Part shown: piece after piece, positions 1 through 50,552 of the stretch | Position numbering within the stretch: the first letter of the stretch is position 1 | How the letters are laid out: every line of letters starts with the position of its first letter | Sequence record: MG049919 | Reading direction: 5' to 3' (one strand) | From: Shigella phage vB_SflS-ISF001 | Length of the DNA: 50,552 bases | Notes under the pieces: generated by a model | What the model saw: the letters and a program-made list of their open reading frames with translations, nothing else | Told to the model about the DNA's origin: nothing | Databases searched by the model: none | Made by a program: the position numbers and the translations under genes

Positions 1-206
1 GATGTTATCACTGAGATCGCAAAGAAGAATAAAGGGCGCGCTCCTATTCATAGCATCGTTGCAAAGTGCCGTAACGTTACTCCGTTCAACGGTCAACAGA
101 AAGTATCTGAGCGAATCGATAGTCTTCTTATCACGCTCGAAGAGATGAACTACACTTGCCGGATTGATGATATTGTTTTCATTAATCCTCGACTGATGGG
201 TTAATA
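1..206 (+). CDS. hypothetical protein, 3' fragment (5' end outside window)
   Basis: Frame-1 reading frame open from window start to TAA at 204-206; no start codon inside window. Confidence 0.4.
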
Positions 207-208
207 AT

Positions 209-616
209 ATGCTTCTTCTCTTAGATCTGTTCAGGTTCTGCGAAGGTTACGACAAATACACTCGACAGCACATAGCGAAATTTATATACGCCCACAAGGA
301 AAGTGAGCGATATGCTAAGGCCGCCGGAATGACTCGCCGTGAATTTACAAGCGCGCTATGTAAGGAGTTTTGCGCACGCTGCGTGACTGAGGGTTATCTT
401 GATTGCAAGGGTGGATTTTACTGGTGCAAGGGAAAGATCAACCGCCCGGTAATGATGAAGCTGATGTGTATTGTTGGCTACAACAATCGGTATACGTGGG
501 AAATGAAGCACATTGCAGAGATGAGTGATGAAGATTTGTTTGGCGAACGTAGAAACATTGATAGATCGGAACGTCGAATTGTGCTCAAGGCTCCAGCTTA
601 CGAAAGAAGAATTTGA
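209..616 (+). CDS. hypothetical Cys-rich protein (135 aa)
   Basis: ORF track; ATG 3 nt after stop of upstream fragment; no recognisable domain. Confidence 0.45.
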   Translation: MLLLLDLFRFCEGYDKYTRQHIAKFIYAHKESERYAKAAGMTRREFTSALCKEFCARCVTEGYLDCKGGFYWCKGKINRPVMMKLMCIVGYNNRYTWEMKHIAEMSDEDLFGERRNIDRSERRIVLKAPAYERRI

Positions 617-724
617 ACAAGGGTTGTTGAGTCTGTTACTCACTTCAATGAGGGCCAGTAACGAAAGCGAGCATAATCTTTGCGACAAGGAGGGGGAGTT
701 ACTCCTTCACGTAAAAAGGTACAA

Positions 725-744
725 ATAGCACTTTTTGTTAAAAC
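725..744 (+). promoter_or_regulatory. 20-mer motif copy (ATAGCACTTTTTGTTAAAAC)
   Basis: Followed by hairpin CCCGAT/ATCGGG and TATATT 22 bp after TTGTTA; upstream of gene 806-1021. Confidence 0.55.
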
Positions 745-805
745 ACCCGATCTCGTATCGGGTATATTTGTTTCATCGAAACGAAGCGACCCGAAGGAAA
801 GCATT

Positions 806-1021
806 ATGTCTAACATATTTTTAGTAGTTCGCGTTTACATCCACTATAACGGTACTAGCAGTGAGATTCCTACTCTTTACAGTAAAGCTGATGGATGGAC
901 CGAAGTATCAGCGGTAGCTATTGAGAAGAAGATTGCTGAGATGTACGGTGACACTTGCGAGTTTGAAGTTCGAGAATATGGAAAACTCACTAACGAGAGT
1001 TACAGGTGGGCAGATGTATAA
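806..1021 (+). CDS. hypothetical protein (71 aa)
   Basis: Internal ATG of ORF 680-1021 preceded by GGAAAG RBS; 20-mer motif at 725-744 upstream; bidirectional terminator downstream. Confidence 0.45.
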   Translation: MSNIFLVVRVYIHYNGTSSEIPTLYSKADGWTEVSAVAIEKKIAEMYGDTCEFEVREYGKLTNESYRWADV

Positions 1022-1023
1022 AA

Positions 1024-1051
1024 GAAAAGGAGGCTTAGCCTCCTTTTATTT
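1024..1051. terminator. bidirectional rho-independent terminator
   Basis: GGAGGC-TTA-GCCTCC hairpin flanked by A-run and T-run between convergent genes. Confidence 0.6.
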
Positions 1052-1439
1052 CGTCCTTACGAATTGAAAAATAAACCAGCAATAGGCCAATGAAAACGAG
1101 AGTCCATCCTGCAATTGCACCGTACCAGTTTTCTGGCTTTGTTACTGTGATGCTTTCAGCGTTAACCGTGTTAGCCTTAATGGTTGACACTTCAATTAAC
1201 TTCTTCAAGGAAGAGTCAATCTTTCCTACATTGGACTCCACAACTTTAACATCTCGCTTATCTTCGGATTTTGCGCTTACTCCTGCTAATTGCTTTGTGT
1301 TCACCTCTCCGCTTTGTGCTGTAACTTCCGGTTTAGATCCGATTAAACCGCTCAGGGCAGATGCCGTAGAGCAACCGGATAGAGAAATAACACCATCAGC
1401 CACTGTAATCGCAATGCACGTTATCTTCAGTTTCATCAT
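1035..1439 (-). CDS. unimolecular spanin (lipoprotein with C-terminal TMD)
   Basis: N-terminal signal with lipobox LSGC, C-terminal hydrophobic helix [20 protein letters not shown]; ATGA overlap with endolysin stop; architecture of T1 gp11-type u-spanin. Confidence 0.7.
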
Positions 1440-1924
1440 AATTCCTTATCGCAATACGCGGATTCTTCAGCGCGACGGTTCTTGAGTCCTCTAGACACTT
1501 CTCGCTTAAATGTAAATGGGTTGTAGTACGGTACCCATCGCCATGGCTGATTGCACGCTTCCTTGTGCTTACTCTGATTTTTTAGCTTAAGCATTGTAGA
1601 AGATCCGAACGCGCCAGTTCCAACGTTGTAAGTGAAGCTGTACAGTGACGCGCGCATCGTTACCGGAATTTCAACATTCACCTTTTTGTCAACGTATCGC
1701 TGAGCGACGCCGATTTGTCGTGTCAGCAATGCCGCGCATTCTCGCGGAGTGTATTTCTTACCTGGTATGACGTCCGGCCCGGTTATTCCGCTGCATACGG
1801 TAGGGACTCCGGCTATATCGTAATACACCTCGTATTCTATACCTTCGATTCGTTCCAGTAGGGTTGGAGTCAACGTCAAAGCGGCCCCGATCGATGCGCC
1901 TTTAACGTTATTTTTTAAGCTCAT
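1436..1924 (-). CDS. endolysin, GH24 phage lysozyme (P22 gp19-like)
   Basis: [23 protein letters not shown] and [12 protein letters not shown] match catalytic E-x8-D-x5-T region and C-lobe of phage lysozyme family; sits between holin and spanin. Confidence 0.85.
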
Positions 1925-2139
1925 TATATCCCCCTGATCTTAAGCACCTTATTTAGATCGCCATCGATTAACGCTTCCTGAATTGCCTTACTATCACGAT
2001 ACTTCCAGTATGCACCCCAGGCACCAAAAAGCAGATAGCAAATGAATGTAGCGCCAGCAATATAAAGTAGCCCTGTCGCCGCCTCTACCAACGAAGCACC
2101 GCCCGTGCTTAACGTAGCTGCTGTTAAAAATTCTATCAT
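1924..2139 (-). CDS. holin (two predicted TMDs)
   Basis: Small protein with two hydrophobic segments and charged C-terminus directly upstream of endolysin; start placed at internal ATG with GGTGAG RBS (track ORF extends to a TTG at 2202). Confidence 0.6.
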
Positions 2140-2257
2140 AATCTCACCATATATTTTTTGAACAAGTGAGTCGATTTTAACCTTCAAATTTACTTGATAC
2201 AACGCAAAAAGGCCAGCATGTAAATCATGCCAGCCTGTAAGGTGATGAATGATATTG

Positions 2258-2434
2258 TTAATCTAGCTCAATAAATTCCAGGTAATGACCGTTCAGAGGG
2301 GCTTGGATTGTTGAACCTCTACCATCGTAAATCTCAAACAATCCACCTCCGAAATCATAACCAACACTATAGATCTGATTTACGCGGAATGGAAGCGTTT
2401 TGGAATCATTTCGGATGCACTTAACTCGTTTCAT
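2258..2434 (-). CDS. hypothetical small protein (58 aa)
   Basis: Not in ORF track (<60 aa); ATG preceded by AGAGGG RBS at 7 nt; fills gap between holin and phosphoesterase gene. Confidence 0.35.
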   Translation of the reverse strand: MKRVKCIRNDSKTLPFRVNQIYSVGYDFGGGLFEIYDGRGSTIQAPLNGHYLEFIELD

Positions 2435-2497
2435 GAAATACCCTCTTTGTTTTCTATGTGGTCAATATACCCGAATCCCTTCGGGCGTTTTTATCAA

Positions 2498-3649
2498 TTA
2501 GTGCGATCCTGTCTTTTCTGGACGATAGATGAAGCGACCGTTTTCCCCAAACTGCTTATCGTAACCAATTACAGCCGCCCGGCGATATGAGCGCCACTCT
2601 CCGCGTGCTGCGTATGCGACTTTCGCGCCTAACTGACCGTGTACTTCATCAATACCAAGCGAGTGCTCAGTGATTGTCTGGTGATGCCAGTGACCAGTAT
2701 GAGTATACACATACTTGCTCTCACCGAAGTCTGATCGGAAATCTGCCACCATTGCTGCAAGTCGCGTGTCTGCCTTTTTCATAGTGTGCCCGTGAGTGTA
2801 TCCCAACAAGGTATTTGCCCAACGAGTCTTATGCAGAATCATAGGACTAACGTCAACGAATACTAGCGGCTCGTCTTCATAATATGCCGACATTGCAGCT
2901 CGCAGCCAAATCTTCCCAGACTGATCGTGGTTCCCTTCGATAACCTGGACCTCTACTTCTATGTGTTTCATAAGCATTTTGTCGATGGCTCGGCGTACCG
3001 AACGAATCCCAACATGCACTAATTTTGCGTATCGTGAATCCTGATCAAGAACGTGATCACTTGCCGGGGTAACTGCATCAAGGCCGTCAGAGTGAAGGAA
3101 GTCGTCGCCGATTAACAGAACGGCCTTCTCTGCGTTCGGTGCGATATCGATCACGTAATTAAAGAAGTCGCTAAGCACTTTTACCGCTACGTCGGTGGAA
3201 TAGTTCTCACCGCATTCATGCTTATGAGCAAGCCCGCCAATATGGAGATCGAATACCGGATAGAGTGCCAGCTTACCCATCGCTATCGTAAGCCCTTGCG
3301 AGGTTAGTAGCTCGGTTGGCTTTGCTCGTGGCAGGACTTCACAGAATGCAATACGCGCAGCTTCCATCATTGCCGCAATCTTCTCAGGGTCCTGATCGGT
3401 CTTAACCCATCGCACTACCTCGGTACCATCGCCGCGACTCATCGTTGATGTGCCTTTTACCATGAATCCTTCCGGTACGTTCTTAGCATCATGCTCGTTA
3501 CCGTGGAAGTGACCTTCTTTTGCAAGTTTGGCGTGACGCCCTTCAACTGTGCGGATGTGCATACCGTACTTTTCCGCGATCTCGCGAAGTCTTAGGCCAT
3601 TCATGCGCTCTTCGACAAGTTGTTCGGTAGTGATTTTAGCTAGTGACAT
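2498..3649 (-). CDS. HTH-domain / calcineurin-like metallophosphoesterase fusion protein
   Basis: N-terminal 50 aa helix-turn-helix-like segment (LRLREIAEKYGMHIRTVEGR); then phosphoesterase motifs DLHIGG, GDDFLHSDG, GNHD, GHTH, GHWHH; AGGA RBS. Confidence 0.7.
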   Translation of the reverse strand: MSLAKITTEQLVEERMNGLRLREIAEKYGMHIRTVEGRHAKLAKEGHFHGNEHDAKNVPEGFMVKGTSTMSRGDGTEVVRWVKTDQDPEKIAAMMEAARIAFCEVLPRAKPTELLTSQGLTIAMGKLALYPVFDLHIGGLAHKHECGENYSTDVAVKVLSDFFNYVIDIAPNAEKAVLLIGDDFLHSDGLDAVTPASDHVLDQDSRYAKLVHVGIRSVRRAIDKMLMKHIEVEVQVIEGNHDQSGKIWLRAAMSAYYEDEPLVFVDVSPMILHKTRWANTLLGYTHGHTMKKADTRLAAMVADFRSDFGESKYVYTHTGHWHHQTITEHSLGIDEVHGQLGAKVAYAARGEWRSYRRAAVIGYDKQFGENGRFIYRPEKTGSH

Positions 3650-3727
3650 ATTTTAATCCTTACATGATAATGAAATACATTACTAAAAATGAAATTAGCG
3701 GTGTCAATACTACAGCAAAATAAAGAT

Positions 3728-4129
3728 TCATACCACAGCCTTTAACCAGAATCCTAGATCTGACCATTTAAACTCAACCAGCTTTGCGTCAACCTCAAGC
3801 ATCATACTGTTTATACCAGGTGAGTAATAACCTATATGCAACACCTGATCGATCCCTATGCTACACAGCACGTTTGCGAAGTCAGGAGGCAACCAAACAG
3901 AGAAAGGTGTTTTCTTAACCTGCTTCTTTCCGATCCATATGGTCTGGTAAGCGTCTCCGTTAATGTTTAAGCCTGGAAGGCTTGTTGTTCTTTGCTGCTT
4001 TTCGCTCTCTCTCATTTCTCTTTCCCTCTTCACGATAAAACTCAAGTGACGGAGTTGCTGGCACTCTATGCATTTTTCTCGGCATATCTTCCATAAATGA
4101 AATCTTGCCGTTTGAAATAATGCTAACAT
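3728..4129 (-). CDS. hypothetical protein (start uncertain; alternative internal start near 4018)
   Basis: ORF track; ATG at 4129 has poor RBS spacing, internal ATG at about 4018 has AGGGAAAGAG RBS; no domain recognised. Confidence 0.4.
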   Translation of the reverse strand: MLALFQTARFHLWKICREKCIECQQLRHLSFIVKREREMRESEKQQRTTSLPGLNINGDAYQTIWIGKKQVKKTPFSVWLPPDFANVLCSIGIDQVLHIGYYSPGINSMMLEVDAKLVEFKWSDLGFWLKAVV

Positions 4130-4209
4130 CCTTTATATCGAAGTATTTAGCAATTAATGCTATATCGCCTGAGATCCCGCATTCCTTTGCGTGCTCCCAC
4201 ACTTCGCGC

Positions 4210-4419
4210 TTACCTTGCTATTTTATCAGCATTAGTTTTTTTCTCCACGTCAGAGATAAAGCCTTCGACTTCTCCAACCGAGCAAAGGTAATAAGACATT
4301 TTAAGGAAGTTCATAGCAATATCCCAACCGAAGATGCCGCCTTGCTTGTTCGTAATATGAACGGCCATTTTTGCAGACTGCCGGGCGATATTGAAAAAGT
4401 TTACGTTAATGCGTGCCAT
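4210..4419 (-). CDS. hypothetical protein (69 aa)
   Basis: ORF track 4210-4434; second ATG at 4419 preceded by GAGGAA RBS. Confidence 0.45.
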   Translation of the reverse strand: MARINVNFFNIARQSAKMAVHITNKQGGIFGWDIAMNFLKMSYYLCSVGEVEGFISDVEKKTNADKIAR

Positions 4420-4476
4420 CTTCAGATTCCTCATTTCGTTTCCATGAAATAACTATACCCGACTTTCGCCGGGTAG

Positions 4477-4495
4477 TTTTAGCAATTAGAGCTGT
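4477..4495 (-). promoter_or_regulatory. degenerate 20-mer motif copy
   Basis: Minus-strand ACAGCTCTAATTGCTAAAA; upstream of gene 4210-4419. Confidence 0.3.
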
Positions 4496-4734
4496 GTGAT
4501 TATCTCAGAAGAAAGTTCTTCTACGTCTTTTCGGATGATTAATCGCCAATTCTCAATGTATTCATTCCTTATCTCTTCGAAAGACATATCAAGAGAAGTA
4601 GTGAACTCCCACAGATCGCAACCAGTAACATCCTTAGTCAATCCATTTCGCACCTTAATCTCGCAGCACGTAGCTCGATAAAGTAGCCATAAACCTTGCT
4701 CAGTTAATATAACAGGAACCCTTTTTTCGCTCAT
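4486..4734 (-). CDS. hypothetical protein (82 aa)
   Basis: ORF track; ATG 7 nt after stop of methylase gene (operon coupling). Confidence 0.45.
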   Translation of the reverse strand: MSEKRVPVILTEQGLWLLYRATCCEIKVRNGLTKDVTGCDLWEFTTSLDMSFEEIRNEYIENWRLIIRKDVEELSSEIITQL

Positions 4735-4741
4735 AAATTTT

Positions 4742-5455
4742 TCATTCTTTCCTCACCTTTGCTCGTTTGTTTTTCACCGAACGGCAAATGCTTGTGCTTG
4801 GGATGTAGTGAGTCTGTTGCACCACACCTTCTTTAAGTTCGCGCTTATTAAAAATTACCGAACCTTTGTTATTACCGACTACGGCCTTTCCAGTTTCAGC
4901 GGATGTGAAAGCCAGACGACCGGATCGTGCGTATTCATTGCCGTCAATAGCCTCAGTCAAATCAGCTTCAATCCAGATGATTTCAGCCGCGTGCTGTCGA
5001 ACCTCAGTATACCACCCAGTCGAGTTATCGGCAGGTAAAAGAATATCGATCCGGTTGTTGCGCTCCTTTTGCTCAATCGCTTTCTTGACGAATGTATCAG
5101 GTTGAATGTAAGGAGGGTTTAACCATACGTGCTTATTTTTACCCCACCAAGGTATTAAGCAGTTTGTTTCCTGGGAATAAAACTTCTCGCAAACTATATT
5201 TTCTACGCTTGCCGCAGCGTCGAGATCATATTTTCCGTAGGGACCCTCAAGGTATACGATAACCTCGCGTGGGGTTGACCATAAAACACGAACTGCGTCA
5301 GGTGTACTGGTTCCCTTGTATCGACGTCCTAAAATCTCTTTGCAGGTTGGCGTTTTCTGTGCTTGATAATAACCGTCTGATGCTATTGCTTCACGAGTGA
5401 ATGAGCACGCAGTTTCTGCATAGTCGATTGTTTCGATATCGTTAAAGTCTATCAT
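4742..5455 (-). CDS. DNA N6-adenine methyltransferase (phage Dam family)
   Basis: Catalytic NPPY motif (WLNPPYIQPD), size about 237 aa typical of phage Dam family; GAGAGGA RBS; 20-mer motif 50 nt upstream. Confidence 0.75.
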   Translation of the reverse strand: MIDFNDIETIDYAETACSFTREAIASDGYYQAQKTPTCKEILGRRYKGTSTPDAVRVLWSTPREVIVYLEGPYGKYDLDAAASVENIVCEKFYSQETNCLIPWWGKNKHVWLNPPYIQPDTFVKKAIEQKERNNRIDILLPADNSTGWYTEVRQHAAEIIWIEADLTEAIDGNEYARSGRLAFTSAETGKAVVGNNKGSVIFNKRELKEGVVQQTHYIPSTSICRSVKNKRAKVRKE

Positions 5456-5506
5456 TTTTAATCCTCTCGTTTCGGTGAGATAATAATGCCAGATTCCATT
5501 CCGGCG

Positions 5507-5526
5507 GTTTTAACAAAAAGTGCTAT
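5507..5526 (-). promoter_or_regulatory. 20-mer motif copy upstream of Dam methylase gene
   Basis: Minus-strand ATAGCACTTTTTGTTAAAAC; CATTAT 22 bp downstream. Confidence 0.55.
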
Positions 5527-5939
5527 TTCGTTAAATCGTATATTGCCAGCTTGAATTGCTCAAATCCGTATGCAACGGCAGAGAATCCACCGCGATCCCG
5601 AACCTTTTTGAGAAACTCCCTTTGCTTATCGCTGACTGGTGACGCCTTTCCCTTGCCGGACTTATTAACCCGTTTGAGTTCGATAGCTGCGAACGGGTAA
5701 CGTGAGTTTACACCAATCAGGATAACGAAATCTGACACACCTTTAAGTAATCCAGCCTGCTCATCCCTGAGTGCTGAAGTGATTGTTTTTTCACCTTCAT
5801 TTACAGTGTGCCAAAATAGAAGGTGTGGGAAGTTGTATTTCAGCCAGGAAACGCAATCTACCTGATGAGCGTCCTCCTTTCTCGTGTCGCTAGGATCTCT
5901 CTCGTAAAATTCTAAATAATCACCTTTGTCTGTAATCAT
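5523..5939 (-). CDS. VRR-NUC domain nuclease (PD-(D/E)xK)
   Basis: GVSDFVILIG...AAIELKRVNKSGKGKASPVSDKQREFL matches VRR-NUC D/E-x-K core; start placed at ATG overlapping helicase stop (ATGA); track ORF extends to 6083. Confidence 0.7.
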   Translation of the reverse strand: MITDKGDYLEFYERDPSDTRKEDAHQVDCVSWLKYNFPHLLFWHTVNEGEKTITSALRDEQAGLLKGVSDFVILIGVNSRYPFAAIELKRVNKSGKGKASPVSDKQREFLKKVRDRGGFSAVAYGFEQFKLAIYDLTK

Positions 5940-7954
5940 TCCGGGATATCCTCCATACCAAAGTCTTTTCGTGAGATAATATCTTCTTTCTTCTGGTTGC
6001 GACGATGAGTTACGCGCACCCGGTGAGCAATATGATGTGAGTATTGCAAAATCTTGATGGCGTTCTTCATTCCGATAAAGCATCGGCGCATTTTAGGATC
6101 CGATACGTGTAGCAATACAGCTTTAGTTTTCCATAGCGTACCGCAAATCTTAGAGTCAGACTCGGGGAAGCATTTTTCATACCCCTTGAACTCATCACCA
6201 TCATCGTTAATAAGAGTGTATTTGAATATTATGCCTTTCTGGTTTTTGGTTAGCGTAACCTCAAAATTCTTTACTTCATACCAGTCATTCTTAGTGTACG
6301 CCTTACCGGATAACTTCAGGTTAGGATCGACAAGCGAAACATCACAGCAACGACAGACTCGGGCCACAACGTCATTCTCTGCACCACATCCTTTAACAAG
6401 GATTTTTCCGGTGCGCTCGTCAACCTGGTCCTCACAAATCTGAGAAGTCCAGAAATGATCGCAGCGTTCACCATCAATGACATTAACGCATCGTCGAGCA
6501 TAGAAGCTATTTACGCAACCGCATTTCGGACATGTTTTCGGATCTTTGCCGTTTTCAAAACGCTTTTGGAATTGTGCCTGCTCAAGTATCGGATCGAAAT
6601 AAAGCTGACCCAATTCATCCATCGTACCTGCGAAATCCCATACCAGATGGTCCTGCTTAACCATTCCCTCAGCAACCTGCCAGGGTATAAGCAGACGCAT
6701 ACCCCTACCCAAAAGTTGAATCAACAGTGTGAGCGACCCTATCTTGCGGAGTTTGACACTGTAATCCCAATTTGGAACGTTACCGCCAGTAGTGAGTGCC
6801 ATTACCTGAAAGGTGTATTTAATTTTCCCAGCCCTCACATCGTCCAAGATTTTCTTGCGCGTTATGGTGTCTGTGTCGCCAGTAATGATTGCATAGGTGC
6901 TTCCTGGTGGAAGCGCTGCCGCCGCCTCCTTGCAGTGACGCACCCCGGCGCATGTAATCAGTACCGCGTTACGCTCTTCAGCCTTTTTGGCAACCATTTG
7001 CATGATTCGCTGCGTAAGAGATTTATCATGAAGGATCTCATCTACCATTGCCTTCATATCTTTCTCTGTAAAGTCCTGCACTCCGTCCTCGCTCGACGCC
7101 TTGAACTTATCCAGATCGTAGTGTACGCCGTCAGTTGAATCGAATATCGTCGGAACGACAGAGCCGAACTCAATCAGATAGTTTGTGTCGATATCAGTTA
7201 CTCGCTCACGCCAGAATCCCAATGCTTTCGGATTCACTACCAGAATAGGAACTACGCCACGAAATTCAGATCCAGTCATACCAAATATTCTGAGATCGTG
7301 ACCGTGAACCTTTTTACAGCGCCGCATCATTTCCATGATTACGATCGTGTACTGACTGCGCTTAGTTCCAAGCAAAGGCTTTCCATCATTACCAATCAGG
7401 GGAATATCTCCATCCATGATGATTTTTCCCTTCTCGCCCGTCATTTGTTCCATTGTTTCCTTGCCCTCAATGGCTTGCGCAAGGTCTTCCCAATCCTCCT
7501 GGTGACATTCGTCGATCCCAATTACATGCGGGACGAAATCAGCAAGCTCATTGTCGAGGCCATTTGCAACAGTACCCTCTGAGCCTACCACGATAGGAAA
7601 ATAGCAGGACTTAATACCTAATGAGGCTGAGTATATGGAGATAGTTACCCCAAAGTTGTCAATCTCCTCGCTATCCTGATCGACAATCTCACCCTGGCGA
7701 GCCTGAACGAGCTTTTTTAAGCCCATTTTCTGACACTGCTTTACAACCATAGCATAAATGATGCTCTTAACCGCAGATACTGACGCTTTAACAAAGAATG
7801 GATGCTCGTAAATTGATAGGCGTATCGCGATCTCAGCATAAGCAACAACCTGATACGGATAAGGAACAACCTCACCGACAGTGAATTGCTCCTGAGTTCG
7901 CTTTATACAGTCCTCGCCACGTCCTACAATCAGCTTTTTAATGTTCATTGTCAC
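5936..7954 (-). CDS. SF2 (DEAD/SNF2-like) helicase with Cys-rich C-terminal zinc-ribbon region
   Basis: Motif II GIDECHQ, motif VI QLLGRGMRL, C-terminal CPKCGC...CDH and CRCC clusters; GTG start with AAAGGA RBS at 9 nt. Confidence 0.7.
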   Translation of the reverse strand: MTMNIKKLIVGRGEDCIKRTQEQFTVGEVVPYPYQVVAYAEIAIRLSIYEHPFFVKASVSAVKSIIYAMVVKQCQKMGLKKLVQARQGEIVDQDSEEIDNFGVTISIYSASLGIKSCYFPIVVGSEGTVANGLDNELADFVPHVIGIDECHQEDWEDLAQAIEGKETMEQMTGEKGKIIMDGDIPLIGNDGKPLLGTKRSQYTIVIMEMMRRCKKVHGHDLRIFGMTGSEFRGVVPILVVNPKALGFWRERVTDIDTNYLIEFGSVVPTIFDSTDGVHYDLDKFKASSEDGVQDFTEKDMKAMVDEILHDKSLTQRIMQMVAKKAEERNAVLITCAGVRHCKEAAAALPPGSTYAIITGDTDTITRKKILDDVRAGKIKYTFQVMALTTGGNVPNWDYSVKLRKIGSLTLLIQLLGRGMRLLIPWQVAEGMVKQDHLVWDFAGTMDELGQLYFDPILEQAQFQKRFENGKDPKTCPKCGCVNSFYARRCVNVIDGERCDHFWTSQICEDQVDERTGKILVKGCGAENDVVARVCRCCDVSLVDPNLKLSGKAYTKNDWYEVKNFEVTLTKNQKGIIFKYTLINDDGDEFKGYEKCFPESDSKICGTLWKTKAVLLHVSDPKMRRCFIGMKNAIKILQYSHHIAHRVRVTHRRNQKKEDIISRKDFGMEDIPE

Positions 7955-7967
7955 GTCTATTAATCCT

Positions 7968-7996
7968 TTGAATCGTTGTAACGTTTACGCTATAAT
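7968..7996 (+). promoter_or_regulatory. sigma70-type promoter for HTH regulator gene
   Basis: TTGAAT - 17 bp - TATAAT, about 50 nt upstream of ATG 8048; overlaps divergent helicase promoter region. Confidence 0.55.
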
Positions 7997-8014
7997 ACAC
8001 GGCATACAGTAAAC

Positions 8015-8035
8015 GTTTTTAGCAAAAAGTGCTAT
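8015..8035 (-). promoter_or_regulatory. 20-mer motif copy upstream of helicase gene
   Basis: Minus-strand ATAGCACTTTTTGCTAAAAAC; TATTAT 22 bp downstream inside hairpin AACGTTTAC/GTAAACGTT. Confidence 0.55.
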
Positions 8036-8047
8036 AGGAGAATTAAG

Positions 8048-8500
8048 ATGAATATTCAACGTATCGCAGAGTCAACTGGTGAAATCGATACACGTCACAA
8101 CAATGGTAACAACGGAACACGACGCGGTAAAGATAAAATGCCTCGACTGCGCTGCGGCTTCTATATTCATATAGAAGAAACACGCGCCGGATTGCCAGCG
8201 CGACTTGATGCGCTTATCGTATATTATGGTGGCCCTGCGGCCTCCGCAAAAGCTCTAAAGGTTAGCATTCAGACGGTGCAAGGCTGGAAAGTACGCAACA
8301 TGATTTCGTGGCAAGCTGCTGAAGCTGCGCATCGTGCTTCCCGACGACAGGGGTGTAAAGGGTTTCGTGCCGCATGGTTGCGATTCGCCCTGAAGTTTGA
8401 CGGTAACGGCAAGTGCCTTGAGAAGCGATGCAAGATCAAGAAATTTATGCGCGTCGTGAAGAAGGAAGATATCGGGACGACCAATAGCATTTTTAGTTAA
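8048..8500 (+). CDS. HTH DNA-binding regulator (Cro/YdaS-like)
   Basis: HTH segment GGPAASAKALKVSIQTVQGWK; AGGAGAA RBS; canonical sigma70 promoter upstream; rho-independent terminator downstream. Confidence 0.55.
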   Translation: MNIQRIAESTGEIDTRHNNGNNGTRRGKDKMPRLRCGFYIHIEETRAGLPARLDALIVYYGGPAASAKALKVSIQTVQGWKVRNMISWQAAEAAHRASRRQGCKGFRAAWLRFALKFDGNGKCLEKRCKIKKFMRVVKKEDIGTTNSIFS

Positions 8501-8507
8501 AACAAAC

Positions 8508-8549
8508 GACGCGTAGCGGGTTAACATCCTTCTACGCGTTTTTTATTTT
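8508..8549 (+). terminator. rho-independent terminator after HTH regulator gene
   Basis: CGCGTAG...CTACGCG stem followed by TTTTTTATTTT. Confidence 0.55.
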
Positions 8550-8561
8550 GGAGATCTGGAA

Positions 8562-9497
8562 GTGAACGAAGAATTTATGATGTATCAGAAAGAGGACGTT
8601 TTGCCGTACATGAAGGGGTTATGGCGCGAGGTTTTCCAGTCAGTCTGCGGGTTGCAGAATGAGGTGTTTAATAAGAAGCCCCAACCTTGCCCCAACTGCG
8701 GCGGTAAAGACCGCTTTCGATGGACCGTTAACTTAAACACTCCGGGCGACGGCGGCGCGATCTGCAACTCATGCGCGAACGACTCCGGGATCGGGTGGCT
8801 AATGAAATTAACTGGTATGCCGTTCAGTGAATGTATAAACATCCTGGGGAGATTTCTCGGAAAAGTTCCGCCGGAATATATCGTCAAGGCGAACAAGAAA
8901 GCGCGCCGGACTCCGGTAGGTGGCGTCAATGTCATGATGGCAGATCATGAAGCGGTGATGAAAGTCAAGGAGCGCACAGAGAAGCGCGTAAACACACCAC
9001 TAAGCATGTTTGAGTGGCTACCTACTGAATCATTCGACGTTGGCGTAAAACGTCGCGATGATGCCGGGGAGAGCGTATTTCACACTATCCCGTGTCAACT
9101 TGTGCATGAGGTCGGGCTTGATGACGAGTTTTGCAATATTTTGATTATTGACGAGGAAGAAAGGGAGTCATTTTACGCTAAGAAATACACAAGTTGCTCG
9201 GTTGCCGAGACTGGTAAAACTGAGAAGGCGATCTACTTGTGTCTAAACTGGATTGTCGCTCAGCACATAGCCTTTCACACAAAACAGGAAGTGTGGGCCT
9301 GCTACACTCCTGAAAACCTAGAAATGGTTGCGTACAGATACAAGGGAGAGCAGGAGGTAAGGGTTGCGTGCGAACCATCTGATAAAGAAACTTTATACAA
9401 GGCAGACGACAGACAATTAAAAATAATCATCCCGAATCCTGGAGGATTCCGCTCAGGAATGCAACCCATATATTTCTTAGTAAGTGACCTACTCTAA
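8562..9497 (+). CDS. putative DNA primase (N-terminal primase zinc-ribbon)
   Basis: CPNCGGKDRFRW...CNSC matches primase-helicase zinc-binding ribbon signature; GGAG RBS; followed by terminator. Confidence 0.5.
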   Translation: MNEEFMMYQKEDVLPYMKGLWREVFQSVCGLQNEVFNKKPQPCPNCGGKDRFRWTVNLNTPGDGGAICNSCANDSGIGWLMKLTGMPFSECINILGRFLGKVPPEYIVKANKKARRTPVGGVNVMMADHEAVMKVKERTEKRVNTPLSMFEWLPTESFDVGVKRRDDAGESVFHTIPCQLVHEVGLDDEFCNILIIDEEERESFYAKKYTSCSVAETGKTEKAIYLCLNWIVAQHIAFHTKQEVWACYTPENLEMVAYRYKGEQEVRVACEPSDKETLYKADDRQLKIIIPNPGGFRSGMQPIYFLVSDLL

Positions 9498-9520
9498 CCG
9501 CCTTCGGGCGGTTTTTTATT
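9496..9520 (+). terminator. rho-independent terminator after primase-like gene
   Basis: CCGCC-TTCG-GGCGG followed by TTTTTTATT. Confidence 0.65.
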
Positions 9521-9526
9521 GCCCAT

Positions 9527-9555
9527 TGCAAGGCAGGTGGCACAATGATAAAATC
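9527..9555 (+). promoter_or_regulatory. sigma70-type promoter for tail fibre gene
   Basis: TTGCAA - 17 bp - TAAAAT just downstream of terminator. Confidence 0.5.
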
Positions 9556-9559
9556 TGTG

Positions 9560-9579
9560 CTTAGCAATTCGTGCTATTT
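9560..9579 (+). promoter_or_regulatory. 20-mer motif copy in leader of tail fibre gene (inverted orientation)
   Basis: CTTAGCAATTCGTGCTATTT between sigma70-like promoter and RBS. Confidence 0.5.
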
Positions 9580-9597
9580 ACTTAAGGAGTTTATACT

Positions 9598-11382
9598 ATG
9601 GCTTTATATAGACGCGGCAATGGATCAATGGATGCAGACGGCACGGTTCACGGAACCGATACAAAATCGATAGATCTACTTGCTCTGATTCGAGTCGGTG
9701 CAACTATCGTATTCCTGGAGCAACCAATTAAGCTGGCGGTGATTAGCGATATCGTTAGCGACACAGAGTTAAAGGCTATCTCTACGGATGGTCAGACTGC
9801 CGCTGACGGTAAGTATGTGAACCAGCCTAACGATTCGTTGACTGGTAACGGATTAGCTCTAAACGATGCTGTGAAGCTTCGATACTATCAAAGCAAAGAG
9901 ACTGAGATCGCGGCAGCTAAAGATCTGATAAATCAGCTTGATATGAATAAACTTGAGCAAATAGTTGCTGATGTGAATCAGGCGAAATCTGATTCTCAAG
10001 CTGCGCAAAATCAGGCTGAATTAGCGCGTGACGCAGCCAACGCTGCACGCGATGAAACTAACTCAATCAAGAATCAGACGCAACAGATTGTTGACGGTGC
10101 TGTCGGTAGCATCAATGCGGCTAAGGATCAGGCTATAACCGATGTGCTGCCAATAGTAACTTCATCCATCACTCACATTGACTCAGAAGAAGCGGAGGTG
10201 AATCGGGGAATTAATGACGCAAAAGGCGATCTGTCAGGTTACGTTAATGACGCTCAGACGGCAGCACAAACGGCGACCTCTGCAAAAAACGACGCTCAGG
10301 CAGCGCGTGACGATGCGGTAAGCTCAAAAGATGCGGCTGCGGTAAGTGCTCAAGAAGCAAAAGACGCAGCTAACAGCATCAATGCTGAAAATCTTTTAAC
10401 TAAGGATGGCAATCTAGCTGGTCTTGAGGATAAAAAAGAGTCAAGAAAAAATATTGGGTTAGGTGAAAATGATGCTGTTAACTTTCTTACTATTAACACC
10501 ACTGGCGCTATAGGTGCAGGAAGGAATTCATGGGACGGTTCTAGCTGGGGTAGTCAGTCCATATTGTCATCATTGATGATTATGTCACCTGATGGAATAT
10601 CTACGCCAGGTATTTACGTCAGAAAAGAACGTAGCGATAATGGTTATGCTGGGACTTTATTATTTTATGAAGGGGCAAACTACTTCGAGACTAACAATAG
10701 ATTTAGAGCCAATCAGTTTTTATGCCAGAAAACATCTATGGGTTACAACCAGATGTGGTCTGCTTCATGCTTCCAGGGTAATTCTTACACCGCCGATAGT
10801 GGCGCTGAAAACTATCAATCACTTGTTGCTGGATCGTGTGATATAAGGGGGCAAGGGTATGTTGGCGGCGTAGCATTTGGCATGATGACTACGGGTAATG
10901 CTGAATGGCCCAGAGCACAAATATCAGTAGGCACTCAAGATAGGGATGTAGCAGGCAATATTGGTCTGCAAATGCATTTCAGGTTTATGGCTTCAGGGCA
11001 AATATCTTACGCTGGACCGCAAGGGGCTGGAAGTTTCCAACAGGTTCCGGCATCTGACAAAATTAAAACGCTCAGCATAAAGGATGATGAATTAAACACC
11101 GGATTCATCAACATAAAGTCAATGAGATTTAGGAACTTTATATTTAACGACGATGAGCAAGAAAGGGTAAGGCGAGGTGTTATAGCTCAGGAGATAGAAG
11201 AGATCGACAATCTATATGTTAAGAGAAAGGTGTATGTGAGCCACGAGCAAATCGCGCGAAAAGATGCAAGACTTGAGCTTGATACAACTCCTTTATTGCT
11301 TGACACTATGAGAGCTTTACAGGATACAATAAAGATAGTTGAAGAGTTACAAGAAGAGATAAAAATGTTGAAGTCCAAATGA
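9598..11382 (+). CDS. tail fibre protein with C-terminal intramolecular chaperone (S74-like) domain
   Basis: Long Ala/Gln-rich coiled-coil repeats, then C-terminal RFRNFIFNDDEQERVRRGVIAQEIEE block typical of autoproteolytic chaperone domains of tail fibres; AAGGAG RBS. Confidence 0.7.
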   Translation: MALYRRGNGSMDADGTVHGTDTKSIDLLALIRVGATIVFLEQPIKLAVISDIVSDTELKAISTDGQTAADGKYVNQPNDSLTGNGLALNDAVKLRYYQSKETEIAAAKDLINQLDMNKLEQIVADVNQAKSDSQAAQNQAELARDAANAARDETNSIKNQTQQIVDGAVGSINAAKDQAITDVLPIVTSSITHIDSEEAEVNRGINDAKGDLSGYVNDAQTAAQTATSAKNDAQAARDDAVSSKDAAAVSAQEAKDAANSINAENLLTKDGNLAGLEDKKESRKNIGLGENDAVNFLTINTTGAIGAGRNSWDGSSWGSQSILSSLMIMSPDGISTPGIYVRKERSDNGYAGTLLFYEGANYFETNNRFRANQFLCQKTSMGYNQMWSASCFQGNSYTADSGAENYQSLVAGSCDIRGQGYVGGVAFGMMTTGNAEWPRAQISVGTQDRDVAGNIGLQMHFRFMASGQISYAGPQGAGSFQQVPASDKIKTLSIKDDELNTGFINIKSMRFRNFIFNDDEQERVRRGVIAQEIEEIDNLYVKRKVYVSHEQIARKDARLELDTTPLLLDTMRALQDTIKIVEELQEEIKMLKSK

Positions 11383-11412
11383 TAAAATCCCCGCATTGCG
11401 GGGATTTTTGTT
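11383..11412. terminator. bidirectional terminator between tail fibre and SSB genes
   Basis: AAAATCCCCGC-ATTG-CGGGGATTTTT. Confidence 0.65.
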
Positions 11413-11824
11413 AGAACGGGTTATCATCATCGAAAGTTGATTGAGGATTTGGCTGTGGCTGTGATTGAATTCGCTGTTGTTGCTGCGGTGCTCGTTGTTG
11501 ATTGCTTTGTCCTCGTAGACTAAATACCAACTTCGGGAAGTCAGCGGCCTGCAATGAATTGTAAGCCGTTCCATTGTGTTCACGGGATGAGATCTTCAAT
11601 GTCTCGCATGATTCTGATACGACGCGACCAACCTGGAACGCTTCACGATACCAATCAGCATGGCCAGGCTTTCCACCATCGCTAAAAAAGAATGTGTAGT
11701 TTGTGTATACTCGATCGCCATCACGAGGCTTATAGCTTTCTGCCAGTTCGATGATAAAACTAATCCCACCCTTTCGTTCAAGAATCTTAGGTTCTTTGCG
11801 GTTCACGGCAATGTTAATATGCAT
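11411..11824 (-). CDS. single-stranded DNA-binding protein
   Basis: C-terminus QSTFDDDNPF resembles the acidic SSB tail (E. coli DDDIPF); Gln/Pro-rich linker; downstream of annealing protein and exonuclease. Confidence 0.6.
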   Translation of the reverse strand: MHINIAVNRKEPKILERKGGISFIIELAESYKPRDGDRVYTNYTFFFSDGGKPGHADWYREAFQVGRVVSESCETLKISSREHNGTAYNSLQAADFPKLVFSLRGQSNQQRAPQQQQRIQSQPQPNPQSTFDDDNPF

Positions 11825-11869
11825 TATTTCTCTCCTAAAATTTATGGGCGACCGAAGCCGCCCTGATGA

Positions 11870-12517
11870 TTATTCGTAGTTGGTGATTGATTGAGATTGT
11901 ACAGGCTTCGCGCTAGTTGCTTCATCCAGTATTATCAGTCCCCGTAGCGCCGGGCGAATACCGCGAGCCTTTCCGACCTCAAACTTCGCCTTAAGTGCGT
12001 TATAATGATCCTGAATGATTGATTTGCTCGCCGTGTCACTCTGACGGTAGGCGCTGGCCCACACATCCTTCAGTGATTCTATATCTACGCACGCATCAAG
12101 TTCTTTTTTCCAGTCCTTGACAGATTTCACTGCATGCTGAGCATCGTCATCACTCTGGCTAATCCCCAGCGCTGCGGCTAATGAGTAAGGTCGAGCATAC
12201 GTCTTTGCGGAACCTACGCCTTGCGGATCGCGCTTTGCAATCGGCATCATCATGAAGAATTTGGCCCACTGCCCGGATTTGTGAATCAGCATAGTTTCAA
12301 GGTGGAAGGTTGTTTCCGTGCTTGTATCCAGCATTGATTGCAGGATCATGATATCGTTGTCGGTCAACGCAGGACTAACTCCCGCCATCATTGCGCCAAG
12401 AGTTGCGTATAAGTTTTTCAGATGAATGTTTTTAGCGTCCTTCTTTGCTATCGCGAATTTATTGCGAGCGTTAAACAGACCCGGAAGGATTTCGTTGGTT
12501 TCTGGTGATAATTGCAT
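11870..12517 (-). CDS. single-strand annealing protein (Erf-like recombinase)
   Basis: Position between exonuclease and SSB; start at internal ATG with AGGAGAAG RBS (track ORF to 12550); family assignment from memory, not verified. Confidence 0.5.
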   Translation of the reverse strand: MQLSPETNEILPGLFNARNKFAIAKKDAKNIHLKNLYATLGAMMAGVSPALTDNDIMILQSMLDTSTETTFHLETMLIHKSGQWAKFFMMMPIAKRDPQGVGSAKTYARPYSLAAALGISQSDDDAQHAVKSVKDWKKELDACVDIESLKDVWASAYRQSDTASKSIIQDHYNALKAKFEVGKARGIRPALRGLIILDEATSAKPVQSQSITNYE

Positions 12518-12573
12518 CTTAACTTCTCCTGATTGGTGTATGAGGTGCATTATAACACCTCATTAATTATTTG

Positions 12574-12595
12574 TTTAGCTATTTGTGCCGTTTAC
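12574..12595 (-). promoter_or_regulatory. degenerate 20-mer motif copy upstream of annealing-protein gene
   Basis: Plus-strand TTTAGCTATTTGTGCCGTTTAC; TATAAT in hairpin TGAGGTG/CACCTCA downstream on minus strand. Confidence 0.4.
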
Positions 12596-13656
12596 TTGAT
12601 TTGATATCGTACCCATGACGGCGTTTCAAGTTCAATCTCGCTTGCATCGCCAGCGTATCCAGGCCAAACATCCATTTCAGAGCAAGCCTTGTAAGTGTGG
12701 ACTACGCTAATGTACTGGTTACGACCGATCCTGATTTGCTCCATAATCATACGGTAAGCTAGTGCGATATAAGGTTCTTTTTTCTCCTGCGCAAGCAATC
12801 TAACCACGTTCGGGATATCTTCCGGGAAGTTTCCTTCAAAAGCGCCAGCCTGGATTGCGCGTCGTTGCAGGTCATGCTGTAAGGCCATTTTCAGATAATA
12901 CGCGAGAGTGCATCCCGGTCGCGGGAACTCTAACGGGATGGCGCTCATCGTAGTTTTGAAGTCAGTAATAATCAGCGCTTCCGGGAAATTTACGTCTTCA
13001 TACACCGGATCGCCATTCTCATCATAACCAGTCAGGACACGACCTGGAACATTCTCCTTGTAATCAAGGTGGTCAAGTCGAACATTAACCTTGACGCCGG
13101 ATATCTCACCGAAGATTGAAATCAAACGCTGCGCCGTTTCGCTGTTGATACACGCTTCATGATCCGGATTTTGCTCAAGTATGGCTCTCATCTTCATGCA
13201 GGCGTCGTATTTATCAGCGTCAACGGGTTTCTTTCCTTCAGCGCGCGCCTCAGCTTCTGCGATCAGTTCAATCTGGTATTGAACGTTGAGTTCTTCACCG
13301 CAATCAACCATCATTTTGATGAGGTCAGGGTACTGCTTCCCGGATGTACCTTTCAGGCCAAATGATCTTAATTTTGCCGCTAGTGCAGCTTGCGAAGTAA
13401 TGAGATCTTTAAACTCTGCCGGAGCCGGGCAACGGGCATACGATGCAGTAAACAGATCTCGGTTCTCAAAGTTGGTGTGCGACTGAGTACCAAACTCCAG
13501 CGCTTTAGTCGTCTCGTTCTTCTTGAATGGCCAGTTAGCCGGGCAAGTCTGATAAATTTCTGCAAGGCTCGAACCGCTTTCATACTCTGCCGCCCAACCT
13601 TCGTTACTATGATACCCGACATTAGAAAGCTGAGTTGATGTGAATACTTGGAACAT
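12592..13656 (-). CDS. recombination exonuclease (lambda Exo/RecE-like, PD-(D/E)xK)
   Basis: IITDFKTT (D-x-K) core; first gene of leftward unit behind TTGACT-16-TATAAT promoter; AAGGAG RBS. Confidence 0.6.
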   Translation of the reverse strand: MFQVFTSTQLSNVGYHSNEGWAAEYESGSSLAEIYQTCPANWPFKKNETTKALEFGTQSHTNFENRDLFTASYARCPAPAEFKDLITSQAALAAKLRSFGLKGTSGKQYPDLIKMMVDCGEELNVQYQIELIAEAEARAEGKKPVDADKYDACMKMRAILEQNPDHEACINSETAQRLISIFGEISGVKVNVRLDHLDYKENVPGRVLTGYDENGDPVYEDVNFPEALIITDFKTTMSAIPLEFPRPGCTLAYYLKMALQHDLQRRAIQAGAFEGNFPEDIPNVVRLLAQEKKEPYIALAYRMIMEQIRIGRNQYISVVHTYKACSEMDVWPGYAGDASEIELETPSWVRYQIK

Positions 13657-13687
13657 TGCGTTTATCTCCTTCGTTTACGATGAATCC

Positions 13688-13715
13688 ATTATAGCCATTA
13701 ACGGCGTTTAGTCAA
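13688..13715 (-). promoter_or_regulatory. sigma70-type promoter for exonuclease-Erf-SSB unit
   Basis: Minus-strand TTGACT - 16 bp - TATAAT, about 30 nt upstream of exonuclease ATG. Confidence 0.6.
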
Positions 13716-14125
13716 TCGAATACATGTAATTGGTGTGTAATAGCGTGTCTATATCGCTCAAGTTACAACCAGCATTAACGGAATCAATTGCTTAAGTCTA
13801 TTTTTATGTGATGTCTACTGTGTAATACTTGTAACCGCTTTTTCTTAGAAATACAGAGATAGCTACAAGTAGAATCCATATTGATTAAATTTTGAACATA
13901 TATGATAGAAATTTGACGAATCAATCAAATCACCAGTTACACGATAGACAACTGTTACACAACAATAATTATATATATAAAGCTAAAATTAAATATTATC
14001 TATCTATATATATTATATAGAGTTTTTATCATATCCCTCTGCTGTCGGGTGGGGTGGATTTTGTAACACCCGCTCCGGTTACAAAAATAGACACCCGTTA
14101 CACGAAAAAAACTGTAATCGTGCTA

Positions 14126-14154
14126 TTGCAATAAAAGTAAATGCGACATACAAT
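14126..14154 (+). promoter_or_regulatory. sigma70-type promoter for 14184-15373 unit
   Basis: TTGCAA - 17 bp - TACAAT; partial 20-mer motif (CGTGCTATT) abuts the -35. Confidence 0.55.
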
Positions 14155-14183
14155 GCAATCACACTAACGACGAGGACATACAA

Positions 14184-14414
14184 ATGATAAAGTTAATCAC
14201 CATTATTGCTGCGGCATTCATCCTGACTGGTTTTGCTCAGAATCATAAAAATGGCGACTGCGTTACTTTCGCGTACGGCTCTTGCATGATGCGATTCGTT
14301 GATGGTAAAAGGGTTCCGGCTGGCGAAATTGGCACGCCATTCAAAGGTCTGTGGTCCGACGACGATCAGGGCAACTTTAGCGCCAAGGTAAGAATCATAA
14401 CTAAAGAGTGGTAA
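14184..14414 (+). CDS. small secreted protein (76 aa, signal peptide)
   Basis: N-terminal signal MIKLITIIAAAFILTGFA; 2 Cys in mature part; GAGGA RBS; sigma70 promoter TTGCAA-17-TACAAT upstream. Confidence 0.55.
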   Translation: MIKLITIIAAAFILTGFAQNHKNGDCVTFAYGSCMMRFVDGKRVPAGEIGTPFKGLWSDDDQGNFSAKVRIITKEW

Positions 14415-14416
14415 TT

Positions 14417-15373
14417 ATGGGGCAAGGAATATACATAAATCTAAATGACGGTCGCCCGGCAATGGAGATAATTTCAGGGCTTCGCGCCCCGTCATGGTGC
14501 GGACCTATACAGGCTGACGCGGTTGATTCATCTGGATCGGTTTTTGATTTTGGTTTGCAAATGAGTCGAGGGTCTACTGCTTTTTGCCTTCCATCTCAGG
14601 CTATCTACATAGACGTTAAGCATTACATCCCGGAGGTGTATTATTTGACCAGTTTTCAGAAGGTCAATGTTTCAACCGGACGAATAACGGTAGGTAATTT
14701 AAACGGGCATGGTGGAACGAGGATGAGATTTTATGGAAACTGCTACGAAATCCTCCCCGCTCAGGATGGAAATCAGGGGATACTTGTTAACGATTCAACG
14801 AACTTCGCAGCGATCCCTAATAACGCAAGATTGATGAGCGCAAAATTTGTTGGCGGGATTCAAGTTAACGGTCAGGCTCAGTTGCCAGTACAGGGCGTTC
14901 CTTTCGGTATCTGGGATAATCCAAACGTAACACTTGAATCTGACGGCAATACAATATCATGCAGGGATGCAAACTATAACGGGATTGATGACGTTGGCGC
15001 TAGCGTTTACGTGCAACTCGTAATATTTAATAATACTCCACCACCTCCTGGGCCTGGAATAACTATGAGTAACCCTGCTGGGCAGATCGTTTTCTCAAGC
15101 GTCAGACGCCCCTTCGTTCTTGGCGGGACGATGGCGATAAATGATGGTTGCCAGTGGTGCGGTGGATTTTTCCCAATCCTGAGAACAGGTACGATATGCA
15201 GAGTTACAGGTGGATATAATAACATTCGATACAAGGGCGTTTGCATCAGCGGCGGTAACGTGAGAAGCGCACCCGGAACAAGGGTAGGTAACTATTTTAC
15301 TCAGAGCGGCGCTCAATTTCCCTTCAATATAAACATTTCAATGCCTATTCCTTTCACTCCAAACATGTATTAA
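14417..15373 (+). CDS. hypothetical Pro/Cys-rich protein (318 aa), possible receptor-interaction or exclusion factor
   Basis: ATG overlapping upstream stop; PPPPPGPG linker; Cys-rich C-terminus; ends at bidirectional terminator shared with J. Confidence 0.5.
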   Translation: MGQGIYINLNDGRPAMEIISGLRAPSWCGPIQADAVDSSGSVFDFGLQMSRGSTAFCLPSQAIYIDVKHYIPEVYYLTSFQKVNVSTGRITVGNLNGHGGTRMRFYGNCYEILPAQDGNQGILVNDSTNFAAIPNNARLMSAKFVGGIQVNGQAQLPVQGVPFGIWDNPNVTLESDGNTISCRDANYNGIDDVGASVYVQLVIFNNTPPPPGPGITMSNPAGQIVFSSVRRPFVLGGTMAINDGCQWCGGFFPILRTGTICRVTGGYNNIRYKGVCISGGNVRSAPGTRVGNYFTQSGAQFPFNINISMPIPFTPNMY

Positions 15374-15400
15374 AAAAAAGGGGCCAATCAGCCCCTTTCT
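15371..15400. terminator. bidirectional terminator between 14417-15373 gene and J
   Basis: A8 - GGGGC CAATCA GCCCC - TTTCT. Confidence 0.6.
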
Positions 15401-15467
15401 GTTACCAGACATCTACATCCTCTGGGTCCCCGGTTGGTTGGATATCCGTGATTTCGTTATTGATTAT

Positions 15468-18400
15468 CTAAACCGAGTTAATAGTTCCGATAAATCCAAA
15501 CGATTCGTTATCCGCATACAGAGCACCCGTTACGGTAGCATTCATGAAGTACGCAGCACCATTCTTGTTAATATGCAACCCTTGATTTCCATCCCAATTG
15601 TTAGACTGAATACCGTTACCAATCTTTGCGTTAGTAATAAATCCATCCTTGATGATCGCGCTACTTAGAATAGCCTGACCATTCTCAACAACGAATGGAT
15701 ACTGAGTCTGACCGTTCATGGCTGTGATCATCGCAAATCGAGATGCCTCAAAAAGAATCTGAGCCTTAACACCCCCAGCTGAACCAATCAGAGACATAGC
15801 CATACCTGCGCTGTATTCCTGACCATTATACTTAAGGCCCAGCTTGACGCCGTACATTGCACCAGTCGAATCGGCGTTACTCCACGAGTCAAGTTTTTGA
15901 GAAAGTGCTGCCTCGTTATTCCCAAGTCGCGCGCTTAACGTTAAGTCAGCTTGCGTTCTCGCCACAGTCTCGTTCGCGATGGCTTCACGGATATCGGTCA
16001 AACTTGCCTGATTATCATCACCAATCTCTGCCTTGAGTTGGTCAATCTCACGAGATAGCTCCCCTGTCTCAGTTGCGATAACTTCACGCAATTCACTATT
16101 GCTTGCGTAAATCTGATCGCCAAAACTTGCTTTCAATTGCTCGATCGCCGTCACTCTTGCCTGCGTCTCATCAGCAATAAGTTTCAGTGATTTCGTGTAC
16201 TCAGGCTTTCGTTTTCCGTTCTCCTTCTTCATATAGATCGCGTCTTTGTCATGAGCTAACGCGTTCTCAATTGACGCTTCCGCGTTCGCTGCGTTCTGCG
16301 ACGCGTTGCCTGTTGCGTTATCAACAAGCCACTTGTAGCCAGGCGAGATTTCTATATCGACAGAAATCTCTCCGATGATATCGTCAACGTTTGTTAATGC
16401 CATACCTCTGACAAAATCAGTCCACTGAGACACATTACCGATCGTGTCAACCGTCCTTACCCGATACCACACAATATTCCCGCCCGGCATCTGTGAATGA
16501 TAATACTCATGCTGCGGATACGGGATCAGAGAGAGTAAACTCGCATTGTCAACCGTTCCATCCGGTGACTGTTGCAACTCTGTATAGGCCGTATCTCCAG
16601 AACCATCAGAGAACCCCCATTTTGTACGGATACCAAAAACAACATCATCAGTAGCCGTAAGGTTAATCGGTCTGCCCGGCTCACCTTGTTTGCCAGTCAG
16701 CGTCGCAGCTACGATATTTGACCATCCTGAAGTCGTACCGGAACCAGCTACGGAGCGAACGCGAACCTGATAGTTGCCAGCGTAAATACCCTCAACGTAA
16801 ACCTCTTTGTTTGCTGTCTGCGGAACGTTTTGCCAGTTGCCGTTATCCTTTCTCCACTGTACGTCATAGAAAACTGCGTACGGCACTTTATCCCAGCTAA
16901 CAATCATCGTTTCTACGCTCATCCCCTGGACGATTCTCGACTCTGAGGACACTTGCACGTTTTCCGGTCTAGGGATCTGATCTGGTTCAACGATGCTCGT
17001 CGGTCGGTCGTCGATGTTAACTCCGTAATCAATCTCGTCGTACTTGTTAGGATCGTACTCCACCGCCGTGATTTTGTAGGTAAATTCCTCGTCATCATCG
17101 CCCTTATCGATTTTTGTCACGACGTACTGTTGTAGCGCAATGTCGGTGCGGTCGATAGCGAATACCGTGTTAGGCTTCACAGGAAAGCCAAAGCCAATGT
17201 TAACCTCTATAGTCTTACCATCCGCACTAACACTTGAGATTGTGCGCTTCACGGGCTTGCCGTCGGGCTTATTTACGATAATAAAGTCACCTGCGCGCGC
17301 ATCCACACGGAACGGCAAGAAAATCTGGCTTCCAGACACTTCAAGCAAGCGCCCTGATAGGTTCATAGTCAAGTTGCTTGACCAGAAGTTGTCGGCTATT
17401 GCCACAACATCACCTATTGTCGGGATCATACCTTCAAGCCCGGTAGCGAAGTTTACCGTAGTGCTGCGGAGGTTAGTTTTCAGAATCCATCTCCCGCGTC
17501 GGTTTGCCTCACTTCGACGTGTGCAGCCGATCGCTGTAATGCTCGTTACGTTGTTCCCGAACCGTAGAGTAGCCTCACGATCGAATACTGGCTCAACGTC
17601 CTGCTGATACATGTTTTGCTCGTCATCAAACATCACATTACACGTCGTGTACATACTCTTTTCGCTTGCGAACGTGTAGGAGAAGTCACCATTAACAACG
17701 TTGTCGTTAGTGAAGATGTACGCAGGTTCACGCGGCCTGTCGATGATTACCGAAATGCTTTCGCCATTCCAAAAGCTCATACCTCGAAAGATTGAGCAAA
17801 TATCTCGAATAACCTTGTAAGCGTCAGTCTGAGACTGGATTATCACGTCGCAAAGGTATCGAGGCTCCGTCCCTCCCTTCCCATCAGGAACCATCTGATC
17901 GCAATATTGCGCGGCCTCGTAGAGCGCCCATTTATCGACGGAGATCCCAAGCTCCTTCTGATCCAGTCCGTAGCGCTGATTAATCATCAGGTCGTATAGA
18001 ACCCATGCCGGGTTGTTAGTCCAAGCCTTCTTGAAAGTCCCATCCCAATTTCCGTTGTAGGTTCGAGACTCAGGGTCGTAATTAGATGGAACGTTAATAA
18101 TCTTCCAGCGCTTACGAATTGAGATCGTAGGCAGCTGGTTTGGGAACATTTTCGAATCAAACTCGACAAAAAGAAGACCAGTCAGAGGATAACGGAATTT
18201 GGCATCAATCACCTCGGCATAGCTTTTCACCTGAATTGCATCAACGACATTCGAGTCACTTGAGTCAGGAGTCTTTCGAACAACTCTGAATATTACCTGG
18301 TTGTTGAAGTTCGGCAGGTTTACGCGACGGCTTCGATCATAACCCGACATTGTTTTGCCTTCGATTACATCAGTAAGAACAGTCTCAAACGAACCGCCAT

Positions 18401-18851
18401 CAACCGCTTGCTGCACCTCGTACTCAACGCGAACGCCGTTTTTATCGCCGTTACTTTCAATTCGTACGCCGCGAGGCATGAACATTTTGATACGGATTGC
18501 CGACAGCGTTTTGTTGGTTACTGAGATCGTGTATGGGTTATCGGTAGTAACCTCACGATTTACAGTTACCTCGCTGGAGCTATCTTCCATGCCCTTGATG
18601 TATTCCTGCGTCTGAGTTCCCGACCTGTACCCACCCCTTCCCTCGGCGAAGATGTACCATGCAACCTCGTTTTGCACCAAAACTGAGTTAAACATCAACT
18701 GCTTTAGGCTGAATGTTTCGTCAATTTCACCATCAGATACAGCTAACAGGTTTATGTTTATGATGTTTAAGTTATGTATCCCAACCATCTCAACTGGGTT
18801 ATGAGGCTTCTGTGACCCACCCTTAGATGAATTTATCACTTTTTGAATCAT
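15468..18851 (-). CDS. central tail fibre / host specificity protein (lambda J-like)
   Basis: 1127 aa, last gene of the M-L-K-I-J module; size and position as in lambda gpJ. Confidence 0.8.
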   Translation of the reverse strand: MIQKVINSSKGGSQKPHNPVEMVGIHNLNIININLLAVSDGEIDETFSLKQLMFNSVLVQNEVAWYIFAEGRGGYRSGTQTQEYIKGMEDSSSEVTVNREVTTDNPYTISVTNKTLSAIRIKMFMPRGVRIESNGDKNGVRVEYEVQQAVDGGSFETVLTDVIEGKTMSGYDRSRRVNLPNFNNQVIFRVVRKTPDSSDSNVVDAIQVKSYAEVIDAKFRYPLTGLLFVEFDSKMFPNQLPTISIRKRWKIINVPSNYDPESRTYNGNWDGTFKKAWTNNPAWVLYDLMINQRYGLDQKELGISVDKWALYEAAQYCDQMVPDGKGGTEPRYLCDVIIQSQTDAYKVIRDICSIFRGMSFWNGESISVIIDRPREPAYIFTNDNVVNGDFSYTFASEKSMYTTCNVMFDDEQNMYQQDVEPVFDREATLRFGNNVTSITAIGCTRRSEANRRGRWILKTNLRSTTVNFATGLEGMIPTIGDVVAIADNFWSSNLTMNLSGRLLEVSGSQIFLPFRVDARAGDFIIVNKPDGKPVKRTISSVSADGKTIEVNIGFGFPVKPNTVFAIDRTDIALQQYVVTKIDKGDDDEEFTYKITAVEYDPNKYDEIDYGVNIDDRPTSIVEPDQIPRPENVQVSSESRIVQGMSVETMIVSWDKVPYAVFYDVQWRKDNGNWQNVPQTANKEVYVEGIYAGNYQVRVRSVAGSGTTSGWSNIVAATLTGKQGEPGRPINLTATDDVVFGIRTKWGFSDGSGDTAYTELQQSPDGTVDNASLLSLIPYPQHEYYHSQMPGGNIVWYRVRTVDTIGNVSQWTDFVRGMALTNVDDIIGEISVDIEISPGYKWLVDNATGNASQNAANAEASIENALAHDKDAIYMKKENGKRKPEYTKSLKLIADETQARVTAIEQLKASFGDQIYASNSELREVIATETGELSREIDQLKAEIGDDNQASLTDIREAIANETVARTQADLTLSARLGNNEAALSQKLDSWSNADSTGAMYGVKLGLKYNGQEYSAGMAMSLIGSAGGVKAQILFEASRFAMITAMNGQTQYPFVVENGQAILSSAIIKDGFITNAKIGNGIQSNNWDGNQGLHINKNGAAYFMNATVTGALYADNESFGFIGTINSV

Positions 18852-18898
18852 GATGTTTACCTTTTTGTGCTATTTATCGGTGGACTCATTATACAGGC

Positions 18899-18923
18899 GA
18901 AAAAAAACCCGCGCAAGGCGGGT
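18899..18923 (-). terminator. intrinsic terminator-like hairpin between I and J
   Basis: Plus AAAAAAAACCCGCGCAAGGCGGG = minus-strand hairpin + U8; identical to element at 21080-21101. Confidence 0.5.
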
Positions 18924-18928
18924 TAATT

Positions 18929-19528
18929 TTAACTCATATCCTCGGCATAAGAACCTGCTGAGAAAGTTGCGCCACCTCCGGCGCGATATCCATACGGGAC
19001 CGGGAGAGGGTATCCCGCCGCCGTCGTATTGACAGCACCGCCGAACACGTACGAAGGTTTATTCTTGCTTGATTGAACTTCAAAGTTTGCGCCACCCGGC
19101 TGCGGTGAAATCATCTGCATCACGCCGCCCAGCACCATAGCGCCGCCCATCATAAACAGAGACGAGGACATTGTGCCCATTAAAGCCAGAGACGCGCCGC
19201 CAGTATAGAATGCTGCAACCATTATTGCCGCGCCCAATACAACCTGGAATAGACCTCCTGTCTTAGAGCCAGTAGGGATCGGTACGATTCTTATCTCTTT
19301 CGCGCACTTGATTTTTTCCTCTTCATGGTGTCCAACGTTAACGCCATCCACATATATTGCAAATTTGCTACGAGATCCTTTCTCGCTTAGCTTGTATTCT
19401 TTGAATCCATCTACCTGACTGGATAGCGCCAGGATAGCTTCCGGGTAAGAGTCAACGGCGAATCTGTGAAAGACGCCGTAGCGCCTTCCAAGTGAACCTG
19501 ATAATTTGATTACTTTTACATCATTCAT
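18929..19528 (-). CDS. tail assembly protein (lambda I-like)
   Basis: 199 aa with C-terminal hydrophobic Gly-rich segment; position between K-like and J-like genes. Confidence 0.65.
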   Translation of the reverse strand: MNDVKVIKLSGSLGRRYGVFHRFAVDSYPEAILALSSQVDGFKEYKLSEKGSRSKFAIYVDGVNVGHHEEEKIKCAKEIRIVPIPTGSKTGGLFQVVLGAAIMVAAFYTGGASLALMGTMSSSLFMMGGAMVLGGVMQMISPQPGGANFEVQSSKNKPSYVFGGAVNTTAAGYPLPVPYGYRAGGGATFSAGSYAEDMS

Positions 19529-20259
19529 AATTTAAGATCCTTATGGCGAACAATTAAAACAGTATGATCCTGATACCAGCCGGAATAGATATCACGTCGC
19601 GAAAGTTTGCCAAAGGCGTGATGCAAGATCTGATTATCACCCAGGTAAATGCCTGCGTGGTTCCATACCGGAACATTTTGCCCTATCTGCATGATTACCA
19701 TATCCCCGGATGATGGGTTATTCTGATCTGGAATCTCAACGAATCCATCTTGCTTGTAATAATCCTGATAGAGATTAATTCCGTACTCCGGTTTCCACCA
19801 TTCAAAATTCAATCGGCGATCGCGTAACTCTACGCCGTGCTCTTTGTGCCACGCCATAACAAGACCGTAACAGTCGAATGATCCTAATGACCACGGACGA
19901 CCAATCAGAGGTAATTTCTCTGGCTTCACAAATCGCATATCCCCTTCAGGCACGCTAACAATGATCCAGGTAACTTCCATCTCGTTGCACATGCACGTAT
20001 CGTGAGCGCTTGGTAGAGTTGTAGCCCCGTCTCCTGTATGACTATGAACAATTGCGATCGTAGTTGATTCCGCATCGTCCTCAATGCAAGCGTATTGTAC
20101 AGCATCCATCATGAAATGATTCTCGGGATCACGATGCACATTATCAATGCGATGGTATTTTTGCACTCGGCCCTTTTGGGTGACTACCCCGCAGCATTCG
20201 CGTGGGTATTCTTCTTGAGCGTGAGTCATAATTTCAAGTTTAATTTTTGCACTAATCAT
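19525..20259 (-). CDS. tail assembly protein (lambda K-like; MPN/JAB + NlpC/P60)
   Basis: JAMM-like HSHTGDGATTLPSAHD and C-terminal Cys/His peptidase-like region; start at ATG with AGAGGAAAAATCA RBS overlapping L stop (track ORF to 20292, TTG). Confidence 0.7.
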   Translation of the reverse strand: MISAKIKLEIMTHAQEEYPRECCGVVTQKGRVQKYHRIDNVHRDPENHFMMDAVQYACIEDDAESTTIAIVHSHTGDGATTLPSAHDTCMCNEMEVTWIIVSVPEGDMRFVKPEKLPLIGRPWSLGSFDCYGLVMAWHKEHGVELRDRRLNFEWWKPEYGINLYQDYYKQDGFVEIPDQNNPSSGDMVIMQIGQNVPVWNHAGIYLGDNQILHHAFGKLSRRDIYSGWYQDHTVLIVRHKDLKL

Positions 20260-21038
20260 TGATTTTTCCTCTGTAGTAAAGCGACAGCGCAACCACCAAA
20301 ATCCAATTCATTGTTTGCAGCGAATCTCAGGCGGCAGGCCGTTACCGTACCCGGGCAAAAGTCCAGTGAAGGATCAGCTACCGGATTATTGTCTTTATCA
20401 AAGTAACCGTTTTGCCCGTTATATACGGAGCCCTTCCCGGTTTTATACCATCCACGCTGCGCCCAATAGCATACGATTTGCGTGAGTCGAGACGGAATCA
20501 TGATGCCGTCCATATCGTAAGGTGATGTGAGATCGAACCGCGCAACGCTTTTATCAACATAGTTCGGACGCTCGATATAGTATACCAGTTTGCGGTAAGC
20601 TCCATCAGCGATTGAGCCATCGGAGTTAATAAGCTCACGCTGAGTTATCCAGATAGTCACCTTAGCTTGCATTAGACCGTTATATGCACGAATCAACGCA
20701 GATACGCGACTATCAATGTTTGCCACAGTTAATTCTGGTTTTGTTGCCTTGCCTGAACTGTCAAATGAGATCCCGGATATACCGGAAGGTCGCGCCCCGA
20801 ATTTCTCGCCACGGAATGTAATTTCCTTCAGCGGTAGCGTTCCAGTTTGCTGGGCCTGCATGATTTCTTCTGGAGTGTACTGGATATTCTCACCGTGGAA
20901 TCGGGACACCTGAGCGCCGAACTTACTACCATCAACTACGATGATAATGATTATCACTCCCGGATATAGTGATTGTAGGCAGTTGTGAAACAGGCTTCTT
21001 CCGCTTAATTGATCATTAAGTATTATGGTTGCGCTCAT
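20256..21038 (-). CDS. minor tail protein (lambda L-like)
   Basis: Position; C-terminal Cys cluster CPGTVTAC...GGC; start at internal ATG with AGAGGAAAAATCA RBS (track ORF to 21095). Confidence 0.65.
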   Translation of the reverse strand: MSATIILNDQLSGRSLFHNCLQSLYPGVIIIIIVVDGSKFGAQVSRFHGENIQYTPEEIMQAQQTGTLPLKEITFRGEKFGARPSGISGISFDSSGKATKPELTVANIDSRVSALIRAYNGLMQAKVTIWITQRELINSDGSIADGAYRKLVYYIERPNYVDKSVARFDLTSPYDMDGIMIPSRLTQIVCYWAQRGWYKTGKGSVYNGQNGYFDKDNNPVADPSLDFCPGTVTACRLRFAANNELDFGGCAVALLQRKNQ

Positions 21039-21079
21039 TGATTTTTCCTCTTGTTTACCTGCAACCATTCTACAGCTAC

Positions 21080-21105
21080 AAAAAAACCCGCGCAAGGCGG
21101 GCTTT
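21080..21105 (-). terminator. intrinsic terminator-like hairpin between M and L
   Basis: Plus AAAAAAACCCGCGCAAGGCGGGCTTTTG; exact 22-nt repeat of 18901-18922. Confidence 0.5.
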
Positions 21106-21117
21106 TGTTATGTGGCG

Positions 21118-21471
21118 TTAATCCATAGATGTAAACTGCTCCATATACGTGTCGTTAATCTCTATCACGTCGCGTGATACTGGCTTCTCGCCCAGGCTGT
21201 TAGGCTTAACAACCCATATCCCGCTCTTTCCGTCCGGCGGCGTCCATGCGAACGGTTTAATGCGGTGAGAATCACAGAAGTCGTAAACAGCCATGAAATC
21301 TTCCCCGGCATAGATAACCTTACACTCGCGTTTCGTGGTGTTACATCCAGATGATGCAAGCTGCATGTAGCCGTTTCCAAACTGTATGGATCTGTCATTG
21401 TTGGTAGTGGTAAGGGAACCGCTGCCCCCTTGATCCTGCGTGCACCAACTGAAAGTATCAAGTGCCGCCAT
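21118..21471 (-). CDS. minor tail protein (lambda M-like)
   Basis: 117 aa immediately downstream of tape measure gene, as lambda gpM. Confidence 0.6.
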   Translation of the reverse strand: MAALDTFSWCTQDQGGSGSLTTTNNDRSIQFGNGYMQLASSGCNTTKRECKVIYAGEDFMAVYDFCDSHRIKPFAWTPPDGKSGIWVVKPNSLGEKPVSRDVIEINDTYMEQFTSMD

Positions 21472-21473
21472 TA

Positions 21474-24347
21474 TTAGCCTACTGTTTTTTCCTGAATATA
21501 ATTATAAACCACACCGACCTGCGAACAAGACTCTCGAATCATTTTTTTGAACATCATTTCTACGCCCTGAGAAATTCCTATCGGATCTGAACCGTTGTCA
21601 ACTTTAACCTCCATACCCCTAACATCAACGACCGTCCCGCCTGCTGATTGGTTTACTGCCTTCGGCGCTGATTTAGAAGCGTTAAATCCAGAGGTTGCAA
21701 CACTACCCGCAGCGGCGGCAAGCGAGGTAACAACGACACCCGAAGATAAAGACCTAAAACCAGAGGCGGCAGGCGTAGGAGTTGCCTGTGATGCCGCAGA
21801 AGCACCAGGAGACACCCCTCCAGCAAAACTCCACGTCTTACCGCCCATCATGCCTGAGATCGTAATAAATATTACCATCTGAGCAATCATCTTGATAATC
21901 ATGCTAATGATGTTTTTCGCAAAGTCCTCAAAGTTTGCCTTACCTGTAGTGAGGAATTGGGTCATCATATCACTCATTCCATTAAGTGAACTTGACGCGA
22001 TATCATATACGTTACCATACATATCCATTGCAGAATCGCCGTAATCTGCAAATGCGCTTTCAGCACCAGCTAACCAGTCAGCGCGTTTGGCATCTTCCGC
22101 AGCGTAGTAATCATTTTGCGCCTTAATCATGTTCTGGAGTTTTTCGTCTCCCTCACTACCTCCAGAGTTGATGTAATCAGTGGTTATTTTAGCCAGTTCC
22201 GCTGGTCGTTCCATCGCGCGCGTGCTAAGACCGGGTGACGCGTTAAGCTGTTCTGTCGCCGCCGTCATCTCATTGACAAACTTCAGAGATTTATCGGTAA
22301 GAGCATTCAACTGTTGTTGCTTAACAATCTGATCGCCAATCTCGGCCTTCTGTTTTGCAAGCTCAATAACTCTCTCCTGACTTGCCAGCAACGCTTTCTC
22401 TTCCGCAGACAACTGACGCTTAGAACTGGCTTCACGAAGAACAGCAATCGTTGCCTCGGTCGTAAACAGCGCTTTTCTCTGTGCGGAAAGTTTTTGCCCG
22501 ATCTCCTTGTGCTCCTGCAATACCTTAAGTTGAGCCTTGAGTGAAATTAACTCCTTGTCGAATTGCTCTGTCGGTGAGCGTACAATTTTCGACTGCTTAT
22601 TTCGTTCTCGGTTTCGCTTCTCGATCTCTTCTGCTTCTTTCCTTATTGCTTCCTTAGTTTCCTCGCTGTACTGCTTTTCAAGAGTGCGACGCTGCCTCAT
22701 TGCTTCAATGTATCCCATCTCGCCTTTTTCTACTCGAGCGTTAATAGCGTCAAGCTCTGAAGCCAACTGGTCTAAGTTGTCGCGAGAACTTTTTACGATG
22801 TTCTCCTGCTCCTTCAGTACATCAGCGCCGAAATCACTCATTCCAGGCAGGGACTGAGTTGCCGTTATGGCTGAGGCGATAAAGTTTGAGATGTACTCAT
22901 CACCCTTCGCTAGAGTCATTTTGACCAGAATCACTGTACCCTGAACAAAGTCGATAATCAGGTTTAGCGCCCCGAGTGTATGATCACCAACCCATCCCCA
23001 CGCGTCCGAAGCCCATTGTTTAATATCGCTCCACATCTTTTCCAGAGGAGTAGCGTTATCCGCGATCGATTTCATTCGCTTTTCCATTACGTCTGCGAAT
23101 AGTTTGGTAGCCCCTGATACAGCCTCAGTTTCTCCTTTCGTCCGGCTTAATGTATCGATATAGGTAAGCTGCCCTCTTTCAAGGCAATTATATCGCTCGT
23201 TTAACCTCTTCAGACCTCTTACCGGATCGCTTGCGATTTTGTCGAACTCAGAAATAATTTGACTTGCTGACTTTCCTGTTGACGCTGACCACTCTGCGGT
23301 AGCCTTAGTGATGTTCTGGATCTGCTCGCGGGTGTACTTACCAGAACTTGCCAACTCCGTTACAATCTCGCGAATACTCCCAATGGTTGAGTTGCTTGTC
23401 TGAGCCACCTTTTTAGCAACAGAATCAAGCTCTTCAGCCGTGACTCCTGCATAACCTCCAGTCTCAACAAGAGCCTTCTGCATATCAGTTATTGACTTGT
23501 AAGAGTCATAACCAGCTTTCGCAAGAAGACCTAAAGAGCCGACAAGAACACCAACACCAACTGTGACCGGATTAATATAGCTGAGCAATACCTTAAATGT
23601 ATTCCCGATCCCGCCGAACGAGTCCTTGATTTGACCGCCTTGCTGGATGGCAACCATCCAAACTGGCATACCTGACGCAAGAGATGTAACGACGTCGGTA
23701 ATCTGCGCGGGAAGCATTCGCATTGCCTGCCTATATTGCCCAGCGCTAATACCTGCGGCATTCATAGCTCGACCCTGCTCTTTCAGTTTTGCGATCAGTG
23801 GCGCTGCTTCATTTGATAGTCCAAGCTGAGCCGCTTTCAGTTCCATTAACTCTGCGTGAGTTTTGCCAATAGCGTTAACCTGACTGTTCAGGGAATCCAT
23901 GAACGCTTTGTTTTTCGCTGCTGCCTGATCTTTTGCTTTCGCTTCCTGCAATGCTGCCTGACCCTCTTCAGTAAGCATGGCTCGGCTGCGAGCAAGTTTT
24001 GCATTTTGCATGTCCAGCATTTCACCCAAACGGAAAAATGTTTCATCTGGAACAACGCCCTTTCGCCAGAGTTTATCAAGCTGCTGAGATGCAATCTTCA
24101 GCCTTTCCATTTTTGATACTGTAGGATCGATTGCCTTTTCTACAGCCTCGTACTCTCTGCGCTGGCGCTTAAGTTGCTCAGCGTGTTCTTTAGCCTTCTG
24201 TTTTGCAACCTCGGCCTCATTGATTAAACACCCCATAGAGTCAGCGGCTTGGTCGTTAGCTCTTGAACACTCTTTCAATGATTTGACGGCGCGCTGCACT
24301 GTCGACACATCAACGTCAAGCGATAGACCTTCTCCTTTTTCATCCAT
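21474..24347 (-). CDS. tail tape measure protein
   Basis: 957 aa, coiled-coil-rich with hydrophobic Gly-rich segments; between G/T chaperone genes and M; AAGGGGG RBS. Confidence 0.85.
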
Positions 24348-24364
24348 ACAACCCCCTTATATAC

Positions 24365-24386
24365 AAAAAAACCGCCAGACGGCGGC
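24365..24386 (-). terminator. intrinsic terminator-like hairpin between T and tape measure gene
   Basis: Plus AAAAAAACCGCCAGACGGCGG = minus hairpin + U7. Confidence 0.5.
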
Positions 24387-24656
24387 TTAGATATTCTGCT
24401 TAGCAATCATTTCAAGCGCTTTCGCTTCCATGATCATAATGTCCTGCAATGCCAGTTCTACATCTTCTATTTTATAGATTTTAAACAACATAGGCAAAAC
24501 ATTATAGTCAAGAGCATAAGCGGCAGCGCCTGAACTTCTCCACTGAATGAGCATTGATGTAAAAACATTCCAACCCTTCACCATTTCAGCGTCGCCAATT
24601 ATCGTTTCAAATTCCTCGTCTTCATAGTCTGAAAGACTTGAACCAACCGATCGCAT
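24387..24656 (-). CDS. tail assembly chaperone T segment (candidate G-T frameshift product)
   Basis: ORF in -1 frame relative to G, open back through the 3' end of G; own ATG with GAGGAA RBS also present. Confidence 0.5.
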   Translation of the reverse strand: MRSVGSSLSDYEDEEFETIIGDAEMVKGWNVFTSMLIQWRSSGAAAYALDYNVLPMLFKIYKIEDVELALQDIMIMEAKALEMIAKQNI

Positions 24657-24703
24657 TTGTTCCTCTGTTGGCGGCTTCTGATATAACAGATAGACCGCCT
24701 TTT

Positions 24704-25021
24704 TTAGATTTTTGCGCGGTGTCCGGCAAGAGCCTTGATGTAAGTCGCTGTCAAGTTGTACGCTGCTGAAGGATAATACTGAACCAGTTTTAGCGCATTT
24801 TCTTCGTTAAATTCTTCTACAAGGTTCCATCCTGACGCGATCTTGGTATTGAACTCGCTGTCGTTCATTTCTCCCCGGTTGGCAGACATATCCTGAACTT
24901 CTTTACTGGAAAGGTGGCGTACAGTGAAAATGATCGTTGCATCTTCACCGTTAGGCTTGGCGAAGGTAACTGGAAGTTTGCAGTCTGGACGTTGACCAAG
25001 AATAAAATTAAATCTACCCAT
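24704..25021 (-). CDS. tail assembly chaperone (lambda G-like)
   Basis: 105 aa between major tail and tape measure genes; CAGGAG RBS; A-rich tract at 3' end. Confidence 0.65.
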   Translation of the reverse strand: MGRFNFILGQRPDCKLPVTFAKPNGEDATIIFTVRHLSSKEVQDMSANRGEMNDSEFNTKIASGWNLVEEFNEENALKLVQYYPSAAYNLTATYIKALAGHRAKI

Positions 25022-25042
25022 GATATTTCTCCTGATTGGTTA

Positions 25043-25062
25043 ATGGCACTTTTTGTTAAAAG
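25043..25062 (-). promoter_or_regulatory. 20-mer motif copy immediately upstream of G gene RBS
   Basis: Plus-strand ATGGCACTTTTTGTTAAAAG; inverted relative to early cassettes. Confidence 0.45.
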
Positions 25063-25102
25063 AGAATAGTGCAAACTTGATACGATGATTTTACAGAAAT
25101 GA

Positions 25103-25123
25103 ATAAGGGGGCGCAAGCCCCCT
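25103..25123 (-). terminator. hairpin downstream of major tail gene (weak terminator/attenuator)
   Basis: GGGGGC-GCAA-GCCCCC; minus strand followed by TTATTCATTT. Confidence 0.4.
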
Positions 25124-25135
25124 TGTGGATATGAT

Positions 25136-25801
25136 TTAGGCACCAGGTCGTGCCAGAGCGGATGAAACGAAAGTGAAATCACCCTTCTGGGATACGGCGA
25201 GTTGTACCGTTTCCATTTCGTTTACTTGCGTAGATGGAATGTCGTTAAAAGACCAGATACCAGCCCACATGCGCATCTTGTTCGCTTTTGGAACATACAT
25301 CCGAACCGCAGTTACCTGACCAGAAGAATCCTGCTTACGCAGAATAGGGTAGATCGGGTTATCAAATTCGTGCGCGAATGTGTAAGTTAGCGAGATCCCA
25401 GATTTAAACGTTGGGATCTGCTTTTCTTTATCATCGGACAAGCACTGATAAGTATAATTCTGCTGCTCGCCGCGGTCCTGACCAATCTCCTGTACGCAAG
25501 GAATCTCAGTCCAGCCAGTAATCTTTGCAAAGCTCATCGTGCCGCCAGCCGGGAAAACAAGAGTATCAGAGGTGTCAATCCCAGCGAGAGTGATGCTTGT
25601 TTCCGGAGCGGCAGTAACAATCAGCCCTCGACTGACCATCTTGGCCCAGGTTGACTGAGTTACAATAACGTAAACGCCTTTTACTAAGTCGCCCTTAGAT
25701 GCAACTGTAGCAACAAGATTTCCTGCGTTAGTAATAGCGGTTGCCTCACTATCTTCTCCGCGAGAGGTTTCCACGAAAATTTGCGCGCCATTTGGTAAGA
25801 G
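25136..25801 (-). CDS. major tail protein (lambda V-like)
   Basis: Position upstream of G/T; start at ATG with AAGGAG RBS (track ORF to 25858); hairpin downstream. Confidence 0.65.
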   Translation of the reverse strand, partial: LLPNGAQIFVETSRGEDSEATAITNAGNLVATVASKGDLVKGVYVIVTQSTWAKMVSRGLIVTAAPETSITLAGIDTSDTLVFPAGGTMSFAKITGWTEIPCVQEIGQDRGEQQNYTYQCLSDDKEKQIPTFKSGISLTYTFAHEFDNPIYPILRKQDSSGQVTAVRMYVPKANKMRMWAGIWSFNDIPSTQVNEMETVQLAVSQKGDFTFVSSALARPGA

Positions 25802-25806
25802 CATAA

Positions 25807-26205
25807 TTAAATCTCCTTTGTGTCTACTCGTACTGTAAAGCGAACCGGAGTCATCCACTCGCTTTCATGTTTAACAATTTGATGCACGATTACACCCTCG
25901 GAAATATTACCAACGTTAAGCATTTTACCATCTTTGAAAAAATCAGCAATGTCTTTTGTTCTGAATCTTGCTTCGTCAACGCCGGATCCTGGAGGAAACA
26001 CTACTCCGATCCGAACGATTGCGATGGAAGATTTACACTTTCTGTCAATGGATAGATAACGCCTATCCTCTTCAATGTAGTTGAACCTCAGCAACATCCC
26101 GCCATCCTTCGGCGGTATGAAATTTCTGTTTTCCATGTAGTGAGGAAAGTCTCTGTACTTTGACTGAAAGGCGGATCGCGCCGCCGCTGATAACTCATAG
26201 TGCAT
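25807..26205 (-). CDS. tail completion / tail terminator-like protein
   Basis: 132 aa directly upstream of major tail gene; AAGGAGA RBS. Confidence 0.45.
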   Translation of the reverse strand: MHYELSAAARSAFQSKYRDFPHYMENRNFIPPKDGGMLLRFNYIEEDRRYLSIDRKCKSSIAIVRIGVVFPPGSGVDEARFRTKDIADFFKDGKMLNVGNISEGVIVHQIVKHESEWMTPVRFTVRVDTKEI

Positions 26206-26638
26206 TTTGTTGTCTCCTTGCTTGCTTTATTGCGTCTGCCATATACGATAGCAATCTCAATGCAACCAGCCCGACGACGCCGTTTGGTGCTAATTGTGAA
26301 TGACCGTACTCAAGAGAGCCTGCATAAATTAACATGTTTGAGAAGTGAACGGATGTTATAACGCCCCCACGGCTGAACATGGCATAAGATTTGGCTTGCT
26401 CCTCACTACGGACAACGACGCCAGTTCTATCGTATCGATTTAATGCGTAGTTAGGGATTTCGTTAAAAGTTAACTGCCAGTTACCCAAAAAGCGCCCCGT
26501 GTCGACGGGAGAAAGGCTAACGAGCGCGTCGTGAACATCCCTTACAAAAATCTCAATGGAATGTTCTAACGTGCTTTCAGCGGCCTTAATCCACGCATCA
26601 ATCTCACCTTGAAATCTACGAATCTGATAATTAGCCAT
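26195..26638 (-). CDS. HK97 gp10-like neck/tail component
   Basis: PVDTGRFLGNW resembles the VDTGRLRNSW signature of HK97 gp10 family. Confidence 0.55.
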   Translation of the reverse strand: MANYQIRRFQGEIDAWIKAAESTLEHSIEIFVRDVHDALVSLSPVDTGRFLGNWQLTFNEIPNYALNRYDRTGVVVRSEEQAKSYAMFSRGGVITSVHFSNMLIYAGSLEYGHSQLAPNGVVGLVALRLLSYMADAIKQARRQQNAL

Positions 26639-27002
26639 CTACTGATACCCTCCGCAATACTGGGCGATAGGCGACTGGTTTCAGTGACGCCTGAACCGGG
26701 CGAGCATCAACGACAACATGACGAACGCCGTCAATCTCTATATAGTCACCTTCGTTTATTTCATGGTCGTTATTGAAGATCCCCCAAAGGTCTGAGGCGC
26801 GGTTAGTCTCCCCGTCAATCTCACGCGCGTTCGGTCTTCGCGTCGCGCCGGATATTGGAATAACCTTTTCCATCGGTGGGATCTCGAATCCGATTTCATT
26901 ATATCCGTATTCACCTTGCTTTATCAGGTTCATAGGTCTTGATGCATCGGTGAAGAAAGCCACGCCTTTGCGAGCCATCCTTTCGATCTGTGAGTAGTTC
27001 AT
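26631..27002 (-). CDS. head-tail connector (head closure-like) protein
   Basis: Position; start at second ATG with GGAGG RBS, ATGA overlap with upstream gene. Confidence 0.45.
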   Translation of the reverse strand: MNYSQIERMARKGVAFFTDASRPMNLIKQGEYGYNEIGFEIPPMEKVIPISGATRRPNAREIDGETNRASDLWGIFNNDHEINEGDYIEIDGVRHVVVDARPVQASLKPVAYRPVLRRVSVDG

Positions 27003-27412
27003 TGGTGGCATCCTCCACGGAGTCCTGTCATTAATGCGAATCGACCACGGTGTCGCGCTTTAAGCTGTTCGAACATCTTACCCCACGGCGTCGAAAGCAT
27101 CTTGTTCTCTGACTGGTTCTTCGTCACCTCTCCAGAAATGTGGCTAAATTTACCGCTCAGGGAGAATGACGTAACGAGTCGTGAGTACGATTCAGGATCC
27201 TTATCTTCACCTTTTAGCGCCCCATCAAGGAAAGCAAGGGGCAATGCATAATGAGCAAGCGCCTTGACGTATGCAGCTTTAAAGGTCTTCTGGCATACAT
27301 ATAGCTCAGCCATTTCTACCCATGCATAAAGCGTTTCGTCTGGAACCTTGCGAAGTGCCGGAACCTGCTTTCTCATTTGCTCGACCACTTTGTTTAATGT
27401 TTCTTGATCCAT
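26999..27412 (-). CDS. head-tail adaptor-like protein
   Basis: Position; start at ATG with AGGTGG RBS (track ORF begins at GTG 27421). Confidence 0.45.
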   Translation of the reverse strand: MDQETLNKVVEQMRKQVPALRKVPDETLYAWVEMAELYVCQKTFKAAYVKALAHYALPLAFLDGALKGEDKDPESYSRLVTSFSLSGKFSHISGEVTKNQSENKMLSTPWGKMFEQLKARHRGRFALMTGLRGGCHQ

Positions 27413-27424
27413 AATTTCCACCTA

Positions 27425-27448
27425 TAAAAAAAGGCGCATTAAGCGCCT
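27425..27448 (-). terminator. intrinsic terminator-like hairpin
   Basis: Plus AAAAAAAGGCGCATTAAGCGCCTT = minus hairpin + U7. Confidence 0.5.
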
Positions 27449-27454
27449 TGTTGA

Positions 27455-27745
27455 TTAATAGTATTCGCCGCCGTCTTCAAGCTCTGTTACGCTCATCTTA
27501 TCCCACGGATCAGGTTTTTTAAGTTTAGCCATCGCTGCGCGGATTTCCCGGTTGGTGCCACTGCCGTCTTTTCCTTCGATTTCTACGCGAGCAATCAAGC
27601 AAGGCAGCCCGGGCAATACAAGTGCGGATGCTGGGAGTGTCACCTCTGCATCCGGGAGAGCCTTTGCGAATGAGACATCTTCAAGAAGGAACATCTGAAG
27701 CGCTACACCAACGGTTACGATAACAACAGTTTTTTCTTTAGCCAT
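27455..27745 (-). CDS. hypothetical protein (96 aa) bracketed by two terminators
   Basis: Start at internal ATG with GGAGAAA RBS (track ORF to 27817); lies between terminator hairpins at about 27767-27787 and 27431-27447. Confidence 0.45.
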   Translation of the reverse strand: MAKEKTVVIVTVGVALQMFLLEDVSFAKALPDAEVTLPASALVLPGLPCLIARVEIEGKDGSGTNREIRAAMAKLKKPDPWDKMSVTELEDGGEYY

Positions 27746-27760
27746 TTTGATTTCTCCAAT

Positions 27761-27788
27761 AAAAAAGGGACCAACTAAGTTAGTCCCT
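27761..27788 (-). terminator. intrinsic terminator after major capsid gene
   Basis: Plus AAAAAAGGGACCAACTAAGTTAGTCCC = minus hairpin + U6. Confidence 0.55.
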
Positions 27789-27794
27789 ATAATA

Positions 27795-28754
27795 TTACAC
27801 GCCAGTGATTGAGACAATAGTCATCGGACGATAAATTGTAAGGCCAGTACACTTGGAGGTGCAAGGCACTTTATAGTGAAGGTCTTTCGGCTGCGCTGGC
27901 AGCATGTTAAATGCTTCCGGGATCTCGATGGACTTTTTCATCGGATTTTTTTCGTACACCAGTACGCCTTTAGTACCCGCACCGTTGATATCTTCAAGCT
28001 CTTCGATAGAGTCGATTTCGATACCAGCATTCTGAGACTTGAAAAAGTCCAGGTAAGACATGGTAGTTTCAGGCATACGGATCGCCAGAACCTTACGCAT
28101 GGACGGCGGGATCAGAATGTTGGTTGCACGATGCTGACCGCGAGTAATCGTCTCGATGGTTTCAATCGCCTGAGTCAATTCCGCTTCAGCCGTTTCCGGC
28201 TTCGGAGTTGAGACATTCATCCACTTACCGGAGGTAATTTTGGTGATGTTCGGATGGTTGAACACGGACACGATCTTGTGCGGCGCGGAACCTTTGAACA
28301 CCAGACGGTTAACCAGTTGGTCATGCGCTAACTGACACGCGCTTGCCTTGCGGGTTGACAGCGGTCGACCAGTTGCCTGACCTGCTTTGATTTCGTCGAT
28401 TGAAATCAGGTACGCGTTACCCAAGCGGAACACCTTACCGAACTCAGAAGTACCAAGCGCATCACCCAGAGGCAGGTCATCTGTATAGTCAGCGATAATC
28501 TGCGCACTACCACCCTTATCAAAGGTCATATACACAAACATCTTGTCGGTCGGAGATAGATCGGTAGTAAACGGGAATACTCGAAGTGCGGAGCCTACCG
28601 GGTAGTCTTCTACATAGGACTGGCTTTTGATGCGGTGTAGTTCCTGAGCGGGCCAGATAGCCATCGTTGCGGCTGCATCCTGTGTTACGCCAGCCTGGAT
28701 CAGAGACATTTCAACATTGCTCTTAGCTGCTTCATCAAATTTTTTAGTAGTCAT
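27795..28754 (-). CDS. major capsid protein (putative)
   Basis: 319 aa, downstream of scaffold and decoration genes and followed by a strong terminator; TAAGGAG RBS; no motif-level confirmation. Confidence 0.6.
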   Translation of the reverse strand: MTTKKFDEAAKSNVEMSLIQAGVTQDAAATMAIWPAQELHRIKSQSYVEDYPVGSALRVFPFTTDLSPTDKMFVYMTFDKGGSAQIIADYTDDLPLGDALGTSEFGKVFRLGNAYLISIDEIKAGQATGRPLSTRKASACQLAHDQLVNRLVFKGSAPHKIVSVFNHPNITKITSGKWMNVSTPKPETAEAELTQAIETIETITRGQHRATNILIPPSMRKVLAIRMPETTMSYLDFFKSQNAGIEIDSIEELEDINGAGTKGVLVYEKNPMKKSIEIPEAFNMLPAQPKDLHYKVPCTSKCTGLTIYRPMTIVSITGV

Positions 28755-28774
28755 GATTACTTCTCCTTAGTTAA

Positions 28775-28804
28775 TAAAAAAAGCCGTGATTATGTTCACG
28801 GCTT
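28775..28804 (-). terminator. intrinsic terminator-like hairpin between decoration and capsid genes
   Basis: Plus AAAAAAAGCCGTGATTATGTTCACGGCT = minus hairpin + U7. Confidence 0.5.
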
Positions 28805-28809
28805 CAATA

Positions 28810-28828
28810 ATAGCACTTTTTGTTAAAG
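28810..28828 (-). promoter_or_regulatory. 20-mer motif copy upstream of major capsid gene
   Basis: Plus-strand ATAGCACTTTTTGTTAAAG; followed on minus strand by hairpin plus U-run and RBS. Confidence 0.45.
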
Positions 28829-28846
28829 CGTCAAAGTATTTTTGTG

Positions 28847-29614
28847 TTATGACTCTTCTTCTACGGCTGGCGCAGCATCAAAAACATAAGTGATCGATTC
28901 TTTAGTTTTGCTGGCATCGTTAGCCGTCCAATTTACGATTACGCTACCTGCCGCATCTCCACCAATTGGAGTAAGAACGCCAGATTTTGGATCTATTGTC
29001 GCAATATTTTCAGCATCAACAGACCACACGCCATTTTCATCGGTGGCATTGTCAGGTTTTACAGCAACGTTAAATTGCACAGGTGCAGTGTTTGGCTGAG
29101 GAATCTCCTTGTTAGTTGTAATCGTCGCAGTCCCAGCAAGAACCACGGGAGGGGGTGGAGGTGGAACAATAAAGGCATTTCGCTTAACCTGAACCTCAAT
29201 AATGTACCCGTCCTCGTGCTTAACAAATCCACCAGCAAAAGTCCAACCTACGGAACCAGAGCTACCAGTAACAACACCAGCAGATCCAAATTGTAACTTT
29301 GAGAACAAGGCCGGAGCTTCATTACGAGAAGTTAGCGTCCACTCGCGACCATGAGAAACGACGTTGCAAACTCCACCGTCGAGGATTTTAACGCTCAGGT
29401 GTTCATATTGGGAACGGATAGCGATTCCGTAAGGTGTTTCACCATCAGTAAGCGTGGAAACAACCTTAACGCCGTCAACAATACCGATAACTTTAACAGC
29501 GGAGCCGAACTCAATATCGCCTTGAGCAACACAAGATCCATCAATATTGTAGGTTGAAGTATTCGAAAGATTACCAGGGCACGCCGGGCGTAACATTAAA
29601 TTTACGTAAGGCAT
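28847..29614 (-). CDS. head decoration-like protein with C-terminal Ig-like (BIG2-type) domain
   Basis: N-terminal 150 aa paralogous to product of 29674-30150; poly-Pro linker; C-terminal Ig-like segment. Confidence 0.5.
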   Translation of the reverse strand: MPYVNLMLRPACPGNLSNTSTYNIDGSCVAQGDIEFGSAVKVIGIVDGVKVVSTLTDGETPYGIAIRSQYEHLSVKILDGGVCNVVSHGREWTLTSRNEAPALFSKLQFGSAGVVTGSSGSVGWTFAGGFVKHEDGYIIEVQVKRNAFIVPPPPPPVVLAGTATITTNKEIPQPNTAPVQFNVAVKPDNATDENGVWSVDAENIATIDPKSGVLTPIGGDAAGSVIVNWTANDASKTKESITYVFDAAPAVEEES

Positions 29615-29628
29615 AGTATTTTCTCCAT

Positions 29629-29656
29629 AAAAAAAGGACTACCCAAAAGGATAGTC
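29629..29656 (-). terminator. intrinsic terminator-like hairpin between the two decoration paralogs
   Basis: Plus AAAAAAAGGACTACCCAAAAGGATAGTCC = minus hairpin + U7. Confidence 0.5.
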
Positions 29657-29673
29657 CCCATATTAAACACTAA

Positions 29674-30150
29674 TTACTGTTGATGCAACTGAACTTCAAC
29701 AGGCTGAATGTCTCTATATTTGGTCCAGCCGCCAACGTAGGTCCAAGTTGTTTCGATCGTACCATCAGATTTCTCTTGACCGTCAACGTCAAGTTTTGCA
29801 GCGGTCCCGAAGGTTGGTGCTTTTTCTGATTTGGAAAGCATCCAGACTCGCCCGGAGGTCATGACGTTGTTAGCACCGACATCTTCGTAAATCATCTGAT
29901 TATCTCTGTTCACAGTCTGCCAGTGAGATCGAATAGCTACGGCATACGGCACTTTAGACGATTCCATAGCCTTAACCAATTTATGGCCGTCAACGGCTTG
30001 GCCTTGAACAACCTGTACGGCAGCGCCAACAAAAACATCACCTTCGTTACCGACGCAAGCGTCATCAATAATATACTTCGAAGTAGCCGCAACCATACCC
30101 GGAAGCGCATTAGCCATGACTCGCTGATAAGATGCATTAATCTGTGCCAT
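29674..30150 (-). CDS. head decoration-like protein (paralog of 28847-29614 N-domain)
   Basis: Shared blocks PYAVAIRS / PYGIAIRS and WTYVGGWTKY / WTFAGGFVKH; AGGGGA RBS. Confidence 0.5.
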   Translation of the reverse strand: MAQINASYQRVMANALPGMVAATSKYIIDDACVGNEGDVFVGAAVQVVQGQAVDGHKLVKAMESSKVPYAVAIRSHWQTVNRDNQMIYEDVGANNVMTSGRVWMLSKSEKAPTFGTAAKLDVDGQEKSDGTIETTWTYVGGWTKYRDIQPVEVQLHQQ

Positions 30151-30161
30151 GATATTTCCCC

Positions 30162-31274
30162 TTACATTACTTTGCTTGAACGTGAATTTGGCGTAACAGG
30201 TGCGGCGTCGTTTTTCTCTTCCGGCTTACCGCCTTCGATAGAATCGCCTTTTACCGCCTTACGCTGAATAGCCTTAATATCAGAATCCTGAGCAACATCA
30301 AACATAGCGACGATATATGCGTCTGATTTTTCGCTAAGATCTTTATCAAGCATAGCTATGACAACAGCGACCTTAACGTCTTTGAGATCAAGACCCTCAT
30401 GTTTAACGCCTGCGGTTTCCGCTACTGCGGTGACTTCAGCACGCGCTGCGGCGTCAGCTTTTTGCTTCTCTACTTCGGCCTTCACCACTTCCGGCCGGGA
30501 GTCAACCTTAACCTTCAGCGCATCGCGCTCAACTTCTAAGCCATCAGCTTTCCCCTGAATGTTGGCAATCTGCGCGGTTAATTTTTCCATACGGTTCACA
30601 ACATCTTCGGTCACTTCCACATCAACTGAGTCGATCTTAATTTTTTTCATTTGCTTGTCCTCGTTAGTTAATTGAACGTTATTATCATACGGGAACTCCT
30701 GCTCGTCATCAAGGTTTAATTTAGCAATTCCAGCGCGACCCTTGAAAACAAGTGCAATGTGGTTTACCTTGATGTTTGTTTGAACAGCATCGAATTTAAC
30801 CCAACCTTCAGGCGGCGCTTCGTCCTGTTTCATATCCTCTTCGAAGATATATTCTCCAGTCTCATTTGAACCCCATCCCGGCTTATCAATATCTACTGAC
30901 GTGTAGCCAACAGATAATTCACCAGCTTCTTTTGCTTTAGCCTTGCTGATCGCGTAGTCGCTGTAAATGCTCAAAGGGACTACAACTCCAACGCCTGAAG
31001 CAATACCAGGGCCAGCGCACGATCCTACAACAACGTCCTTAGCATTTTGCGGAGTCACCGTTACGTGACCTACTGTGATCGGCTTGCCTGCAAAACTTTG
31101 CAAGGAATCTTGCTTCAAAACTTCGAACGCCGGACGGTACTCAACGCGATCGCGGTGGGGAGTCTTGTAAACCTGAGCACCGATTCGCGCCACGATGGGA
31201 CGGTCAACCAACAAACCATTAACATCAAAGTGCGCCTTGATTTTTACCGGGTCGAATCTCTGCTTTGCCTTCAT
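30162..31274 (-). CDS. capsid scaffolding protein (possibly protease-scaffold)
   Basis: Coiled-coil, Lys/Glu/Ala-rich C-terminal half; between MuF-like and decoration genes; start at ATG with AGGAG RBS (track ORF to 31319). Confidence 0.5.
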   Translation of the reverse strand: MKAKQRFDPVKIKAHFDVNGLLVDRPIVARIGAQVYKTPHRDRVEYRPAFEVLKQDSLQSFAGKPITVGHVTVTPQNAKDVVVGSCAGPGIASGVGVVVPLSIYSDYAISKAKAKEAGELSVGYTSVDIDKPGWGSNETGEYIFEEDMKQDEAPPEGWVKFDAVQTNIKVNHIALVFKGRAGIAKLNLDDEQEFPYDNNVQLTNEDKQMKKIKIDSVDVEVTEDVVNRMEKLTAQIANIQGKADGLEVERDALKVKVDSRPEVVKAEVEKQKADAAARAEVTAVAETAGVKHEGLDLKDVKVAVVIAMLDKDLSEKSDAYIVAMFDVAQDSDIKAIQRKAVKGDSIEGGKPEEKNDAAPVTPNSRSSKVM

Positions 31275-31276
31275 TT

Positions 31277-32038
31277 TTAATCTCCTGTATAAAAGACTGG
31301 AACAGCCCAACAGGGGCAATTGTCTTCTTCACCAGGGAATACGAGATCGGAATCTACCGCTATCCGCTTACCTTCCCATCTTACATGTTTTTCACGTTCG
31401 CGTAAATCCATCACCCCGCCCCAGAAATAGTAATAGACTTCAGCGTCTTTTATGCGCGGCCGCATCCGTCTACTGTTCCAGGTTCCGACAATTCCCGACG
31501 CTCTATTTTTGGCCCAATTCCGGTTAATACCAAATCGCTCCTTAGCAAGATCAACAACAAAATCATTGCTTTTACCCTGACCGAATGCCGCACGAAGTTT
31601 AGCAGTGAAATCAGTAACCATGTTGGCGGCAAATTTCCTGATAGAAGTAGTCACCTGCGATCGCCACAGATTATATTGTCCTGAGTACCAGTTTTCGGCA
31701 GCGGTAGGACCAATCAGGGCAAGTAGCATTACGGCTTGATTCTTCTTACCTCCAGCATTTCGAGCTATTCGCAACCACTGCTTAGAGTTGAATTTATAGA
31801 TAGTTAGCGCGTCGGATGATAGAGATCCGATAATCGGCGCGATTAGAGATCCGACGTAATCAAGCAATGACATTTCCGCTTTGTCTATCTCTTCGTCGGT
31901 AGCGTCAATTTTCATCGGCTTTAATTCGTCACGCATTGTTTCAGTTAGTTTGTCTGCAACATCCTGTAGGGAGCGCGACATTGCGCGCTCGCTCATTTCA
32001 GGATAGCGCCACTGTGTTGCAACGCCATTAATCTTCAT
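31277..32038 (-). CDS. head morphogenesis protein (Mu F / SPP1 gp7-like)
   Basis: 253 aa immediately downstream of and overlapping portal gene, the usual place for MuF-like minor head protein. Confidence 0.55.
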   Translation of the reverse strand: MKINGVATQWRYPEMSERAMSRSLQDVADKLTETMRDELKPMKIDATDEEIDKAEMSLLDYVGSLIAPIIGSLSSDALTIYKFNSKQWLRIARNAGGKKNQAVMLLALIGPTAAENWYSGQYNLWRSQVTTSIRKFAANMVTDFTAKLRAAFGQGKSNDFVVDLAKERFGINRNWAKNRASGIVGTWNSRRMRPRIKDAEVYYYFWGGVMDLREREKHVRWEGKRIAVDSDLVFPGEEDNCPCWAVPVFYTGD

Positions 32039-33311
32039 CTTCTAACTTCTCCCCTGATCCCGGCTCCGGCCCTGTTGTTTCTTCCGGTTCGCGAAAGTTG
32101 ATGTTATTACCATCCTTGAGTTTGAACTCAGGCGCAATGGATAGCAACGTGTCGCGAGCTTCTTCCAGATCGATGATTTGCTCGGTGATGGCTTTCGTTG
32201 CCGACTCAATGTTGCTCTTCGTGATCTCGGATTCTTCTTTCTTGCTCGGGACCGACAGCGGCTCAAACTCGATGGACCACTCTTCTGAGTCAACAATGAA
32301 TGGCAAAATAAACTCAAGAAGCGGCCTGTAATCCTCTTCTCGTTTACGATCGATTAACTTATAGAAAGTCTCAAGCGCTGTGTTCTGACTGGCTGATACG
32401 CCACCAACGTTCTTATTCTTGATGATAATCTCATGAATACCAGAAAGCGAGACAATGCGGTCCATCTTGCTTGATAGGAACTCAGGAACTCCGCTGATAT
32501 CAGAGTTTAGAACGTCGTATTCTTCCGTCTCGGCATCGATACCGATCGCACGGCCAACACCTGAATTATCGTCAAACTGAGCCAGTCTCAAGCGCGCTCC
32601 ATACTGAGCATCATCATCATCACACATTTCAGCAAGACCTTTGACTTTCCATACCGCCTTCTGCTTACGCCACAGGATCTGAGTCGCTAGAGATTCGCAG
32701 TAGTCGTAATCGCAGATCGCATCAATCAGTGACTTGTTCAAAACTGAAGCACCCCTCCCTTGATTCTGCTTTCGAATCTGAGGTGTTACTCGCTCACCAT
32801 CAGCAATAAAAATTCTTGTGTGGTGGATTAAGTAAGGTTGAAGATTATCTCCAGGAGATACCATGTATATCGCAGGCTCACCATAGCGAGGCGATTGAGC
32901 ATTGGTTACTCTTTTTTCGATTGTAATTGCGAATCTATCATAAACACGCACACCTTCAAGTTTAGCTCCAGGTTTAACAGGGCTGGTTAACATTCTGTTG
33001 TCATTAATGATCGCTACAATAGCCGCTCCACCGTATAGGCTCGCCCAGCAAAGAACATCAACCAAGCTAGGATCAATTTTGTAACTATCCCACAGAGATT
33101 TGAACTCCTTTTCATCCTTGACTCCTGATATTTTAAAACCAGCCGTAACCATCTCTTCAGGGATCACGTCGACAATTCTTTTCTCTGTCGCGTTATCGTT
33201 ATAGAATGGGCCGACGTTATATGACGCATCAACCATAAAAAATGGTTTAGGTGAGCCGTCCGCGCCGCCGCTAAAGTTATCGTTATAACCATCATGCTTA
33301 ACAATTTTCAT
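32028..33311 (-). CDS. portal protein
   Basis: 427 aa directly downstream of large terminase; acidic C-terminus; GGAGG RBS. Confidence 0.75.
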   Translation of the reverse strand: MKIVKHDGYNDNFSGGADGSPKPFFMVDASYNVGPFYNDNATEKRIVDVIPEEMVTAGFKISGVKDEKEFKSLWDSYKIDPSLVDVLCWASLYGGAAIVAIINDNRMLTSPVKPGAKLEGVRVYDRFAITIEKRVTNAQSPRYGEPAIYMVSPGDNLQPYLIHHTRIFIADGERVTPQIRKQNQGRGASVLNKSLIDAICDYDYCESLATQILWRKQKAVWKVKGLAEMCDDDDAQYGARLRLAQFDDNSGVGRAIGIDAETEEYDVLNSDISGVPEFLSSKMDRIVSLSGIHEIIIKNKNVGGVSASQNTALETFYKLIDRKREEDYRPLLEFILPFIVDSEEWSIEFEPLSVPSKKEESEITKSNIESATKAITEQIIDLEEARDTLLSIAPEFKLKDGNNINFREPEETTGPEPGSGEKLEDED

Positions 33312-33324
33312 ACTTTCCCTCCAA

Positions 33325-33350
33325 TAAAAAAGGCCGTCAATTGACAGCCT
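33325..33350 (-). terminator. imperfect terminator-like hairpin between TerL and portal
   Basis: Plus AAAAAAGGCCGTCAATTGACAGCCTT; one mismatch in stem. Confidence 0.4.
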
Positions 33351-33367
33351 TGATTATATCTCATTTA

Positions 33368-34936
33368 TTACCGCTTAACCATCCCAGCGAGTCGCTTCAT
33401 TCTCTCGATAGGATCATCAATGGTCAGCAATTCGATGTTCGCCGCATCCATGAAGCTATCGACGATATCATCATGCGGATGGGTGTCATCGTAAGTGAAG
33501 GAGCTATGTTCTGCGATGATTTCCGCAAGCATAGGGTGCTCTTCTGGAAGAACCACGCGCCCTGCCTTAATTACTGGCTGAGCAGCCATAGCTCGGGTAA
33601 CTTTATCTTTGTTACGCTGCAATGGTGTGATTGAGATCGGAGTCTTTTTCCTTAAGTTCTGAATCAAGCCCGTCCCGCTCGCCTTATCTTCCACGTAGAT
33701 TTTGCGAAGCACGCCCATTGATTTATTGGGCCTCCATGCCTGACTCACAAAGGCGGTAAATTGTATCTCCATATCAGGCGCTTCCCACTTGCCGCGAATG
33801 CCGTCGATAAAGTAAACCTTATCGGTTTTCTTACCCCATAAACAAAAGACTGTGTAGTCGTTTAGCTCACCTGTCTTCTGAGCGGTATCAGCGGTGATAA
33901 AACGGTAATCATATTTACCCGGATCTGGCTCGTCAGCGTCAAGGCTGCTTCCGTAATAAGTCCACCACGCCGAGTTAAACACGGAGCCACCAAGCGCTAT
34001 CGGCATCTGCTGATACGGAGAGTCAAAGGTATACTGGTCCGCTTCTCGAAGAGCTAACAGGTCGTGAACGCTTTCCTTGCTGGGCCAGAATGAGTAATGC
34101 TTAACTCCATCCAATTCTACATACTCAGACGACAAAACGTCGCGCTCGAAGTATGGTTGTGACCAGTCAGGAAGCCTCTTTCCGTATTTCTCAGTTACTA
34201 GTGCCGGAATCGAGATCTGATCAAACTCAATACCCATACCTCCAATCATCATAAACCAAGTTGAATCCTGCGCGTGCAGTCGCTTCTGGATTGCGATAAT
34301 CGGCGTCTCGTTGTGCATACGACGGGATCGTATGGTGTTCTTTAATAGCATGTGAGTACGCTCACGCTTAACCTTTGAGATCATATCGACAGGCTTGTCT
34401 ATATCGTCGAGCATTACCATCCCGGAGAATCCTGGCGTCATGTAGCCGGCACGCGAACCTGTAATTCGACCGCCAGCCGCTGCGGAGATTAGTTCGAACC
34501 AGACCTTACCCTCGCTGTTAAGGATTTGCATCTCTTCGTCTTTTGATGTGCCGAACTTACAGGGCCATAGCTCCTGGAACACGTTGCTGCTGATAATCTC
34601 ACGCACTCGCTTACTGTTACGCTTAACCAGACTATCGGCAGACGACACGTTAAGGTTTCGCACCTTCTTACACTTGAGCATCGCGTAAACCGGAAGGTGG
34701 ATTGGGAACACCTCAGTCTTACCGAAACCGGGCGTGGCGTTAAAGATAGTATTCCCGCGTCGGCTTGCAATAATTTCCTCCACTTCGTGGCATAGGTAAA
34801 GGTGATGCCAGTTAGGCTGGAACTGCTGCGCCTGCATAAGCTGGAACCAGATCCGAATCATTTTTTCGAAATTGGCCTCGCTCATTTTCTTGATCCCTAA
34901 CTTCTGAGTTGCGTCGAGTTCTTCCCATTGAATCAT
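33368..34936 (-). CDS. terminase large subunit
   Basis: Walker A NATPGFGKTE; C-terminal nuclease-like region; start at ATG with CAGGAG RBS (track ORF begins at GTG 34969). Confidence 0.85.
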   Translation of the reverse strand: MIQWEELDATQKLGIKKMSEANFEKMIRIWFQLMQAQQFQPNWHHLYLCHEVEEIIASRRGNTIFNATPGFGKTEVFPIHLPVYAMLKCKKVRNLNVSSADSLVKRNSKRVREIISSNVFQELWPCKFGTSKDEEMQILNSEGKVWFELISAAAGGRITGSRAGYMTPGFSGMVMLDDIDKPVDMISKVKRERTHMLLKNTIRSRRMHNETPIIAIQKRLHAQDSTWFMMIGGMGIEFDQISIPALVTEKYGKRLPDWSQPYFERDVLSSEYVELDGVKHYSFWPSKESVHDLLALREADQYTFDSPYQQMPIALGGSVFNSAWWTYYGSSLDADEPDPGKYDYRFITADTAQKTGELNDYTVFCLWGKKTDKVYFIDGIRGKWEAPDMEIQFTAFVSQAWRPNKSMGVLRKIYVEDKASGTGLIQNLRKKTPISITPLQRNKDKVTRAMAAQPVIKAGRVVLPEEHPMLAEIIAEHSSFTYDDTHPHDDIVDSFMDAANIELLTIDDPIERMKRLAGMVKR

Positions 34937-34974
34937 ATCAATTCTCCTGTATGGGCGCTTGCGCGCCACTAACG

Positions 34975-35499
34975 TTAATGCATATCAAGAATGATGTTTA
35001 CTGCCTCTTTCATTGCATCCTCAGTAGTGGCGACTACTGTCGATGCGGAAGCTGACGAGTTTTCGATACTGATTGAGGCTGGCTTATCGATTCCCAAATC
35101 CTTACCGATAAAGGAGGCGTTATTCACACCGTTGGCAGCAAGCTGGAATTTTTGCTCGTTGATTACAGATTCCACGAACTCCATAACCTCACTGTACTCT
35201 TCCTCGCGTTTCCATTTATTGATTGCGGCCTCGCATGCTCCTATGAATAGTCGGTATCCGCTCCAAGTGAAGACGCGCGGCTGATGAACAAGTGACTCGT
35301 AAACGCCACCCTGGAAGCTGGCTGATTCTGACGCCTTGATCGCATTATCTTCGGCCCATTCATAATACTTAACTGACAGATCGAATAATTGCTCAGGAGT
35401 CATTCCCTGATTCTTCGCAAGAACAGAGCCAAACTTTTTCTTGTATAGCTCTCTGAAATTACCTCCCTGAACTACAGGGGCGTTCTTAGGTTCACTCAT
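34975..35499 (-). CDS. terminase small subunit (putative)
   Basis: 174 aa immediately upstream of TerL; AAGAGGA RBS; 20-mer motif just upstream. Confidence 0.55.
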   Translation of the reverse strand: MSEPKNAPVVQGGNFRELYKKKFGSVLAKNQGMTPEQLFDLSVKYYEWAEDNAIKASESASFQGGVYESLVHQPRVFTWSGYRLFIGACEAAINKWKREEEYSEVMEFVESVINEQKFQLAANGVNNASFIGKDLGIDKPASISIENSSASASTVVATTEDAMKEAVNIILDMH

Positions 35500-35513
35500 A
35501 AATCAATCCTCTT

Positions 35514-35534
35514 CGTTTAACATTTAGTGCTATT
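35514..35534 (-). promoter_or_regulatory. 20-mer motif copy upstream of TerS
   Basis: Minus-strand ATAGCACTAAATGTTAAAC about 15 nt upstream of RBS, after a terminator hairpin. Confidence 0.45.
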
Positions 35535-35552
35535 TTACCATATTGCAGGCAT

Positions 35553-35574
35553 AAAAAAACCCGCCGTAGCGGGT
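35553..35574 (-). terminator. intrinsic terminator between early gene block and TerS
   Basis: Plus AAAAAAACCCGCCGTAGCGGG = minus hairpin + U7, followed by 20-mer motif and TerS RBS. Confidence 0.55.
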
Positions 35575-35583
35575 TATTGATTA

Positions 35584-35811
35584 TCACGATAATCGTGGTT
35601 TAATGCCTTTATGGTGTAGCCGTGCTTTAGAAAAGCAGTGAGCAAGATCACCATTCATTTCCCACTGGTCCTTCTTAGGTGAGTAGGTCAGCCATACGCC
35701 AGTTTTATCTTTTGCTTGCATAGCCAACATGAACGCTTGAAGAACGAAGGCAGAAATTAAACCAGCACCAAAAAAAACGATACATGCGATAATCCATAAA
35801 AAAATTTCCAT
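35584..35811 (-). CDS. small membrane protein (75 aa)
   Basis: N-terminal TM helix IIACIVFFGAGLISAFVLQAF; AAGGAG RBS. Confidence 0.5.
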   Translation of the reverse strand: MEIFLWIIACIVFFGAGLISAFVLQAFMLAMQAKDKTGVWLTYSPKKDQWEMNGDLAHCFSKARLHHKGIKPRLS

Positions 35812-35812
35812 G

Positions 35813-35998
35813 TTAAAACTCCTTATTTAATTCAATGATTATTTTGTGACTGTCAAGGTTAGCGCCGGAAAGTTTTTTTCCTTTCGTGAAGGCTTCATCC
35901 TGTCGGGTTGCTGATAATTCAGTCTCGAAAGATTGTATGCATGATTGGCAAAAGTTCCCCGTCTTTCGAATCATTATTTTAACTTTGAATCGCTTCAT
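35813..35998 (-). CDS. hypothetical protein (61 aa)
   Basis: ORF track; weak RBS. Confidence 0.35.
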   Translation of the reverse strand: MKRFKVKIMIRKTGNFCQSCIQSFETELSATRQDEAFTKGKKLSGANLDSHKIIIELNKEF

Positions 35999-36140
35999 CT
36001 TCTTGCGCCTTAATCATAACGCCATCGATGCGACCAGTAACGGCCTCTTCAGTATTTAACCGTTTTTTATGAGGAGTCGTTTTGCCGGTGCGAGTTCCTT
36101 TAATTACGATTTTGACTGATTCGTCTTTGATATTTTGCAT
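35979..36140 (-). CDS. hypothetical small protein (53 aa)
   Basis: Not in ORF track; ATG preceded by AGAGGA RBS. Confidence 0.35.
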   Translation of the reverse strand: MQNIKDESVKIVIKGTRTGKTTPHKKRLNTEEAVTGRIDGVMIKAQEDEAIQS

Positions 36141-36304
36141 TATGCAATCCTCTGGAATTGTTGCCGCTTACGGGTCTGCGGCGTTGCTTAACCACTATGC
36201 AACCGAGCTTGTTAGCTGGAAGTGTGAGAATCGTCTCACGCGTTGCGCTTCTTTGCGCCTCGTCTGTCTACGGGATTAATACTATCACCGCTCAGCGATT
36301 CAGG

Positions 36305-36508
36305 TCAATCATTAATTTCGAATTGTCCCATAGTCATAACCTGCGGGAAATCAATCTCATGCAAGTTTCCATCGTCGCCTGACACATTTACGAGTCTTTT
36401 TGCTTTACCAACCTTTTCCGCATCGTGAGAGCATCCCGCTGGGAAAGCATCACTATTGCGTGCTGTAATGCATGGAACCTGATCGCCTTTCTTCGGTAAG
36501 TTAGCCAT
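36305..36508 (-). CDS. hypothetical protein (67 aa)
   Basis: ORF track; TAATG overlap with upstream gene. Confidence 0.45.
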   Translation of the reverse strand: MANLPKKGDQVPCITARNSDAFPAGCSHDAEKVGKAKRLVNVSGDDGNLHEIDFPQVMTMGQFEIND

Positions 36509-36738
36509 TATTCGTAATCCCCCTCTATGTTACCTACACGCCATGCGATAAACCCGGCAGTCGAGACAAACTTGGATCGGTCAATCAGTAGCTGAACCTT
36601 TTTGTGATGAGTTGAGATCACATCAATCATAATCTTTTCGTTTTTGCGAACTTCTTTCTTCATTCCGCTAACAAATTTATTCAATTCCTTCGCTGCGCGC
36701 TTTACTACGTTCCATACCGCTTCAGTTAAACCGAACAT
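36508..36738 (-). CDS. hypothetical protein (76 aa)
   Basis: ORF track; TAATG overlap with upstream gene. Confidence 0.45.
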   Translation of the reverse strand: MFGLTEAVWNVVKRAAKELNKFVSGMKKEVRKNEKIMIDVISTHHKKVQLLIDRSKFVSTAGFIAWRVGNIEGDYE

Positions 36739-37082
36739 TATTTACCTCTCCCAAATGAATAATTAACACCTATAACCTGATTGTAAACTGATACCATGTA
36801 TCGCAACTGATATTGAGCAACCTTTGAAGGGCTTAATTCATCAGTAAATTGGTCATCAACTTTGATTTCTTTTATATGCTTGGGCTTCCATGCCTTGATG
36901 ATATTTGGCAGGATTCGCTCGCTTTTCCAGGCTGCATACTCAGCTTGCTTCGTTGACACAGGAGTAAGTTGTATTTCGATCTGGTTTAGCAACTCGGCGG
37001 CTGCTCCTTTTGTATGCAACTGGTCGCCGATCACATCAAGGAGTACACGAGCTTGCTTCTCTGACAGGTTAATCGTAATCAT
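36738..37082 (-). CDS. hypothetical protein (114 aa)
   Basis: ORF track; ATGA overlap with upstream gene. Confidence 0.45.
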   Translation of the reverse strand: MITINLSEKQARVLLDVIGDQLHTKGAAAELLNQIEIQLTPVSTKQAEYAAWKSERILPNIIKAWKPKHIKEIKVDDQFTDELSPSKVAQYQLRYMVSVYNQVIGVNYSFGRGK

Positions 37083-37288
37083 GCCTCTTCCGCCTCATCT
37101 GCGATCGGTGTAAAAGACTGAGTGTACACTGCCAGGTTGTAATAAACCCAGTCATCATAGTCGCTATCTTTCACTTCAATGAACACGTCGCAACCGTCAT
37201 GCATGAAATCAGCGTTATCAGTATGAACGCGTTCGAATACTTCAGAACTTTTATTGCAAGTGAAAAACTTATCAACTGACACCATCAT
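37079..37288 (-). CDS. small acidic protein (69 aa)
   Basis: ORF track; first gene behind promoter cassette at 37345-37364; Asp/Glu-rich. Confidence 0.45.
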   Translation of the reverse strand: MMVSVDKFFTCNKSSEVFERVHTDNADFMHDGCDVFIEVKDSDYDDWVYYNLAVYTQSFTPIADEAEEA

Positions 37289-37344
37289 TTCGATTTTCTC
37301 TCTTCGTTGTCGATGAGGTGACTATATCAAATCACCCCACCGAC

Positions 37345-37364
37345 GTTTTAGCAATTAGTGCTAT
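37345..37364 (-). promoter_or_regulatory. early promoter cassette (20-mer + 22 bp + TATAGT in hairpin)
   Basis: Minus-strand ATAGCACTAATTGCTAAAAC; TATAGT within GGTGA/TCACC hairpin; leader CATCGACAACGAA. Confidence 0.6.
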
Positions 37365-37933
37365 TTGTTGATGAACGTAGCGGCTATGTGCAGAGCGGTA
37401 ATTTCAGGATGAACCTCAACAGAGAAGAAATCACATTCCTGATAACCGTTAACCCCGATCATATCGTCCAGGTAGATATAATCGCGACTGTCGTTATCGA
37501 AGTTGCAAACGTTGCGATGTATGCGGCATAGCTTGACCTGGATATCGCCTTCAATCATTTGCAAGATTTCGTCTTTGAATGCCCCGTCAGTAAATCCCGA
37601 AAGTAAGTGCGACTCTTTAACCTTACTTGCCGCTCGCATACCGCAGAATCGATATCCGTACTGCGGCTTGATGACTGCCTCGCTAATCCAGATCATAAAC
37701 TGGCGCGGGCTTTTACCGTTCAGGATTGACGCTGGCTCTTCTTTGTAACGACGGTCCTCATACAAGAACATGAAATACTCGTAGTTACTCCCACCCGAGA
37801 TTTCCCGAGCAATCTCAAACGTTGGTGCTTTGAAGCTGCGGAGCGCTACGTGATCGTAAGTGTCAGCCGGGATGCATCCGATAGTGTCTTTTCCCGCTCC
37901 AGGTGCGCCGTTTAAAATGATAGCTGTTTTCAT
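37361..37933 (-). CDS. P-loop nucleotide/polynucleotide kinase (dNMP kinase-like)
   Basis: Walker A GAPGAGKDT at residues 9-17, size about 190 aa. Confidence 0.6.
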   Translation of the reverse strand: MKTAIILNGAPGAGKDTIGCIPADTYDHVALRSFKAPTFEIAREISGGSNYEYFMFLYEDRRYKEEPASILNGKSPRQFMIWISEAVIKPQYGYRFCGMRAASKVKESHLLSGFTDGAFKDEILQMIEGDIQVKLCRIHRNVCNFDNDSRDYIYLDDMIGVNGYQECDFFSVEVHPEITALHIAATFINK

Positions 37934-38049
37934 GTTAGTATCTCCCTAAAAATAACTTTGCCACATTGATGATAGTGTGATTGATGATTAACAGGATGAT
38001 AACCGTCAATACCGGATGTGCTGCAATAAATTCGTATAGGTTCATTCAT
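37930..38049 (-). CDS. hypothetical small protein (39 aa)
   Basis: Not in ORF track; overlaps HAD stop and kinase start; weak RBS. Confidence 0.2.
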   Translation of the reverse strand: MNEPIRIYCSTSGIDGYHPVNHQSHYHQCGKVIFREILT

Positions 38050-38575
38050 CCACCCCGTGAGATTTTAAATGATCGTGAACGTTATCGCCATAGACAACTA
38101 CAGCGTAAGTGGTTATTGCAAGCGAGCGGAATAATGGAATAATTTGCGGTGAGTCATCCCAGGCCGCCAGAATGTTATCAATCCCGATCACGCGCACCGC
38201 CTCTTCTTTCATTGCTGTGTCTTTCCGGCTATCGGTGTGTGGTCGCATAATCAGGTAATCATATCGAGCGCCGTGATGCTTAAGCAACAACTCATATGCG
38301 TAACGCACCTCATCACTTCGCCCGGTCAAAATGATCACATGATAACCAGCGGAAAACGTAGAGTTCATCACACCGATCGTGCTTTGGATAGGGTTGTCAA
38401 ATATTGCCGCGCGGTTAAACTCGGACCAGATTTCAGTCAAGTGCAAATCTTTTGTCGGCAGCAAATGACGTCTACCGGATCCGTCATTAAGTGTCCCGTC
38501 AGAGTCAAAGATTGCGCCGCGGCGCAGACCGAGATACAGGTTGATTGTCTGGCCCCAAATGGTGATTTTATCCAT
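38042..38575 (-). CDS. HAD-superfamily phosphatase (polynucleotide 3'-phosphatase-like)
   Basis: HAD motif I FDSDGTL near N-terminus; CAGAGGAA RBS; promoter cassette upstream. Confidence 0.6.
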   Translation of the reverse strand: MDKITIWGQTINLYLGLRRGAIFDSDGTLNDGSGRRHLLPTKDLHLTEIWSEFNRAAIFDNPIQSTIGVMNSTFSAGYHVIILTGRSDEVRYAYELLLKHHGARYDYLIMRPHTDSRKDTAMKEEAVRVIGIDNILAAWDDSPQIIPLFRSLAITTYAVVVYGDNVHDHLKSHGVDE

Positions 38576-38640
38576 GATTTATTCCTCTGATTGGTTGCTT
38601 AACTCAACGAAGGGCATTCTAACAAATGCCCTTGAGCAAG

Positions 38641-38660
38641 TTTTAGCAATTCGTGCTATT
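38641..38660 (-). promoter_or_regulatory. early promoter cassette
   Basis: Minus-strand AATAGCACGAATTGCTAAAA; TAGAAT 22 bp downstream in AGGGCATT/AATGCCCT hairpin. Confidence 0.6.
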
Positions 38661-39105
38661 ACCAGCATCTGATCTCGTATTCAGCCGAATCGTCAAAATC
38701 ACTTCGGCAGTATGTGCCACTATAATTTTCCATCATTTTATCGATCAGGAAGTAGCGCAACTCACCGTTACAATAGAAGTATGAATCAGCAACGTTACGC
38801 GCCCAGTGCCCAGCCTCCTTCTTGCTCATCTTCCAGTGCTTCATTGCACTCTTCTTGAATGCACGCACGACGCGCTTGGGGATCTTAATGTGCTTGTACA
38901 CCTCGTTGCATCCGTAGGCCATATATTCGTTATCGCCAAGATTCCGCATAATGTACGGATTTAATTCTTTTGACGTAATCATCAGATCGCCACCGCCGTG
39001 ACGAGCATCATAAATACCTGCTGTCATGTAGTGACCTTTGAACATACCAATGCCGTGCAAAGTGTACTCAGCGTTAGGCGTTTCAATGCAAATTAAGTGT
39101 TTCAT
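38659..39105 (-). CDS. hypothetical protein (148 aa)
   Basis: Start at internal ATG with GAGGAAG RBS (track ORF to 39147); promoter cassette upstream. Confidence 0.45.
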   Translation of the reverse strand: MKHLICIETPNAEYTLHGIGMFKGHYMTAGIYDARHGGGDLMITSKELNPYIMRNLGDNEYMAYGCNEVYKHIKIPKRVVRAFKKSAMKHWKMSKKEAGHWARNVADSYFYCNGELRYFLIDKMMENYSGTYCRSDFDDSAEYEIRCW

Positions 39106-39160
39106 GAGTGCTTCCTCGTTTGTTGGTGTAGGGGAATCATAGCGCATTCCCCTTGATAGG

Positions 39161-39180
39161 TTTTAGCAATTCGTGCTATT
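39161..39180 (-). promoter_or_regulatory. early promoter cassette
   Basis: Minus-strand AATAGCACGAATTGCTAAAA; TATGAT 22 bp downstream in AGGGGAAT/ATTCCCCT hairpin. Confidence 0.6.
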
Positions 39181-39381
39181 CGTTATAATAGTGATGGAAA
39201 AATAATTTTTAAAGCACGTCACCCCTCGCGCTAAATCGACTTGTGGGAGCCTTGAAATTTCGTGGGCCAATTCCACTGCCGACACGTCAGATTTGTAGTA
39301 GAGTGCGATTCTGCAGGTATTTGGGGGCATTCCTTCCACTGCGTCAGGCGCTGCATCTTCTGCTGTCATGATAGTAGCCAT
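39163..39381 (-). CDS. hypothetical protein (72 aa)
   Basis: ORF track; C-terminal codons NSTNC-stop are encoded by the 20-mer motif. Confidence 0.4.
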   Translation of the reverse strand: MATIMTAEDAAPDAVEGMPPNTCRIALYYKSDVSAVELAHEISRLPQVDLARGVTCFKNYFSITIITNSTNC

Positions 39382-39496
39382 AAAACCCCCTTAAGAGATA
39401 ATGTCAGGACCAGGAGGCAGAATAGCAACTCCTGAAATGATGGCGGCTCGTTATTCCAGTTAGAAAAGTCTGGCATAGTGTTTTCTCCAAAAGAAA

Positions 39497-39532
39497 GGGG
39501 AACCGCTCAGAGTCGATTCCCCGTTAAAATTA
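39497..39532 (-). terminator. terminator-like hairpin after gene 39530-40168
   Basis: GGGGAA...TTCCCC stem with T-rich tail on minus strand. Confidence 0.4.
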
Positions 39533-40168
39533 CATGATGAACATCAGCGAAATCGAAGCGACCAGGAGAACAAGAGCGATAGCTAGGCCAGACAAGTCTG
39601 CTTTCTCTTCAAACTTCATTGCTGGCTTGCGGTCAACATTAATAGGCTTGACGTTGCTAATCTTGCTGGTGTTGATCTTGCCAATGACGCGGGAGGAGCG
39701 CTTGCGGTTCTTGCCGAACGTTGCGAACTTAGTGCCTGCACTGTTCCAACGAAGTCCTTCGCCATTATGCGTTACGGTACCGATGCGGTGACGGCCCGTG
39801 TCGTGAGTAAGCGCTACAGTGTGCTTTGCCTGCTCAGTAGGAACGTCGTAGTTTTTTCCAACACTAAATATTTTGGTGATATCGCTGATACATTCAAATT
39901 TCAAAAATTTTACCTCTTTATTATGCAGTTGTTTGATTGCTTCCATTACGTCTCTAAATATAACACCATCCACGATTCGATGGAAGATATATTTTGAACT
40001 ACCGCAATACGGCTGGAAAATTTCCTGGTTCTCGTGAGGACGGATGATGTTAACGTTGCTACCGTGCTCATCCACGACAACGAAGCTCTCGTCATTGACG
40101 TGAGCGCCTTCGTAGATTTTTCCCCACTTATAGCCCGATCCGTTACTTGATACGCATTCAAATTTCAT
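39530..40168 (-). CDS. tail-anchored membrane protein (212 aa)
   Basis: C-terminal TM LSGLAIALVLLVASISLMFIM; internal KFEC repeat; terminator downstream. Confidence 0.45.
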   Translation of the reverse strand: MKFECVSSNGSGYKWGKIYEGAHVNDESFVVVDEHGSNVNIIRPHENQEIFQPYCGSSKYIFHRIVDGVIFRDVMEAIKQLHNKEVKFLKFECISDITKIFSVGKNYDVPTEQAKHTVALTHDTGRHRIGTVTHNGEGLRWNSAGTKFATFGKNRKRSSRVIGKINTSKISNVKPINVDRKPAMKFEEKADLSGLAIALVLLVASISLMFIM

Positions 40169-40172
40169 TTTT

Positions 40173-40460
40173 CTATGGTCTAACCTTCCTATAAGGCATG
40201 ATTGATAACATCACGAATTGCGTGAAGTCGCATTCCTGATCGTCATTCCCGCGATTGATGTATGGAGTCTCGTCTGTAACATCGCATACCCTGGCGTGAA
40301 CTTCCCACCCGCTAAACTCACCCCGATGGAACTCTCGTAGCTGCAAGATATCGCCAATGTGGAAGTTGCGGTCATTGTTGCGGAACTCTGCCGTTATGGT
40401 TCCCTTCTTTACTCCAATGAAAGGTACCGGGTTAATTTTTAACTTATGACTCTTGCTCAT
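40173..40460 (-). CDS. ASCH/PUA-like domain protein (95 aa)
   Basis: GVKKGTITAEFR...GDILQLRE resembles ASCH-type fold signature; promoter cassette upstream. Confidence 0.4.
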   Translation of the reverse strand: MSKSHKLKINPVPFIGVKKGTITAEFRNNDRNFHIGDILQLREFHRGEFSGWEVHARVCDVTDETPYINRGNDDQECDFTQFVMLSIMPYRKVRP

Positions 40461-40523
40461 GATGCCTCACTGATTGGTTGCCATTCTTCAATAAGGCCAC
40501 TATATCAAATGGCCTTGCGGAAG

Positions 40524-40541
40524 GTTTAGCAATTCGTGCTA
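40524..40541 (-). promoter_or_regulatory. early promoter cassette
   Basis: Minus-strand ATAGCACGAATTGCTAAA; TATAGT 22 bp downstream in GGCCA/TGGCC hairpin. Confidence 0.6.
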
Positions 40542-40687
40542 TCGTTTAACGCACATAGTTTTTACTTCTTGTCCGAACGGTTTGTTTTCTGCAATCACCT
40601 CCCGACCTCTTTCGCATCGTTGCTGACTTTCCATGTATACGTGATCCGGCCCGGTGCTCATCAAGATAATCAAGACCCATGCAGCCA

Positions 40688-41194
40688 TTATTTCACCTGA
40701 TAGGGGACGAGCGTTCCGCGCGTAGTGCTGATTACACCTGATACGGTCTTGTTCTTGAAGCCGCCGTGAAGCAATAGAATCCTGATGATATGGTCGTGCA
40801 CCTCAATAGTTTTTGGTGTCGCGGTAGTCTCAATCCAAGAATGGCTGTTAATCTGGACACCTTTTTGCGTTGCGCTAAGTGGCACGTTCTCGATCTGAGT
40901 ACACTGTAGCGATGGCTTGATTTCTAGCTTTCCAGCTTTGAATATTGAGCCTTCAATCTTCCAGCTATCATACAAGCTGTAAGTATTCTGATTGACGCTC
41001 ATATTGTAGTAGTAGTCCTTATCTGGTGAATTTTCTTTATTCACTCCGTTATGTCTGGCAATAAACGACTCCAGCATAAGCTGCGATACCTCATCAGTGG
41101 CGCACGTTCCCTTATCATCACTGGTGAACGTAATTACACCACATCCCATGCTGATAAATTTGATCGGGAATATGACTTCTTCTCGTTTCAACAT
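40688..41194 (-). CDS. hypothetical protein (168 aa)
   Basis: ORF track; AAGAGGAA RBS; promoter cassette upstream. Confidence 0.5.
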   Translation of the reverse strand: MLKREEVIFPIKFISMGCGVITFTSDDKGTCATDEVSQLMLESFIARHNGVNKENSPDKDYYYNMSVNQNTYSLYDSWKIEGSIFKAGKLEIKPSLQCTQIENVPLSATQKGVQINSHSWIETTATPKTIEVHDHIIRILLLHGGFKNKTVSGVISTTRGTLVPYQVK

Positions 41195-41249
41195 AATGAT
41201 TTCCTCTTAGTGGTTGATATGGGGATTGTACCAGTCAGGCCAAATCCCC

Positions 41250-41269
41250 TTTTAACAATTCGTGCTTAG
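41250..41269 (-). promoter_or_regulatory. early promoter cassette
   Basis: Minus-strand CTAAGCACGAATTGTTAAAA; TACAAT 22 bp downstream in GGGGATT/AATCCCC hairpin; upstream gene stop TAA embedded. Confidence 0.6.
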
Positions 41270-41754
41270 TAAACCAACTCGCACTCAATATCGAACGGCT
41301 CGCCGTTCCAGACGAAGAAGCAAAGTGCCTCTATATTCATCCCGCCGATAAATCCAACGGCTTTCAACTGCTCATCGTTAACGTATGCCAGGTTGCTAGT
41401 AATTCTTTCAAAGTCAACGATAACCGGGAACGTGGGATTCTCATACTCCCAGCGCATCGGGTAGCCGCCATTACTGAGAAGTCGAACCTTGGGCGGCTTA
41501 GGATTTGCTTGGACTTCCCATTCAAAGAACGACATCGTTCCGTCATTCTCGTTTTTGTCAGCCGGACCAAATACATGGCTAACCGAAAGTCCATAGTCCA
41601 GATCGTACACGCCAGCAAAAACCAGATCGTCAACCTTAACGCGGTAGCCTGTAGTGCTGGAATCACACTTCACCGCATCAACCACGATAGGGTCAGCTTC
41701 CAGGTCGCGAGTAAAGCCTTTGTAACCGCCAGTGCACAGTAATTTAATTTTCAT
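41266..41754 (-). CDS. hypothetical protein (162 aa)
   Basis: ORF track; GAGGA RBS; promoter cassette upstream; stop codon embedded in next 20-mer. Confidence 0.5.
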   Translation of the reverse strand: MKIKLLCTGGYKGFTRDLEADPIVVDAVKCDSSTTGYRVKVDDLVFAGVYDLDYGLSVSHVFGPADKNENDGTMSFFEWEVQANPKPPKVRLLSNGGYPMRWEYENPTFPVIVDFERITSNLAYVNDEQLKAVGFIGGMNIEALCFFVWNGEPFDIECELVY

Positions 41755-41809
41755 GTTATCGTCCTCGTTCGTTGTCGATGTGGTTACTATATCGCAACCA
41801 CATGATCGC

Positions 41810-41831
41810 GTTTTAACAAAAAGTGCTATTC
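41810..41831 (-). promoter_or_regulatory. early promoter cassette
   Basis: Minus-strand ATAGCACTTTTTGTTAAAAC; TATAGT in GTGGTT/AACCAC hairpin; leader CATCGACAACGAA. Confidence 0.6.
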
Positions 41832-42017
41832 TTTAATTTCGAAGCAAAGCGTATCTTCATCGAATTCCCAGGGATCGCCATTATCATCAAGCAATGAGAT
41901 GTTACCGAAGCTGGTTAGCGAACGGTTATAAGGCTTGTCGACAGTATTCCAGTCCTTTACTTCCTCATCTTTGCTACCAAAGAATACTGCAATCATTTGG
42001 TGCATAAAATCAGCCAT
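41826..42017 (-). CDS. small acidic protein (63 aa)
   Basis: ORF track; AGGA RBS; hairpin upstream. Confidence 0.4.
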   Translation of the reverse strand: MADFMHQMIAVFFGSKDEEVKDWNTVDKPYNRSLTSFGNISLLDDNGDPWEFDEDTLCFEIKE

Positions 42018-42026
42018 TTTTAAATC

Positions 42027-42200
42027 CTATTCGCAAGTGATCTCATTTGATGAGATTGGTAGCTTAACAAAGCCAACCATCACTTTCGTAGTAACCTGGC
42101 TGGGGGTCTTGTGACAGCTATCAGTGACCTCTCCGCAGCCTGATTCTATCAGGATAGCCAGAGCGACCGACACCATCATGCAAATCTTTATTCGCATCAT
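42027..42200 (-). CDS. small exported/lipoprotein-like protein (57 aa)
   Basis: Start at internal Met of ORF 42027-42284; N-terminal hydrophobic segment ending ESGC (non-canonical lipobox). Confidence 0.35.
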   Translation of the reverse strand: MMRIKICMMVSVALAILIESGCGEVTDSCHKTPSQVTTKVMVGFVKLPISSNEITCE

Positions 42201-42307
42201 TCGAACGCCCCAGCACACAAGAGCAACATTACCACGATGCCAACCATGACGTGACCCATGCAGAAGAACCAGACGGCAGACCATAAAGCAATTGTATTGA
42301 AGTTCAT
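42197..42307 (-). CDS. small membrane peptide (36 aa)
   Basis: Internal ATG of ORF 42197-42412 with AGGTG RBS; single TM WSAVWFFCMGHVMVGIVVMLLLCAGAF. Confidence 0.35.
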   Translation of the reverse strand: MNFNTIALWSAVWFFCMGHVMVGIVVMLLLCAGAFE

Positions 42308-42531
42308 TTTAGCACCTCGATCTTGTTGTTGGGGATTGAGTTCACTACGATCGCTTGCGAGTTTTCTCCCGTGATTCGTATGTAGAAGTTGCCAATCGCC
42401 GCCAAGAACCACTGACCGCGAAATTTCAAATAAATTCCGTGCTTTGCAGGCATAGCGTAGTGAGTGGATTTTGCCGGAATCATGTACCCGTTTACGTGGG
42501 TGAGTTTAGTCTGAAAATTGTAACGTGGCAT
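42304..42531 (-). CDS. hypothetical protein (75 aa)
   Basis: ORF track; GAGGAA RBS. Confidence 0.4.
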   Translation of the reverse strand: MPRYNFQTKLTHVNGYMIPAKSTHYAMPAKHGIYLKFRGQWFLAAIGNFYIRITGENSQAIVVNSIPNNKIEVLK

Positions 42532-42537
42532 AATTAT

Positions 42538-42768
42538 TTATTCCTCAATTAAGGTGCTGATATCATCTTTGCCCTGGAGCAGTGCATTCCAGTCTAGGAA
42601 GTTTGCAAGGTTTTCGCACCACACGGACTTTCCGTTATCTTCCTTGTAGGTTTTGTATCCACCCGGCACGGCTTTGACTGCAAAGCGGTGAACTATCGAT
42701 GTGATGAAAATAGCAAAGCGGTTGTTATTCCTTGAATCGATGGCTAGCTGGTTCTTGACGATTGACAT
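42538..42768 (-). CDS. hypothetical protein (76 aa)
   Basis: ORF track; AACCAATCAGAGGA leader and promoter cassette upstream. Confidence 0.5.
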   Translation of the reverse strand: MSIVKNQLAIDSRNNNRFAIFITSIVHRFAVKAVPGGYKTYKEDNGKSVWCENLANFLDWNALLQGKDDISTLIEE

Positions 42769-42829
42769 GGTTAATCCTCTGATTGGTATCTCGTTTCGAT
42801 GGGGTAACTATAGCAAGATGCCCCGATCC

Positions 42830-42851
42830 GGTTTTAACAATTCGTGCTATT
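42830..42851 (-). promoter_or_regulatory. early promoter cassette
   Basis: Minus-strand ATAGCACGAATTGTTAAAAC; TATAGT 22 bp downstream; leader ATCGAAACGAGA. Confidence 0.55.
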
Positions 42852-43317
42852 TAGTGAGATACTTTACGCCTGTTCCGGCAACCTCATTCCAGACATCCTC
42901 AAAGTGTACGCTATAGCAAGTTGCAGAACGCAGGCGTTCCTTCGACACAGTGCGCCACACCTTACGTCCCGAGTAACCAGTCAGTACTCGGATCCCTGGC
43001 AACAACGCACCCGACTTTCTCACCTTAATGGCAACAGCTGAACCAAGCCCGAACGACTCAAGGTCAACTGGGTCAATCATATCGCACATGCGGCGATCTT
43101 CGTTCTCGTCTGCCCATTCACAGCCATCTCTACACTTCATAACTTCAATAATACATACCAATTTCTCAGTTAGTGAGTTTGAACCATATGTGTCTATATC
43201 AATAACCGTGCAGTGACTGTACATATGGGAATGCGATCCGGTAAAATGCTCAAACGCGAAGAATGACATTTCATCATCAAGCACATCTTTAGCCAGAAAT
43301 ACGGTAATGGTTGTCAT
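42847..43317 (-). CDS. hypothetical Cys/His-rich protein (156 aa)
   Basis: Start at internal ATG overlapping upstream stop (track ORF to 43389). Confidence 0.45.
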   Translation of the reverse strand: MTTITVFLAKDVLDDEMSFFAFEHFTGSHSHMYSHCTVIDIDTYGSNSLTEKLVCIIEVMKCRDGCEWADENEDRRMCDMIDPVDLESFGLGSAVAIKVRKSGALLPGIRVLTGYSGRKVWRTVSKERLRSATCYSVHFEDVWNEVAGTGVKYLTK

Positions 43318-43319
43318 GA

Positions 43320-43514
43320 TTAAGCCTCTGCAAAGTAAGTGATAAAGCCTTTGAGAAAGTAGTCGCTTCCAACTCGCTCCACGACCCATGTCAGAGGCGA
43401 GTGATACGCAACCATATCCTCATGGTCGATCGTGATTTCGGTTCCTTTCTTGTACAGACCCTTCCCGTGAGTAGAGTCGCGCAGAACAACCACTACGTCA
43501 ATTTGCGTTTCCAT
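43320..43514 (-). CDS. hypothetical protein (64 aa)
   Basis: ORF track; GAGGAAACAAAG RBS; promoter cassette upstream. Confidence 0.5.
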   Translation of the reverse strand: METQIDVVVVLRDSTHGKGLYKKGTEITIDHEDMVAYHSPLTWVVERVGSDYFLKGFITYFAEA

Positions 43515-43569
43515 CTTTGTTTCCTCATTCGTTGTCGATGGGATAACTATACCAGGTTATCCCGATCCG

Positions 43570-43591
43570 GTTTTAACAAAAAGTGCTATTC
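43570..43591 (-). promoter_or_regulatory. early promoter cassette
   Basis: Minus-strand ATAGCACTTTTTGTTAAAAC; TATAGT in GGGATAAC/GTTATCCC hairpin; leader CATCGACAACGAA. Confidence 0.6.
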
Positions 43592-43915
43592 TACAATGAA
43601 CACGACGTCGGTGTTTTCGGACCCTTCCGGTTTCGTAATGTTCATAAGCTCACAGTGCGGAACCTCAAGGCTTTTCATCTTGAGGGTTATCTTGTACCCA
43701 TTCAAGATTTCGTGAATAAGTCTAAGAACCTTCTCTGACGCCTCTTTCTTGCTAAGACCCCTTACGTCGTACGTTGGGCCAATAGTATTAAGGTTTACTG
43801 AGATTAAAACTTTACCAGTCACGGCATCAGCTATCTTGTTGTTGTTCTCTTCCTGCTTCTCGCTATCCAGCGTTCGTCTATCCATCACCTTCGTATCAAA
43901 CATGTTAGTAAACAT
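43586..43915 (-). CDS. hypothetical protein (109 aa)
   Basis: ATG with AAGGGGG RBS at 7 nt (track ORF begins at GTG 43921). Confidence 0.45.
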   Translation of the reverse strand: MFTNMFDTKVMDRRTLDSEKQEENNNKIADAVTGKVLISVNLNTIGPTYDVRGLSKKEASEKVLRLIHEILNGYKITLKMKSLEVPHCELMNITKPEGSENTDVVFIVE

Positions 43916-43927
43916 AATCACTCCCCC

Positions 43928-44503
43928 TTACAGTCCGCACTTTTCTTTATGCGCACTCATCTGGCGAACCAGGTCGCGCACGGCACTTACAGTTATGTCG
44001 CCTTTCTCAATGTCATCATTATCAGGAACAAACCAGTCAAGGTAGTCAGCCGGGCTAACTCTTTTCCGGGTGAGGCGCTTCTTCACCGGAACCTCTTCGT
44101 CACTCACGGAAATAGTAACGACTCGCAACTTCTCATCGATCATGGTCACGCTCACCTTGACCCACTTGCCGATTTTGGAGAAGTGTCGCGATACGATCGG
44201 GGTGATTTCTGAGGATTTAAACTTCTCGATAATCTCTTCGGTCCGCCCAAGCAACCAGGACCCGGCGCACTCGACAACATCATAATCGTCGACGTCTGGC
44301 ATTGACTTCCTCACACAGGCCTCAGCCATCTGAGTAGCGTCGAATGTGAACTCAGTATTCACGCCATCACCATAAAGCTGATCGCAAGCGGCCCGGATAA
44401 CATCAGACACCTTAACCTCCTGGCGCTGCTCAACCGTTACCCCAGCCTTCTCGGAACCTGCCTGCATTGCTGCCTGAACCGCATCTGATTGGTAAGAACT
44501 CAT
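43928..44503 (-). CDS. hypothetical protein (191 aa), first gene of leftward early unit
   Basis: Start at internal ATG with AAGGAG RBS (track ORF to 44593); adjacent to control region B. Confidence 0.5.
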   Translation of the reverse strand: MSSYQSDAVQAAMQAGSEKAGVTVEQRQEVKVSDVIRAACDQLYGDGVNTEFTFDATQMAEACVRKSMPDVDDYDVVECAGSWLLGRTEEIIEKFKSSEITPIVSRHFSKIGKWVKVSVTMIDEKLRVVTISVSDEEVPVKKRLTRKRVSPADYLDWFVPDNDDIEKGDITVSAVRDLVRQMSAHKEKCGL

Positions 44504-44920
44504 AGGTTTCTCCTTAGTTTCAATATACACAATGATTAACGCGTAACAGCGCGTCTCTAATTGCAGTGTTACACGACGACCCGCCTGCGTCAAGGCTTGC
44601 AGGTCGATTTTAAGTGTGGTTAATCGTGTTAATCGTGTTAATCGCTTTCCCCATATAAATATGAGCCGATAAAACTACTGTATATATAAACATGAATACA
44701 ATAATCAGAGCATCCAACGATTAACATAGTAGACACGCTATACAACCATATTACAGATAATAGTATCTATATATATAAATAAAAAAAATACTTATATATT
44801 ATATATATACATATAGATATATGTATATTATAAGGCGTAATTTGGTGTAATTTTGTCTACTATTGAGATTCAGGCAAATTGTAGACAACTGTTAACACAC
44901 GGTCAAGTGTAACCGTAATC

Positions 44921-44940
44921 GATAGCACGTTTTGCTAAAA
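44921..44940 (+). promoter_or_regulatory. 20-mer motif copy inside control region B (no obvious -10 or gene)
   Basis: ATAGCACGTTTTGCTAAAAA; about 265 nt upstream of first rightward gene. Confidence 0.4.
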
Positions 44941-45125
44941 ATGGAGATAACCACCAGGCGAACCGGGTAACACCAGATCCTCCCTCTCACAATCATTGCA
45001 TTCTAAGCAACAAATAAACCAACTGTTGCACACCGTGCAATAATCACGTTTCATCATTCGTAATCAATAACAATCAAGGTTATTACACCTATTCCAGTAT
45101 TGATGGAATAATGAGCAATTATTGG

Positions 45126-45145
45126 AATAGCATTTTTTGCTAACG
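45126..45145 (+). promoter_or_regulatory. early promoter cassette for rightward unit
   Basis: ATAGCATTTTTTGCTAACG; tandem GGTCGGGTA x2 then GTATAG 22 bp downstream; leader AACCAATCAGAAGAGGAAG. Confidence 0.55.
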
Positions 45146-45205
45146 ACTCGGTCGGGTAGGTCGGGTATAGTCCGGCCCATAAACCAATCAGAAGAGGAAG
45201 CAACA

Positions 45206-45910
45206 ATGAAATTAATCTGGTCACTATACGACGGTTCTGGTCTTGCAAATCTTGAGCTAGCAAAGCAAGGCCATAAGGTGATGTGCTTCAACTGGGACGG
45301 AGCCGATCACGGAGTTTACGCAAAGTACAACGCCAGGGTTGAGCGTCATAACATTGAGTATGTGAACGTCTTTATTAATGAGAAGTTCGAACGTGATGCT
45401 ACCGCGCCTGTGTATGGCAAGCCTGATTTAATCAGGGCATTTCCTCAATGCACTGACCTGGCTGTTAGTGGCGCTGGTCACTTCGTAAGAAAGCGTGAGC
45501 GAGATCCGTTATTCCAGGAGAAGGCTGTTGCTACCGCCGGGATTGCTGCGAATATTGGCGACTCTCTTGGCGTGACTTACATATTTGAGAATCCGGTGAG
45601 TGTCCTGTCATCTGCCTGGAGAAAACCAAATCACTCCTTCAACCCCTGGGAGTATGGCGGCTATCTTCCTGAGAATGACGCACACCCCAAGTTCCCTATG
45701 TATATTGCGCCGCGCGATCGTTATCCGAAGAAAACTTGTCTTTGGACCTCGGACGATTTTGTCACACCGGAGAAAAAAAAAGTAAGCCTGCCTGACGGGT
45801 ACTCTACGCATCACAGCAAGCAGGGCAGCAAGTCGGTAAAGACGAAGCTGATACGATCCCTGTCGCAGCGTGGATTTTTCCCGGCGATCGCAAATAGCAC
45901 TTTTTGTTAA
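45206..45910 (+). CDS. putative DNA methyltransferase (weak C5-cytosine-like motifs)
   Basis: LYDGSG (motif I-like), FPQCTDLAVSGAG (PC-motif-like), IFENPV (ENV-like); ATG with AGAGGAAG RBS (track ORF from 45137); assignment tentative. Confidence 0.4.
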   Translation: MKLIWSLYDGSGLANLELAKQGHKVMCFNWDGADHGVYAKYNARVERHNIEYVNVFINEKFERDATAPVYGKPDLIRAFPQCTDLAVSGAGHFVRKRERDPLFQEKAVATAGIAANIGDSLGVTYIFENPVSVLSSAWRKPNHSFNPWEYGGYLPENDAHPKFPMYIAPRDRYPKKTCLWTSDDFVTPEKKKVSLPDGYSTHHSKQGSKSVKTKLIRSLSQRGFFPAIANSTFC

Positions 45911-45913
45911 AAC
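45894..45913 (+). promoter_or_regulatory. early promoter cassette
   Basis: ATAGCACTTTTTGTTAAAAC overlapping last codons and stop of methyltransferase-like gene; CATAAT 22 bp downstream. Confidence 0.55.
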
Positions 45914-45970
45914 TCGATCGGTGCGATTTGGCATAATTACCTCATCGAAACGAGATTGAGGAAAAACAAA

Positions 45971-46156
45971 ATGGCACGTCGCATCACTAATGACCTTAAA
46001 GTTCTGAACAAAGTTAACGTAGTTATTATCCAGGTTATTTGGGGATACAACGAAGTGTCAGTAAAGCAGAAGCTAGAGGCTCCTTATGACTTGGCTGTCA
46101 AGGCAATGCCTTCCGACGATCGCAATTTCATTGCAAACTATGTAGCATTCTTCTAA
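45971..46156 (+). CDS. hypothetical protein (61 aa)
   Basis: ATG with GAGGAAAAA RBS (track ORF from TTG 45956); promoter cassette upstream. Confidence 0.45.
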   Translation: MARRITNDLKVLNKVNVVIIQVIWGYNEVSVKQKLEAPYDLAVKAMPSDDRNFIANYVAFF

Positions 46157-46171
46157 TTAACGGGCTAACAA

Positions 46172-46357
46172 ATGAAAACGAAATTAGTGAACAAATCAGA
46201 AATCAAGAACGGCGATACTCTGATTGTCAACGGAGAGTTAAGGACGGTTGATAAGCAGTCAATAGTCAGAGATGAATTTTTGGGTCTGTTGTTGTTCGCC
46301 GACTCATATTGCCTAGGATACTTAAAAGTCGAGCTTGTTGTGGATGTAAAATTCTAA
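46172..46357 (+). CDS. hypothetical protein (61 aa)
   Basis: ORF track; stop immediately followed by 20-mer motif. Confidence 0.4.
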   Translation: MKTKLVNKSEIKNGDTLIVNGELRTVDKQSIVRDEFLGLLLFADSYCLGYLKVELVVDVKF

Positions 46358-46377
46358 ATAGCACTTTTTGTTAAAAC
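46358..46377 (+). promoter_or_regulatory. early promoter cassette
   Basis: ATAGCACTTTTTGTTAAAAC directly after stop codon; TATAAC 22 bp downstream; leader AACCAATCAGGAG. Confidence 0.55.
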
Positions 46378-46432
46378 ACGCCCGGTTAATCAGGGTATAA
46401 CTCCAACATAAACCAATCAGGAGAATGACTAG

Positions 46433-46813
46433 ATGACAGATTCAAATCTTCGGGCAGCAATTGACCGCGCAAATGACAAGCTATTCACAGATGAGTTTTG
46501 CAATCGCCTGCTGGGCGGGATAATGCACCCCAGCAACCGGGTTGTTATCACGCAACGCGATACCGGGATCAGTATCACGGATATCAATACCATTGAAGAG
46601 CATAAAAGCATGATTTCTTATATCTTGCGTTACGACGGATCGGTTGAGTTCGGAAAGCTGGACGGTGACGAGAAGGAGGCTGTCATTGACTTCCTTCTCG
46701 AAAACGTGAGTCTCGTGTTCGAACAGCGACTGGATTACCCAACGACTCGTTGGGATTGCGACATGATGGACGCAAACAACCGTATCCCTGAAATCCTGGA
46801 GGAAAGATTATGA
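46433..46813 (+). CDS. hypothetical protein (126 aa)
   Basis: ORF track; AACCAATCAGGAG leader; promoter cassette upstream. Confidence 0.5.
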   Translation: MTDSNLRAAIDRANDKLFTDEFCNRLLGGIMHPSNRVVITQRDTGISITDINTIEEHKSMISYILRYDGSVEFGKLDGDEKEAVIDFLLENVSLVFEQRLDYPTTRWDCDMMDANNRIPEILEERL

Positions 46814-46983
46814 TCGTATATATCGTTATGGGCGGCGAAACATATGAGGGTCAATATCGAGATACTGTTCACGTTGATTTTAAGAAGGCGAAGCAGTACA
46901 CAAACAGAAACAAGCAACAGATTCGCGGGGGATTTAGCATGTACGACTTAACGACGAATGTTGTGAAGGAAATTACCGAATAG
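46810..46983 (+). CDS. hypothetical small protein (57 aa)
   Basis: Not in ORF track; ATG overlapping upstream stop (ATGA), GGAGGAAAG RBS 6 nt upstream. Confidence 0.45.
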   Translation: MIVYIVMGGETYEGQYRDTVHVDFKKAKQYTNRNKQQIRGGFSMYDLTTNVVKEITE

Positions 46984-46998
46984 CACTTTTTGCTAAAC
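46979..46998 (+). promoter_or_regulatory. early promoter cassette
   Basis: ATAGCACTTTTTGCTAAACG (perfect TAGCA-N5-TGCTA); TATAGT in GGGATGACT/AGTCATCCC hairpin. Confidence 0.6.
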
Positions 46999-47054
46999 GC
47001 TCATCCGGGATGACTGGTATAGTCATCCCATCAACAGCAAGCGAGGAAAGAGTT

Positions 47055-47426
47055 ATGTTTAAGCATTTCACAGATCTGGACAACTCAGCCAGCTTAGCAA
47101 TCCTGACTGCCGAGAAAGAAAGCGAAGCGATCGAGTTCAACGAGCGCAAGACTTACAACACGCAAGAGAAGGTCGTGAGAGCACCTCTAACCGCCTCTTA
47201 TGGTGTGACTGATGCAATCGAGTGCGTTAACCTCGTAACGTGCGTGGTGGACCGTTCGGGCGTGTCTACTTTCGTCGATCCCGACACTGGAGAGAAAATC
47301 ATCCAGCTAAACAACCCATCTATGCGTACTGAGTTAGGCAATATTGCACTGTGGGGAGTTGCTTCCTATTCAATCACCGTCAACACATGTGTAGCGGATC
47401 GTGTTATGGAGGCATTGTATGAATGA
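47055..47426 (+). CDS. hypothetical protein (124 aa)
   Basis: ATG with GAGGAAAGAG RBS (track ORF from 47010); promoter cassette upstream. Confidence 0.5.
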   Translation: MFKHFTDLDNSASLAILTAEKESEAIEFNERKTYNTQEKVVRAPLTASYGVTDAIECVNLVTCVVDRSGVSTFVDPDTGEKIIQLNNPSMRTELGNIALWGVASYSITVNTCVADRVMEALYE

Positions 47427-47619
47427 TAATATTTACCGCGTAGTTGGCATCTCACGCATAACGCAATGGACTGTGATCACTTACATGGGTAGTAGCGCCA
47501 TTGAACGTACGGATGCCACCGAATTATTGAAGAACAACGAGGCAAATATGAACACGTTGCGCGTTCGACTTGAACGCCTCGAGCCTGTTATCAATGATGA
47601 AGCGCGAAAGCTATCCTGA
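47419..47619 (+). CDS. hypothetical protein (66 aa)
   Basis: ATG with GGAGG RBS overlapping upstream stop (track ORF from GTG 47401). Confidence 0.45.
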   Translation: MNDNIYRVVGISRITQWTVITYMGSSAIERTDATELLKNNEANMNTLRVRLERLEPVINDEARKLS

Positions 47620-47636
47620 CTGGTTAAGGGGGAGCA

Positions 47637-47957
47637 ATGAAACACACTTACAAAATCAGAACGAAGTACCCGAAGTTTAACGGAACCACGGATGCGGCAC
47701 TGAATAACGCCGCGGCAATTCACGAAAAAAAGATCACGGAGCCCGTGAAGGCGGTGGTAGGTAGATTCTACGGGATCAATGCCGACATTGCCGACAGCAA
47801 GCGACTGTTCAAATACGTTCCAGGTCTACCATATGGCAGGATGATTAGTATCAAGCATGAAAAAGTATTGGTTCGAATCGGATCCCTAAGCTATGATGAG
47901 TTCGATCATAAACTTTGTCTGCTGACGGCGTATCAAACTTGGGACGGTAAAAAATGA
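47637..47957 (+). CDS. hypothetical protein (106 aa)
   Basis: ORF track; AAGGGGGAG RBS. Confidence 0.5.
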   Translation: MKHTYKIRTKYPKFNGTTDAALNNAAAIHEKKITEPVKAVVGRFYGINADIADSKRLFKYVPGLPYGRMISIKHEKVLVRIGSLSYDEFDHKLCLLTAYQTWDGKK

Positions 47958-48097
47958 TTTATATTCACACTTTCTATACTGGCAAATTTAACAGCGTAAA
48001 AAATGTTCGCGTTTACGATAGCCACCAAACAGCAATGATGCAGAGAGTAGTTCTAGGCGGCACAATCAAAGAGTGCAAAGTAATTTCTGAGTACTGA
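47954..48097 (+). CDS. hypothetical small protein (47 aa)
   Basis: Not in ORF track; ATGA overlap with upstream stop; stop followed by 20-mer motif. Confidence 0.3.
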   Translation: MIYIHTFYTGKFNSVKNVRVYDSHQTAMMQRVVLGGTIKECKVISEY

Positions 48098-48116
48098 TAG
48101 CACGAATAGCTAAAGA
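48098..48116 (+). promoter_or_regulatory. early promoter cassette
   Basis: ATAGCACGAATAGCTAAAG; TATATT in GGGAGTA/TACTCCC hairpin. Confidence 0.55.
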
Positions 48117-48173
48117 CAATCAGCAGGGAGTAAGGTATATTACTCCCACACCAAACAAACAAAGGAATTAAAA

Positions 48174-48398
48174 ATGAGCATTAAAGTTGAGATTATCATC
48201 AAGCTCCTGAACGCGTTAGGCCGTGTAGTTATCAAATTGGATAAGTCTTCCGGTTTTATTTCAATGACGGTAACTAAGACTCGTAACGGTAATAACCTTA
48301 TCGGCACCACGCCAGGCTCCCGCTTAATAAATGCAACAGATGCTGATGCGCGCGCTACGCTTGAGGCTAACACAATTCACATTAATTCATGGAGTTAA
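48174..48398 (+). CDS. hypothetical protein (74 aa)
   Basis: ORF track; AAAGGAA RBS; promoter cassette upstream. Confidence 0.5.
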   Translation: MSIKVEIIIKLLNALGRVVIKLDKSSGFISMTVTKTRNGNNLIGTTPGSRLINATDADARATLEANTIHINSWS

Positions 48399-48401
48399 TT
48401 G

Positions 48402-48614
48402 ATGGAACGGGATAATTTCTCCACTCGTTATAAAGCCGCTCTTGATCGGGGGCTTAGTGCGGAATGGTGTATCAAGGTTGCATATAAAGAAATTACGCAA
48501 CACGTAGAGCTAGGGAATATGGATATGGACGCAGAAAGTGAATATAATCCCGACTCCGAGGTGCCAGACGATGATGTTGGTGATAATGACGACGACGATT
48601 ATATTCCCTGGTAA
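48402..48614 (+). CDS. small acidic protein with SSB-tail-like C-terminus (70 aa)
   Basis: ATG with GGAG RBS (track ORF from TTG 48399); C-terminus PDDDVGDNDDDDYIPW resembles SSB C-terminal DDDIPF. Confidence 0.5.
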   Translation: MERDNFSTRYKAALDRGLSAEWCIKVAYKEITQHVELGNMDMDAESEYNPDSEVPDDDVGDNDDDDYIPW

Positions 48615-48631
48615 ATAGCACGATTTGTTAA
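48615..48631 (+). promoter_or_regulatory. early promoter cassette
   Basis: ATAGCACGATTTGTTAA; TAAAGT 22 bp downstream in AAGGTCA/TGACCTT hairpin; leader AACCAATCAGGAG. Confidence 0.55.
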
Positions 48632-48694
48632 TATTGCCGTAAGGTCATTTGATAAAGTGACCTTATTCAAGATAACCAATCAGGAGTTAACGAA

Positions 48695-49057
48695 ATGAAA
48701 TCCATCAAACTGAAATGCACTTACGCAAATAAAAACTTACCATTTGAAGTAAACAACCTATACAAGGGTCGTGAGCGCTATGATGGCACTCGCGAAGTAA
48801 AATTAAAATGCGGCAAGTATTTAAAACTTGAAAAGCATGATGTTTTACAGATTCACGGATCTGATGAAATCTTCTTCGCGAAGTTCTTTGAGTGGACACG
48901 GAAGACGCTCAAGTGTACCGGGCTTGACCATCGCAACCCAATGAAAAAATCATTCAAAGTTGGCAAGCGTTACCAGGTTGAAAGCGGTCGCGCTCTCGGT
49001 GGCGTAGCTGGTTACATCTTTGATGAAGATGGTTGTCGCTCGCCCCTATTTATCTAA
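48695..49057 (+). CDS. hypothetical protein (120 aa)
   Basis: ORF track; AACCAATCAGGAG leader; promoter cassette upstream. Confidence 0.5.
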   Translation: MKSIKLKCTYANKNLPFEVNNLYKGRERYDGTREVKLKCGKYLKLEKHDVLQIHGSDEIFFAKFFEWTRKTLKCTGLDHRNPMKKSFKVGKRYQVESGRALGGVAGYIFDEDGCRSPLFI

Positions 49058-49114
49058 GAGGTTGGTTTTAGTATCGGAGACGGCACAACCTTTGAGGCCA
49101 AATACTTATAACCA

Positions 49115-49133
49115 ATAGCACTTTTTGCAAAAC
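49115..49133 (+). promoter_or_regulatory. early promoter cassette
   Basis: ATAGCACTTTTTGCAAAAC; TATCAT 22 bp downstream in GGCGGTGTA/TACACCGTC hairpin. Confidence 0.55.
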
Positions 49134-49187
49134 GCGTGTACCATTGGCGGTGTATCATTTACACCGTCAACTAAGGAGTTTATTGTG

Positions 49188-50009
49188 ATGTTTAATATTA
49201 AGCCAAAACTGTTTTACCAACAGATTATTGAGATCGCCAATAGCACTGGAGTTAATCCGGTGGCGATCGCAATTCGTGAAAACAGCTATGGTGACTCAGT
49301 TTCATTTTGGCAAGATCCGATCGATATCAATAGCGGCAACGATAAGTTTCCTCTGATTTCGTTAGGTGGCGATAACCTGGTATTCGAATATGCAAAAGCA
49401 AAGGCCGAGTCTGTACAGTTCCCTGTTTCGTCTGCGTACGCTCATTTCATTGGGTGCATCTCAGCCGCGATGCTCGGGAAGTTTTGGGTGCAATATCACG
49501 GAGAAGAGCAACCTACCGCTCTTTACATGGTAATCAGCCAGCCACCTTCAACAGGTAAATCTGCGATTAACTCCGCAGCGATTACGCCTATGCGCGCAGA
49601 GATTCAGCGACTGAATGAAGAGCGAAAAAAGGAACGTATCCGTTTAACCAGTCAGCTACGTCAGGTCGAGAAGGAAATTAAAAACGACCCGAAGGGTAAC
49701 ACGACGGCGGCGCTGTACGAGGACAAAGAAAAACTGGAAGAAAAGATCAAGAAGATGGCTGATATTGTTTTCGCGGTATCAGATCCTACACCTGAAGGTC
49801 TTGCGAAGGTGGCGGCTGTTCAAGGTCACTTCTCAGTAATCTCTGATGAGGCGACAGCAATCAATACATTGCTCGGACTGAATTATGGCGGTTCTGATAA
49901 GAAATCAAACAGCGAACTTATCCTTAAGGCGTGGGATAAAAACCATATGGAGGTCGCGCGTTCAAACCAAGACAACAACTTACTTCTATCCCCGAACGGT
50001 TCGATCTAG
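49188..50009 (+). CDS. hypothetical protein with degenerate P-loop-like segment
   Basis: ATG with AAGGAG RBS (track ORF from 49125); QPPSTGKSA resembles a degenerate Walker A; coiled-coil Lys/Glu-rich middle. Confidence 0.5.
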   Translation: MFNIKPKLFYQQIIEIANSTGVNPVAIAIRENSYGDSVSFWQDPIDINSGNDKFPLISLGGDNLVFEYAKAKAESVQFPVSSAYAHFIGCISAAMLGKFWVQYHGEEQPTALYMVISQPPSTGKSAINSAAITPMRAEIQRLNEERKKERIRLTSQLRQVEKEIKNDPKGNTTAALYEDKEKLEEKIKKMADIVFAVSDPTPEGLAKVAAVQGHFSVISDEATAINTLLGLNYGGSDKKSNSELILKAWDKNHMEVARSNQDNNLLLSPNGSI

Positions 50010-50020
50010 ACCATTGCGCA

Positions 50021-50552
50021 GGATGAAACAATGTTGGGTATCATGGACGCAGGCCTAAGAGGCATCGGCGTATCTGAGCGTTTCCTTTTAGTTCGTGAGG
50101 AACCACTTTTAGGTACTCGTATTCTTTGTGATGAAAATGGTGATGCGCTGTTTAAGGAAGTCGATCGAGGATTGGTGAGTAAATATTATCGACTCGTACA
50201 CAACATCATGAAAGAGGATAACGTTGTTTTATCTGTAAGCCGTAATGCTATGCGTGAATTAAACCTTGCGCGTCAGGCGATGGAACCGGATTTCGCCGCA
50301 GGTGGGAAATACTCTCACTCAATGCTACGCGGTCATCTCAGCAAGTTCGATAAGCACGCCTTGCGTATTGCTTCAGTTCTCCTAACGATAATGAGTTCGA
50401 GGAGTGAATCACCGAACCGTTCCAACCGTGAGATTGACCATGGAACAATGCAGGAAGCAAAAACCATCTTTAATGAGCTTTCCAGGACTTATCTGTCGCT
50501 TAAAAGCGCTTCCGGGTATGCTGGTGATGATGCTGTATCTCGTAAGCTGATT
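50021..50552 (+). CDS. hypothetical protein, 5' fragment (runs off window end)
   Basis: ATG at 50021, 11 nt after upstream TAG; open to window end. Confidence 0.4.

Follow-up and report, generated by a model that had tools for sequence, protein, structure and literature searches.

The best described system of this kind is the G/GT gene pair of phage lambda, where a programmed -1 ribosomal frameshift (Levin et al. 1993; Xu, Hendrix and Duda 2004, 2013, summarised in PMC5009743) yields a short G protein and a rarer G-T fusion, only about one GT per 30 G being required (PMC5009743). The two lambda ORFs lie between the major tail and tape measure genes, the second, read in the -1 frame, shares sequence with the 3' end of the first, and the shift occurs within the last few codons of G at the slippery sequence G_GGA_AAG with the involvement of tRNA-Lys. 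A case closer to the present one is annotated in Skenny (MK931444), a T1-like Klebsiella phage whose record carries a joined CDS, 'tail assembly chaperone frameshift product', described as an analogue of lambda G/GT (PMC6763657). Bacterial -1 sites can also be A-rich, as in A_AAA_AAC of IS1, A_AAA_AAG of dnaX and A_AAG tetramers (PMC4066793, PMC5009743). Tetramers of the form Z_ZZN are the minimal -1 shift motif (PMC5009743), and in E. coli tRNA-Lys shifts very readily (PMC5009743, PMC4066793). For T1 itself, Tunavirus, Webervirus and the phage analysed here, we found no experimental proof of frameshifting in the literature.

The DNA analysed here, referred to as the window, is the whole 50,552-nucleotide sequence of Shigella phage vB_SflS-ISF001 (MG049919), a T1-like phage (Drexlerviridae, Tunavirus) that is collinear with Shigella phage ISF002 at approximately 97% identity. 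A G-like gene for a tail assembly chaperone, 105 codons long, occupies positions 24704-25021 of the minus strand and defines the 0 frame; it is preceded by an AGGAG Shine-Dalgarno sequence. Its product matches Pfam family Phage_TAC_4 (PF08748) over residues 1-104 with E = 6.8e-28 and 97.8 bits, above the gathering threshold of 21.1 bits, and it matches phrog_569 as well as positions 1-107 of phrog_17368. The T-like ORF at 24387-24656, also on the minus strand, encodes 89 amino acids that match DUF1799 (PF08809) over residues 8-84 with 33.8 bits (gathering threshold 26 bits), and it matches phrog_680 and positions 128-212 of phrog_17368. It begins 365 nt past the start of G, which places it in the -1 frame, and would form the C-terminal part of a predicted 211-residue GT fusion. 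Directly upstream on the same strand is the major tail protein gene (25136-25804; gp28 of ISF002 lies at 25156-25824, a 20-nt offset), and directly downstream, again on the minus strand, is a 957-residue tape measure protein gene (21474-24347), taken from the ORF list and the annotation of the collinear ISF002 and T1 records. The order is therefore major tail gene, Phage_TAC_4 ORF, -1 DUF1799 ORF and tape measure gene, and the annotations of both ISF002 and T1 are collinear with it.

An earlier reading of this DNA, made from the sequence alone, had proposed that the downstream ORF lies in the -1 frame relative to G, that this frame stays open for at least 75 nt back through the 3' end of G, and that the arrangement mirrors lambda G/GT upstream of the tape measure gene. 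The ORF coordinates agree with the first proposal; the -1 frame is in fact free of stop codons for 100 nt upstream of the G stop; and the gene order, together with the Pfam and PHROG matches, agrees with the third. Like lambda, the window has two ORFs between the major tail and tape measure genes with the second overlapping the first in the -1 frame, a putative shift site in the last few codons of G that would involve tRNA-Lys, and a predicted output of a short G and a rarer G-T fusion. The protein families, in contrast, are Phage_TAC_4 and DUF1799, lambda having gpG and gpT families of its own. Taken together with the comparisons below, we consider it very probable that the T1-family equivalent of the lambda G/GT cassette, with its programmed -1 frameshift, is located here.

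The C-terminus of the G-like ORF, ...AGHRAKI*, is encoded by GCA AAA ATC TAA. The putative shift site, A_AAA_AUC (24707-24713, minus strand), occupies the position of the A_AAA_AAC heptamer in natural relatives and is followed immediately on its 3' side by the 0-frame stop codon UAA of G (24704-24706, minus strand); this abutting stop is unlike the arrangement in lambda. Codons 103-105 read GCA AAA AUC, the Z_ZZN core A_AAA at 24710-24713 is in the correct register, and a slip within the run of five A residues at 24709-24713 would read ...AK-NLKKAVYLL.... The sequence-only reading had named the same A5 tract and the same junction, and it had remarked that the site is not a textbook X-XXY-YYZ heptamer. 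Both statements stand: the canonical tandem-slip heptamer X_XXY_YYZ is not present in the window, which has A_AAA_AUC where ISF002 has A_AAA_AAC, and the AAC to ATC change is private to the window.

Considered in isolation, these features are attributable to chance alone. Across the window, AAAAATC was counted 18 times (16 expected) and AAAAAAC 17 times (14.5 expected), and overlaps that stay free of stops for 33 codons are not uncommon. It is conservation across relatives that exceeds chance. A second A_AAA, at 24788-24791 (CTA AAA CTG), was tried as a shift site and rejected because it lies outside the overlap shared by relatives, which can be as short as 7-28 nt.

We examined 94 loci, comprising IMG/VR loci L004-L138 and GenBank records L003 and L047-L058. 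In all 94, the -1 frame overlaps the end of G, and this overlap starts between -169 and -7. In the Dhillonvirus 101114BS4, the open stretch of the -1 frame starts precisely with the heptamer (cgU GAA AAA AAC UAA); therefore, the stretch common to all overlaps is the 7-nt site alone. About 62 of the 94 loci carry A_AAA_AAC, including T1, ISF002, HK639, eiAU, a Dhillonvirus and a Serratia phage, in the last of which the stop comes three codons later; most relatives have the stop immediately next to the site. The Webervirus loci (23/94) carry A_AAA_GUY, five Rtp-like phages carry A_AAG_GUC, and two phages, Sabo and Mingus, carry A_AAG. The form A_AAA_AUC was seen once, in this window only. Compared with the slippery sequence of lambda, G_GGA_AAG, the T1-like relatives thus have A_AAA_AAC and the window has a degraded version of it.

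Every one of these site types retains a Lys codon preceded by A, and A_AAR is invariant in the 70 unique natural sequences (70/70). The third base of the codon before Lys is likewise A in 70/70, although the residue encoded there varies among A, V, T and E, and four-fold sites nearby are close to random (1.3-2.0 bits of entropy). Since the third base is always A despite the varying amino acid, selection acts on the nucleotide motif A_AAR and not on the protein. This register also bears on whether the fusion frame could be reached by transcriptional slippage, in which RNA polymerase would add an A within the A-run to give an mRNA with G and T in frame. Most relatives have six or seven A residues, and one extra A would create the same fusion frame. 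Productive slippage by bacterial polymerase, however, requires longer homopolymers, and the run is only A5 in the window, A4 in Weberviruses (GCAAAAG) and A3 in Rtp-like phages (GCAAAGG), which is too short. The conserved feature is the A_AAR register and not the run length, and all of the sites fit a tRNA-Lys slip. We regard transcriptional slippage as highly improbable as the mechanism of this family.

If ribosomes shift at this site, the codons between it and the T ORF should be conserved as protein. These -1-frame linker codons, NLKKAVYLLYQKPPTEEQ (24657-24710, minus strand), could be translated only by ribosomes that have shifted, since no start codon of the -1 frame precedes them. Starting at the slip site, the linker peptide (K/R)AVYL.YQKPPT(E/D) remains conserved even where the G proteins of relatives share no more than 45-55% identity. 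The -1 frame matches phrog_17368 over positions 107-212, and inclusion of the 22 codons that precede the ATG of T raises the score from 100.6 to 131 bits. Similarly, a tblastn search with the T frame and these 22 codons gave at least 80% query coverage in 1047 phage records, with coverage that begins at query residue 1-4 and persists to about 30% identity.

Fused G-T proteins form a PHROG of their own (17368, 213 positions). When the two frames of the window were joined conceptually after Lys104, residues 1-210 aligned to positions 1-212/213 of this PHROG in a single stretch, with E = 5.4e-71 and 239.7 bits. A search of a large protein database with the fusion returned one match only, a 123-residue DUF1799 protein; NCBIfam gave no match, and a PDB sequence search gave spurious proteasome matches only. 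Skenny has orthologous genes (Drexlerviridae), the same slip position (…AGHRAK|) and the same -1 linker (…RAVYL…) as the window. The earlier proposal of a -1 frameshift at the A-run fusing G and T is thus supported by the overlap in 94/94 loci, the invariance of A_AAR in 70/70 sequences, the phrog_17368 match and the Skenny annotation. The feature is already known, because an orthologous frameshift is annotated in a T1-like phage and the fused proteins are captured by a PHROG.

The T ORF of the window could also be translated on its own. The sequence GAGGAA (24660-24665) lies 3 nt before an ATG at 24656, with a 5-nt gap after the GAGG core, and together they form a possible start for T (24654-24665, minus strand). 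The sequence-only reading had noted both elements and had allowed for independent translation; both are indeed present, but the ATG is private to the window. In relatives, this position is occupied by TTG, TTA or CTG, all Leu codons, with TTG in the closest relatives. In T1, ADB-2, Shfl1 and most other genera, the Leu codon is incapable of starting translation and there is no in-frame start until +122, inside DUF1799, which is why the T1 record has only a truncated T ORF of 55 amino acids.

A more general form of this explanation holds that G and T are translated separately, with T read from the ATG at 24656 by means of GAGGAA, and that the overlap of frames is incidental. The well-placed GAGGAA, 3 nt upstream of an ATG, would suit it, as would the annotation of two CDSs in ISF002 (the second with a TTG start) and in many other records. 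The absence of a start before +122 in T1, ADB-2, Shfl1 and most genera argues the other way, as do the conservation of the 16 codons before the ATG, which ranks with the highest in the -1 frame, the universal overlap with the slippery site as its conserved core, and the existence of a PHROG made up of the fused proteins. In other words, no translation start is conserved for the downstream domain in the relatives, and protein-level conservation extends to the codons that precede any start. T might be made separately from the window's own sequence, but this is not the conserved mechanism, because the ATG at 24656 is unique to the window and T1, ADB-2, Shfl1 and most other genera have no start there. 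As an account of the locus, separate translation with an incidental overlap is improbable, and we continue with the frameshift cassette as the preferred reading.

One candidate stimulatory element was found in the window. A predicted RNA hairpin, GGCGGU...GCCGCC with an inner helix of the CUGU/ACAG type (24670-24699, minus strand), starts 7 nt past the shift site. The predicted fold has a minimum free energy of -15.5 kcal/mol (z = -3.1), a stability that 0 of 200 shuffled sequences equalled. A hairpin at the same position was predicted in T1 (z = -4.3), in the loci L073 and LF82-10, in eiAU and in a Dhillonvirus; that of LF82-10 has a different sequence, with a compensatory change from G:C to A:U. 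In Webervirus, the Rtp-like phages and the locus L110, the same-position hairpin was absent, although several such clades should likewise need the shift, and RNAalifold with 59 unique sequences gave no family-wide consensus structure. Covariation in a hand-proposed stem was modest, with 72% of cells paired compared to 66% in shuffles and no more than 55% when the stem was slid. The hairpin is therefore best described as a plausible, lineage-specific candidate stimulator, as suggested by these folding models. On the upstream side, reading of the 20 nt before the site (GCCGGACACCGCGC) revealed no convincing Shine-Dalgarno-like stimulator of the dnaX type, and the corresponding region in other clades offers only AGGG. 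The T1-like phages resemble sites of the IS1/dnaX type in their use of a shift-prone tRNA-Lys, in the occurrence of heptamer and tetramer forms and in a 3' hairpin at typical spacing; they differ from dnaX in that an upstream Shine-Dalgarno-like stimulator is not evident in the window, and from both in context, the bacterial products being a transposase and the DNA polymerase gamma subunit.

The two bases that set the window apart at this locus are worth considering together. Over 95 nt around the site, the window and ISF002 show exactly two differences, AAC to ATC in the heptamer and TTG to ATG at the start of T. They correspond to the private changes A>T at 24708 (Asn105Ile) and T>A at 24656 (Leu1Met). 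A megablast search with 43 nt centred on the changed base of the ATC variant gave no match in 50,697 phage records (INPHARED), and an exact 17-mer scan of IMG/VR gave seven matches, none of which encodes a G/T homologue. Since the ATC variant is found neither in INPHARED nor at homologous IMG/VR loci, it is private to the window.

A comparison of the window with ISF002 across the genome places both changes in an unusual setting. There are 1469 substitutions, and they affect 3.3% of annotated CDS bases but only 0.13% of intergenic bases. Codon position 2 takes 995 of the 1461 coding differences (68%); in a 46-gene subset, there are 816 nonsynonymous and 55 synonymous codon changes. As a natural baseline, G of ISF002 differs from G of T1 by 38 synonymous and 4 nonsynonymous codon changes. 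The dominant substitutions are complement-type transversions (A<->T and G<->C). All ATG starts (74/74) and stop codons (76/76) are untouched, the two TTG starts of the ISF002 annotation have both become ATG, two genes are free of changes, and eight-nucleotide insertions part start and stop codons that overlap in ISF002. G itself carries 13 substitutions, of which F14C, Y46S and I58N fall at positions otherwise at least 90% conserved.

A pattern of this kind is not a product of natural divergence and, on the evidence of the substitutions, looks non-natural. We infer that the sequence was derived from ISF002, or from a near-identical phage, by an alteration that was aware of the annotation and acted at the protein level. 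Asn105Ile and Leu1Met would then be by-products of that alteration and not evolved features. Given the non-natural pattern across the genome, function in the exact sequence of the window may never have been selected.

In the proposed mechanism, most ribosomes on the chaperone gene would stop at UAA and release the 105-residue G protein. A minority would slip back one base at the A-run of the shift site (24707-24713), read through the linker codons into the DUF1799 T domain as far as 24387 and produce the 211-residue GT. By analogy with lambda, the G part of the fusion would bind the tape measure protein, whose gene is the next one downstream, and the T part would recruit the major tail protein, the product of the adjacent upstream gene. 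Most natural relatives would shift on the tandem-slip heptamer A_AAA_AAC followed by a stop, with the hairpin 7 nt downstream in the T1 clade. In the window, the A>T change (Asn105Ile) leaves only the Z_ZZN core A_AAA, so the shift would have to come from a single slipping tRNA, tRNA-Lys; were both tRNAs to move back on AUC, tRNA-Ile would be paired with AAU and mismatched at the middle base. The predicted junction, ...AK-N-LKK..., is the same as that of the natural tandem-slip product because the next -1 codon is AAU (Asn).

The loss of the heptamer raises the question of how much GT the window could make. In E. coli reporters, tetramers without a stimulator were barely above background (PMC4066793). 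With a strong pseudoknot, the range for six tetramers was 0.26%-5.6%, with A_AA.A at the bottom (PMC4066793). These published data suggest that shifting in the window is probably weak, with an efficiency well below that of the natural site in its relatives.

Taken further, the same observations would allow that the cassette is present but effectively dead, with the A>T change abolishing the shift, GT made at background level only and T function supplied from the ATG at 24656. The broken heptamer is consistent with this, as is the fact that the change was unseen in the 94 relatives, INPHARED and IMG/VR. Low activity of A_AA.A among active tetramers, even with a strong stimulator, points in the same direction, and the change belongs to a set of 13 in G, several of them at near-invariant positions, within a non-natural pattern that spans the genome. 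Weberviruses, however, both the 23 sampled here and those in hundreds of Klebsiella phage records, use A_AAA_GUY, which lacks the tandem-slip heptamer. Their natural use of this site indicates that an A_AAA core can serve T1-like phages. In addition, the downstream hairpin and its 7-nt spacer are intact in the window, and the ratio needed by lambda, about one GT per 30 G, is low. On balance, we think it unlikely, though worth taking seriously, that the cassette of the window is effectively dead; the preferred reading remains a frameshift cassette, probably one that works weakly in this sequence.

Comparison of the T1-like phages suggests a series of sites. T1, ISF002 and HK639 combine a heptamer with a hairpin, Webervirus has a bare A_AAA_GUY tetramer without a detectable hairpin, and the Rtp-like phages, Sabo and Mingus have A_AAG. 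The contrast is clearest between the natural parent clade of the window, with A_AAA_AAC UAA and a hairpin, and Skenny and other Weberviruses, with A_AAA_GUU UAA and no detectable downstream hairpin. We offer the functional reading of this series tentatively. If it were true, A_AAA_AUC of the window would still yield enough GT, and the T1-like family would provide a ready system for study of the minimal -1 frameshift signal in vivo. Nothing here is fundamentally new as biology, and the modest interest lies in the variation between heptamer and tetramer across the family.

The results also bear on existing records. Those of ISF002, T1 and most T1-like phages show a pair of unconnected ORFs, labelled 'hypothetical' or 'tape measure', where they should carry a G CDS and a joined GT CDS that shifts at A_AAA_AAC. 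Users of the window should be aware that its coding regions contain unnatural substitutions and that peculiarities of one base, the altered heptamer and the ATG of T among them, are not to be read as evolved features.

Two further elements were observed at the borders of the locus. A terminator-like hairpin with a T-run lies just past the T ORF (24369-24388, minus strand) and a second lies after the major tail gene (25105-25124, minus strand); T1 has an annotated rho-independent terminator at each of these places, and the two hairpins bracket the G-T unit.

The window and its closest relative, ISF002 (NC_041995), are separated over the whole window by 1469 substitutions, and these are distributed very unevenly. 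Coding sequence had changed at 3.3% of its bases compared to 0.13% of intergenic bases, and codon position 2 held 68% of the coding differences. Across 46 genes, nonsynonymous codon changes outnumbered synonymous ones by 816 to 55, and the most frequent types of change were the transversions A<->T and G<->C. All ATG starts (74/74) and all stop codons (76/76) were unchanged, both TTG starts (2/2) had become ATG, and the two window genes that correspond to ISF002 5514-5930 and 19545-20279 carried no changes at all. Judged from the sequence comparison, this substitution pattern is not of the kind that natural evolution yields, and the window looks like a natural genome that was altered at the protein level with knowledge of its annotation.

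Insertions and deletions relative to ISF002 were also seen. Two 8-nt insertions were found, at 4734-4741 and at 40167-40174; the first falls exactly where an annotated start and an annotated stop overlap in ISF002 and parts the two (CATCA in ISF002, CAT-aaatttt-TCA in the window). Two genes of the window for tail fibre or tail tip proteins have gained premature stops relative to ISF002. One is the central tail protein gene (15468-18851, minus strand), whose product has 1127 aa compared to 1149 aa in ISF002; the other corresponds to ISF002 gp14 (9589-11382) and has its stop at codon 489. Small compensating indels relative to ISF002 are present near window positions 18775 and 11069.

Natural relatives also differ at the shift site itself. 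The A_AAA_AAC heptamer is replaced by A_AAA_GUY, A_AAG_GUC or A_AAG in the Webervirus loci (L049, L058 and L118-L138), the Rtp-like loci (L096 and L100-L105) and loci L053 and L054, and the downstream hairpin of the T1 clade was absent from both reduced-site sequences that were folded, one from a Webervirus (L118) and one Rtp-like (L096). At a further locus, L079 (IMGVR_UViG_2974632794_000001, approximately 1005-1015), the site reads GTAAAAAC, with five A, rather than GTAAAAAAC, which moves the reading of G to the +1 frame and places a stop in the frame of T. The variant most probably reflects a sequencing error in the homopolymer of the slippery run.

The window's 100-nt -1 overlap contains a second in-register A_AAA, at 24788-24791 on the minus strand (CTA AAA CTG, Lys78 of G). 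In relatives, the shortest -1 overlaps (7-28 nt) do not reach this far upstream, and the conserved C-terminus of G would be replaced if ribosomes shifted here. This second A_AAA is probably a chance occurrence.

The G-T unit is flanked on both sides by terminator-like hairpins with T-runs, one 3' of the major tail gene (25105-25124, minus strand) and the other 3' of T (24369-24388, minus strand), and rho-independent terminators are annotated correspondingly in the T1 record. This correspondence suggests that transcription may be attenuated stepwise, from the major tail gene to G/GT and then to the tape measure gene.

When the 211-aa fusion was searched against a large protein collection, a single match was returned, a 123-aa DUF1799 protein, whereas relatives are encoded in more than 1000 phage genomes; the word-index prefilter of the protein search seems to have overlooked this family. 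In the public databases, the entries for T1, for ISF002 and for most relatives lack an annotation of the frameshift. The second ORF is annotated in truncated form in T1 (NC_005833 19339-19506, 55 aa) and with a TTG start in ISF002 (NC_041995 24407-24676). In RefSeq, each of the two small ORFs is labelled 'tail length tape measure protein'.

Follow-up and report, generated by a model that had tools for sequence, protein, structure and literature searches.

The analysed window is the whole 50,552-nt sequence of Shigella phage ISF001, a T1-like Tunavirus (MG049919), in which many genes are preceded by a 20-mer of the conserved form A-TAGCAC-N3-TTGYTAAAA-c. The core TAGCAC-N3-TTGYTAAAA occurs 26 times (TAGCACNNNTTGYTAAAA, at most two mismatches) against 0.41 copies expected, with shuffled sequences as control. 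Sixteen of the 26 lie within 37288-49190, slightly fewer than the about 20 units that the first-pass annotation had seen there, and the distribution is genome-wide. Nor are the promoters exclusively early, as had been assumed, since the cassettes also precede helicase, primase, Dam, recombination and lysis genes (Table 1).

Table 1. Promoter cassettes, an orphan marbox and the regulator gene of the window
Feature (strand)	Predicted marbox	-10 hexamer	Predicted +1	Hairpin	Gene (start) and remarks
37314..37364 (-)	37345-37364 (ATAGCACTAATTGCTAAAAC)	18-bp gap; TGA-TATAGT 37321-37326	37314	37312-37341; RNA fold -16.4 kcal/mol sense vs -5.9 antisense	37288
38609..38659 (-)	38640-38659	TGT-TAGAAT 38616-38621	38609	38610-38633	polynucleotide kinase (38575)
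39129..39179 (-)	39160-39179	TATGAT 39136-39141	39129	39130-39153	39105
40492..40542 (-)	40523-40542 (0 mismatches to published consensus)	TGA-TATAGT 40499-40504		40493-40516	DUF3850 (40460)
41218..41268 (-)	41249-41268, degenerate (TAAGCACGAATTGTTAAAAG)	TGG-TACAAT 41225-41230		GGGGAT...ATCCCC across hexamer	41194
41779..41829 (-)	41810-41829	TATAGT 41786-41791		41778-41803; compensatory T-A to G-C change in T1, EF3-1, SA30RD	41754
42800..42850 (-)	42831-42850	TGC-TATAGT 42807-42812			42768; leader CATCGAAACGA, RBS context ACCAATCAGAGG
43539..43589 (-)	43570-43589	TGG-TATAGT 43546-43551		43537-43567	43514
44922..44941 (+), orphan	44922-44941 (ATAGCACGTTTTGCTAAAAA)	none at 18 bp			AT-rich region between divergent operons; 14-nt run CACGTTTTGCTAAA common to E. 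coli marRAB operator marbox
45127..45178 (+)	45127-45146 (core GCATTTTTTGCTAAC)	19-bp gap; TATAGT 45166-45171			C5-methyltransferase (45206)
45894..45944 (+)	45894-45913	TGG-CATAAT 45932-45937			45971; leader CATCGAAACGA
46358..46408 (+)	46358-46377	TATAAC 46396-46401		46380-46396, short, in spacer	46433
46980..47030 (+)	46980-46999 (0 mismatches)	TGG-TATAGT 47018-47023		47007-47029	47055
48097..48148 (+)	48097-48116	19-bp gap; TATATT 48136-48141		48126-48147	48174
48615..48665 (+)	48615-48634	TGA-TAAAGT 48653-48658		48639-48666 (many G·U pairs)	48695
49115..49165 (+)	49115-49134 (core GCACTTTTTGCAAAA, identical to a Salmonella RamA/SoxS ChIP-seq site)	TATCAT 49153-49158			DNA helicase (about 49185)
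725..775 (+)	725-744	TATATT 763-768		class B, in spacer, 745-763, ending at hexamer	
2457..2507 (-)				class B	DUF7244-holin-endolysin-spanin block (2434)
4445..4495 (-)		terminator tail doubles as hexamer		class B, CCCGGC-GAAA-GTCGGG then TATAGTTATTT	
5476..5526 (-)				class B	Dam methylase (5455)
7985..8035 (-)		7992-7997, back to back with regulator gene's canonical promoter			ATP-dependent helicase (7954)
8484..8547 (+)	8484-8503	TAACAT 8522-8527, in hairpin loop		ACGCGTAG/CTACGCGT, then TTTTTTATTTT: full predicted intrinsic terminator	primase
12542..12591 (-)	12572-12591 (0 mismatches)	17-bp gap; TGT-TATAAT 12549-12554, in hairpin loop			Erf-like recombinase
25043..25093 (+)		TGA-TACGAT 25081-25086			antisense into late structural genes; conserved in T1
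8048..8500 (+)		canonical promoter TTGAAT (7968-7973)-17-TATAAT (7991-7996)			150-aa Cro/YdaS-like HTH 'transcriptional regulator' (phrog_2856)

A repeat at a fixed distance from a -10-like hexamer

This element, likewise oriented and about 76 nt from start codons, has been published for phages TLS, T1, Rtp and Rogue1 under the name '21-nt direct repeats' (aaATAGCACnnnTTGnTAAAA); its function was left open between a stoperator, an enhancer site and a UP element, and the published account contains no fixed -10 hexamer, hairpin classes or marbox identity (PMC11447400). The repeat itself is therefore known, and what appears to be new is its identity as a marbox. A further reference for these repeats is Roberts et al. 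2004. The cassette is constant in T1, DTL (Loudonvirus), Sushi (Webervirus), Motto and two distant metagenomic contigs, in which orthologous proteins are 30-68% identical.

Among 76 copies pooled from four genomes (the window, T1, DTL and Sushi), a good -10-like hexamer lies exactly 22 bp after TTGYTA in 55 and at 23 bp in 4, whereas no copy has a good match at 16-18 bp, the best match of one copy, at 17, being weak. The 22-bp distance had been noted before for every copy checked; it stands as the rule though not for every copy, and TTGYTA is indeed not a sigma70 -35 box. In an ungapped alignment of the 22-bp copies, G occupies -14 in 47/55 (85%), TG occupies -15/-14 in 25/55 (45%), and the seventh base after the hexamer is A in 49/55, mostly with C before it. 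In about half of the cassette copies TG is missing and the hexamer is imperfect. Where a canonical -35 would lie, the likeness to TTGACA averages 1.6 of 6 with a maximum of 3 (62 cassettes), compared to a mean of 1.9 for Salmonella class II promoters, and canonical sigma70 promoters are no more frequent in the region than chance would give. The leader CATCGA(C)AACGA and the RBS context AACCAATCAG, also pointed out earlier, recur in 6 and 7 copies, respectively.

Resemblance to class II marboxes

The published MarA/SoxS/Rob marbox consensus is AYNGCACNNWNNRYYAAAYN (PMC2064960, PMC3709825). Allowing one mismatch, it matches 23 sites in the window versus 1.25 expected, and these sites are the cassettes. 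Their 15-bp cores differ by 0-3 substitutions, mostly 1-2, from MarA/SoxS/RamA/Rob ChIP-seq sites of Salmonella (PMC10268841), one core being identical, and a run of 14 bases in one phage copy also occurs in the marbox of the E. coli mar operator. [quoted passage not shown] In the cassettes the marbox is likewise forward, extends from about -50 to -31 and is centred near -41, and as it covers the -35 position the cassettes have no -35 box. Counted from the marbox, the 22 bp become a gap of 18 bp, as at micF, nfo and sodA of E. coli K-12 (17 bp at fumC). Several marboxes are not in this geometry (18854-18873, 35514-35533, 44922-44941 and 9558-9577).

The 20-mer thus appears, by sequence and position, to be a near-perfect predicted marbox placed where MarA, SoxS and Rob activate promoters lacking a -35 box. 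The first-pass annotation had put the upstream element at the class II activator position, which is supported here, and so is its suggestion of non-canonical promoters: these are sigma70 promoters that are probably activator-dependent. It took the palindrome as the functional site; most likely the site is no palindrome for a dimer but an asymmetric 20-bp marbox of the type bound by monomeric two-HTH activators of the host (MarA/SoxS/Rob/RamA).

Compared to the class II promoters of E. coli and Salmonella (micF, nfo, sodA, fumC), the cassettes are alike in the 20-bp asymmetric forward marbox centred at about -41, the 18-bp gap, the missing -35 box and the sigma70 -10 and start-site features. 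Unlike the degenerate host sites, the phage sites are near consensus, with some 25 copies in 50 kb, each joined to an RNA hairpin or a terminator and overlapping the upstream stop codon. In lambda PRM (cI at -42) and in promoters of the galP1 type, which have an extended -10, no -35 and CRP at -41.5, an activator centred near -41/-42 also makes up for a missing or poor -35 box, as we propose here, but those activators are dimers on palindromes, whereas the asymmetric phage site fits a monomeric AraC/XylS-type activator. The middle promoters of T4 (MotA box plus AsiA) are likewise a phage class in which an activator box, set at a constant distance from a sigma70 -10, takes the place of the -35; T4, however, encodes the MotA and AsiA that it uses and has its box at -30, as opposed to a host-type site at -41, and no MotA or AsiA equivalents were found in the phage.

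A constitutive promoter could do without any factor, if the extended -10 sufficed and the 20-mer were a UP-like or curved A/T-tract element or a displaced -35 for RNA polymerase. The frequent G and TG upstream of the hexamer fit this, as does the centre of the 20-mer, an A/T tract in every copy (TTTTT, GAATT or TAATT) with A-runs on its flanks; its invariance across phage genera would suit host polymerase as reader, and a UP-element role was proposed by the authors of the TLS paper. Yet sigma region 4 cannot reach over a 22-bp spacer, the copies with no TG and an imperfect hexamer would be weak alone, neither the invariant GCAC nor the invariant TTG is known as a feature of the UP consensus, and the marbox-like sequence and geometry would be coincidental. 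We consider such promoters improbable.

Candidate readers of the 20-mer

Based on these data we propose, with a probability of roughly 0.6, that the cassette is a class II Mar/Sox/Rob-type sigma70 promoter read by a host activator and combined with the RNA stem-loop of the upstream gene, so that each compact intergenic unit would hold two functions within about 75 bp. The predicted order is marbox, free 18-bp gap, -10 hexamer (often an extended TGn) and a C-A start 7 nt further on. GCAC (RE1) and YAAA (RE2) would be bound by a monomeric two-HTH host activator, which would then bring in RNA polymerase in the way known from E. coli micF; we infer this binding and activation, as well as the start sites, from the sequence. 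Candidate readers are Rob, MarA or SoxS in Escherichia/Shigella and, in addition, RamA in Klebsiella/Salmonella. No MarA homologue was found among the phage proteins (best E = 0.3) and the motif is constant while the phage proteins diverge, hence a host reader is likely. The phage would then appear to use an antibiotic- and stress-response activator of its host to run about two dozen transcription units.

The reader might instead be encoded by the phage, as the first-pass annotation had allowed, the 20-mer being the operator of the 150-aa Cro/YdaS-like HTH protein (the T1 gp23 homologue), a dimer of which, on the dyad TAGCA-N5-TGCTA at -42, would activate the cassettes or later shut them off. 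The 5+5 bp inverted repeat suits a dimer, the regulator is a core gene (823 phage records) with an HTH domain, 20-mers flank it, one inside its own 5' UTR, and its promoter is one of few canonical sigma70 promoters; in TLS the canonical promoter P57 apparently sits where that of the homologue, putatively gp57, would be expected, and this would fit a cascade. However, in distant homologues (31-33% identical) the recognition helix differs at all residues predicted to contact bases while their contigs keep the 20-mer and its spacing. Moreover, the 20-mer is directional, the dyad is broken (TGTTA) in about half of the copies, and the marbox match in sequence, orientation and 18-bp spacing would be left unexplained. 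The AlphaFold model, poor outside the HTH core (pLDDT 54), adds no support. This regulator is an unlikely reader, and a phage activator is not needed, as no MarA homologue is encoded and changes in the sole HTH regulator are not accompanied by changes in the motif.

Several observations count against a host activator. The phage copies strongly conserve A19 as well as A3, T11 and T12, three positions at which the published consensus has N; this could reflect an additional or different reader, an objection tempered by TTGC being likewise common among the Salmonella ChIP-seq sites. Cells in standard growth contain little MarA and SoxS, and most of their Rob is sequestered, but T1-like phages nevertheless multiply quickly. 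The classical mutations to T1 resistance are known from fhuA and tonB and not from mar, sox or rob, which could be explained by redundancy of the three paralogues or by basal extended -10 activity. Phage Motto keeps 16 cassettes and its reported host is Pseudomonas aeruginosa, which to our knowledge lacks MarA/SoxS/Rob; its GC content of 45% is like that of coliphages.

Hairpins within the cassettes

The hairpins are more stable than shuffled sequences (mean MFE -10.4 vs -4.6 kcal/mol, p = 8e-10), and the sense folds are more stable than the antisense ones (-10.4 vs -8.5 kcal/mol, p = 8e-5). As had been noticed, the hexamer usually lies within the hairpin (about 12 of the 15 promoters of 37288-49190). 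Such class A hairpins span the hexamer and have no U-tract, whereas hairpins of a second class at 0.7-5.5 kb (class B) are confined to the spacer and stop at the hexamer. The latter have a U-rich tail, a GC-rich stem and in many cases a GAAA loop, and the annotators of T1 and SA30RD labelled them terminators. As the stop codon of the upstream gene falls within the marbox, the hairpin sits in the free 18-bp gap (plus discriminator).

Orthologous cassettes display repeated G-C or A-T to G-T substitutions as well as compensatory changes; as judged by these changes, the hairpins are predicted sense-strand RNA structures kept via G·U pairs. Some are true predicted terminators, the class B U-tract doubling, unlike that of ordinary intrinsic terminators, as the -10 hexamer of the next promoter. 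Class A hairpins, lacking a U-tract, probably serve as 3' stabilisers or attenuators in read-through RNA.

The hairpin had been described within the promoter cassette. If it took part in promoter recognition, it would act as an N4-like single-stranded hairpin promoter or shorten the spacer by cruciform extrusion. The enclosed hexamers are compatible with this, and so are loops of the GCGAAAGC type, which also form very stable DNA mini-hairpins. But class B hairpins exclude the hexamer, extrusion would take out 17-22 bp rather than 5, the G·T pairs maintaining the stems are found on the sense strand only, and no phage RNA polymerase gene is known in this phage family. Participation in promoter recognition is thus hardly credible, and the sense bias and compensatory changes argue for an RNA element or terminator of the upstream unit.

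A negative, stoperator-type element, an idea raised in the TLS paper, or an RNA signal acting with the hairpin in processing or antitermination is also very unlikely. Two copies do lie between a -10-like hexamer and the start codon, a repressing or 5'-UTR position, and in read-through RNA the 20-mer is immediately 5' of the hairpin; nevertheless, neither a roadblock nor an RNA signal needs a fixed distance to an extended -10 and C-A start, these virulent phages have no known repressor, and an Rfam search gave no match.

The 20-mer repeat and its -10 partner

ISF001 is a T1-like Tunavirus of the family Drexlerviridae, and the window matches Shigella phage ISF002 at 95%. The genes in 37288-49190 are arranged on either side of an AT-rich non-coding region (about 44.5-45.2 kb), from which the minus-strand genes run leftward over 37.3-44.5 kb and the plus-strand genes rightward over 45.2-49.2 kb and beyond. 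Allowing up to two mismatches, TAGCACNNNTTGYTAAAA occurs 26 times in the window compared to 0.41 expected, and 16 of the 26 copies fall within 37288-49190, so that the "about 20 units" of the first-pass annotation is slightly high for this range. The remaining copies are distributed among the modules for replication, recombination and lysis, apart from a few in the structural region, and every copy near a gene is on the coding strand of that gene.

The repeat itself is already known, and a conserved repeat in T1-like phages was reportedly first noted in the T1 genome paper of 2004. A re-annotation of phage TLS published in 2024 described 21 copies of aaATAGCACnnnTTGnTAAAA, oriented with transcription and some 76 nt ahead of start codons, noted the repeat in T1, Rtp and Rogue1 as well, and left its function open, naming stoperator, enhancer-binding site and UP element as candidates, without mention of a fixed -10 hexamer or of hairpins (PMC11447400). 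The fixed extended -10 partner, the two RNA-selected hairpin classes and the marbox identity are in no paper of the literature searched. That literature, whose scope did not take in the 2004 T1 genome paper, held no paper joining marbox or soxbox with T1-like terms and neither transcriptomes nor mapped start sites of T1-like phages.

Across the window and phages T1, DTL and Sushi, a good -10-like hexamer lies exactly 22 bp past TTGYTA in 55 of 76 copies and 23 bp past it in another four. The first-pass claim that the 16-18 bp spacing of sigma70 is missing was borne out, as none of the 76 copies has a good hexamer there and the single copy whose best match is at 17 bp has a weak one. The ungapped alignment gives the consensus aAATAGCACtttTTGyTAAAAc-N-tGgTAtaaT-tacc-CAtcgAaa, with G at -14 in 47 of 55 copies, TG at -15/-14 in 25 of 55, and an A as the seventh base past the hexamer in 49 of 55, mostly preceded by C. 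This -10, TG and +1 pattern is the signature of a predicted sigma70 (extended) -10 promoter plus start site. Canonical -35/-10 promoters are in no excess in the region, 26 having been found compared to 29 expected from shuffles. The shared leader CATCGA(C)AACGA and the ribosome-binding context AACCAATCAG, both noted in the first pass, are indeed present, in six and seven copies, respectively.

Marbox match and class II geometry

[quoted passage not shown] Read from its second base, the 20-mer (A-T-A-GCAC-nnW-TT-G-Y-T-AAA-A-c) fits this consensus at 13 of the 14 specified positions, and a search of the window with at most one mismatch returned 23 matches compared to 1.25 expected, these being the cassettes and two more at 12591(-) and 18873(-). 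The core of the 20-mer, CAC(T/G)-N7-AAA, has the exact form in which the RamA cryo-EM paper describes the class II micF site. Between 0 and 3 substitutions separate the 15-bp cores from sites of MarA, SoxS, RamA and Rob mapped in vivo by ChIP-seq in Salmonella (PMC10268841), one of which is identical to 49118-49132. The stretch 44925-44938 and the marbox of the E. coli mar operator both contain CACGTTTTGCTAAA. Judged by these matches, the 20-mer would be an optimal class II marbox, with the caveat that some of the positions given as N in the marbox consensus are strongly conserved in the phage.

In class II Mar/Sox/Rob promoters, a forward marbox overlaps the -35 position and clusters near -41, no -35 box is recognisable, and the contacts are made with sigma region 4, sigma even being displaced from the -35 DNA. 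The earlier placement of the upstream element near -41.5 agrees with the position of the marbox, which occupies -50 to -31 relative to the predicted +1 and is centred at about -41. At micF in E. coli K-12, exactly 18 bp separate the marbox ACAGCACTGAATGTCAAAAC from the downstream TAGAAT, and the gap between marbox and hexamer is 18 bp at nfo, 18 bp at sodA and 17 bp at fumC; all four are said to have been described as class II promoters by Martin et al. in 1999. Counted from the end of the marbox, the 22 bp of the phage cassettes is the same 18 bp, and a hexamer at exactly this distance is found at 16 of 23 marboxes in the window, 13 of 21 in T1, 9 of 14 in DTL, 10 of 12 in Sushi and 14 of 16 in Motto, amounting to 62 sites across the five genomes, while shuffled genomes contain about one marbox each. 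At the canonical -35 position these 62 cassettes share on average 1.6 and at most 3 of the 6 bases of TTGACA; the Salmonella class II set has a mean of 1.9 matches and none above 3. The phage cassettes and the class II Mar/Sox/Rob(RamA) promoters thus share marbox sequence, forward orientation, gap and the absence of a -35 box; as far as sequence can tell, these four features independently agree with a single known promoter class. We propose to file the cassette as a putative phage-borne class II Mar/Sox/Rob promoter, with predicted activator binding and dependence.

Several other identities of the 20-mer were weighed and set aside. The sigma54 element (-24/-12, TGGCAC-N5-TTGCW) has blocks resembling TAGCAC and TTGCT, but these are separated by N3 in every copy. 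An UP element is A/T-rich over -59 to -38 with no conserved G or C, whereas GCAC and TTG are invariant inside the 20-mer. The cassettes score 12-14 of 15 against the Lrp consensus yAGhAwATTwTdCTr, but sites scoring at least 12 of 15 number 90 in the window compared to 93 in shuffles, and a consensus so degenerate and unspecific deprives the cassette scores of meaning. By eye, the boxes of Fis, IHF, CRP, FNR, OmpR, PhoP, GadE, DeoR/GntR and LysR-type regulators did not fit. The exact 19-mer ATAGCACTATTTGCTAAAA was also compared with bacterial genomes and, among the matches listed, gave scattered singles and no host regulatory site. It recurs, again among the matches listed, at one orthologous, apparently coding locus of Enterobacter, Citrobacter, Leclercia and Silvania (chromosomes L021, L041, L047, L069, L074, L077 and L087); as no -10 hexamer lies 18 bp from it, this locus is probably conserved coding sequence and not a promoter.

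Host activators and the phage regulator as candidate readers

The orthologous proteins of ISF001, DTL, Sushi and the distant metagenomic contig L008 share only 30-68% identity and the majority of small early genes are unshared, and yet the 20-mer is essentially invariant across them, a pattern expected of a conserved host reader. With E. coli MarA as the query, tblastn of seven phage sequences and phmmer of the window reading frames gave a best E of 0.3, and Pfam searches of 30 window proteins, ten of them also compared with PHROGs, detected one obvious DNA-binding protein, the phage regulator (a 150-aa Cro/YdaS-like HTH protein), and nothing of the AraC or sigma type. As no MarA appears to be encoded by the phage, the readers are likely the host activators Rob, MarA or SoxS, joined by RamA in Klebsiella and Salmonella.

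The regulator (phrog_2856, 8048-8500) is the rival candidate: it is the only recognisable DNA-binding protein in the window and a core gene, with 823 phage records. Its gene has a canonical promoter whose -10 (Table) stands back to back with the hexamer of the helicase cassette (7992-7997, minus strand), and the helicase marbox is inside the regulator 5' UTR. This arrangement is kept in T1, TLS and the distant contigs L007 and L008, and the canonical TLS promoter P57, one of only three, is at the position expected for the regulator homologue (gp57 being the putative homologue). In the homologue alignment, the most distant proteins, P0029 and P0031, are 31-33% identical to the regulator and differ from it at every predicted base-contacting position of helix 3, and yet neither the 20-mer nor its spacing is altered in L007 and L008, the contigs that encode them. 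Co-variation therefore fails, helix 3 differing completely while the motif is unchanged, and the regulator was rejected as the reader of the 20-mer. Scans of viral_contigs for P0029 and P0031 found nothing, and GenBank phages yielded only ordinary relatives from the Drexlerviridae. The AlphaFold model of the regulator (pLDDT 54) is too poor for a fold search, and the PDB contains no sequence relative of it. The N-terminal residues 14-33, D-x-R-x-x-NGNNGT-x-RG-x-DK, are the most conserved part of the family, exceeding the HTH.

Turning back to the host activators, T1-like phages grow quickly, which is at odds with scarce MarA and SoxS and with a sequestered Rob. Rob has the highest affinity for the same sequence but is largely aggregated under standard conditions, and unstressed cells contain little MarA or SoxS and keep Rob sequestered (PMC10268841). 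Basal activity of the extended -10, together with near-consensus sites that capture scarce activator, may explain the fast growth. Pseudomonas phage Motto (L130, ON843697), reported to infect P. aeruginosa, carries 16 marbox cassettes and has a GC content of 45.0%, like coliphage T1; given this likeness, either P. aeruginosa is doubtful as its host or another reader is at work.

Hairpins, late-gene marboxes and further features

The 35 nt from -32 to +3 fold with a mean MFE of -10.4 compared to -4.6 kcal/mol in shuffles (p = 8e-10), and two hairpin registers dominate, accompanied by scattered ones. In class A the centre of the hairpin is immediately upstream of the hexamer, which lies in the loop or 3' arm, as in most copies of 37288-49190; the hairpin of class B, typical of 0.7-5.5 kb, Sushi and Motto, is wholly inside the spacer and ends at the hexamer. 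The first-pass view that the hexamer usually sits in a hairpin fits class A but not class B. Class B stems often have GAAA tetraloops followed by a U-rich tail such as UAUUAUUGUUUU. A GC-rich stem-loop with a U-tract is present in the class B copies and at 8512-8547; in the class A copies, which lack the U-tract, the 3' arm is followed by CAUCGAAACGA. Class B hairpins are thus predicted to be real intrinsic terminators whose tail doubles as the -10 hexamer of the next promoter, and the annotators of T1 and SA30RD labelled them terminators.

Folding is stronger on the sense than on the antisense strand (-10.4 compared to -8.5 kcal/mol, p = 8e-5). Orthologous stems of ISF001, T1, EF3-1 and SA30RD show repeated G-C or A-T to G-T substitutions, which pair only as G·U and on the sense strand, and true compensatory changes are also seen, as in T-A to G-C at 41829. 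The strand bias and these changes together indicate that structure is selected in the sense RNA, and since the predicted start is at or after the 3' arm, the hairpin RNA must belong to the read-through transcript of the upstream gene. The stop codon of that gene lies inside the 20-mer (TAG of TAGCAC or TAA of TTAAAA) or within about 10 nt, leaving only the gap and discriminator free for a stem-loop, which suffices to explain how the hexamer ends up "inside" a hairpin. The hairpins appear to be a separate RNA-level feature. A hairpin promoter of the N4 type was rejected because the hairpin has no fixed place; no RNA polymerase gene was reported for the phage family in the TLS re-annotation (PMC11447400). 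An Rfam search matched no family.

Four marboxes are not in class II geometry. Those ahead of terS and of the large tail-fibre gene lie downstream of a likely start, where they would be placed to repress or to form part of the 5' UTR and not to activate; MarA-type proteins can repress from such a position. T1 has counterparts of both antisense cassettes, at 18849(-) for the one at the major tail junction and at 15085(-) for the one at the major head junction, and this conservation suggests early antisense transcripts.

Table. Regulator promoter, marboxes downstream of likely starts and antisense cassettes in the window
Feature	Coordinates	Strand	Setting
Region upstream of the regulator gene, with canonical promoter TTGAAT-17-TATAAT	7968-8047		-10 at 7991-7996
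Marbox	18854-18873	-	Between a terminator-plus-TATAAT-like module and the large tail-fibre gene start codon
Cassette, antisense into late structural genes	25043-25093	+	Major tail junction
Cassette, antisense into late structural genes	28810-28860	+	Major head junction
Marbox	35514-35533	-	Between a terminator-plus-TATAAT-like module and the terS (small terminase) start codon

We assign a probability of about 0.35 to the full reading, in which non-structural transcription of T1-family phages is wired to MarA/SoxS/Rob/RamA, reads stress, titrates the regulators and comes with a hold on late genes. If true, these host stress regulators would govern most non-structural transcription in the Drexlerviridae, phage expression would read the antibiotic, oxidative or bile-salt stress state of the host, and the ~25 optimal marboxes of each replicating genome could titrate the regulators and blunt the host multidrug-resistance response. 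Marboxes downstream of late-operon -10 hexamers, together with the antisense cassettes, would let the same factor restrain late genes. The class II marbox reading offers a concrete, testable mechanism by which T1-like phages, very common among coliphages and Klebsiella phages, could transcribe their genes with no polymerase or sigma factor of their own. [quoted passage not shown]

Apart from the cassettes, the 9-mer ACCAATCAG occurs 16 times in the window compared to 0.4 expected (for example at 38587-38595 on the minus strand and at 45183-45191, 5712-5720 and 15783-15791 on the plus strand), with 8 of the 16 immediately ahead of a Shine-Dalgarno sequence plus start codon and 6 intragenic on the antisense strand. 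The non-coding region 44600-44910 between the divergent operons has three tandem GTTAATCGT repeats (44621-44650), a TA-rich tract at about 44740-44830, an orphan marbox and the best canonical promoter of the region, TTGACC-17-TACAAT, running from 44906 to 44878 on the minus strand; it may be an origin, a pac site or a control region. The DNA helicase reading frame 49125-50009 ends at an in-frame TAG (50007-50009), the T1 homologue having 522 aa; the gene could be split or a pseudogene, or the sequence could contain an error.

Follow-up and report, generated by a model that had tools for sequence, protein, structure and literature searches.

The tandem genes ORF51 and ORF50 of Shigella phage vB_SflS-ISF001, a T1-like siphovirus (Tunavirus, Drexlerviridae), encode a predicted stand-alone Pnkp-type HAD phosphatase and a P-loop kinase whose homology points to the T4 gp1 dNMP kinase and not to the kinase of T4 polynucleotide kinase (Pnk). 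The pair itself is real and widely conserved across T1-like phages. As to its role, we see an even chance that it is a two-gene early unit for DNA and nucleotide recycling, and not for RNA repair. The analysis covered the whole 50,552-nt stretch of sequence record MG049919, referred to below as the window, and the coordinates of the features discussed are collected in Table 1.

Table 1. Features of the ORF51-ORF50 locus and of the distant phosphoesterase gene in ISF001, with positions in the window.
Feature	Position	Strand	Remarks
Control region upstream of the pair	38576..38659	minus	20-nt repeat, -10-like hexamer, Shine-Dalgarno
HAD phosphatase gene (ORF51)	38575..38042	minus	177 aa; stand-alone Pnkp-type HAD 3'-phosphatase by homology
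Spacer between HAD and kinase genes	37934..38041	minus	108 nt
P-loop kinase gene (ORF50)	37933..37361	minus	190 aa; T4 gp1 (dNMP kinase) family by homology
Next exact copy of the 20-nt repeat	37364..37345	minus	overlapping the kinase stop codon, at the head of the next gene unit
HTH + metallophosphoesterase gene (putative)	2498..3649	minus	383 aa; phrog_704 'DNA repair exonuclease'

A sequence-only reading of this DNA had placed two tandem ORFs at 37361-38575 and taken them for a split version of T4 Pnk. Both ORFs are indeed present there, on the minus strand and with the HAD gene 5' of the kinase gene, and the published ISF001 ORF table gives the same coordinates (ORF50, 37361-37933, 190 aa; ORF51, 38042-38575, 177 aa; PMC6667099). 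The NCBI entry for the HAD protein of this phage matches ORF51 at 100% identity. The two motifs that had been named are also in place, FDSDGTL as residues 23-29 of the HAD protein and GAPGAGKDT as residues 9-17 of the kinase. The locus region is 96.6% identical to that of the sister phage ISF002 and 88-91% identical to those of ADB-2, T1-like Escherichia phages and others. The early genes around the pair are small and variable, and many are headed by a repeat cassette of their own.

The first half of the proposal, a HAD phosphatase, proved sound, as ORF51 and the C-terminal domain of T4 Pnk are members of one phosphatase family. It matched Pfam family HAD_PNKP (PF25109) with 49.2 bits against a cut-off of 27.6 (E 7.6e-13), over 135 of the 143 profile positions, and phrog_415 with an E value of 1e-56. 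Its only sequence relatives in the PDB were Pnkp1 (4xrp) and the phosphatase domain of T4 Pnk (5uj0), and the fold of its AF2 model (pLDDT 81.6) was closest to solved Pnkp phosphatase domains. Furthermore, hhalign matched a profile of 29 HAD homologues to T4 Pnk residues 151-298 with a probability of 97%. NCBIfam returned nothing above threshold for either the HAD protein or the kinase. ORF51 contains motif I as D24-x-D26-G-T, and R35, T84-G-R86, D115, K118 and D140-D141 are further conserved. D24, D26, R35, R86, D115, K118 and D141 are invariant in the 29 homologues, D140 is kept in at least 90% of them, and all eight stand in register with T4 Pnk. In that alignment ORF51 residues D24, D26, R35, R86, D115 and D141 correspond to D165, D167, R176, R213, D254 and D278 of T4 Pnk, which were reportedly found to be essential by mutagenesis in the Shuman laboratory. 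Its family membership makes ORF51 a genuine Pnkp-type HAD phosphatase, and by homology it would remove the 3'-phosphate from DNA or RNA ends or from 3'-nucleotides. With 177 aa it carries the HAD domain only, and it matched just positions 161-290 of the 295-position T4 Pnk-type profile phrog_505. Since it has no kinase domain, the database name 'polynucleotide kinase' is a misnomer.

Single residues of the ISF001 record call for caution. The serine in its motif I (FDSDGTL) belongs to this record alone; at that position phenylalanine stands in all five of the close Tunavirus relatives that were checked (FDFDGTL), and tyrosine or leucine in more distant family members. Compared with ISF002, the ISF001 record contains 1469 mismatches, of which 999 are at second codon positions and 8 in the 6283 intergenic bases, and non-synonymous changes outnumber synonymous ones by 1365 to 77. 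The excess affects nearly every gene, including capsid, portal and terminase, while two CDS are identical to those of ISF002. The kinase gene has 17 non-synonymous and 2 synonymous changes and the HAD gene 16 and 2, and dN/dS among other T1-like phages is 0.01-0.05 for the kinase and 0.02-0.09 for the HAD protein. In both proteins, the ISF001 changes strike family-invariant residues, the motif-I serine among them. Natural divergence does not account for such a pattern, and neither does random error. Because it makes individual residues of the record unreliable, residue-level conclusions are best drawn from the family. Pseudogenisation of the pair, suggested by the substitutions at invariant positions, was rejected on the grounds that nearly every gene has the same non-synonymous excess.

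The second half of the proposal, a kinase like that of T4 Pnk, did not hold. ORF50 matched phrog_139 ('dNMP kinase') with an E value of 1.1e-33 over profile positions 82-256, and T4 gp1 matched the same family (1.8e-65, positions 83-261) and no other, whereas T4 Pnk matched phrog_505 and others but never phrog_139. ORF50 in turn gave no match to phrog_505 or AAA_33 and belonged to no Pfam family. Its AF2 model is of high confidence (pLDDT 95); in Foldseek searches the top TM-score, 0.65, was to 1dek, and all top matches were small-molecule or NMP kinases. When the ORF50 family was aligned to T4 Pnk with hhalign, only 22 columns were paired, all of them in the P-loop. Alignment to the single T4 gp1 sequence reached a probability of 56% (E 1e-4) and covered the N-terminal 91 columns only. 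Searches of the PDB with the ORF50 sequence or a 31-sequence profile yielded P-loop-level matches only, so that the connection with T4 gp1 had to come from structure and from PHROG profiles. The family comprises 3841 representatives and conserves the P-loop G-x4-GKDT and the motifs SFK, SPRxFMIWISE, DGGF..E and GDSR. Judged by the phrog_139 profile that it shares with T4 gp1 and by the highest TM-score of its model, to 1DEK, ORF50 is a homologue of the T4 gp1-family kinases and not a Pnk-type kinase. By homology, it would phosphorylate 5'-dNMPs to dNDPs.

That the two genes form a tandem pair was well borne out. The HAD gene lies upstream of the kinase gene on the same strand in 76 of 80 T1-like contigs from IMG/VR, with gaps that range from 0, often with overlapping stop and start codons, to ~2.2 kb, other genes being sometimes inserted. 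The HAD-kinase order, with overlapping codons, is also kept in unrelated phage families. Moreover, natural fusions exist. Among the best 150 of the 3841 kinase representatives there are two full HAD-kinase fusions, P0195 (403 aa) and P0203 (461 aa), and P0326 is a third; all three are diverged metagenomic proteins. P0195 and P0203 are only 37% identical and share a linker motif, which argues against a gene-calling artefact. P0232, which consists of half a HAD and half a kinase, was not counted as a third architecture and is probably a deletion or an assembly chimera.

The two families also occur apart. The kinase family was found in 1414 isolated phage records from many phage families, and in a diverged environmental clade of the kinase 79 of 80 loci have no HAD gene within their flanks; the neighbours there are glycosyltransferases, WYL, RuvC and similar genes. 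In the vequintavirus NHEP1 the kinase gene lies beside those of thymidylate synthase and ribonucleotide reductase, and in a kuravirus beside a 5'-3' exonuclease gene. HAD-linked and HAD-less kinases have the same invariant residues. Conversely, the HAD gene also occurs without this kinase: in Drulisvirus KpV48 a gene for a 58%-identical HAD protein overlaps the endonuclease gene and follows the 5'-3' exonuclease gene.

A third gene is repeatedly associated with the pair. The fusions P0195 and P0326, whose surroundings otherwise differ in gene content, are each followed by a gene for a 386-aa phrog_704 'DNA repair exonuclease'. The products of these genes match phrog_704 at 1e-149 and are 42% identical to the product of an ISF001 gene at 2498-3649. 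Phosphoesterase, HAD and kinase genes are contiguous, in this order, in 21 of the 80 T1-like loci, in Yersinia myovirus vB_YenM_25 and in Kagunavirus K1ind2, where they lie on the opposite strand among tail genes. Overall, the phosphoesterase gene travels with the pair in at least four phage lineages and in two gene orders. In ISF001 itself it is not adjacent, being ~14.5 kb from the pair on the circular map. Its invariant residues, D134-x-H136, D183, N240-H241, H286/H288 and H320/H322, are what we take to be calcineurin-like motifs. The protein gave no Pfam or PDB sequence match, and a family-profile search of the PDB was empty; read by eye, its motifs, together with the PHROG names, would fit a calcineurin/Mre11-type metallophosphoesterase with an N-terminal helix-turn-helix (HTH).

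The genes had also been described as lying behind one promoter cassette. The repeat on which such a cassette would be built is real: the 20-nt direct repeat ATAGCACNAATTGCTAAAAC occurs in the window in 18 copies at ≤3 mismatches, where 0.04 would be expected. An exact copy at 38659..38640 precedes the HAD start codon by 65 nt, and the next one, by its position at the kinase stop codon and at the head of the next unit, marks the downstream boundary of a two-gene unit. In ~15 of the 18 copies a TATAAT-like hexamer, often with TG upstream, follows the repeat after exactly 18 nt, and the hexamer is embedded in an inverted repeat that is specific to each copy. At the HAD gene, it takes the form of a -10-like TAGAAT (38621..38616) preceded by TGT, within an inverted repeat at ~38611-38633, and a Shine-Dalgarno sequence, GAGG (38587..38584), stands ahead of the gene. 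Because the hexamer keeps this fixed register, a promoter function of the cassette is plausible. A generic sigma-70 scan of the window did not call the cassettes as promoters. Phage TLS has the same repeat, and its description there left the choice between a promoter-enhancer and an operator-like role open (PMC11447400). Repeat count and the sigma-70 and terminator scan found neither a repeat cassette nor a terminator-like site in the spacer between the two genes, and no terminator bounding the pair. Since repeat cassettes flank the pair and none lies between its genes, we infer that HAD and kinase genes form one co-transcribed unit. The cassette thus stood as a repeat, and its role as a promoter is plausible only.

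The statement that no ligase is recognisable in this phage agrees with everything that was searched. The 78 genes with a PHROG annotation in the close relative phiL include no ligase, nor do the 76 of ISF002, and none was found by Pfam on 19 ORFs of the window (including most of the larger ones without an assignment) or by tblastn with T4 Rnl1. As PrrC-type tRNA repair needs a ligase, a counter-defence role of this kind is unlikely for the pair. The earlier suggestion had left the choice between nucleotide metabolism and an end-healing counter-defence module; of these, nucleotide metabolism is the better supported, and the gp1-type kinase and the missing ligase speak against end healing.

The pair differs from the known end-healing enzymes. 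T4 Pnk (PseT; 1LTQ, 5UJ0) is one polypeptide with an N-terminal Pnk-type kinase, whereas the ORF51 phosphatase stands alone; its kinase has the P-loop alone in common with ORF50, and ORF51 departs from it by an N-terminal beta-hairpin and by ~12 additional residues that follow motif I. RNA ligases, which T4 also has, were not found in ISF001. The T4 protein that ORF50 does resemble is the gp1 dNMP kinase (1DEK), with which it shares phrog_139 and which has the closest fold. Pnkp1 of Capnocytophaga gingivalis (4XRP), from the Pnkp1-Rnl-Hen1 RNA repair complex, includes a kinase domain and has a dedicated RNA ligase and Hen1 as partners, neither of which has a counterpart in ISF001. Mammalian PNKP consists of a phosphatase followed by a kinase of the Pnk clade, with an FHA domain in front. 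Its order is that of the ISF001 genes and of the fusions P0195, P0326 and P0203, but the kinase here has the gp1 fold.

According to the recycling reading, the pair and the Mre11-like phosphoesterase would handle breakdown products of the host chromosome. Asp24 of ORF51 would attack the 3'-phosphate and form an aspartyl-phosphate intermediate, as predicted by homology, and the removal of 3'-phosphate blocks would allow exonucleases, polymerase and host ligase to act on the ends. ORF50 would move the gamma-phosphate of ATP to 5'-dNMPs, again by homology, and in this way return released dNMPs to the dNTP pool. The pool is important to a phage that itself encodes neither a polymerase nor nucleotide synthesis. 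The substrates of both proteins, and with them the link to host-DNA recycling, are what we infer from these likenesses. T1 and TLS break down the host chromosome and reuse its nucleotides, the responsible genes being unidentified (PMC11447400), and the authors of the KanT1 study independently guessed at 'nucleotide supply' (PMC13164509). The position of the KpV48 HAD gene beside endonuclease and exonuclease genes is a DNA-metabolism context and speaks for recycling. Several points weigh on the other side. Recycling presupposes a source of 3'-phosphate DNA ends during T1 infection, and the distance of the phosphoesterase gene from the pair in ISF001 does not favour it. The phosphatase-kinase order of the fusions, being that of mammalian PNKP, is as expected of a true end-healing enzyme. 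To our knowledge, a polynucleotide 5'-kinase accompanies every Pnkp-type HAD that has been characterised. Finally, 3'-phosphatase and 5'-dNMP kinase steps are not obviously consecutive, so that a fusion is poorly explained by simple salvage.

These points lead to the alternative that survives best, although we regard it as rather unlikely: the pair would be a true bipartite end-healing enzyme, a non-orthologous Pnkp in which a gp1-fold kinase was recruited to phosphorylate DNA or RNA 5'-OH ends and the HAD protein removes 3'-phosphates. The phosphoesterase would then trim ends and a host ligase would seal them (LigA for DNA). The characterised members of the HAD family that we know of all act on polynucleotide ends, always together with a 5'-kinase, and the three diverged fusions with their conserved linker, the overlapping stop and start codons in many phages, and a three-gene module with a nuclease-like phosphoesterase that moves among unrelated phages, even among tail genes in Kagunavirus, all speak for such an enzyme. 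However, both profile and fold group the kinase with T4 gp1 and apart from the Pnk kinases. Most kinase members have no HAD gene beside them, and some lie in nucleotide-synthesis clusters; kinases with and without a HAD partner are identical in their invariant residues. No phage ligase was found, and we know of no Rnl-type RNA ligase in E. coli that could act on healed RNA ends.

It is unlikely, too, that HAD protein, gp1-fold kinase and HTH phosphoesterase together constitute an unrecognised mobile end-processing module, an independently evolved Pnkp that is sometimes condensed into a HAD-kinase fusion and in which a domain of the dNMP-kinase fold was recruited as 5'-kinase. Such a module could be the long-sought T1-type machinery for breakdown and reuse of the host chromosome.

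Quite improbable, in our estimate, is that the two genes are mere syntenic neighbours with independent functions, in which case the HAD protein would be a DNA 3'-phosphatase and the kinase a dNMP kinase that each work on their own. Either family is often found apart from its counterpart, and the spacing in T1-like phages with its inserted genes would be in keeping with this, but fusions in three diverged lineages and the retention of order and overlapping codons in unrelated phage families argue against it. Very unlikely is a counter-defence or pool-protection pair that acts on small nucleotides and either rebuilds dNTP pools depleted by host dNTPases or deaminases or destroys phosphorylated nucleotide signals: a dNMP kinase would help against dNTP-depletion defences, the pair lies among small variable early genes that often have their own repeat cassette, and the HAD protein has a weak, sub-threshold Pfam match to Acb1 (E 0.067), but this match is far below threshold and beneath the much stronger one to HAD_PNKP, nothing connects the pair with any known defence system, and the associations with a DNA-nuclease-like phosphoesterase, an exonuclease and an endonuclease point to DNA.

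The genes have been described before. In TLS (Gp09/Gp14), AAS23 (ORF38-40) and KanT1 they are labelled 'polynucleotide kinase' and 'dNMP kinase', and these T1-like annotations, whose labels rest on similarity searches alone, place the phosphoesterase beside the pair (PMC11447400, PMC8004638, PMC13164509). The fusions and the movement of the three genes between phage families are absent from those papers (PMC11447400, PMC8004638, PMC13164509). Since annotations of these genes exist in the T1-like literature, what is new here is limited to the correction of a label and the association at the level of a module. The label matters, in that a protein with a HAD domain only is named 'polynucleotide kinase' in many of the phage records that the searches matched, and its correction averts false inferences of tRNA repair. 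If the gp1-fold kinase does act on polynucleotide 5' ends, it would represent a second, independent origin of Pnkp-like enzymes. For the T1-like phages, the linkage of phosphatase, kinase and phosphoesterase provides a concrete candidate gene set for the old question of how T1 and TLS reuse host DNA.

The phrog_704 protein of the window, a helix-turn-helix and metallophosphoesterase protein whose PHROG name is 'DNA repair exonuclease', gave no match in Pfam and PDB sequence searches. Together with the HAD phosphatase and the gp1-type P-loop kinase, it forms a three-gene block in Drexlerviridae, in Kagunavirus, in a Yersinia myovirus and in contigs that encode HAD-kinase fusion proteins. The Kagunavirus copy of this block lies on the opposite strand, inserted among tail genes. 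Among the immediate neighbours of the HAD-kinase pair in the window, the only other nucleic-acid-related call was the phrog_986 protein, encoded three genes upstream. The VRR-NUC protein and the RecE-like exonuclease are further candidates for host-DNA breakdown.

Positions of the features discussed
Feature	Record	Position	Strand	Detail
Phosphoesterase (phrog_704)	Window	2498-3649	-
VRR-NUC protein	Window	5523-6083	-
RecE-like PD-(D/E)XK exonuclease	Window	12592-13656	-
'RNA-binding protein' (phrog_986)	Window	40173-40460	-	95 aa; E 7e-29
Repeat cassette, example site	Window	37289-37364
Repeat cassette, example site	Window	38576-38659
Repeat cassette, example site	Window	41755-41829
Repeat cassette, example site	Window	43516-43589
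Phosphoesterase-HAD-kinase association	Comparison record L170	2389-4555
Phosphoesterase-HAD-kinase association	Comparison record L174	2731-5023
Phosphoesterase-HAD-kinase association	Comparison record L083	9143-11642
Region of the stand-alone HAD	Klebsiella phage KpV48 (L173)	4579-5492

The 20-nt repeat is contained in a larger cassette of ~70 nt (18 sites in the window), in which the repeat is followed, after 18 nt, by a -10-like hexamer, often TGnTAtagT. This hexamer is surrounded by a copy-specific inverted repeat, after which many copies carry a conserved CATCGAAACGA/CATCGACAACGA motif ahead of the ribosome-binding site. TTGNTA within the 20-nt repeat lies 22 nt from the hexamer, a spacing that is too great for a standard -35 element.

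Comparison of the whole ISF001 record (1-50552) with that of the sister phage ISF002 (NC_041995) revealed 1469 mismatches, 999 of them at second codon positions and just 8 within the 6283 intergenic bases. Non-synonymous and synonymous changes stood at 1365:77, and A<->T together with G<->C accounted for 58% of changes. The changes were spread over almost all genes, including those for capsid and terminase; two CDS were identical. This pattern fits neither random sequencing error nor natural divergence, and the coding regions of the ISF001 record look systematically altered or corrupted. In the ORF table of the ISF001 paper, locus tags of the ISF001_ series are paired with citations of proteins from ISF002 (PMC6667099).

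Both members of the pair were also found in other contexts. A stand-alone HAD, 58% identical, is encoded by the T7-like podovirus KpV48 (Drulisvirus), where its start overlaps the stop of an endonuclease gene and a 5'-3' exonuclease gene lies shortly before. In the 10.5-kb stretch around it no gp1-like kinase is annotated, and tblastn with the window kinase found no match there. In the metagenomic protein P0232 (243 aa), the N-terminal half of a HAD, as far as the TGRS motif, is followed immediately by the C-terminal two-thirds of a kinase, without the P-loop; this protein probably reflects a deletion or a chimeric assembly. In a diverged kinase-family clade from environmental phage contigs (L091-L162), the gene usually found downstream encodes a GT4-type glycosyltransferase (~318 aa), which makes up 23 of the 134 genes neighbouring the kinase; genes for WYL_2, cell-wall hydrolase, RuvC and GIY-YIG proteins are likewise seen repeatedly. 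Such neighbours could indicate that, in the phages concerned, the role of this clade has to do with modified nucleotides.

Follow-up and report, generated by a model that had tools for sequence, protein, structure and literature searches.

Promoter-early stem-loops (PeSLs) have been described in T4-like myoviruses (Arbiol, Comeau and Krisch 2010, PMC2839356; Comeau et al. 2014, PMC4122927). They are composite intergenic repeats that flank ORFans; each opens with the codon that terminates the preceding gene, carries a promoter and a GGGG...CCCC stem-loop between an upstream box and the -10 element or over the -10, and closes with a Shine-Dalgarno sequence (SD) and an ATG. Indels and replacements between close relatives cross over inside the repeat. 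The window analyzed here, a 50,552-nt stretch from Shigella phage ISF001 (a T1-like Tunavirus; MG049919), contains an element with the same traits, its promoter being predicted; it is the T1-like counterpart of the PeSL cassettes. It differs in belonging to the Drexlerviridae (a 50-kb siphovirus) rather than to a T4-like phage, in having a partly palindromic 20-mer fixed 22 nt from the -10 instead of an AT-rich tract and a canonical -35, and in its -10, in many cases an extended one with TGn. Experiments on PeSLs have demonstrated promoter and terminator activity as well as mini-circles; the promoter of the T1-like element is predicted from its sequence. This agreement with knowledge from T4-like phages makes the result solid rather than surprising.

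The repeat itself is already published: a 21-nt direct repeat of phage TLS, aaATAGCACnnnTTGnTAAAA, also found in T1, Rtp, and Rogue1 (PMC11447400, 2024), is the same element as the ISF001 20-mer, with the same sequence, orientation with transcription, and distance of ~76 nt upstream of start codons. Its function was left open in that paper among a stoperator, an enhancer site, and an UP element; the embedded stops, the fixed extended -10, the covarying stem-loop, and a probable role in gene gain and loss go beyond it. The stoperators of mycobacteriophage L5 (Brown et al. 1997, as cited in PMC11447400) are likewise many short asymmetric copies oriented with transcription, between and at the ends of genes. 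They are bound by a temperate-phage repressor and block elongation, whereas T1-like phages are virulent and their site lies at a fixed distance from a -10. In integrons, too, small ORFs are lined up head to tail, and each is bordered by a repeated, partly palindromic site where gain and loss take place. Their cassettes, however, are promoterless, whereas each T1-like unit has its own predicted promoter; exchange in the T1-like phages resembles homologous recombination between repeats, and neither an integrase nor an attC-type site was found. Lambdoid morons and boundary ("linker") sequences also involve mosaic joints at gene boundaries, and accessory genes that sit between other genes and have a promoter and terminator of their own. 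Moron insertion is thought to be independent of conserved flanking repeats (discussion in PMC2839356), whereas the flanks in the T1-like phage are the repeat.

We consider it probable (roughly 0.68) that the early cassettes of this phage are separated by ~75-nt units, each comprising a stop, a hairpin, a putative promoter, and a ribosome-binding site, which serve as crossover points for gene gain and loss. The window contains 17 perfect copies of ATAGCACNNNNNGYTAA; allowing up to two mismatches, 33 copies are present against 7.0 +/- 2.6 expected, a count reached in none of 100 shuffles. The consensus is ATAGCAC-N5-GYTAA, or aaATAGCAC-N5-GYTAAAA for the fuller 20-mer. Every copy is co-oriented with the genes, on the minus strand up to 43589 and on the plus strand from 44922. 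The pattern, first described at positions 39161-48631, reaches to 37348 and 49131 and occurs genome-wide. Each copy heads a ~75-nt unit in the order 20-mer, stem-loop, -10 box, leader (CATCGAaACGA or AACCAATCAGGAG), SD, and ATG. About 25 near-identical units occur per genome, in direct orientation along each arm, and between them lie early transcription units, each made up of 1-5 translationally coupled ORFs. The preliminary description had envisaged modular promoter-leader-RBS-ORF cassettes; the modularity holds, but a cassette often comprises 2-5 coupled ORFs rather than one gene. The units of the left arm, with their predicted elements, are as follows:

37286..37366, minus strand: unit; 20-mer 37348-37364, stem-loop ~37309-37344, -10 TATAGT 37321-37326, ATG 37288; TAG 37361-37363 closes ORF 37361-37933
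38573..38661, minus strand: unit, crossover site of indel A; 20-mer 38643-38659, stem-loop 38610-38633, -10 TAGAAT 38616-38621, leader AACCAATCAG, ATG 38575; TAA 38659-38661 closes ORF 38659-39105
39103..39181, minus strand: unit; 20-mer 39163-39179, stem-loop 39130-39153, -10 TATGAT, ATG 39105; motif TAA 39163-39165 closes ORF 39163-39381
40458..40544, minus strand: unit; 20-mer 40526-40542, stem-loop 40493-40516, TGaTATAGT, ATG 40460; TAG 40539-40541 closes ORF 40539-40688; insertions of 193-300 nt at its start-codon edge in 9 relatives
41192..41268, minus strand: unit with degenerate 20-mer 41252-41268 (TAAGCAC...); TGgTACAAT, ATG 41194; motif TAA closes ORF 41266-41754
41752..41831, minus strand: unit; 20-mer 41813-41829, stem-loop 41778-41803, ATG 41754; TAG 41826-41828 closes ORF 41826-42017
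42766..42852, minus strand: unit; 20-mer 42834-42850, stem 42801-42824, TGcTATAGT, ATG 42768; TAG 42847-42849 closes ORF 42847-43317; ADB-2 has an additional 308-nt ORF cassette here, with a motif copy on both sides
43512..43591, minus strand: unit; 20-mer 43573-43589, stem-loop 43540-43563 (GGGATAAC/GTTATCCC), TGgTATAGT, ATG 43514; TAG 43586-43588 closes ORF 43586-43915; most relatives lack this ORF or have another in its place

On the plus strand are an orphan copy and the units of the right arm:

44922..44938, plus strand: orphan 20-mer in a divergent AT-rich intergenic region; no -10 at the fixed distance
45125..45208, plus strand: first right-arm unit; 20-mer 45127-45143, TATAGT 45165-45170, leader AACCAATCAG, ATG 45206 of a Dcm-like methylase; additional 130-190-nt ORFs at its start-codon edge in relatives
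45892..45973, plus strand: unit; 20-mer 45894-45910, TGgCATAAT 45929-45937, ATG 45971; motif TAA closes the methylase ORF
46355..46435, plus strand: unit, crossover site of indels C and D; TAA 46355-46357 adjoins 20-mer 46358-46374, TATAAC 46396-46401, ATG 46433
46978..47057, plus strand: unit; 20-mer 46980-46996, its TAG 46981-46983 being the stop, stem-loop 47007-47029 (arms GGGATGACT/AGTCATCCC), TGgTATAGT, ATG 47055
48095..48176, plus strand: unit; TGA 48095-48097 and 20-mer 48097-48113 overlap by 1 base, stem-loop 48126-48147, TATATT, ATG 48174
48612..48697, plus strand: unit; TAA 48612-48614 adjoins 20-mer 48615-48631, stem-loop 48639-48666, TGaTAAAGT, leader AACCAATCAGGAG, ATG 48695
49113..49190, plus strand: unit; 20-mer 49115-49131 (1 mismatch), stem-loop 49144-49170; helicase-like gene starting at 49185/49188

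In the early region, 14 copies are preceded by an upstream ORF, and in 13 of them its stop codon lies inside or touches the motif (-2..+17), so that the embedded or abutting stops noted earlier are confirmed and prove more general. Two frames are closed by the motif, through TAG at position 2 and TAA at position 15, and any ORF entering them is thereby terminated; third-frame ORFs have their own TAA pressed against the motif. Across the window and 14 relatives, 80 stops are TAG at position 2, 43 are TAA at position 15, 34 overlap, and 25 abut the motif, with ~89% at -5..+17; at 40 IMG/VR loci, 131 of 167 upstream ORFs terminate at -8..+17. As previously claimed, the motif encodes the ends of ORF 39163-39381 on the minus strand (SITIITNSTNC-stop, TAA being motif positions 15-17) and ORF 45206-45910 on the plus strand (...ANSTFC-stop). 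The stop at 41266 is a TAA standing where a degenerate copy (2 mismatches) would otherwise begin with ATA, those at 46357 and 48614 are TAA codons directly adjoining the motif, and that at 46983 is the TAG within aTAGcac. Position 48097 had also been listed as a motif TAA or TAG; it is the end of TGA 48095-48097, and only its final A is common to the motif. Missed at first were the TAG-in-motif stops at 37361, 40539, 41826, 42847, and 43586, the TAA overlapping the motif at 38659, and a regulator gene (8048-8497) whose last five codons and stop (C-terminus NSIFS-stop) are supplied by copy 8484-8500.

The -10 hexamer lies exactly 22 nt past TTGYTA, and TGn precedes it in about half of the units. 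A set of 549 distinct units was drawn from 151 sequences; their best -10-like hexamer begins at motif position 39 in 364 cases and at position 38 or 40 in 67; TGn stands ahead of 173 of the 364 position-39 hexamers, against ~6% expected. No canonical -35 was found in the units, and the sites are missed by a standard sigma-70 scan. This geometry suggests that the unit is a promoter of the extended -10 type. Host sigma-70 RNA polymerase would start ~7 nt past the -10, at motif position 51, so that the stem-loop would lie at -25..-2. Only read-through RNA from upstream would then contain it, and there it could act as an attenuator, terminator, or 3' stabilizer. The 20-mer would be an upstream promoter element or an operator; the copies preceding terS and the tail-tip gene sit downstream of a -10, and this is at odds with a simple upstream-element role.

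Two further loci bear on binding and exchange:

8048..8497, plus strand: Cro/YdaS-like HTH "transcriptional regulator", candidate binder of TAGCA-N5-TGCTA
11522..13656, minus strand: SSB, single-strand annealing ("recombination") protein, and RecE-like exonuclease VIII

The 20-mer may be read as primarily a protein-binding site resembling the L5 stoperators, recognized by this regulator or by a host factor such as Lrp, with the embedded stops and crossovers being by-products of a compact genome and repeated sequence. The core TAGCA-N5-TGCTA is palindromic, with half-sites 10 bp apart, and is centered near -42 in rigid spacing to the -10. Copies 18873 and 35533 lie just downstream of a -10, and another sits in the leader of the regulator gene; the reverse copy 8019-8035 lies 13 nt ahead of the ATG of that gene. 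The regulator belongs to phrog_2856 ("transcriptional regulator") and its homologs carry PF15943, but its own Pfam match falls below the curated cut-off. The half-sites also fit the E. coli Lrp consensus yAGhAwATTwTdCTr (quoted in PMC5554404), at 13 of 15 positions for TAGCACTTTTTGCTA, and the roles proposed in the TLS paper (PMC11447400) point the same way. Nevertheless, the site is asymmetric, its right half often being TGTTA and its C7 invariant, and binding accounts for neither the stem-loop nor the junction pattern. As a rival explanation we regard this as rather unlikely, although protein binding as such is compatible with crossover units.

Gene gain and loss were examined by comparing the window with 14 related Tunavirus genomes; the 15 genomes are related, and the events and counts below are not fully independent. 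Aligning T1-like relatives to locate indel breaks at the 20-mer gave a positive answer: breakpoints cluster at unit edges, with peaks at the motif 5' edge (-1..0) and at +44..+68, the start codon. Approximately 19 distinct simple indels were found, ~8 of them with both junctions in repeated units (chance for a single indel, ~6e-4). For five indels aligned base by base, the shorter genome has a single chimeric unit, whose left flank matches the first copy of the longer genome and whose right flank matches the second, with the switch within the shared 17-25 nt of the 20-mer. The alignment overlaps at joints (17-76 nt) are the expected residue of repeat-mediated exchange. Most of the variable genes are ORFans or DUFs, and three of the cassettes are:

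38660..39150, minus strand: ORF 38659-39105 plus one unit; absent in phiD2-2, which has a single, chimeric unit joined within GTTTTAGCAATTCGTGCTATT
41830..42790, minus strand: five-ORF cassette; absent in CLB_P3, which has a chimeric unit joined at the motif edge, with a 63-nt alignment overlap
46375..46958, plus strand: two-ORF cassette (46433-46813, 46810-46983); absent in phiD2-2 and IME18, with the junction within ATAGCACTTTTTG

On the evidence of these joints, the units have served as crossover points. Exchange between two units deletes, inserts, or swaps entire ORF cassettes, and every product keeps an intact stop, putative promoter, and ribosome site. It would proceed by homologous recombination across 17-75 nt of shared sequence, through the phage RecE-like exonuclease, annealing protein, and SSB, a system that could act on short homologies, or through host machinery. 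Two observations sit less easily with the overall reading: a homology of 17-25 nt is short, and in about half of the indels at least one end falls outside the repeated units.

Selection alone could also place breakpoints at gene boundaries, if recombination were illegitimate and random, only products with intact ORFs and promoters survived, and the motif were a bystander promoter. Several breaks do lie elsewhere, at junctions that lack the motif (42027, 43913-43927, 47407) or within genes (46485, 46857), and their joints show no homology; seven indels adjoin the start-codon edge of a unit rather than the motif. Jumps in identity are as large within genes as across motif junctions or larger, and the units are accordingly no general hotspots for allelic exchange between shared genes. 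Against selection alone, however, stand the five exact chimeras and the overlaps of 17-76 nt, and motif junctions are favored over motif-less ones that preserve ORFs equally well: gene-content switches occur at 35/196 versus 17/224 (Fisher p=0.0017), or, counted by junction, at 10/15 versus 3/20 (p=0.004). We therefore hold this explanation to be distinctly improbable, and the earlier proposal of cassette gain and loss by recombination at the shared motif is supported by the chimeric junctions and this excess.

The stem-loop is G+C-rich, typically GGGG...CCCC, and lies past the 20-mer, either ahead of the -10 or across it. In the window, the stem-loops occupy fixed positions 27-50 with folding z-scores of -3 to -7; in 195 units picked solely by -10 position, the mean z is -2.9, with 72% below -2, and sense folding is more stable than antisense (-11.1 vs -9.0 kcal/mol, Wilcoxon p=3e-14). 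That these hairpins are ordinary rho-independent terminators, as annotated in SA30RD and SA12KD, with the 20-mer as terminator context, is very hard to sustain: the WebGeSTer and TransTermHP calls in GenBank records land on motif hairpins, copy 8484 and several homologs in other phages have a stem followed by T6-8, and sense-strand G-U pairs (within stems, 102 cases of G-T stand against 32 of A-C) indicate an RNA-level role, but a stem-plus-T-tail scan of 36500-50552 called no motif-associated hairpin, most early hairpins being without a T tail, the 3' flanks are CATCGA or CACACC rather than U-rich, and the fixed-distance -10 and TGn are left unexplained. The stem itself covaries: in 32 sequences pre-selected for pairing, both sides change in 7 of 8 pairs, giving a covariation score of 0.75; shuffles score 0.31, none of the 500 attaining 0.75, and slid partners 0.13-0.22.

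Gene content of the early region differs among 15 genomes, and the homologous region of 14 Tunavirus genomes was compared with the window through chained BLAST alignments. The preliminary description had proposed that small early genes are gained and lost by recombination at a shared 20-mer (ATAGCAC-N5-GYTAA; positions are counted from its first base) and that related genomes should show breakpoints there. The alignment of relatives supports this interpretation, with indel joints lying in the motif. Relative to the motif, breakpoints formed two tight classes, one at -1 to 0 (the upstream stop) and one at +44 to +68 (the start codon). These two classes indicate that a unit of approximately 75 nt is the conserved linker, whereas the ORFs between units, here called cassettes, are the variable part. 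In five indels aligned base by base, the shorter genome contains one unit whose left and right flanks match different unit copies of the longer genome, and in all five the switch point lies inside the shared 17–25 nt of the 20-mer.

Indels aligned base by base between the window and related genomes
Event A, window 38660-39150: longer in the window, shorter in phiD2-2; ORF 38659-39105 plus one unit
Event B, window 41830-42790: longer in the window, shorter in CLB_P3; a five-ORF block
Event C, window 46375-46958: longer in the window, shorter in phiD2-2 and IME18; two ORFs
Event D, window unit at 46358: longer in pSf-2, shorter in the window; an extra gp74 cassette
Event E, window unit at 42834: longer in ADB-2, shorter in the window; an extra 308-nt cassette

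An all-against-all comparison yielded approximately 19 distinct simple indels. In about 8 of these, each end fell in a repeated unit and the alignments overlapped by 17–76 nt; among the others, 2 had one end at the motif edge, 7 were at the start-codon edge of the unit, and 2 lay elsewhere. The chance of both ends falling in a motif copy is approximately 6e-4 for a single indel. Gene-content switches occurred at 35/196 motif junctions compared with 17/224 motif-less gene junctions (p=0.0017) and 0/126 inside genes; counted by junction, switches were found at 10 of 15 motif and 3 of 20 motif-less junctions (p=0.004). In a mosaic-identity test on shared genes, the jump at motif junctions (0.057) was no larger than at motif-less junctions (0.069) or inside genes (0.073). 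Thus, the units matter for gene content and are not hotspots for allelic exchange. Behind the same unit, window 46433-46487 and locus L009 9704-9990 carry different ORFs with the first ~18 codons (~55 nt) in common, so the homology block for exchange can extend beyond the unit to include the start of the ORF. The phage gene set includes a RecE-like exonuclease, an annealing protein, and an SSB, and we infer that these could act on such short homologies.

The 20-mer is present in 17 perfect copies in the window, and 33 matches were found when up to two mismatches were allowed, compared with 7.0 expected from shuffles. As far as 43589 all copies lie on the minus strand, and from 44922 onwards all are on the plus strand, in agreement with the two divergent early gene arms. 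The genomes matching the 9.5-kb region are Tunavirus (T1-like, Drexlerviridae), the nearest in the phage collection being Shigella phage ISF002 (94.8% identity). The window repeat agrees with the 21-nt direct repeat aaATAGCACnnnTTGnTAAAA of T1 and TLS in consensus, in co-orientation with transcription, and in its position ~76 nt 5' of start codons. The 2024 paper on TLS described 21 transcription-oriented copies of aaATAGCACnnnTTGnTAAAA ~76 nt 5' of start codons, also recorded it for T1, Rtp, and Rogue1, and suggested stoperator, enhancer, and UP-element roles (PMC11447400). The repeat itself is therefore already published, in an account that makes no reference to embedded stops, to an extended -10 at a fixed distance, to a stem-loop, or to recombination.

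At several junctions, upstream genes had been described as ending in, or directly against, the next motif, and this was confirmed: the stop lies at -2 to +17 in 13 of the 14 early copies having an upstream ORF. Verified against the sequence and the ORF table, the endings NSTNC-stop (39163) and NSTFC-stop (45910) are encoded by the motif; the stop at 41266 is a TAA opening a degenerate copy, those at 46357 and 48614 are TAAs adjoining the motif, and that at 46983 is the TAG within aTAGcac. The sole wrong detail concerned 48097, taken for a motif TAA or TAG, which is actually a TGA with only its last A common to the motif. Further TAG-in-motif stops occur at 37361, 40539, 41826, 42847, and 43586, and the TAA at 38659 overlaps the motif. 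At copy 8484, the motif encodes the last five codons and stop (NSIFS-stop) of a regulator gene at 8048-8497. Two reading frames are closed by the motif, through TAG at position 2 and TAA at position 15, and ORFs in the third frame have their own TAA set directly against it. Across the window and 14 related loci, ~89% of upstream ORFs stop at -5 to +17 of the motif. In IMG/VR, 131/167 upstream ORFs stop at -8 to +17 (40 loci, each with at least three copies); only such loci were kept because the pattern scan also catches single chance matches in unrelated large phages. An IMG/VR scan with a conserved protein returned no loci beyond the same reference genomes.

Aligning all window copies on the motif revealed a fixed layout of ~75 nt. 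The 20-mer is followed, after a spacer of ~10 nt, by a stem-loop rich in G+C; next come a -10-like hexamer, frequently TATAGT or CATAAT, and a conserved leader whose sequence is CATCGAaACGA or AACCAATCAGGAG. The 3' end holds a Shine–Dalgarno (SD) sequence and start codon, the ATG lying 75–80 nt from the motif's first base. In 549 distinct units from 151 sequences, comprising the window, 14 GenBank relatives, and IMG/VR loci (T1, TLS, and Rtp included), the best -10-like hexamer starts at position 39 in 364 units, and in another 67 it starts at 38 or 40. A -10 at a fixed position thus occurs in 66–79% of units; of the 364 with the hexamer at position 39, 173 (48%) have TGn before it. This geometry is the signature of a predicted extended -10 promoter without a -35. 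A scan for canonical -35/-10 pairs detected 21 sites compared with 25.5 expected, showing no enrichment, no site at the units, and no canonical -35 within them, which is consistent with such a promoter. The sigma-54 and T4 MotA-box readings of the motif were rejected by inspection, the former for misfit spacing and a GC two bases off, the latter for a distance of 19–22 nt to the -10 instead of 11–13. TTGYTA was also rejected as a real -35; with the hexamer at position 39, the spacer is a constant 22 nt. Transcription would start 7 nt past the -10, at position 51; the 20-mer would then span -50 to -32, with its palindromic core TAGCA-N5-TGCTA centred near -42.

The stem-loop takes two placements. 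In most early copies, the stem pairs positions 27–34 with 43–50, and TGn and the -10 lie within the loop and 3' arm; in copies 725, 2507, and 4495, as well as many from other phages, the hairpin occupies the stretch separating the motif from the -10. A real structure is supported by several lines of folding and covariation analysis. Window copies have folding z-scores of -3 to -7. Among 195 units, each with a different arm sequence and selected solely because the -10 sits at position 39, the mean z-score was -2.9, with 72% below -2, and the sense strand folded more stably than the antisense (-11.1 vs -9.0 kcal/mol, p=3e-14). Stems contain 102 G-T compared with 32 A-C pairs, which argues for pairing within one sense strand, the simplest candidate being readthrough RNA from upstream. 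When 32 units were aligned without gaps, both sides changed in 7 of 8 stem pairs, and the covariation score was 0.75 compared with 0.31 for shuffled units and 0.13–0.22 with partners slid; this subset was pre-selected for pairing, which makes its percentage paired circular but not its covariation. Because the whole hairpin lies 5' of the predicted start, it would be missing from the unit's own transcript.

GenBank annotations of SA30RD and SA12KD label the motif-associated hairpins as rho-independent terminators. A terminator scan requiring a G+C-rich stem and a T-rich tail called no motif hairpin of the early region; most have no T tail, and a few copies, such as 8484, are exceptions with a T run. 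Units are probably mis- or under-annotated in deposited Tunavirus genomes. The SA30RD and SA12KD records mark only 1–2 sigma-70 promoters across the early region. No Rfam family matched anywhere in the window at gathering thresholds.

The palindromic core, with half-sites 10 bp apart, would suit a dimeric HTH protein. An HTH domain search of 20 early ORFs found none, and the only candidate regulator lies outside them, the Cro/YdaS-like 'transcriptional regulator' at 8048-8497. Its protein matches phrog_2856 (1e-67) and, below the cut-off, Pfam P22_Cro; PF15943 is present in some homologues. All 13 homologues found are on T1-like contigs, and co-occurrence with the motif is uninformative for this reason. 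The gene is bracketed by motif copies (8019-8500), and the layout around it suggests autoregulation of this candidate. A reverse copy, part of the divergent helicase unit, lies 13 nt ahead of its ATG, with a perfect TATAAT on the plus strand ~40 nt further 5'; a true terminator (9-bp stem and TTTTTTATTTT) lies 3' of copy 8484. With this candidate HTH protein, the 20-mer is also a putative L5-type stoperator, a site at which a bound phage repressor would block transcription. Host Lrp is another lead as a candidate binder: both half-sites fit the E. coli consensus yAGhAwATTwTdCTr as quoted in PMC5554404, TAGCACTTTTTGCTA matching 13/15 positions by inspection. The copies preceding terS (35533) and the tail-tip gene (18873) are located just 3' of a terminator and TGnTATAAT box, an operator or 5'-UTR position for which a pure upstream-element model does not account. 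A second promoter-like type is seen in the late region, at 18851-18935, 35490-35585, and 21040-21110, all on the minus strand. Here, TGTATAATG or TGCAATATG comes immediately after a strong intrinsic terminator (CCCGC...GCGGG and T7-8); the 20-mer lies only 4–15 nt further 3', and the tail-tip gene or terS follows with its SD and ATG. The 21066 copy retains just half of the motif.

The closest known system is the promoter-early stem-loop (PeSL) of T4-like phages. PeSLs are composite units that open with the upstream stop codon, contain a promoter, and close with SD and ATG; their stem-loop (GGGG...CCCC) lies between the promoter boxes or over the -10, they flank ORFans, and unit-to-unit recombination has been shown to give indels and mini-circles (PMC2839356, PMC4122927). 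PeSLs also act as promoters and terminators in reporter assays. Window units are likewise composite intergenic repeats opening with the upstream stop; they have a stable stem-loop in both placements (upstream box to -10, or over the -10) and end in a Shine–Dalgarno sequence and start codon. They flank ORFans in a plastic region, and indel or replacement joints lie inside the motif (the five aligned; ~8 of ~19 indels). The PeSL promoter is an early, sigma-70-like one with both -35 and -10 boxes; most window units have a -10-like hexamer at a fixed position, about half of these with TGn, and TTGYTA 22 nt away in place of a canonical -35. PeSLs also belong to T4-like myoviruses, whereas these units are from Tunavirus (Drexlerviridae) and would represent PeSL-like working in another sequence family. 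No paper linking PeSLs to T1-like phages was found in the literature searched. Integron arrays, by comparison, depend on the tyrosine recombinase IntI and attC sites; the window repeat is not attC-like, and no integrase was found in the annotation of a complete relative or in Pfam scans of early ORFs. Judged from its sequence, the element is the T1-like counterpart of a known type of mobile regulatory cassette, with an unusual promoter geometry lacking a -35.

A broader reading, to which we assign roughly one chance in five, is that T1-like phages possess a recombinase-free cassette system resembling integrons, in which a single multifunctional 20-mer acts as operator, stop adaptor, and crossover site. 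As an operator, it would allow a single regulator, the phage Cro/YdaS-like protein or host Lrp, to co-ordinate ~25 extended -10 promoters. As a frame-independent stop adaptor, it would make any ORF pluggable upstream. As a crossover site, it would release ORF-plus-unit circles that could carry accessory genes, including counter-defence genes, between co-infecting phages. 

The interpretation of the units as a T1-like counterpart of PeSLs offers a testable function for a repeat that was known from T1, TLS, and Rtp genomes as early as 2004 and had no explanation in 2024. It also shows that PeSL-mode shuffling of accessory genes is not restricted to T4-like phages. Known exchange points could aid in predicting or engineering gene content in Tunavirus therapy phages and the BASEL collection, and the units are compact, portable modules of predicted promoter and RBS.

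Small early ORFans are the usual place of anti-defence and host-takeover genes, and the variable cassettes hold such ORFans, one here being a homologue of the Gp54 'antiviral trigger' family. Among the 20 early ORFs scanned, 14 had no Pfam family, 4 matched DUFs only (one below the cut-off), and 1 belonged to the Gp54 family (ORF 43320-43514, minus strand; PF25180 'Phage antiviral trigger protein Gp54', 1.5e-27). Further cassette ORFs matched DUF7421, DUF7274, and DUF3850/ASCH ('RNA-binding protein', phrog_986).

Other features of the window were also recorded. The junction after ORF 39530-40168 has no 20-mer, and a canonical terminator (GGGGAATCGACTCTGAGCGGTTCCCC and TTTCTTTT) lies 3' of this ORF at 39497-39522 on the minus strand. 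ORFs 48695-49057 and 49125-50009 are both shorter than in relatives. The former has a nonsense change (GAA to TAA) relative to the 417-nt ISF002 gene, with clustered substitution patches nearby; the latter, helicase-like, stops at 50007-50009, and its homologues are 1569 nt. Both could be pseudogenes or sequence errors. The divergent intergenic region separating the early arms (44600-44900) has GTTAATCGT three times at 44619-44644 and, at 44764-44832, a long (TA)n/AT-rich tract that resembles an AT-rich piece at 13990-14019; the region may function as an origin or provide strong divergent promoters.

Follow-up and report, generated by a model that had tools for sequence, protein, structure and literature searches.

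The window, the whole 50,552-nt stretch of DNA analysed here, is Shigella phage vB_SflS-ISF001 (MG049919), a T1-like Tunavirus whose nearest relative is Shigella phage ISF002. Its early blocks are separated by a non-coding gap of 702 bp, referred to here as region B. The first leftward early gene, the homologue of T1 ST77, starts at ATG 44503 and not at TTG 44593. This ATG is preceded by the ribosome-binding site AAGGAG, it yields the same gene as the 576-nt genes annotated in ISF002 and T1, and its 191-aa product has a full-length PHROG match. Because the leftward gene begins there and the rightward Dcm-like methylase gene begins at ATG 45206, the gap is longer than the 612 bp given by an earlier, sequence-only reading.

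Region B, a composite control region, can be divided into four parts: a predicted leftward host-type early promoter (44906..44878), a putative rightward promoter of the family's 20-mer type (45127–45171), a conserved block (44942–45125) that is probably the pac region and in which the T1 and Rtp records begin, and a module, copy B (~44726–44941), whose second copy lies in region A (~13935–14120). The features are as follows.

44504–45205: region B, the whole non-coding gap from the first leftward early gene to the rightward Dcm-like methylase gene
44616–44643, minus strand: 9-mer cluster, tandem GTGGTTAATC-GTGTTAATC-GTGTTAATC
44730–44746, plus strand: TAGACACGCTATACAAC, a degenerate composite iteron 12 bp to the left of the TA core
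44758–44832: TA core of copy B, (TA)n-rich, the least stable duplex segment of the genome
44834–44859, minus strand: right-hand iterons of copy B, read towards the TA core
44878–44906, minus strand: leftward sigma-70-type promoter TTGACC-17-TACAAT, predicted from hexamers
44882–44900, plus strand: TAGACAACTGTTAACACAC, the 19-mer of the sequence-only reading, containing a composite iteron (44882–44898)
44915–44941, plus strand: GTAATCG, then the orphan 20-mer ATAGCACGTTTTGCTAAAAA; no other piece of region B is as conserved
44942–45125: conserved block, probably pac-adjacent, holding the palindrome TTGCACACCGTGCAA (45026–45040)
45127–45171, plus strand: putative rightward promoter of the usual family type, with a 20-mer, a tandem repeat and a −10-like hexamer

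All features named by the sequence-only reading are present, several with amended details. The 9-mer GTGTTAATC, described as three tandem copies, occurs in two exact copies (44626–44634 and 44635–44643), directly preceded by the 10-nt variant GTGGTTAATC (44616–44625). The tract described as A/T-only over about 80 bp is not purely A/T: it has 92% A+T over 75 bp, with longest pure A/T runs of 23 and 18 nt. The single orphan 20-mer is real (44922–44941, with no gene behind it), and a second copy at 45127–45146 had been missed.

Read on the minus strand, the 9-mer cluster consists of two copies of GATTAACAC plus GATTAACCAC, giving TAACAC half-sites 9 bp apart, and inverted GATTAAC copies lie at 44534–44540 and 44719–44725. 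The cluster belongs to a mosaic module (44504–44670) common only to T1; in four other Tunaviruses its place holds TAGACAAATGTTACAC and a second TAGACA. The right-hand iterons of copy B comprise TAGACAAAATTACAC (44845–44859) and then TTACGC (44836–44841), with 10-bp phasing. A perfect 10-bp inverted repeat, ATAGTAGACA (44726–44735) and TGTCTACTAT (44854–44863), closes an imperfect palindrome, seen in the DNA fold score of copy B (z −3.55). Symmetric inverted arrays around the core thus fit copy B but fail for copy A (z +0.66). Palindromy is not a defining feature of the module, because copy A lacks it and the closing repeat is not kept in relatives.

The leftward promoter is predicted to be a sigma-70 early promoter from its hexamer spacing (within 16–18 bp) and its retention in diverged relatives with other hexamers (TTGATT-17-TATGAT in T1, TTGTCA-17-TAGAAT in the four other Tunaviruses of group 2). 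Matching the consensus at 10/12 positions, it is, together with the recE promoter in region A (11/12), the strongest sigma-70-like promoter in the genome. The composite iteron at 44882–44898 overlaps its spacer and −10. The rightward promoter has no −35 and consists, in order, of the 20-mer ATAGCATTTTTTGCTAACGA, two tandem copies of GGTCGGGTA and the −10-like TATAGT (45166–45171).

The 20-mers of region B (44922 and 45127) are ordinary members of the published Drexlerviridae 21-nt intergenic repeat family, aaATAGCACnnnTTGnTAAAA, for which a conserved HTH protein has been proposed as the binder (PMC11447400). This repeat was recognised by its consensus ATAGCACnnnTTGnTAAAA, its orientation with transcription and its position ~76 nt upstream of a start codon; the 45127 copy has all of these characters and lies 79 nt 5′ of ATG 45206. 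There are ~25 copies per genome, oriented with transcription, among which the 44922 copy is atypical: it fits the consensus, but the next same-strand start codon is 284 nt off and no −10-like hexamer follows. With the preceding GTAATCG, it varies in 2 of 27 columns (44915–44941). The 20-mer family is nearly identical across subfamilies and is distinct from the iteron/TA-core module.

An Rfam scan of 44400–45300 yielded nothing credible (best E 0.87, a snoRNA), so the conserved block 3′ of the orphan 20-mer has no support as a known RNA. The lowest point of the cumulative GC skew is at region B; since the skew tracks gene orientation, it is uninformative as an origin signal.

Region A and the two-copy module

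The partner copy lies in a region bounded by the recE/exonuclease VIII gene on the minus strand and by cor, a lipoprotein gene, on the plus strand. Of the 63 matching Tunavirus records, 59 share this region along its whole length with an identity of 90.7% or more.

13657–14183: region A, holding the partner copy
13688–13715, minus strand: recE promoter TTGACT-16-TATAAT, predicted from its consensus match
13735–13751, minus strand: TAGACACGCTATTACAC, a composite iteron, 20 bp upstream of the recE promoter −35
13945–13963, plus strand: TAGACAACTGTTACAC(AAC), a composite iteron immediately to the left of the TA core and partner of the region B 19-mer
13964–14034: TA core of copy A, second only to the copy B core in duplex instability
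14088–14103, plus strand: composite iteron TAGACACCCGTTACAC, overlapping the cor promoter (annotated by others as TAGACA-N18-TGTAAT) and followed by GTAATCG, as in region B

Sequence comparison shows regions A and B to be copies of a single module, which consists of a TA-rich core of ~70–75 bp between short repeats and measures ~200 bp overall. A complete repeat reads TAGACA-N3-5-T(T/A)ACAC, its half-sites being spaced by one turn of the helix. The composite motif TAGACA-N3-5-TWACAC has five matches in 50.5 kb, against 0.01 expected, and all five lie in A or B, which together make up 2.4% of the genome. The same two regions hold 5/5 occurrences of GTGTAAC, 7/17 of TAGACA, 18/19 of ATATATA and 8/8 of TATATATA.

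Exact matches between the regions are shorter than the common 19-mer that had been claimed. The 19-mer at 44882–44900 shares the exact 13-mer TAGACAACTGTTA with 13945–13957, followed by a 1-nt indel, and the degenerate iteron at 44730–44746 shares the 12-mer TAGACACGCTAT with 13740–13751 on the minus strand. No exact 19-mer is common to regions A and B. Three shared 12-mers with at least three G/C were observed against 0.06 expected (8/2000 shuffles), and the A/B alignment in vB_SflS-ISF001 covers 89 nt at 76% identity (E 4e-10). The link between the two regions is much stronger than the sequence-only reading saw.

A nearest-neighbour free-energy scan ranked 44752–44831 (z 6.4) and 13955–14034 (z 5.5) above the next segment (z 3.3). 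The two TA cores are therefore the least stable DNA in the genome, which fits the earlier suggestion that the AT tract may be an unwinding element. Promoter placement relative to the core is not the same in A as in B, yet both regions keep the core and iterons, which argues that the role of the module is not tied to one promoter.

Conservation across Drexlerviridae

The same kind of pair, paralogous elements of about 136–160 nt, occurs in Rtp, TLS, Rogue1 and Klebsiella phage 1513, with one member upstream of recE and the other in the termini gap. The pair aligns over 161 nt ungapped in Rtp (76%, E 1e-31; ~370 nt with gaps), 136 nt in TLS (70%, E 2e-12), 151 nt in Klebsiella phage 1513 (83%, E 5e-36) and 160 nt in Rogue1 (69%, E 6e-12). 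A 149-nt Webervirus element matched 316 records at 555 places. With the Rtp element, blastn at database scale did not recover the second copy, which pairwise alignment does recover. Each copy lies ~110–325 bp upstream of an operon, one copy before the recE operon and the other before the early operon on the terminase side, always in the same relative orientation; this holds in phage 1513 despite its inverted recE operon.

The repeats differ by lineage and agree within each genome. They are TTACAC/TAGACA in vB_SflS-ISF001, TTACGC/ATACGC with 10–11-bp phasing in Rtp and Rogue1, TGTTCAC/TGTTCCA in TLS and GGTAAGAT in phage 1513, where 8/8 occurrences fall within A′ plus B′. The two copies of a genome resemble each other more closely than either resembles its equivalent in another subfamily. 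In T1, four core-proximal sites, distributed over A and B, carry TATAC(A/G) in place of TAGACA, a coordinated G-to-T change. By this pattern, the repeats evolve in concert between A and B within genomes.

Across seven Tunaviruses, 6 of 133 columns vary in 13902–14034 compared with 99 of 394 elsewhere in region A (p = 1.7e-8), and the copy A core itself has one variable column; in six Tunaviruses, 22% of the columns of the region B core vary compared with 43–60% in its flanks. These alignments are strong evidence that the TA cores are under purifying selection. The core is kept in its sequence, beyond what a simple unwinding element would need, which counts against a replication role. Lack of conservation in relatives had been named as a refuting outcome for the 19-mers, and it was not observed: the region A copy, with its TA core, is almost invariant in seven Tunaviruses, whereas the region B copy is partly conserved in sequence, with the promoter kept and TAGACAA present in 5/6 genomes.

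Packaging, transcription and replication

The probable packaging site was located by the ends of reference records. Position 1 of the T1 record aligns to 45041/45042 and that of the Rtp record to ~45029, other records end at ~44953–44987, within an overall range of 44953–45054, and the T1 record marks its positions 1–2800 as a terminal repeat. These ends suggest that the conserved block 44942–45125 is probably the pac region. In P22, SPP1 and Sf6, pac lies within or beside the small terminase gene; here terS (34975–35499) is 9.5 kb off. The sequence-only reading had offered the AT tract as a packaging element, and a role of the tract and its repeats as part of pac, recognised by the small terminase, would agree with the report that pac lies in the terminal UTR of T1-like phages (PMC7718038), with the T1 terminal repeat and with the start of the T1 and Rtp records 200–280 bp from the tract. 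However, an equivalent tract with the same repeats lies at 13.9 kb in region A, 30 kb from any terminus and with none mapped there; the record ends cluster at 44953–45054, with those of T1 and Rtp ~200 bp to the right of the tract in a separate conserved block; and the small terminase is highly conserved (99% between SH6 and T1) whereas the repeats are lineage-specific. We consider such a role very unlikely; the TA tract is most probably not the pac site.

The other inference of that reading, one sequence-specific factor acting at both regions, is strongly supported by the two-copy module in five Drexlerviridae lineages, by the genome-matched repeats and by the coordinated four-site change in T1. 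What such a factor would do is a separate question. The origin of T1-like phages has been reported as not known, with no iterons found (PMC11447400, PMC7718038). The module pair combines a cluster of element-specific repeats with an adjacent AT-rich segment of low stability, as iteron origins do, and a distant second copy with the same repeat family and design, as two-site replicators do. The phage also has a primase of its own, a DUF3987 helicase, an SSB and recombination genes, but no recognised origin. We infer that a protein would bind the iterons and that the module may have a role in starting DNA synthesis; for specific binding by a phage initiator, the support is indirect and comes from the co-variation of the repeats within genomes. 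For the A and B pair we favour an initiator or cis-replication element with regulatory side effects, and we regard the copy in the gap as the strongest candidate to date for sites at which replication in the family starts or is controlled. The full proposal, a two-copy cis-acting replication element whose binder also modulates early transcription, has on this comparative evidence about an even chance of being correct.

In this proposal, a phage-encoded, lineage-specific DNA-binding protein would occupy the iterons at both copies and would melt or mark the TA core; the pair would then act as two origins, or as an origin and a helper site, in the manner of SPP1 oriL/oriR or P4 ori/crr. As three iterons overlap or adjoin promoters (leftward early, cor and recE), their occupation would modulate early transcription as well. 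Pfam, PHROGs and PDB sequence searches revealed no origin-binding domain in the candidate proteins: the DUF3987 helicase and the primase had no significant matches in the PDB, the last 85 residues of the helicase had no Pfam match, and the early ORFs matched only PHROGs of 'unknown function'. The C-terminus of the DUF3987 helicase is moderately divergent between lineages with different repeats, which counts against the replication proposal.

T1 belongs to the seven classic T phages. Phages of the T1-like group are notorious for contaminating laboratories and fermenters and are frequent candidates for therapy. The module provides two precise ~200-bp targets and a defined 16-nt motif, and three functions are separated within the "terminal UTR": early promoters, a candidate replication element and a probable pac region.

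The main rival is a purely transcriptional module in which the repeats would be operators of an early phage regulator, a repressor or shut-off factor, co-regulating the early-left and recE-erf-ssb operons and the divergent cor and right-arm promoters, with the TA core as an upstream promoter element or bending element. It is a serious possibility, albeit clearly less probable than the replication proposal. The strongest sigma-70-like promoters of the genome lie in A and B; the iterons overlap the leftward spacer/−10 and the cor −35 and adjoin the recE promoter upstream, and these three promoter-overlapping iterons fit a pure operator model equally well. The position and orientation of the module to the downstream operons are fixed in five lineages, and copy A moves with recE, like a regulatory region, which speaks against a role in replication. 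So do the repeats of phage 1513, which often form palindromic pairs like repressor operators. Against a purely transcriptional role, the promoters are not equivalent: the B promoter fires through the core, the recE promoter lies ~250 bp beyond the A core, and the recE promoter of phage 1513 is of the 20-mer type. A 70-bp least-stable run with phased flanking repeats is also atypical of operators, and the family already has a separate general regulatory repeat in the 20-mer with its proposed HTH binder (PMC11447400).

Binding of DnaA, IHF, Fis or H-NS to the repeats or TA core, organising or silencing incoming DNA, appears unlikely. The DNA is AT-rich, A plus B contain seven one-mismatch DnaA boxes compared with 2.3 expected, and one perfect IHF consensus lies at 13782–13794. 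Yet neither region has a perfect DnaA box and the near-matches are the iteron itself, for which reason a DnaA-dependent oriC-like origin was also rejected. The repeats moreover differ among E. coli phages (TTACAC in T1-like phages, TTACGC in Rtp, TGTTCAC in TLS), and a fixed host protein would not predict the four-site concerted change in T1. Least credible of all is a relic of an old duplication or a recombination product with no present function, in which the motif sharing would be incidental. The modest A/B similarity in vB_SflS-ISF001 would suit such a relic, but the pair is kept in five lineages and hundreds of genomes, its core is under strong purifying selection and its site changes are concerted.

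The favoured replication element has parallels in known systems. SPP1, a pac-type headful siphovirus of ~44–50 kb, has two distant non-identical origins, oriL and oriR, which combine direct repeats with an AT-rich unwinding element and are both bound by one phage protein, gp38; one copy lies in a long intergenic region, and the second copy has been proposed to trigger recombination-dependent concatemer synthesis by an exonuclease, an annealing protein and an SSB (PMC6316719). The two-copy design of repeats and AT-rich DNA is similar here, and copy A lies directly upstream of recE-erf-ssb. By contrast, there is no sequence or protein homology: SPP1 has a gp38/gp39/DnaB-type helicase set, whereas T1-like phages have a P4-alpha-like primase together with DUF3987 and SNF2-type helicases, and their binder is only postulated.

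In P4, alpha reportedly binds both ori and crr, both of which are said to be needed in cis. These regions lie several kb apart, and by GenBank annotation and sequence the AT-rich DNA in both is flanked by a common short repeat, TGTTCACC. The likeness consists of two cis regions with a common repeat and of the N-terminal zinc ribbon of the window primase, which is homologous to alpha residues 14–93 (E 7e-11); the TLS repeats TGTTCACA and CGTTCACG are also 7/8 identical to the P4 repeat, which may be coincidence. However, the origin-binding domain of alpha, Pox_D5 (Pfam, residues 670–768), was not found in any of the window proteins tested, and no similarity to alpha was detected in the helicase, which is a distinct DUF3987 protein. 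Direct comparison left only the zinc ribbon in common, so a P4-type system with an alpha-type primase-helicase was rejected.

In lambda, SaPI, PICI and iteron plasmids, an AT-rich stretch lies between short repeats of either orientation, and the initiator often controls its own expression by way of promoter-overlapping repeats. These systems have one origin, usually inside or beside the initiator gene, whereas here there are two copies, neither beside an identified initiator gene. The origins of T7 (phi1.1A/B and an AT-rich region) and T4 (oriF, oriG) combine a promoter with an unwinding element, and the transcript primes or opens the origin. The copy B promoter (44906..44878) is similarly predicted to fire into the TA core ~45 bp downstream. 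Copy A differs in having only a weak promoter-like match into its core (TAGACA-16-AATTAT, 9/12), and the T7 and T4 origins are iteron-independent.

A more speculative extension, which we consider improbable, is that the copies are physically coupled, with one iteron-binding protein bridging B and A, and that Drexlerviridae replicate from this pair or control replication through it. Copy B would adjoin pac and the early promoters and copy A would adjoin recE-erf-ssb, and bridging would set when origin-dependent synthesis gives way to recombination-driven concatemer synthesis and tie this change to packaging. The specificity of the binder would co-evolve rapidly with the repeats, as suggested by the four-site G-to-T switch in T1. 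The lineage-specific repeats and this natural T1 variant make up a built-in specificity-swap system.

Layout and composition of region B

The genome of vB_SflS-ISF001 is complete, circularly permuted and T1-like (Drexlerviridae, Tunavirus). It is collinear with the record of Shigella phage vB_SsoS-ISF002, with 97.8% identity around region B, the gap between the two early blocks, and 100% over the gap itself. Left of region B the genes run leftward, starting with small early ones and continuing with those for terminase, head and tail; to its right they run rightward. The gap spans 44504-45205 (702 bp) rather than the 612 bp of the sequence-only reading; the first leftward gene was assigned its start at ATG 44503 because of an AAGGAG ribosome-binding site, 576-nt homologues and a full-length PHROG match of the 191-aa protein.

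Everything previously named in the gap is present, with details corrected. The 9-mer GTGTTAATC, described as three tandem copies, is exact twice (44626-44643), the third unit being an upstream variant, GTGGTTAATC; inverted GATTAAC copies lie ~85 bp from these 9-mers, one per side. The A/T-only tract of about 80 bp is an AT-rich tract of 75 bp (92% A+T), in which the longest uninterrupted A/T runs are 23 and 18 nt. The “orphan” 20-mer, a copy of the Drexlerviridae intergenic repeat, is found at 44922, with a second copy in the same gap at 45127. Of the 19-mer said to be shared with region A, a gap about 30 kb away, 13 nt match exactly (TAGACAACTGTTA) before a 1-nt indel interrupts the match, and the second A-like element holds as a 12-mer, TAGACACGCTAT, common to the B element and the minus strand of A. 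Three G/C-containing 12-mers are common to A and B against 0.06 expected, so this sharing is not due to chance.

The segment 44504-44670 forms a mosaic module co-inherited with the first leftward gene; among six aligned Tunaviruses it is common to the window and T1 only. Eco_BIFF, Sfin-1, LeonhardEuler and IME18 have another first gene (516 nt) and another upstream sequence, still with TAGACA/GTTACAC repeats. The site TACTGTATATATAAACATGA (44676-44695) agrees with the consensus of the LexA (SOS) box, TACTGTATATATATACAGTA, at 17/20 positions, its left half being perfect and its right half having CAT in place of CAG; its core ACTGTATATATAAACATG is unchanged across the six Tunaviruses, and its flanks differ.

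A module shared by regions A and B

The 19-mers are instances of a composite repeat (iteron), TAGACA-N3-5-T(T/A)ACAC, all five copies of which in the 50,552-bp genome lie within A or B (0.01 expected).

Region A and the copies of the composite motif
13657-14183: region A, 527-bp gap between recE/exonuclease VIII (leftward) and the cor lipoprotein gene (rightward)
13735, minus strand: composite motif, region A
13945, plus strand: composite motif, region A
14088, plus strand: composite motif, region A
44845, minus strand: composite motif, region B
44882, plus strand: composite motif, region B

Together, A and B make up 2.4% of the genome and hold 5/5 genome copies of the half-site GTGTAAC and 7/17 of TAGACA. 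On the opposite strand the tandem 9-mer reads GATTAACAC, a row of TAACAC half-sites, and four other Tunaviruses have TAGACAAATGTTACAC and a second TAGACA at this position; the 9-mer array thus represents this repeat family in a local variant form. A (TA)n-rich core occurs in both regions and nowhere else in the genome (ATATATA, 18 of 19 copies in A+B; TATATATA, 8 of 8). The left repeats and core align directly (13939-14021 with 44733-44817, 76%, E 4e-10), and at 83-93 bp beyond the core both regions go on with a composite repeat, then GTAATCG, then the 20-mer or its remnant. It follows that one module of ~200 bp is present in two copies, A and B.

In a nearest-neighbour stability scan, the two TA cores were the least stable duplex of the genome (z 6.4 and 5.5; next 3.3), which agrees with the earlier suggestion of an unwinding element. 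Copy B forms an imperfect palindrome (DNA fold z -3.55), with a perfect 10-bp inverted repeat at its ends. DNA folding gave no such palindrome for copy A, and the inverted repeat is not kept in relatives, so palindromy was not treated as essential.

Of 63 matching Tunavirus records, 59 have region A at full length with at least 90.7% identity; region B is a mosaic (75-90%). Conservation in relatives had been set beforehand as a refutation test, and the repeats and core of A proved near-invariant, with 6 variable columns in the left repeats plus core (133 bp) versus 99/394 elsewhere (p = 1.7e-8) and a single one in the 69-bp core (seven aligned sequences). The core of B was less variable than its flanks (22% versus 43-60% of columns, six sequences), with 7% for GTAATCG plus the orphan 20-mer and ~20% for block 44942-45060. 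T1 differs from all others in having TATAC(A/G) for TAGACA at four core-proximal sites (13947 and 14090 in A; 44856 and 44884 in B); four identical changes at a single position of the motif, in regions 30 kb apart, would be hard to explain other than by one recogniser for all sites or by sequence exchange.

For four phages of other Drexlerviridae lineages, the gap upstream of recE and the termini gap were likewise compared.

A/B pairs and flanking repeats by lineage
Window: flanking repeats TTACAC/TAGACA
Rtp (Braunvirinae): pair of 161 nt ungapped, 76%, E 1e-31, ~370 nt with gaps; repeats TTACGC/ATACGC, 10-11-bp phasing
TLS (Tempevirinae): 136 nt, 70%, E 2e-12, plus a second 100-nt segment; TGTTCAC/TGTTCCA
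Klebsiella phage 1513 (Webervirus): 151 nt, 83%, E 5e-36, top internal repeat; GGTAAGAT, 8/8 genome copies in its two regions
Rogue1 (Rogunavirinae): 160 nt, 69%, E 6e-12; TTACGC/ATACGC, 10-11-bp phasing

The pair is also the strongest internal repeat of Rtp, and 13/18 GTAAGAT copies of phage 1513 lie in its two regions. The 149-nt Webervirus element matched 555 places in 316 records of a phage database, so most matching records have two elements. In every one of the five lineages, one copy precedes the recE operon and the other the terminase-side early operon, each by ~110-325 bp and with the same orientation towards its operon; where the recE operon is inverted (phage 1513), so is the element. 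The core is recognisably conserved across subfamilies as a TATA(A/T)-rich box followed by TTAG and then (ATT)n(TA)n, and the short flanking repeats are lineage-specific. Copies within a genome are far more similar than equivalent copies across subfamilies, which indicates that they evolve in concert or co-evolve with a binding specificity common to both. By these comparisons, the two-copy module is a family trait of Drexlerviridae.

The annotated 46-aa ORF in region A of T1 (L006, AY216660, 428-568; window ~13784-13924) and gp01 and gp02 in region B of Rogue1 (L016, 66-260 and 420-542) overlap repeats, the TA core or the most variable gap part, and are probably not genes.

Promoters, 20-mers and the termini block

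The following predicted promoter overlaps the 19-mer.
44906..44878, minus strand: leftward sigma-70-type promoter, TTGACC-17-TACAAT

The evidence for it is good, since a promoter persists at this place in diverged relatives despite changed hexamers. Only ten sites genome-wide reach 10/12 promoter matches, the recE promoter of region A ranking first. Between that promoter and the TA core lies one of only four perfect IHF consensus sites of the genome, AATCAATTGCTTA (13782-13794).

The rightward promoter has the usual family form, a 20-mer and then a -10-like TATAGT without a -35. The 20/21-nt repeat is already on record for TLS, as well as for T1 and Rtp, without an assigned function (PMC11447400). 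It is a dyad, TAGCA-N5-TGCTA. In five copies viewed by eye it lay 22-23 nt upstream of a -10-like hexamer without a -35, often with a small GC hairpin in between (e.g., 37317-37365, 38612-38660, 45893-45948 and 46357-46399); this spacing is activator-dependent promoter geometry. The HTH protein Rtp52, whose window homologue is at 8048-8500, was reportedly proposed as its binder in the Rtp genome paper. The orphan 20-mer is centred ~59 bp upstream of the predicted leftward start and so may serve that promoter rather than being truly orphan. In the rightward methylase promoter, a tandem GGTCGGGTA x2 (45150-45167) separates the 20-mer from the -10; it is not kept in relatives. T1 lacks window 45149-46977 (a Dcm-like methylase and four small genes), and its two alignments overlap by 24 nt exactly at the 20-mer copies 45126-45148 and 46978-46999; 20-mers therefore appear to be recombination joints for gene-cassette mosaicism.

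The T1 and Rtp reference records begin in the conserved block 44942-45125. Position 1 of T1 maps to 45041/45042, directly after the palindrome TTGCACACCGTGCAA, with homology unbroken over the record junction and 1-2800 annotated as a repeat region; that of Rtp maps to ~45029, and several further records end at 44953-45054. The SU57 paper places pac within the termini UTR in T1 and relatives (PMC7718038). Given these record ends and that report, the block, not the TA tract, is the candidate pac region, from which packaging would run leftward. Its part 44985-45125 is rich in GCAAT/ATTGC and AATCA words (e.g., TTGCACACCGTGCAATAATCAC), as is the corresponding block of Rtp and phage 1513 (L009 46150-46219 and 1-60; L015 26150-26390); such words may be recognition repeats for small terminase that have been kept across subfamilies.

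Possible functions of the module

The earlier proposal of a single protein acting at both regions is well supported by the shared motif family, the two-copy module and the concerted T1 changes, and one sequence-specific factor very probably reads both A and B. A cis-acting role of the module in replication is an evenly balanced proposition, which we favour because of the phased iterons, meltable core and distant duplicate in a phage with its own replication genes (primase, helicases, SSB, recombinases) and no known origin. The factor would bind phased, lineage-specific iterons flanking the most meltable DNA of the genome, and the element, duplicated at a distance, would provide cis-acting replication sites. 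SPP1 oriL/oriR likewise consist of two distant copies with repeats, an unwinding element and one binding protein (PMC6316719). The A/B pair also matches the design of P4 ori/crr. Only the zinc ribbon of the primase is common to the window and P4 alpha. In T7 and T4 origins a promoter fires into the origin, and the predicted leftward promoter of copy B would likewise read directly into the core.

Transcription should be regulated by such binding as well, since iterons lie across parts of the early-left and cor promoters and next to the recE promoter. That regulation is the sole function is the main rival but seems unlikely: the fixed position upstream of operons and the palindromic repeat pairs of phage 1513 agree with it, yet core and repeats are retained although promoter positions are non-equivalent in A and B. 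Binding of repeats or core by a host factor is improbable, as the repeats differ between phages of one host. A packaging element in the TA tract, as once suggested, is poorly supported and very improbable, with record ends falling in the separate block 44942-45125 instead; a functionless relic is likewise poorly supported and the least probable of all.

Pfam, PHROGs and PDB sequence searches of candidate phage proteins gave no candidate for the iteron binder, and GC skew was uninformative. Two recent papers on T1-like phages found no origin or iterons (PMC11447400, PMC7718038). Already known are the termini UTR, the 20-mer and, in general terms, pac; no description of the two-copy iteron and TA-core module was found in the searchable literature, and it would best be filed as a putative two-copy cis element of iterons and an unwinding element.

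The conserved DUF3987 helicase (T1 gp09/Rtp67 homologue) is a candidate binder by analogy only; its C-terminus has no striking variability. Its gene, split by the window ends (49188-50552 and 1-204), has an in-frame amber TAG at 50007-50009 in place of the Ser or Cys codon of Rtp, TLS and phage 1513, and its frame continues unchanged to the normal end. The amber could be a sequencing error, an amber mutant from a suppressor host, or a site of read-through.
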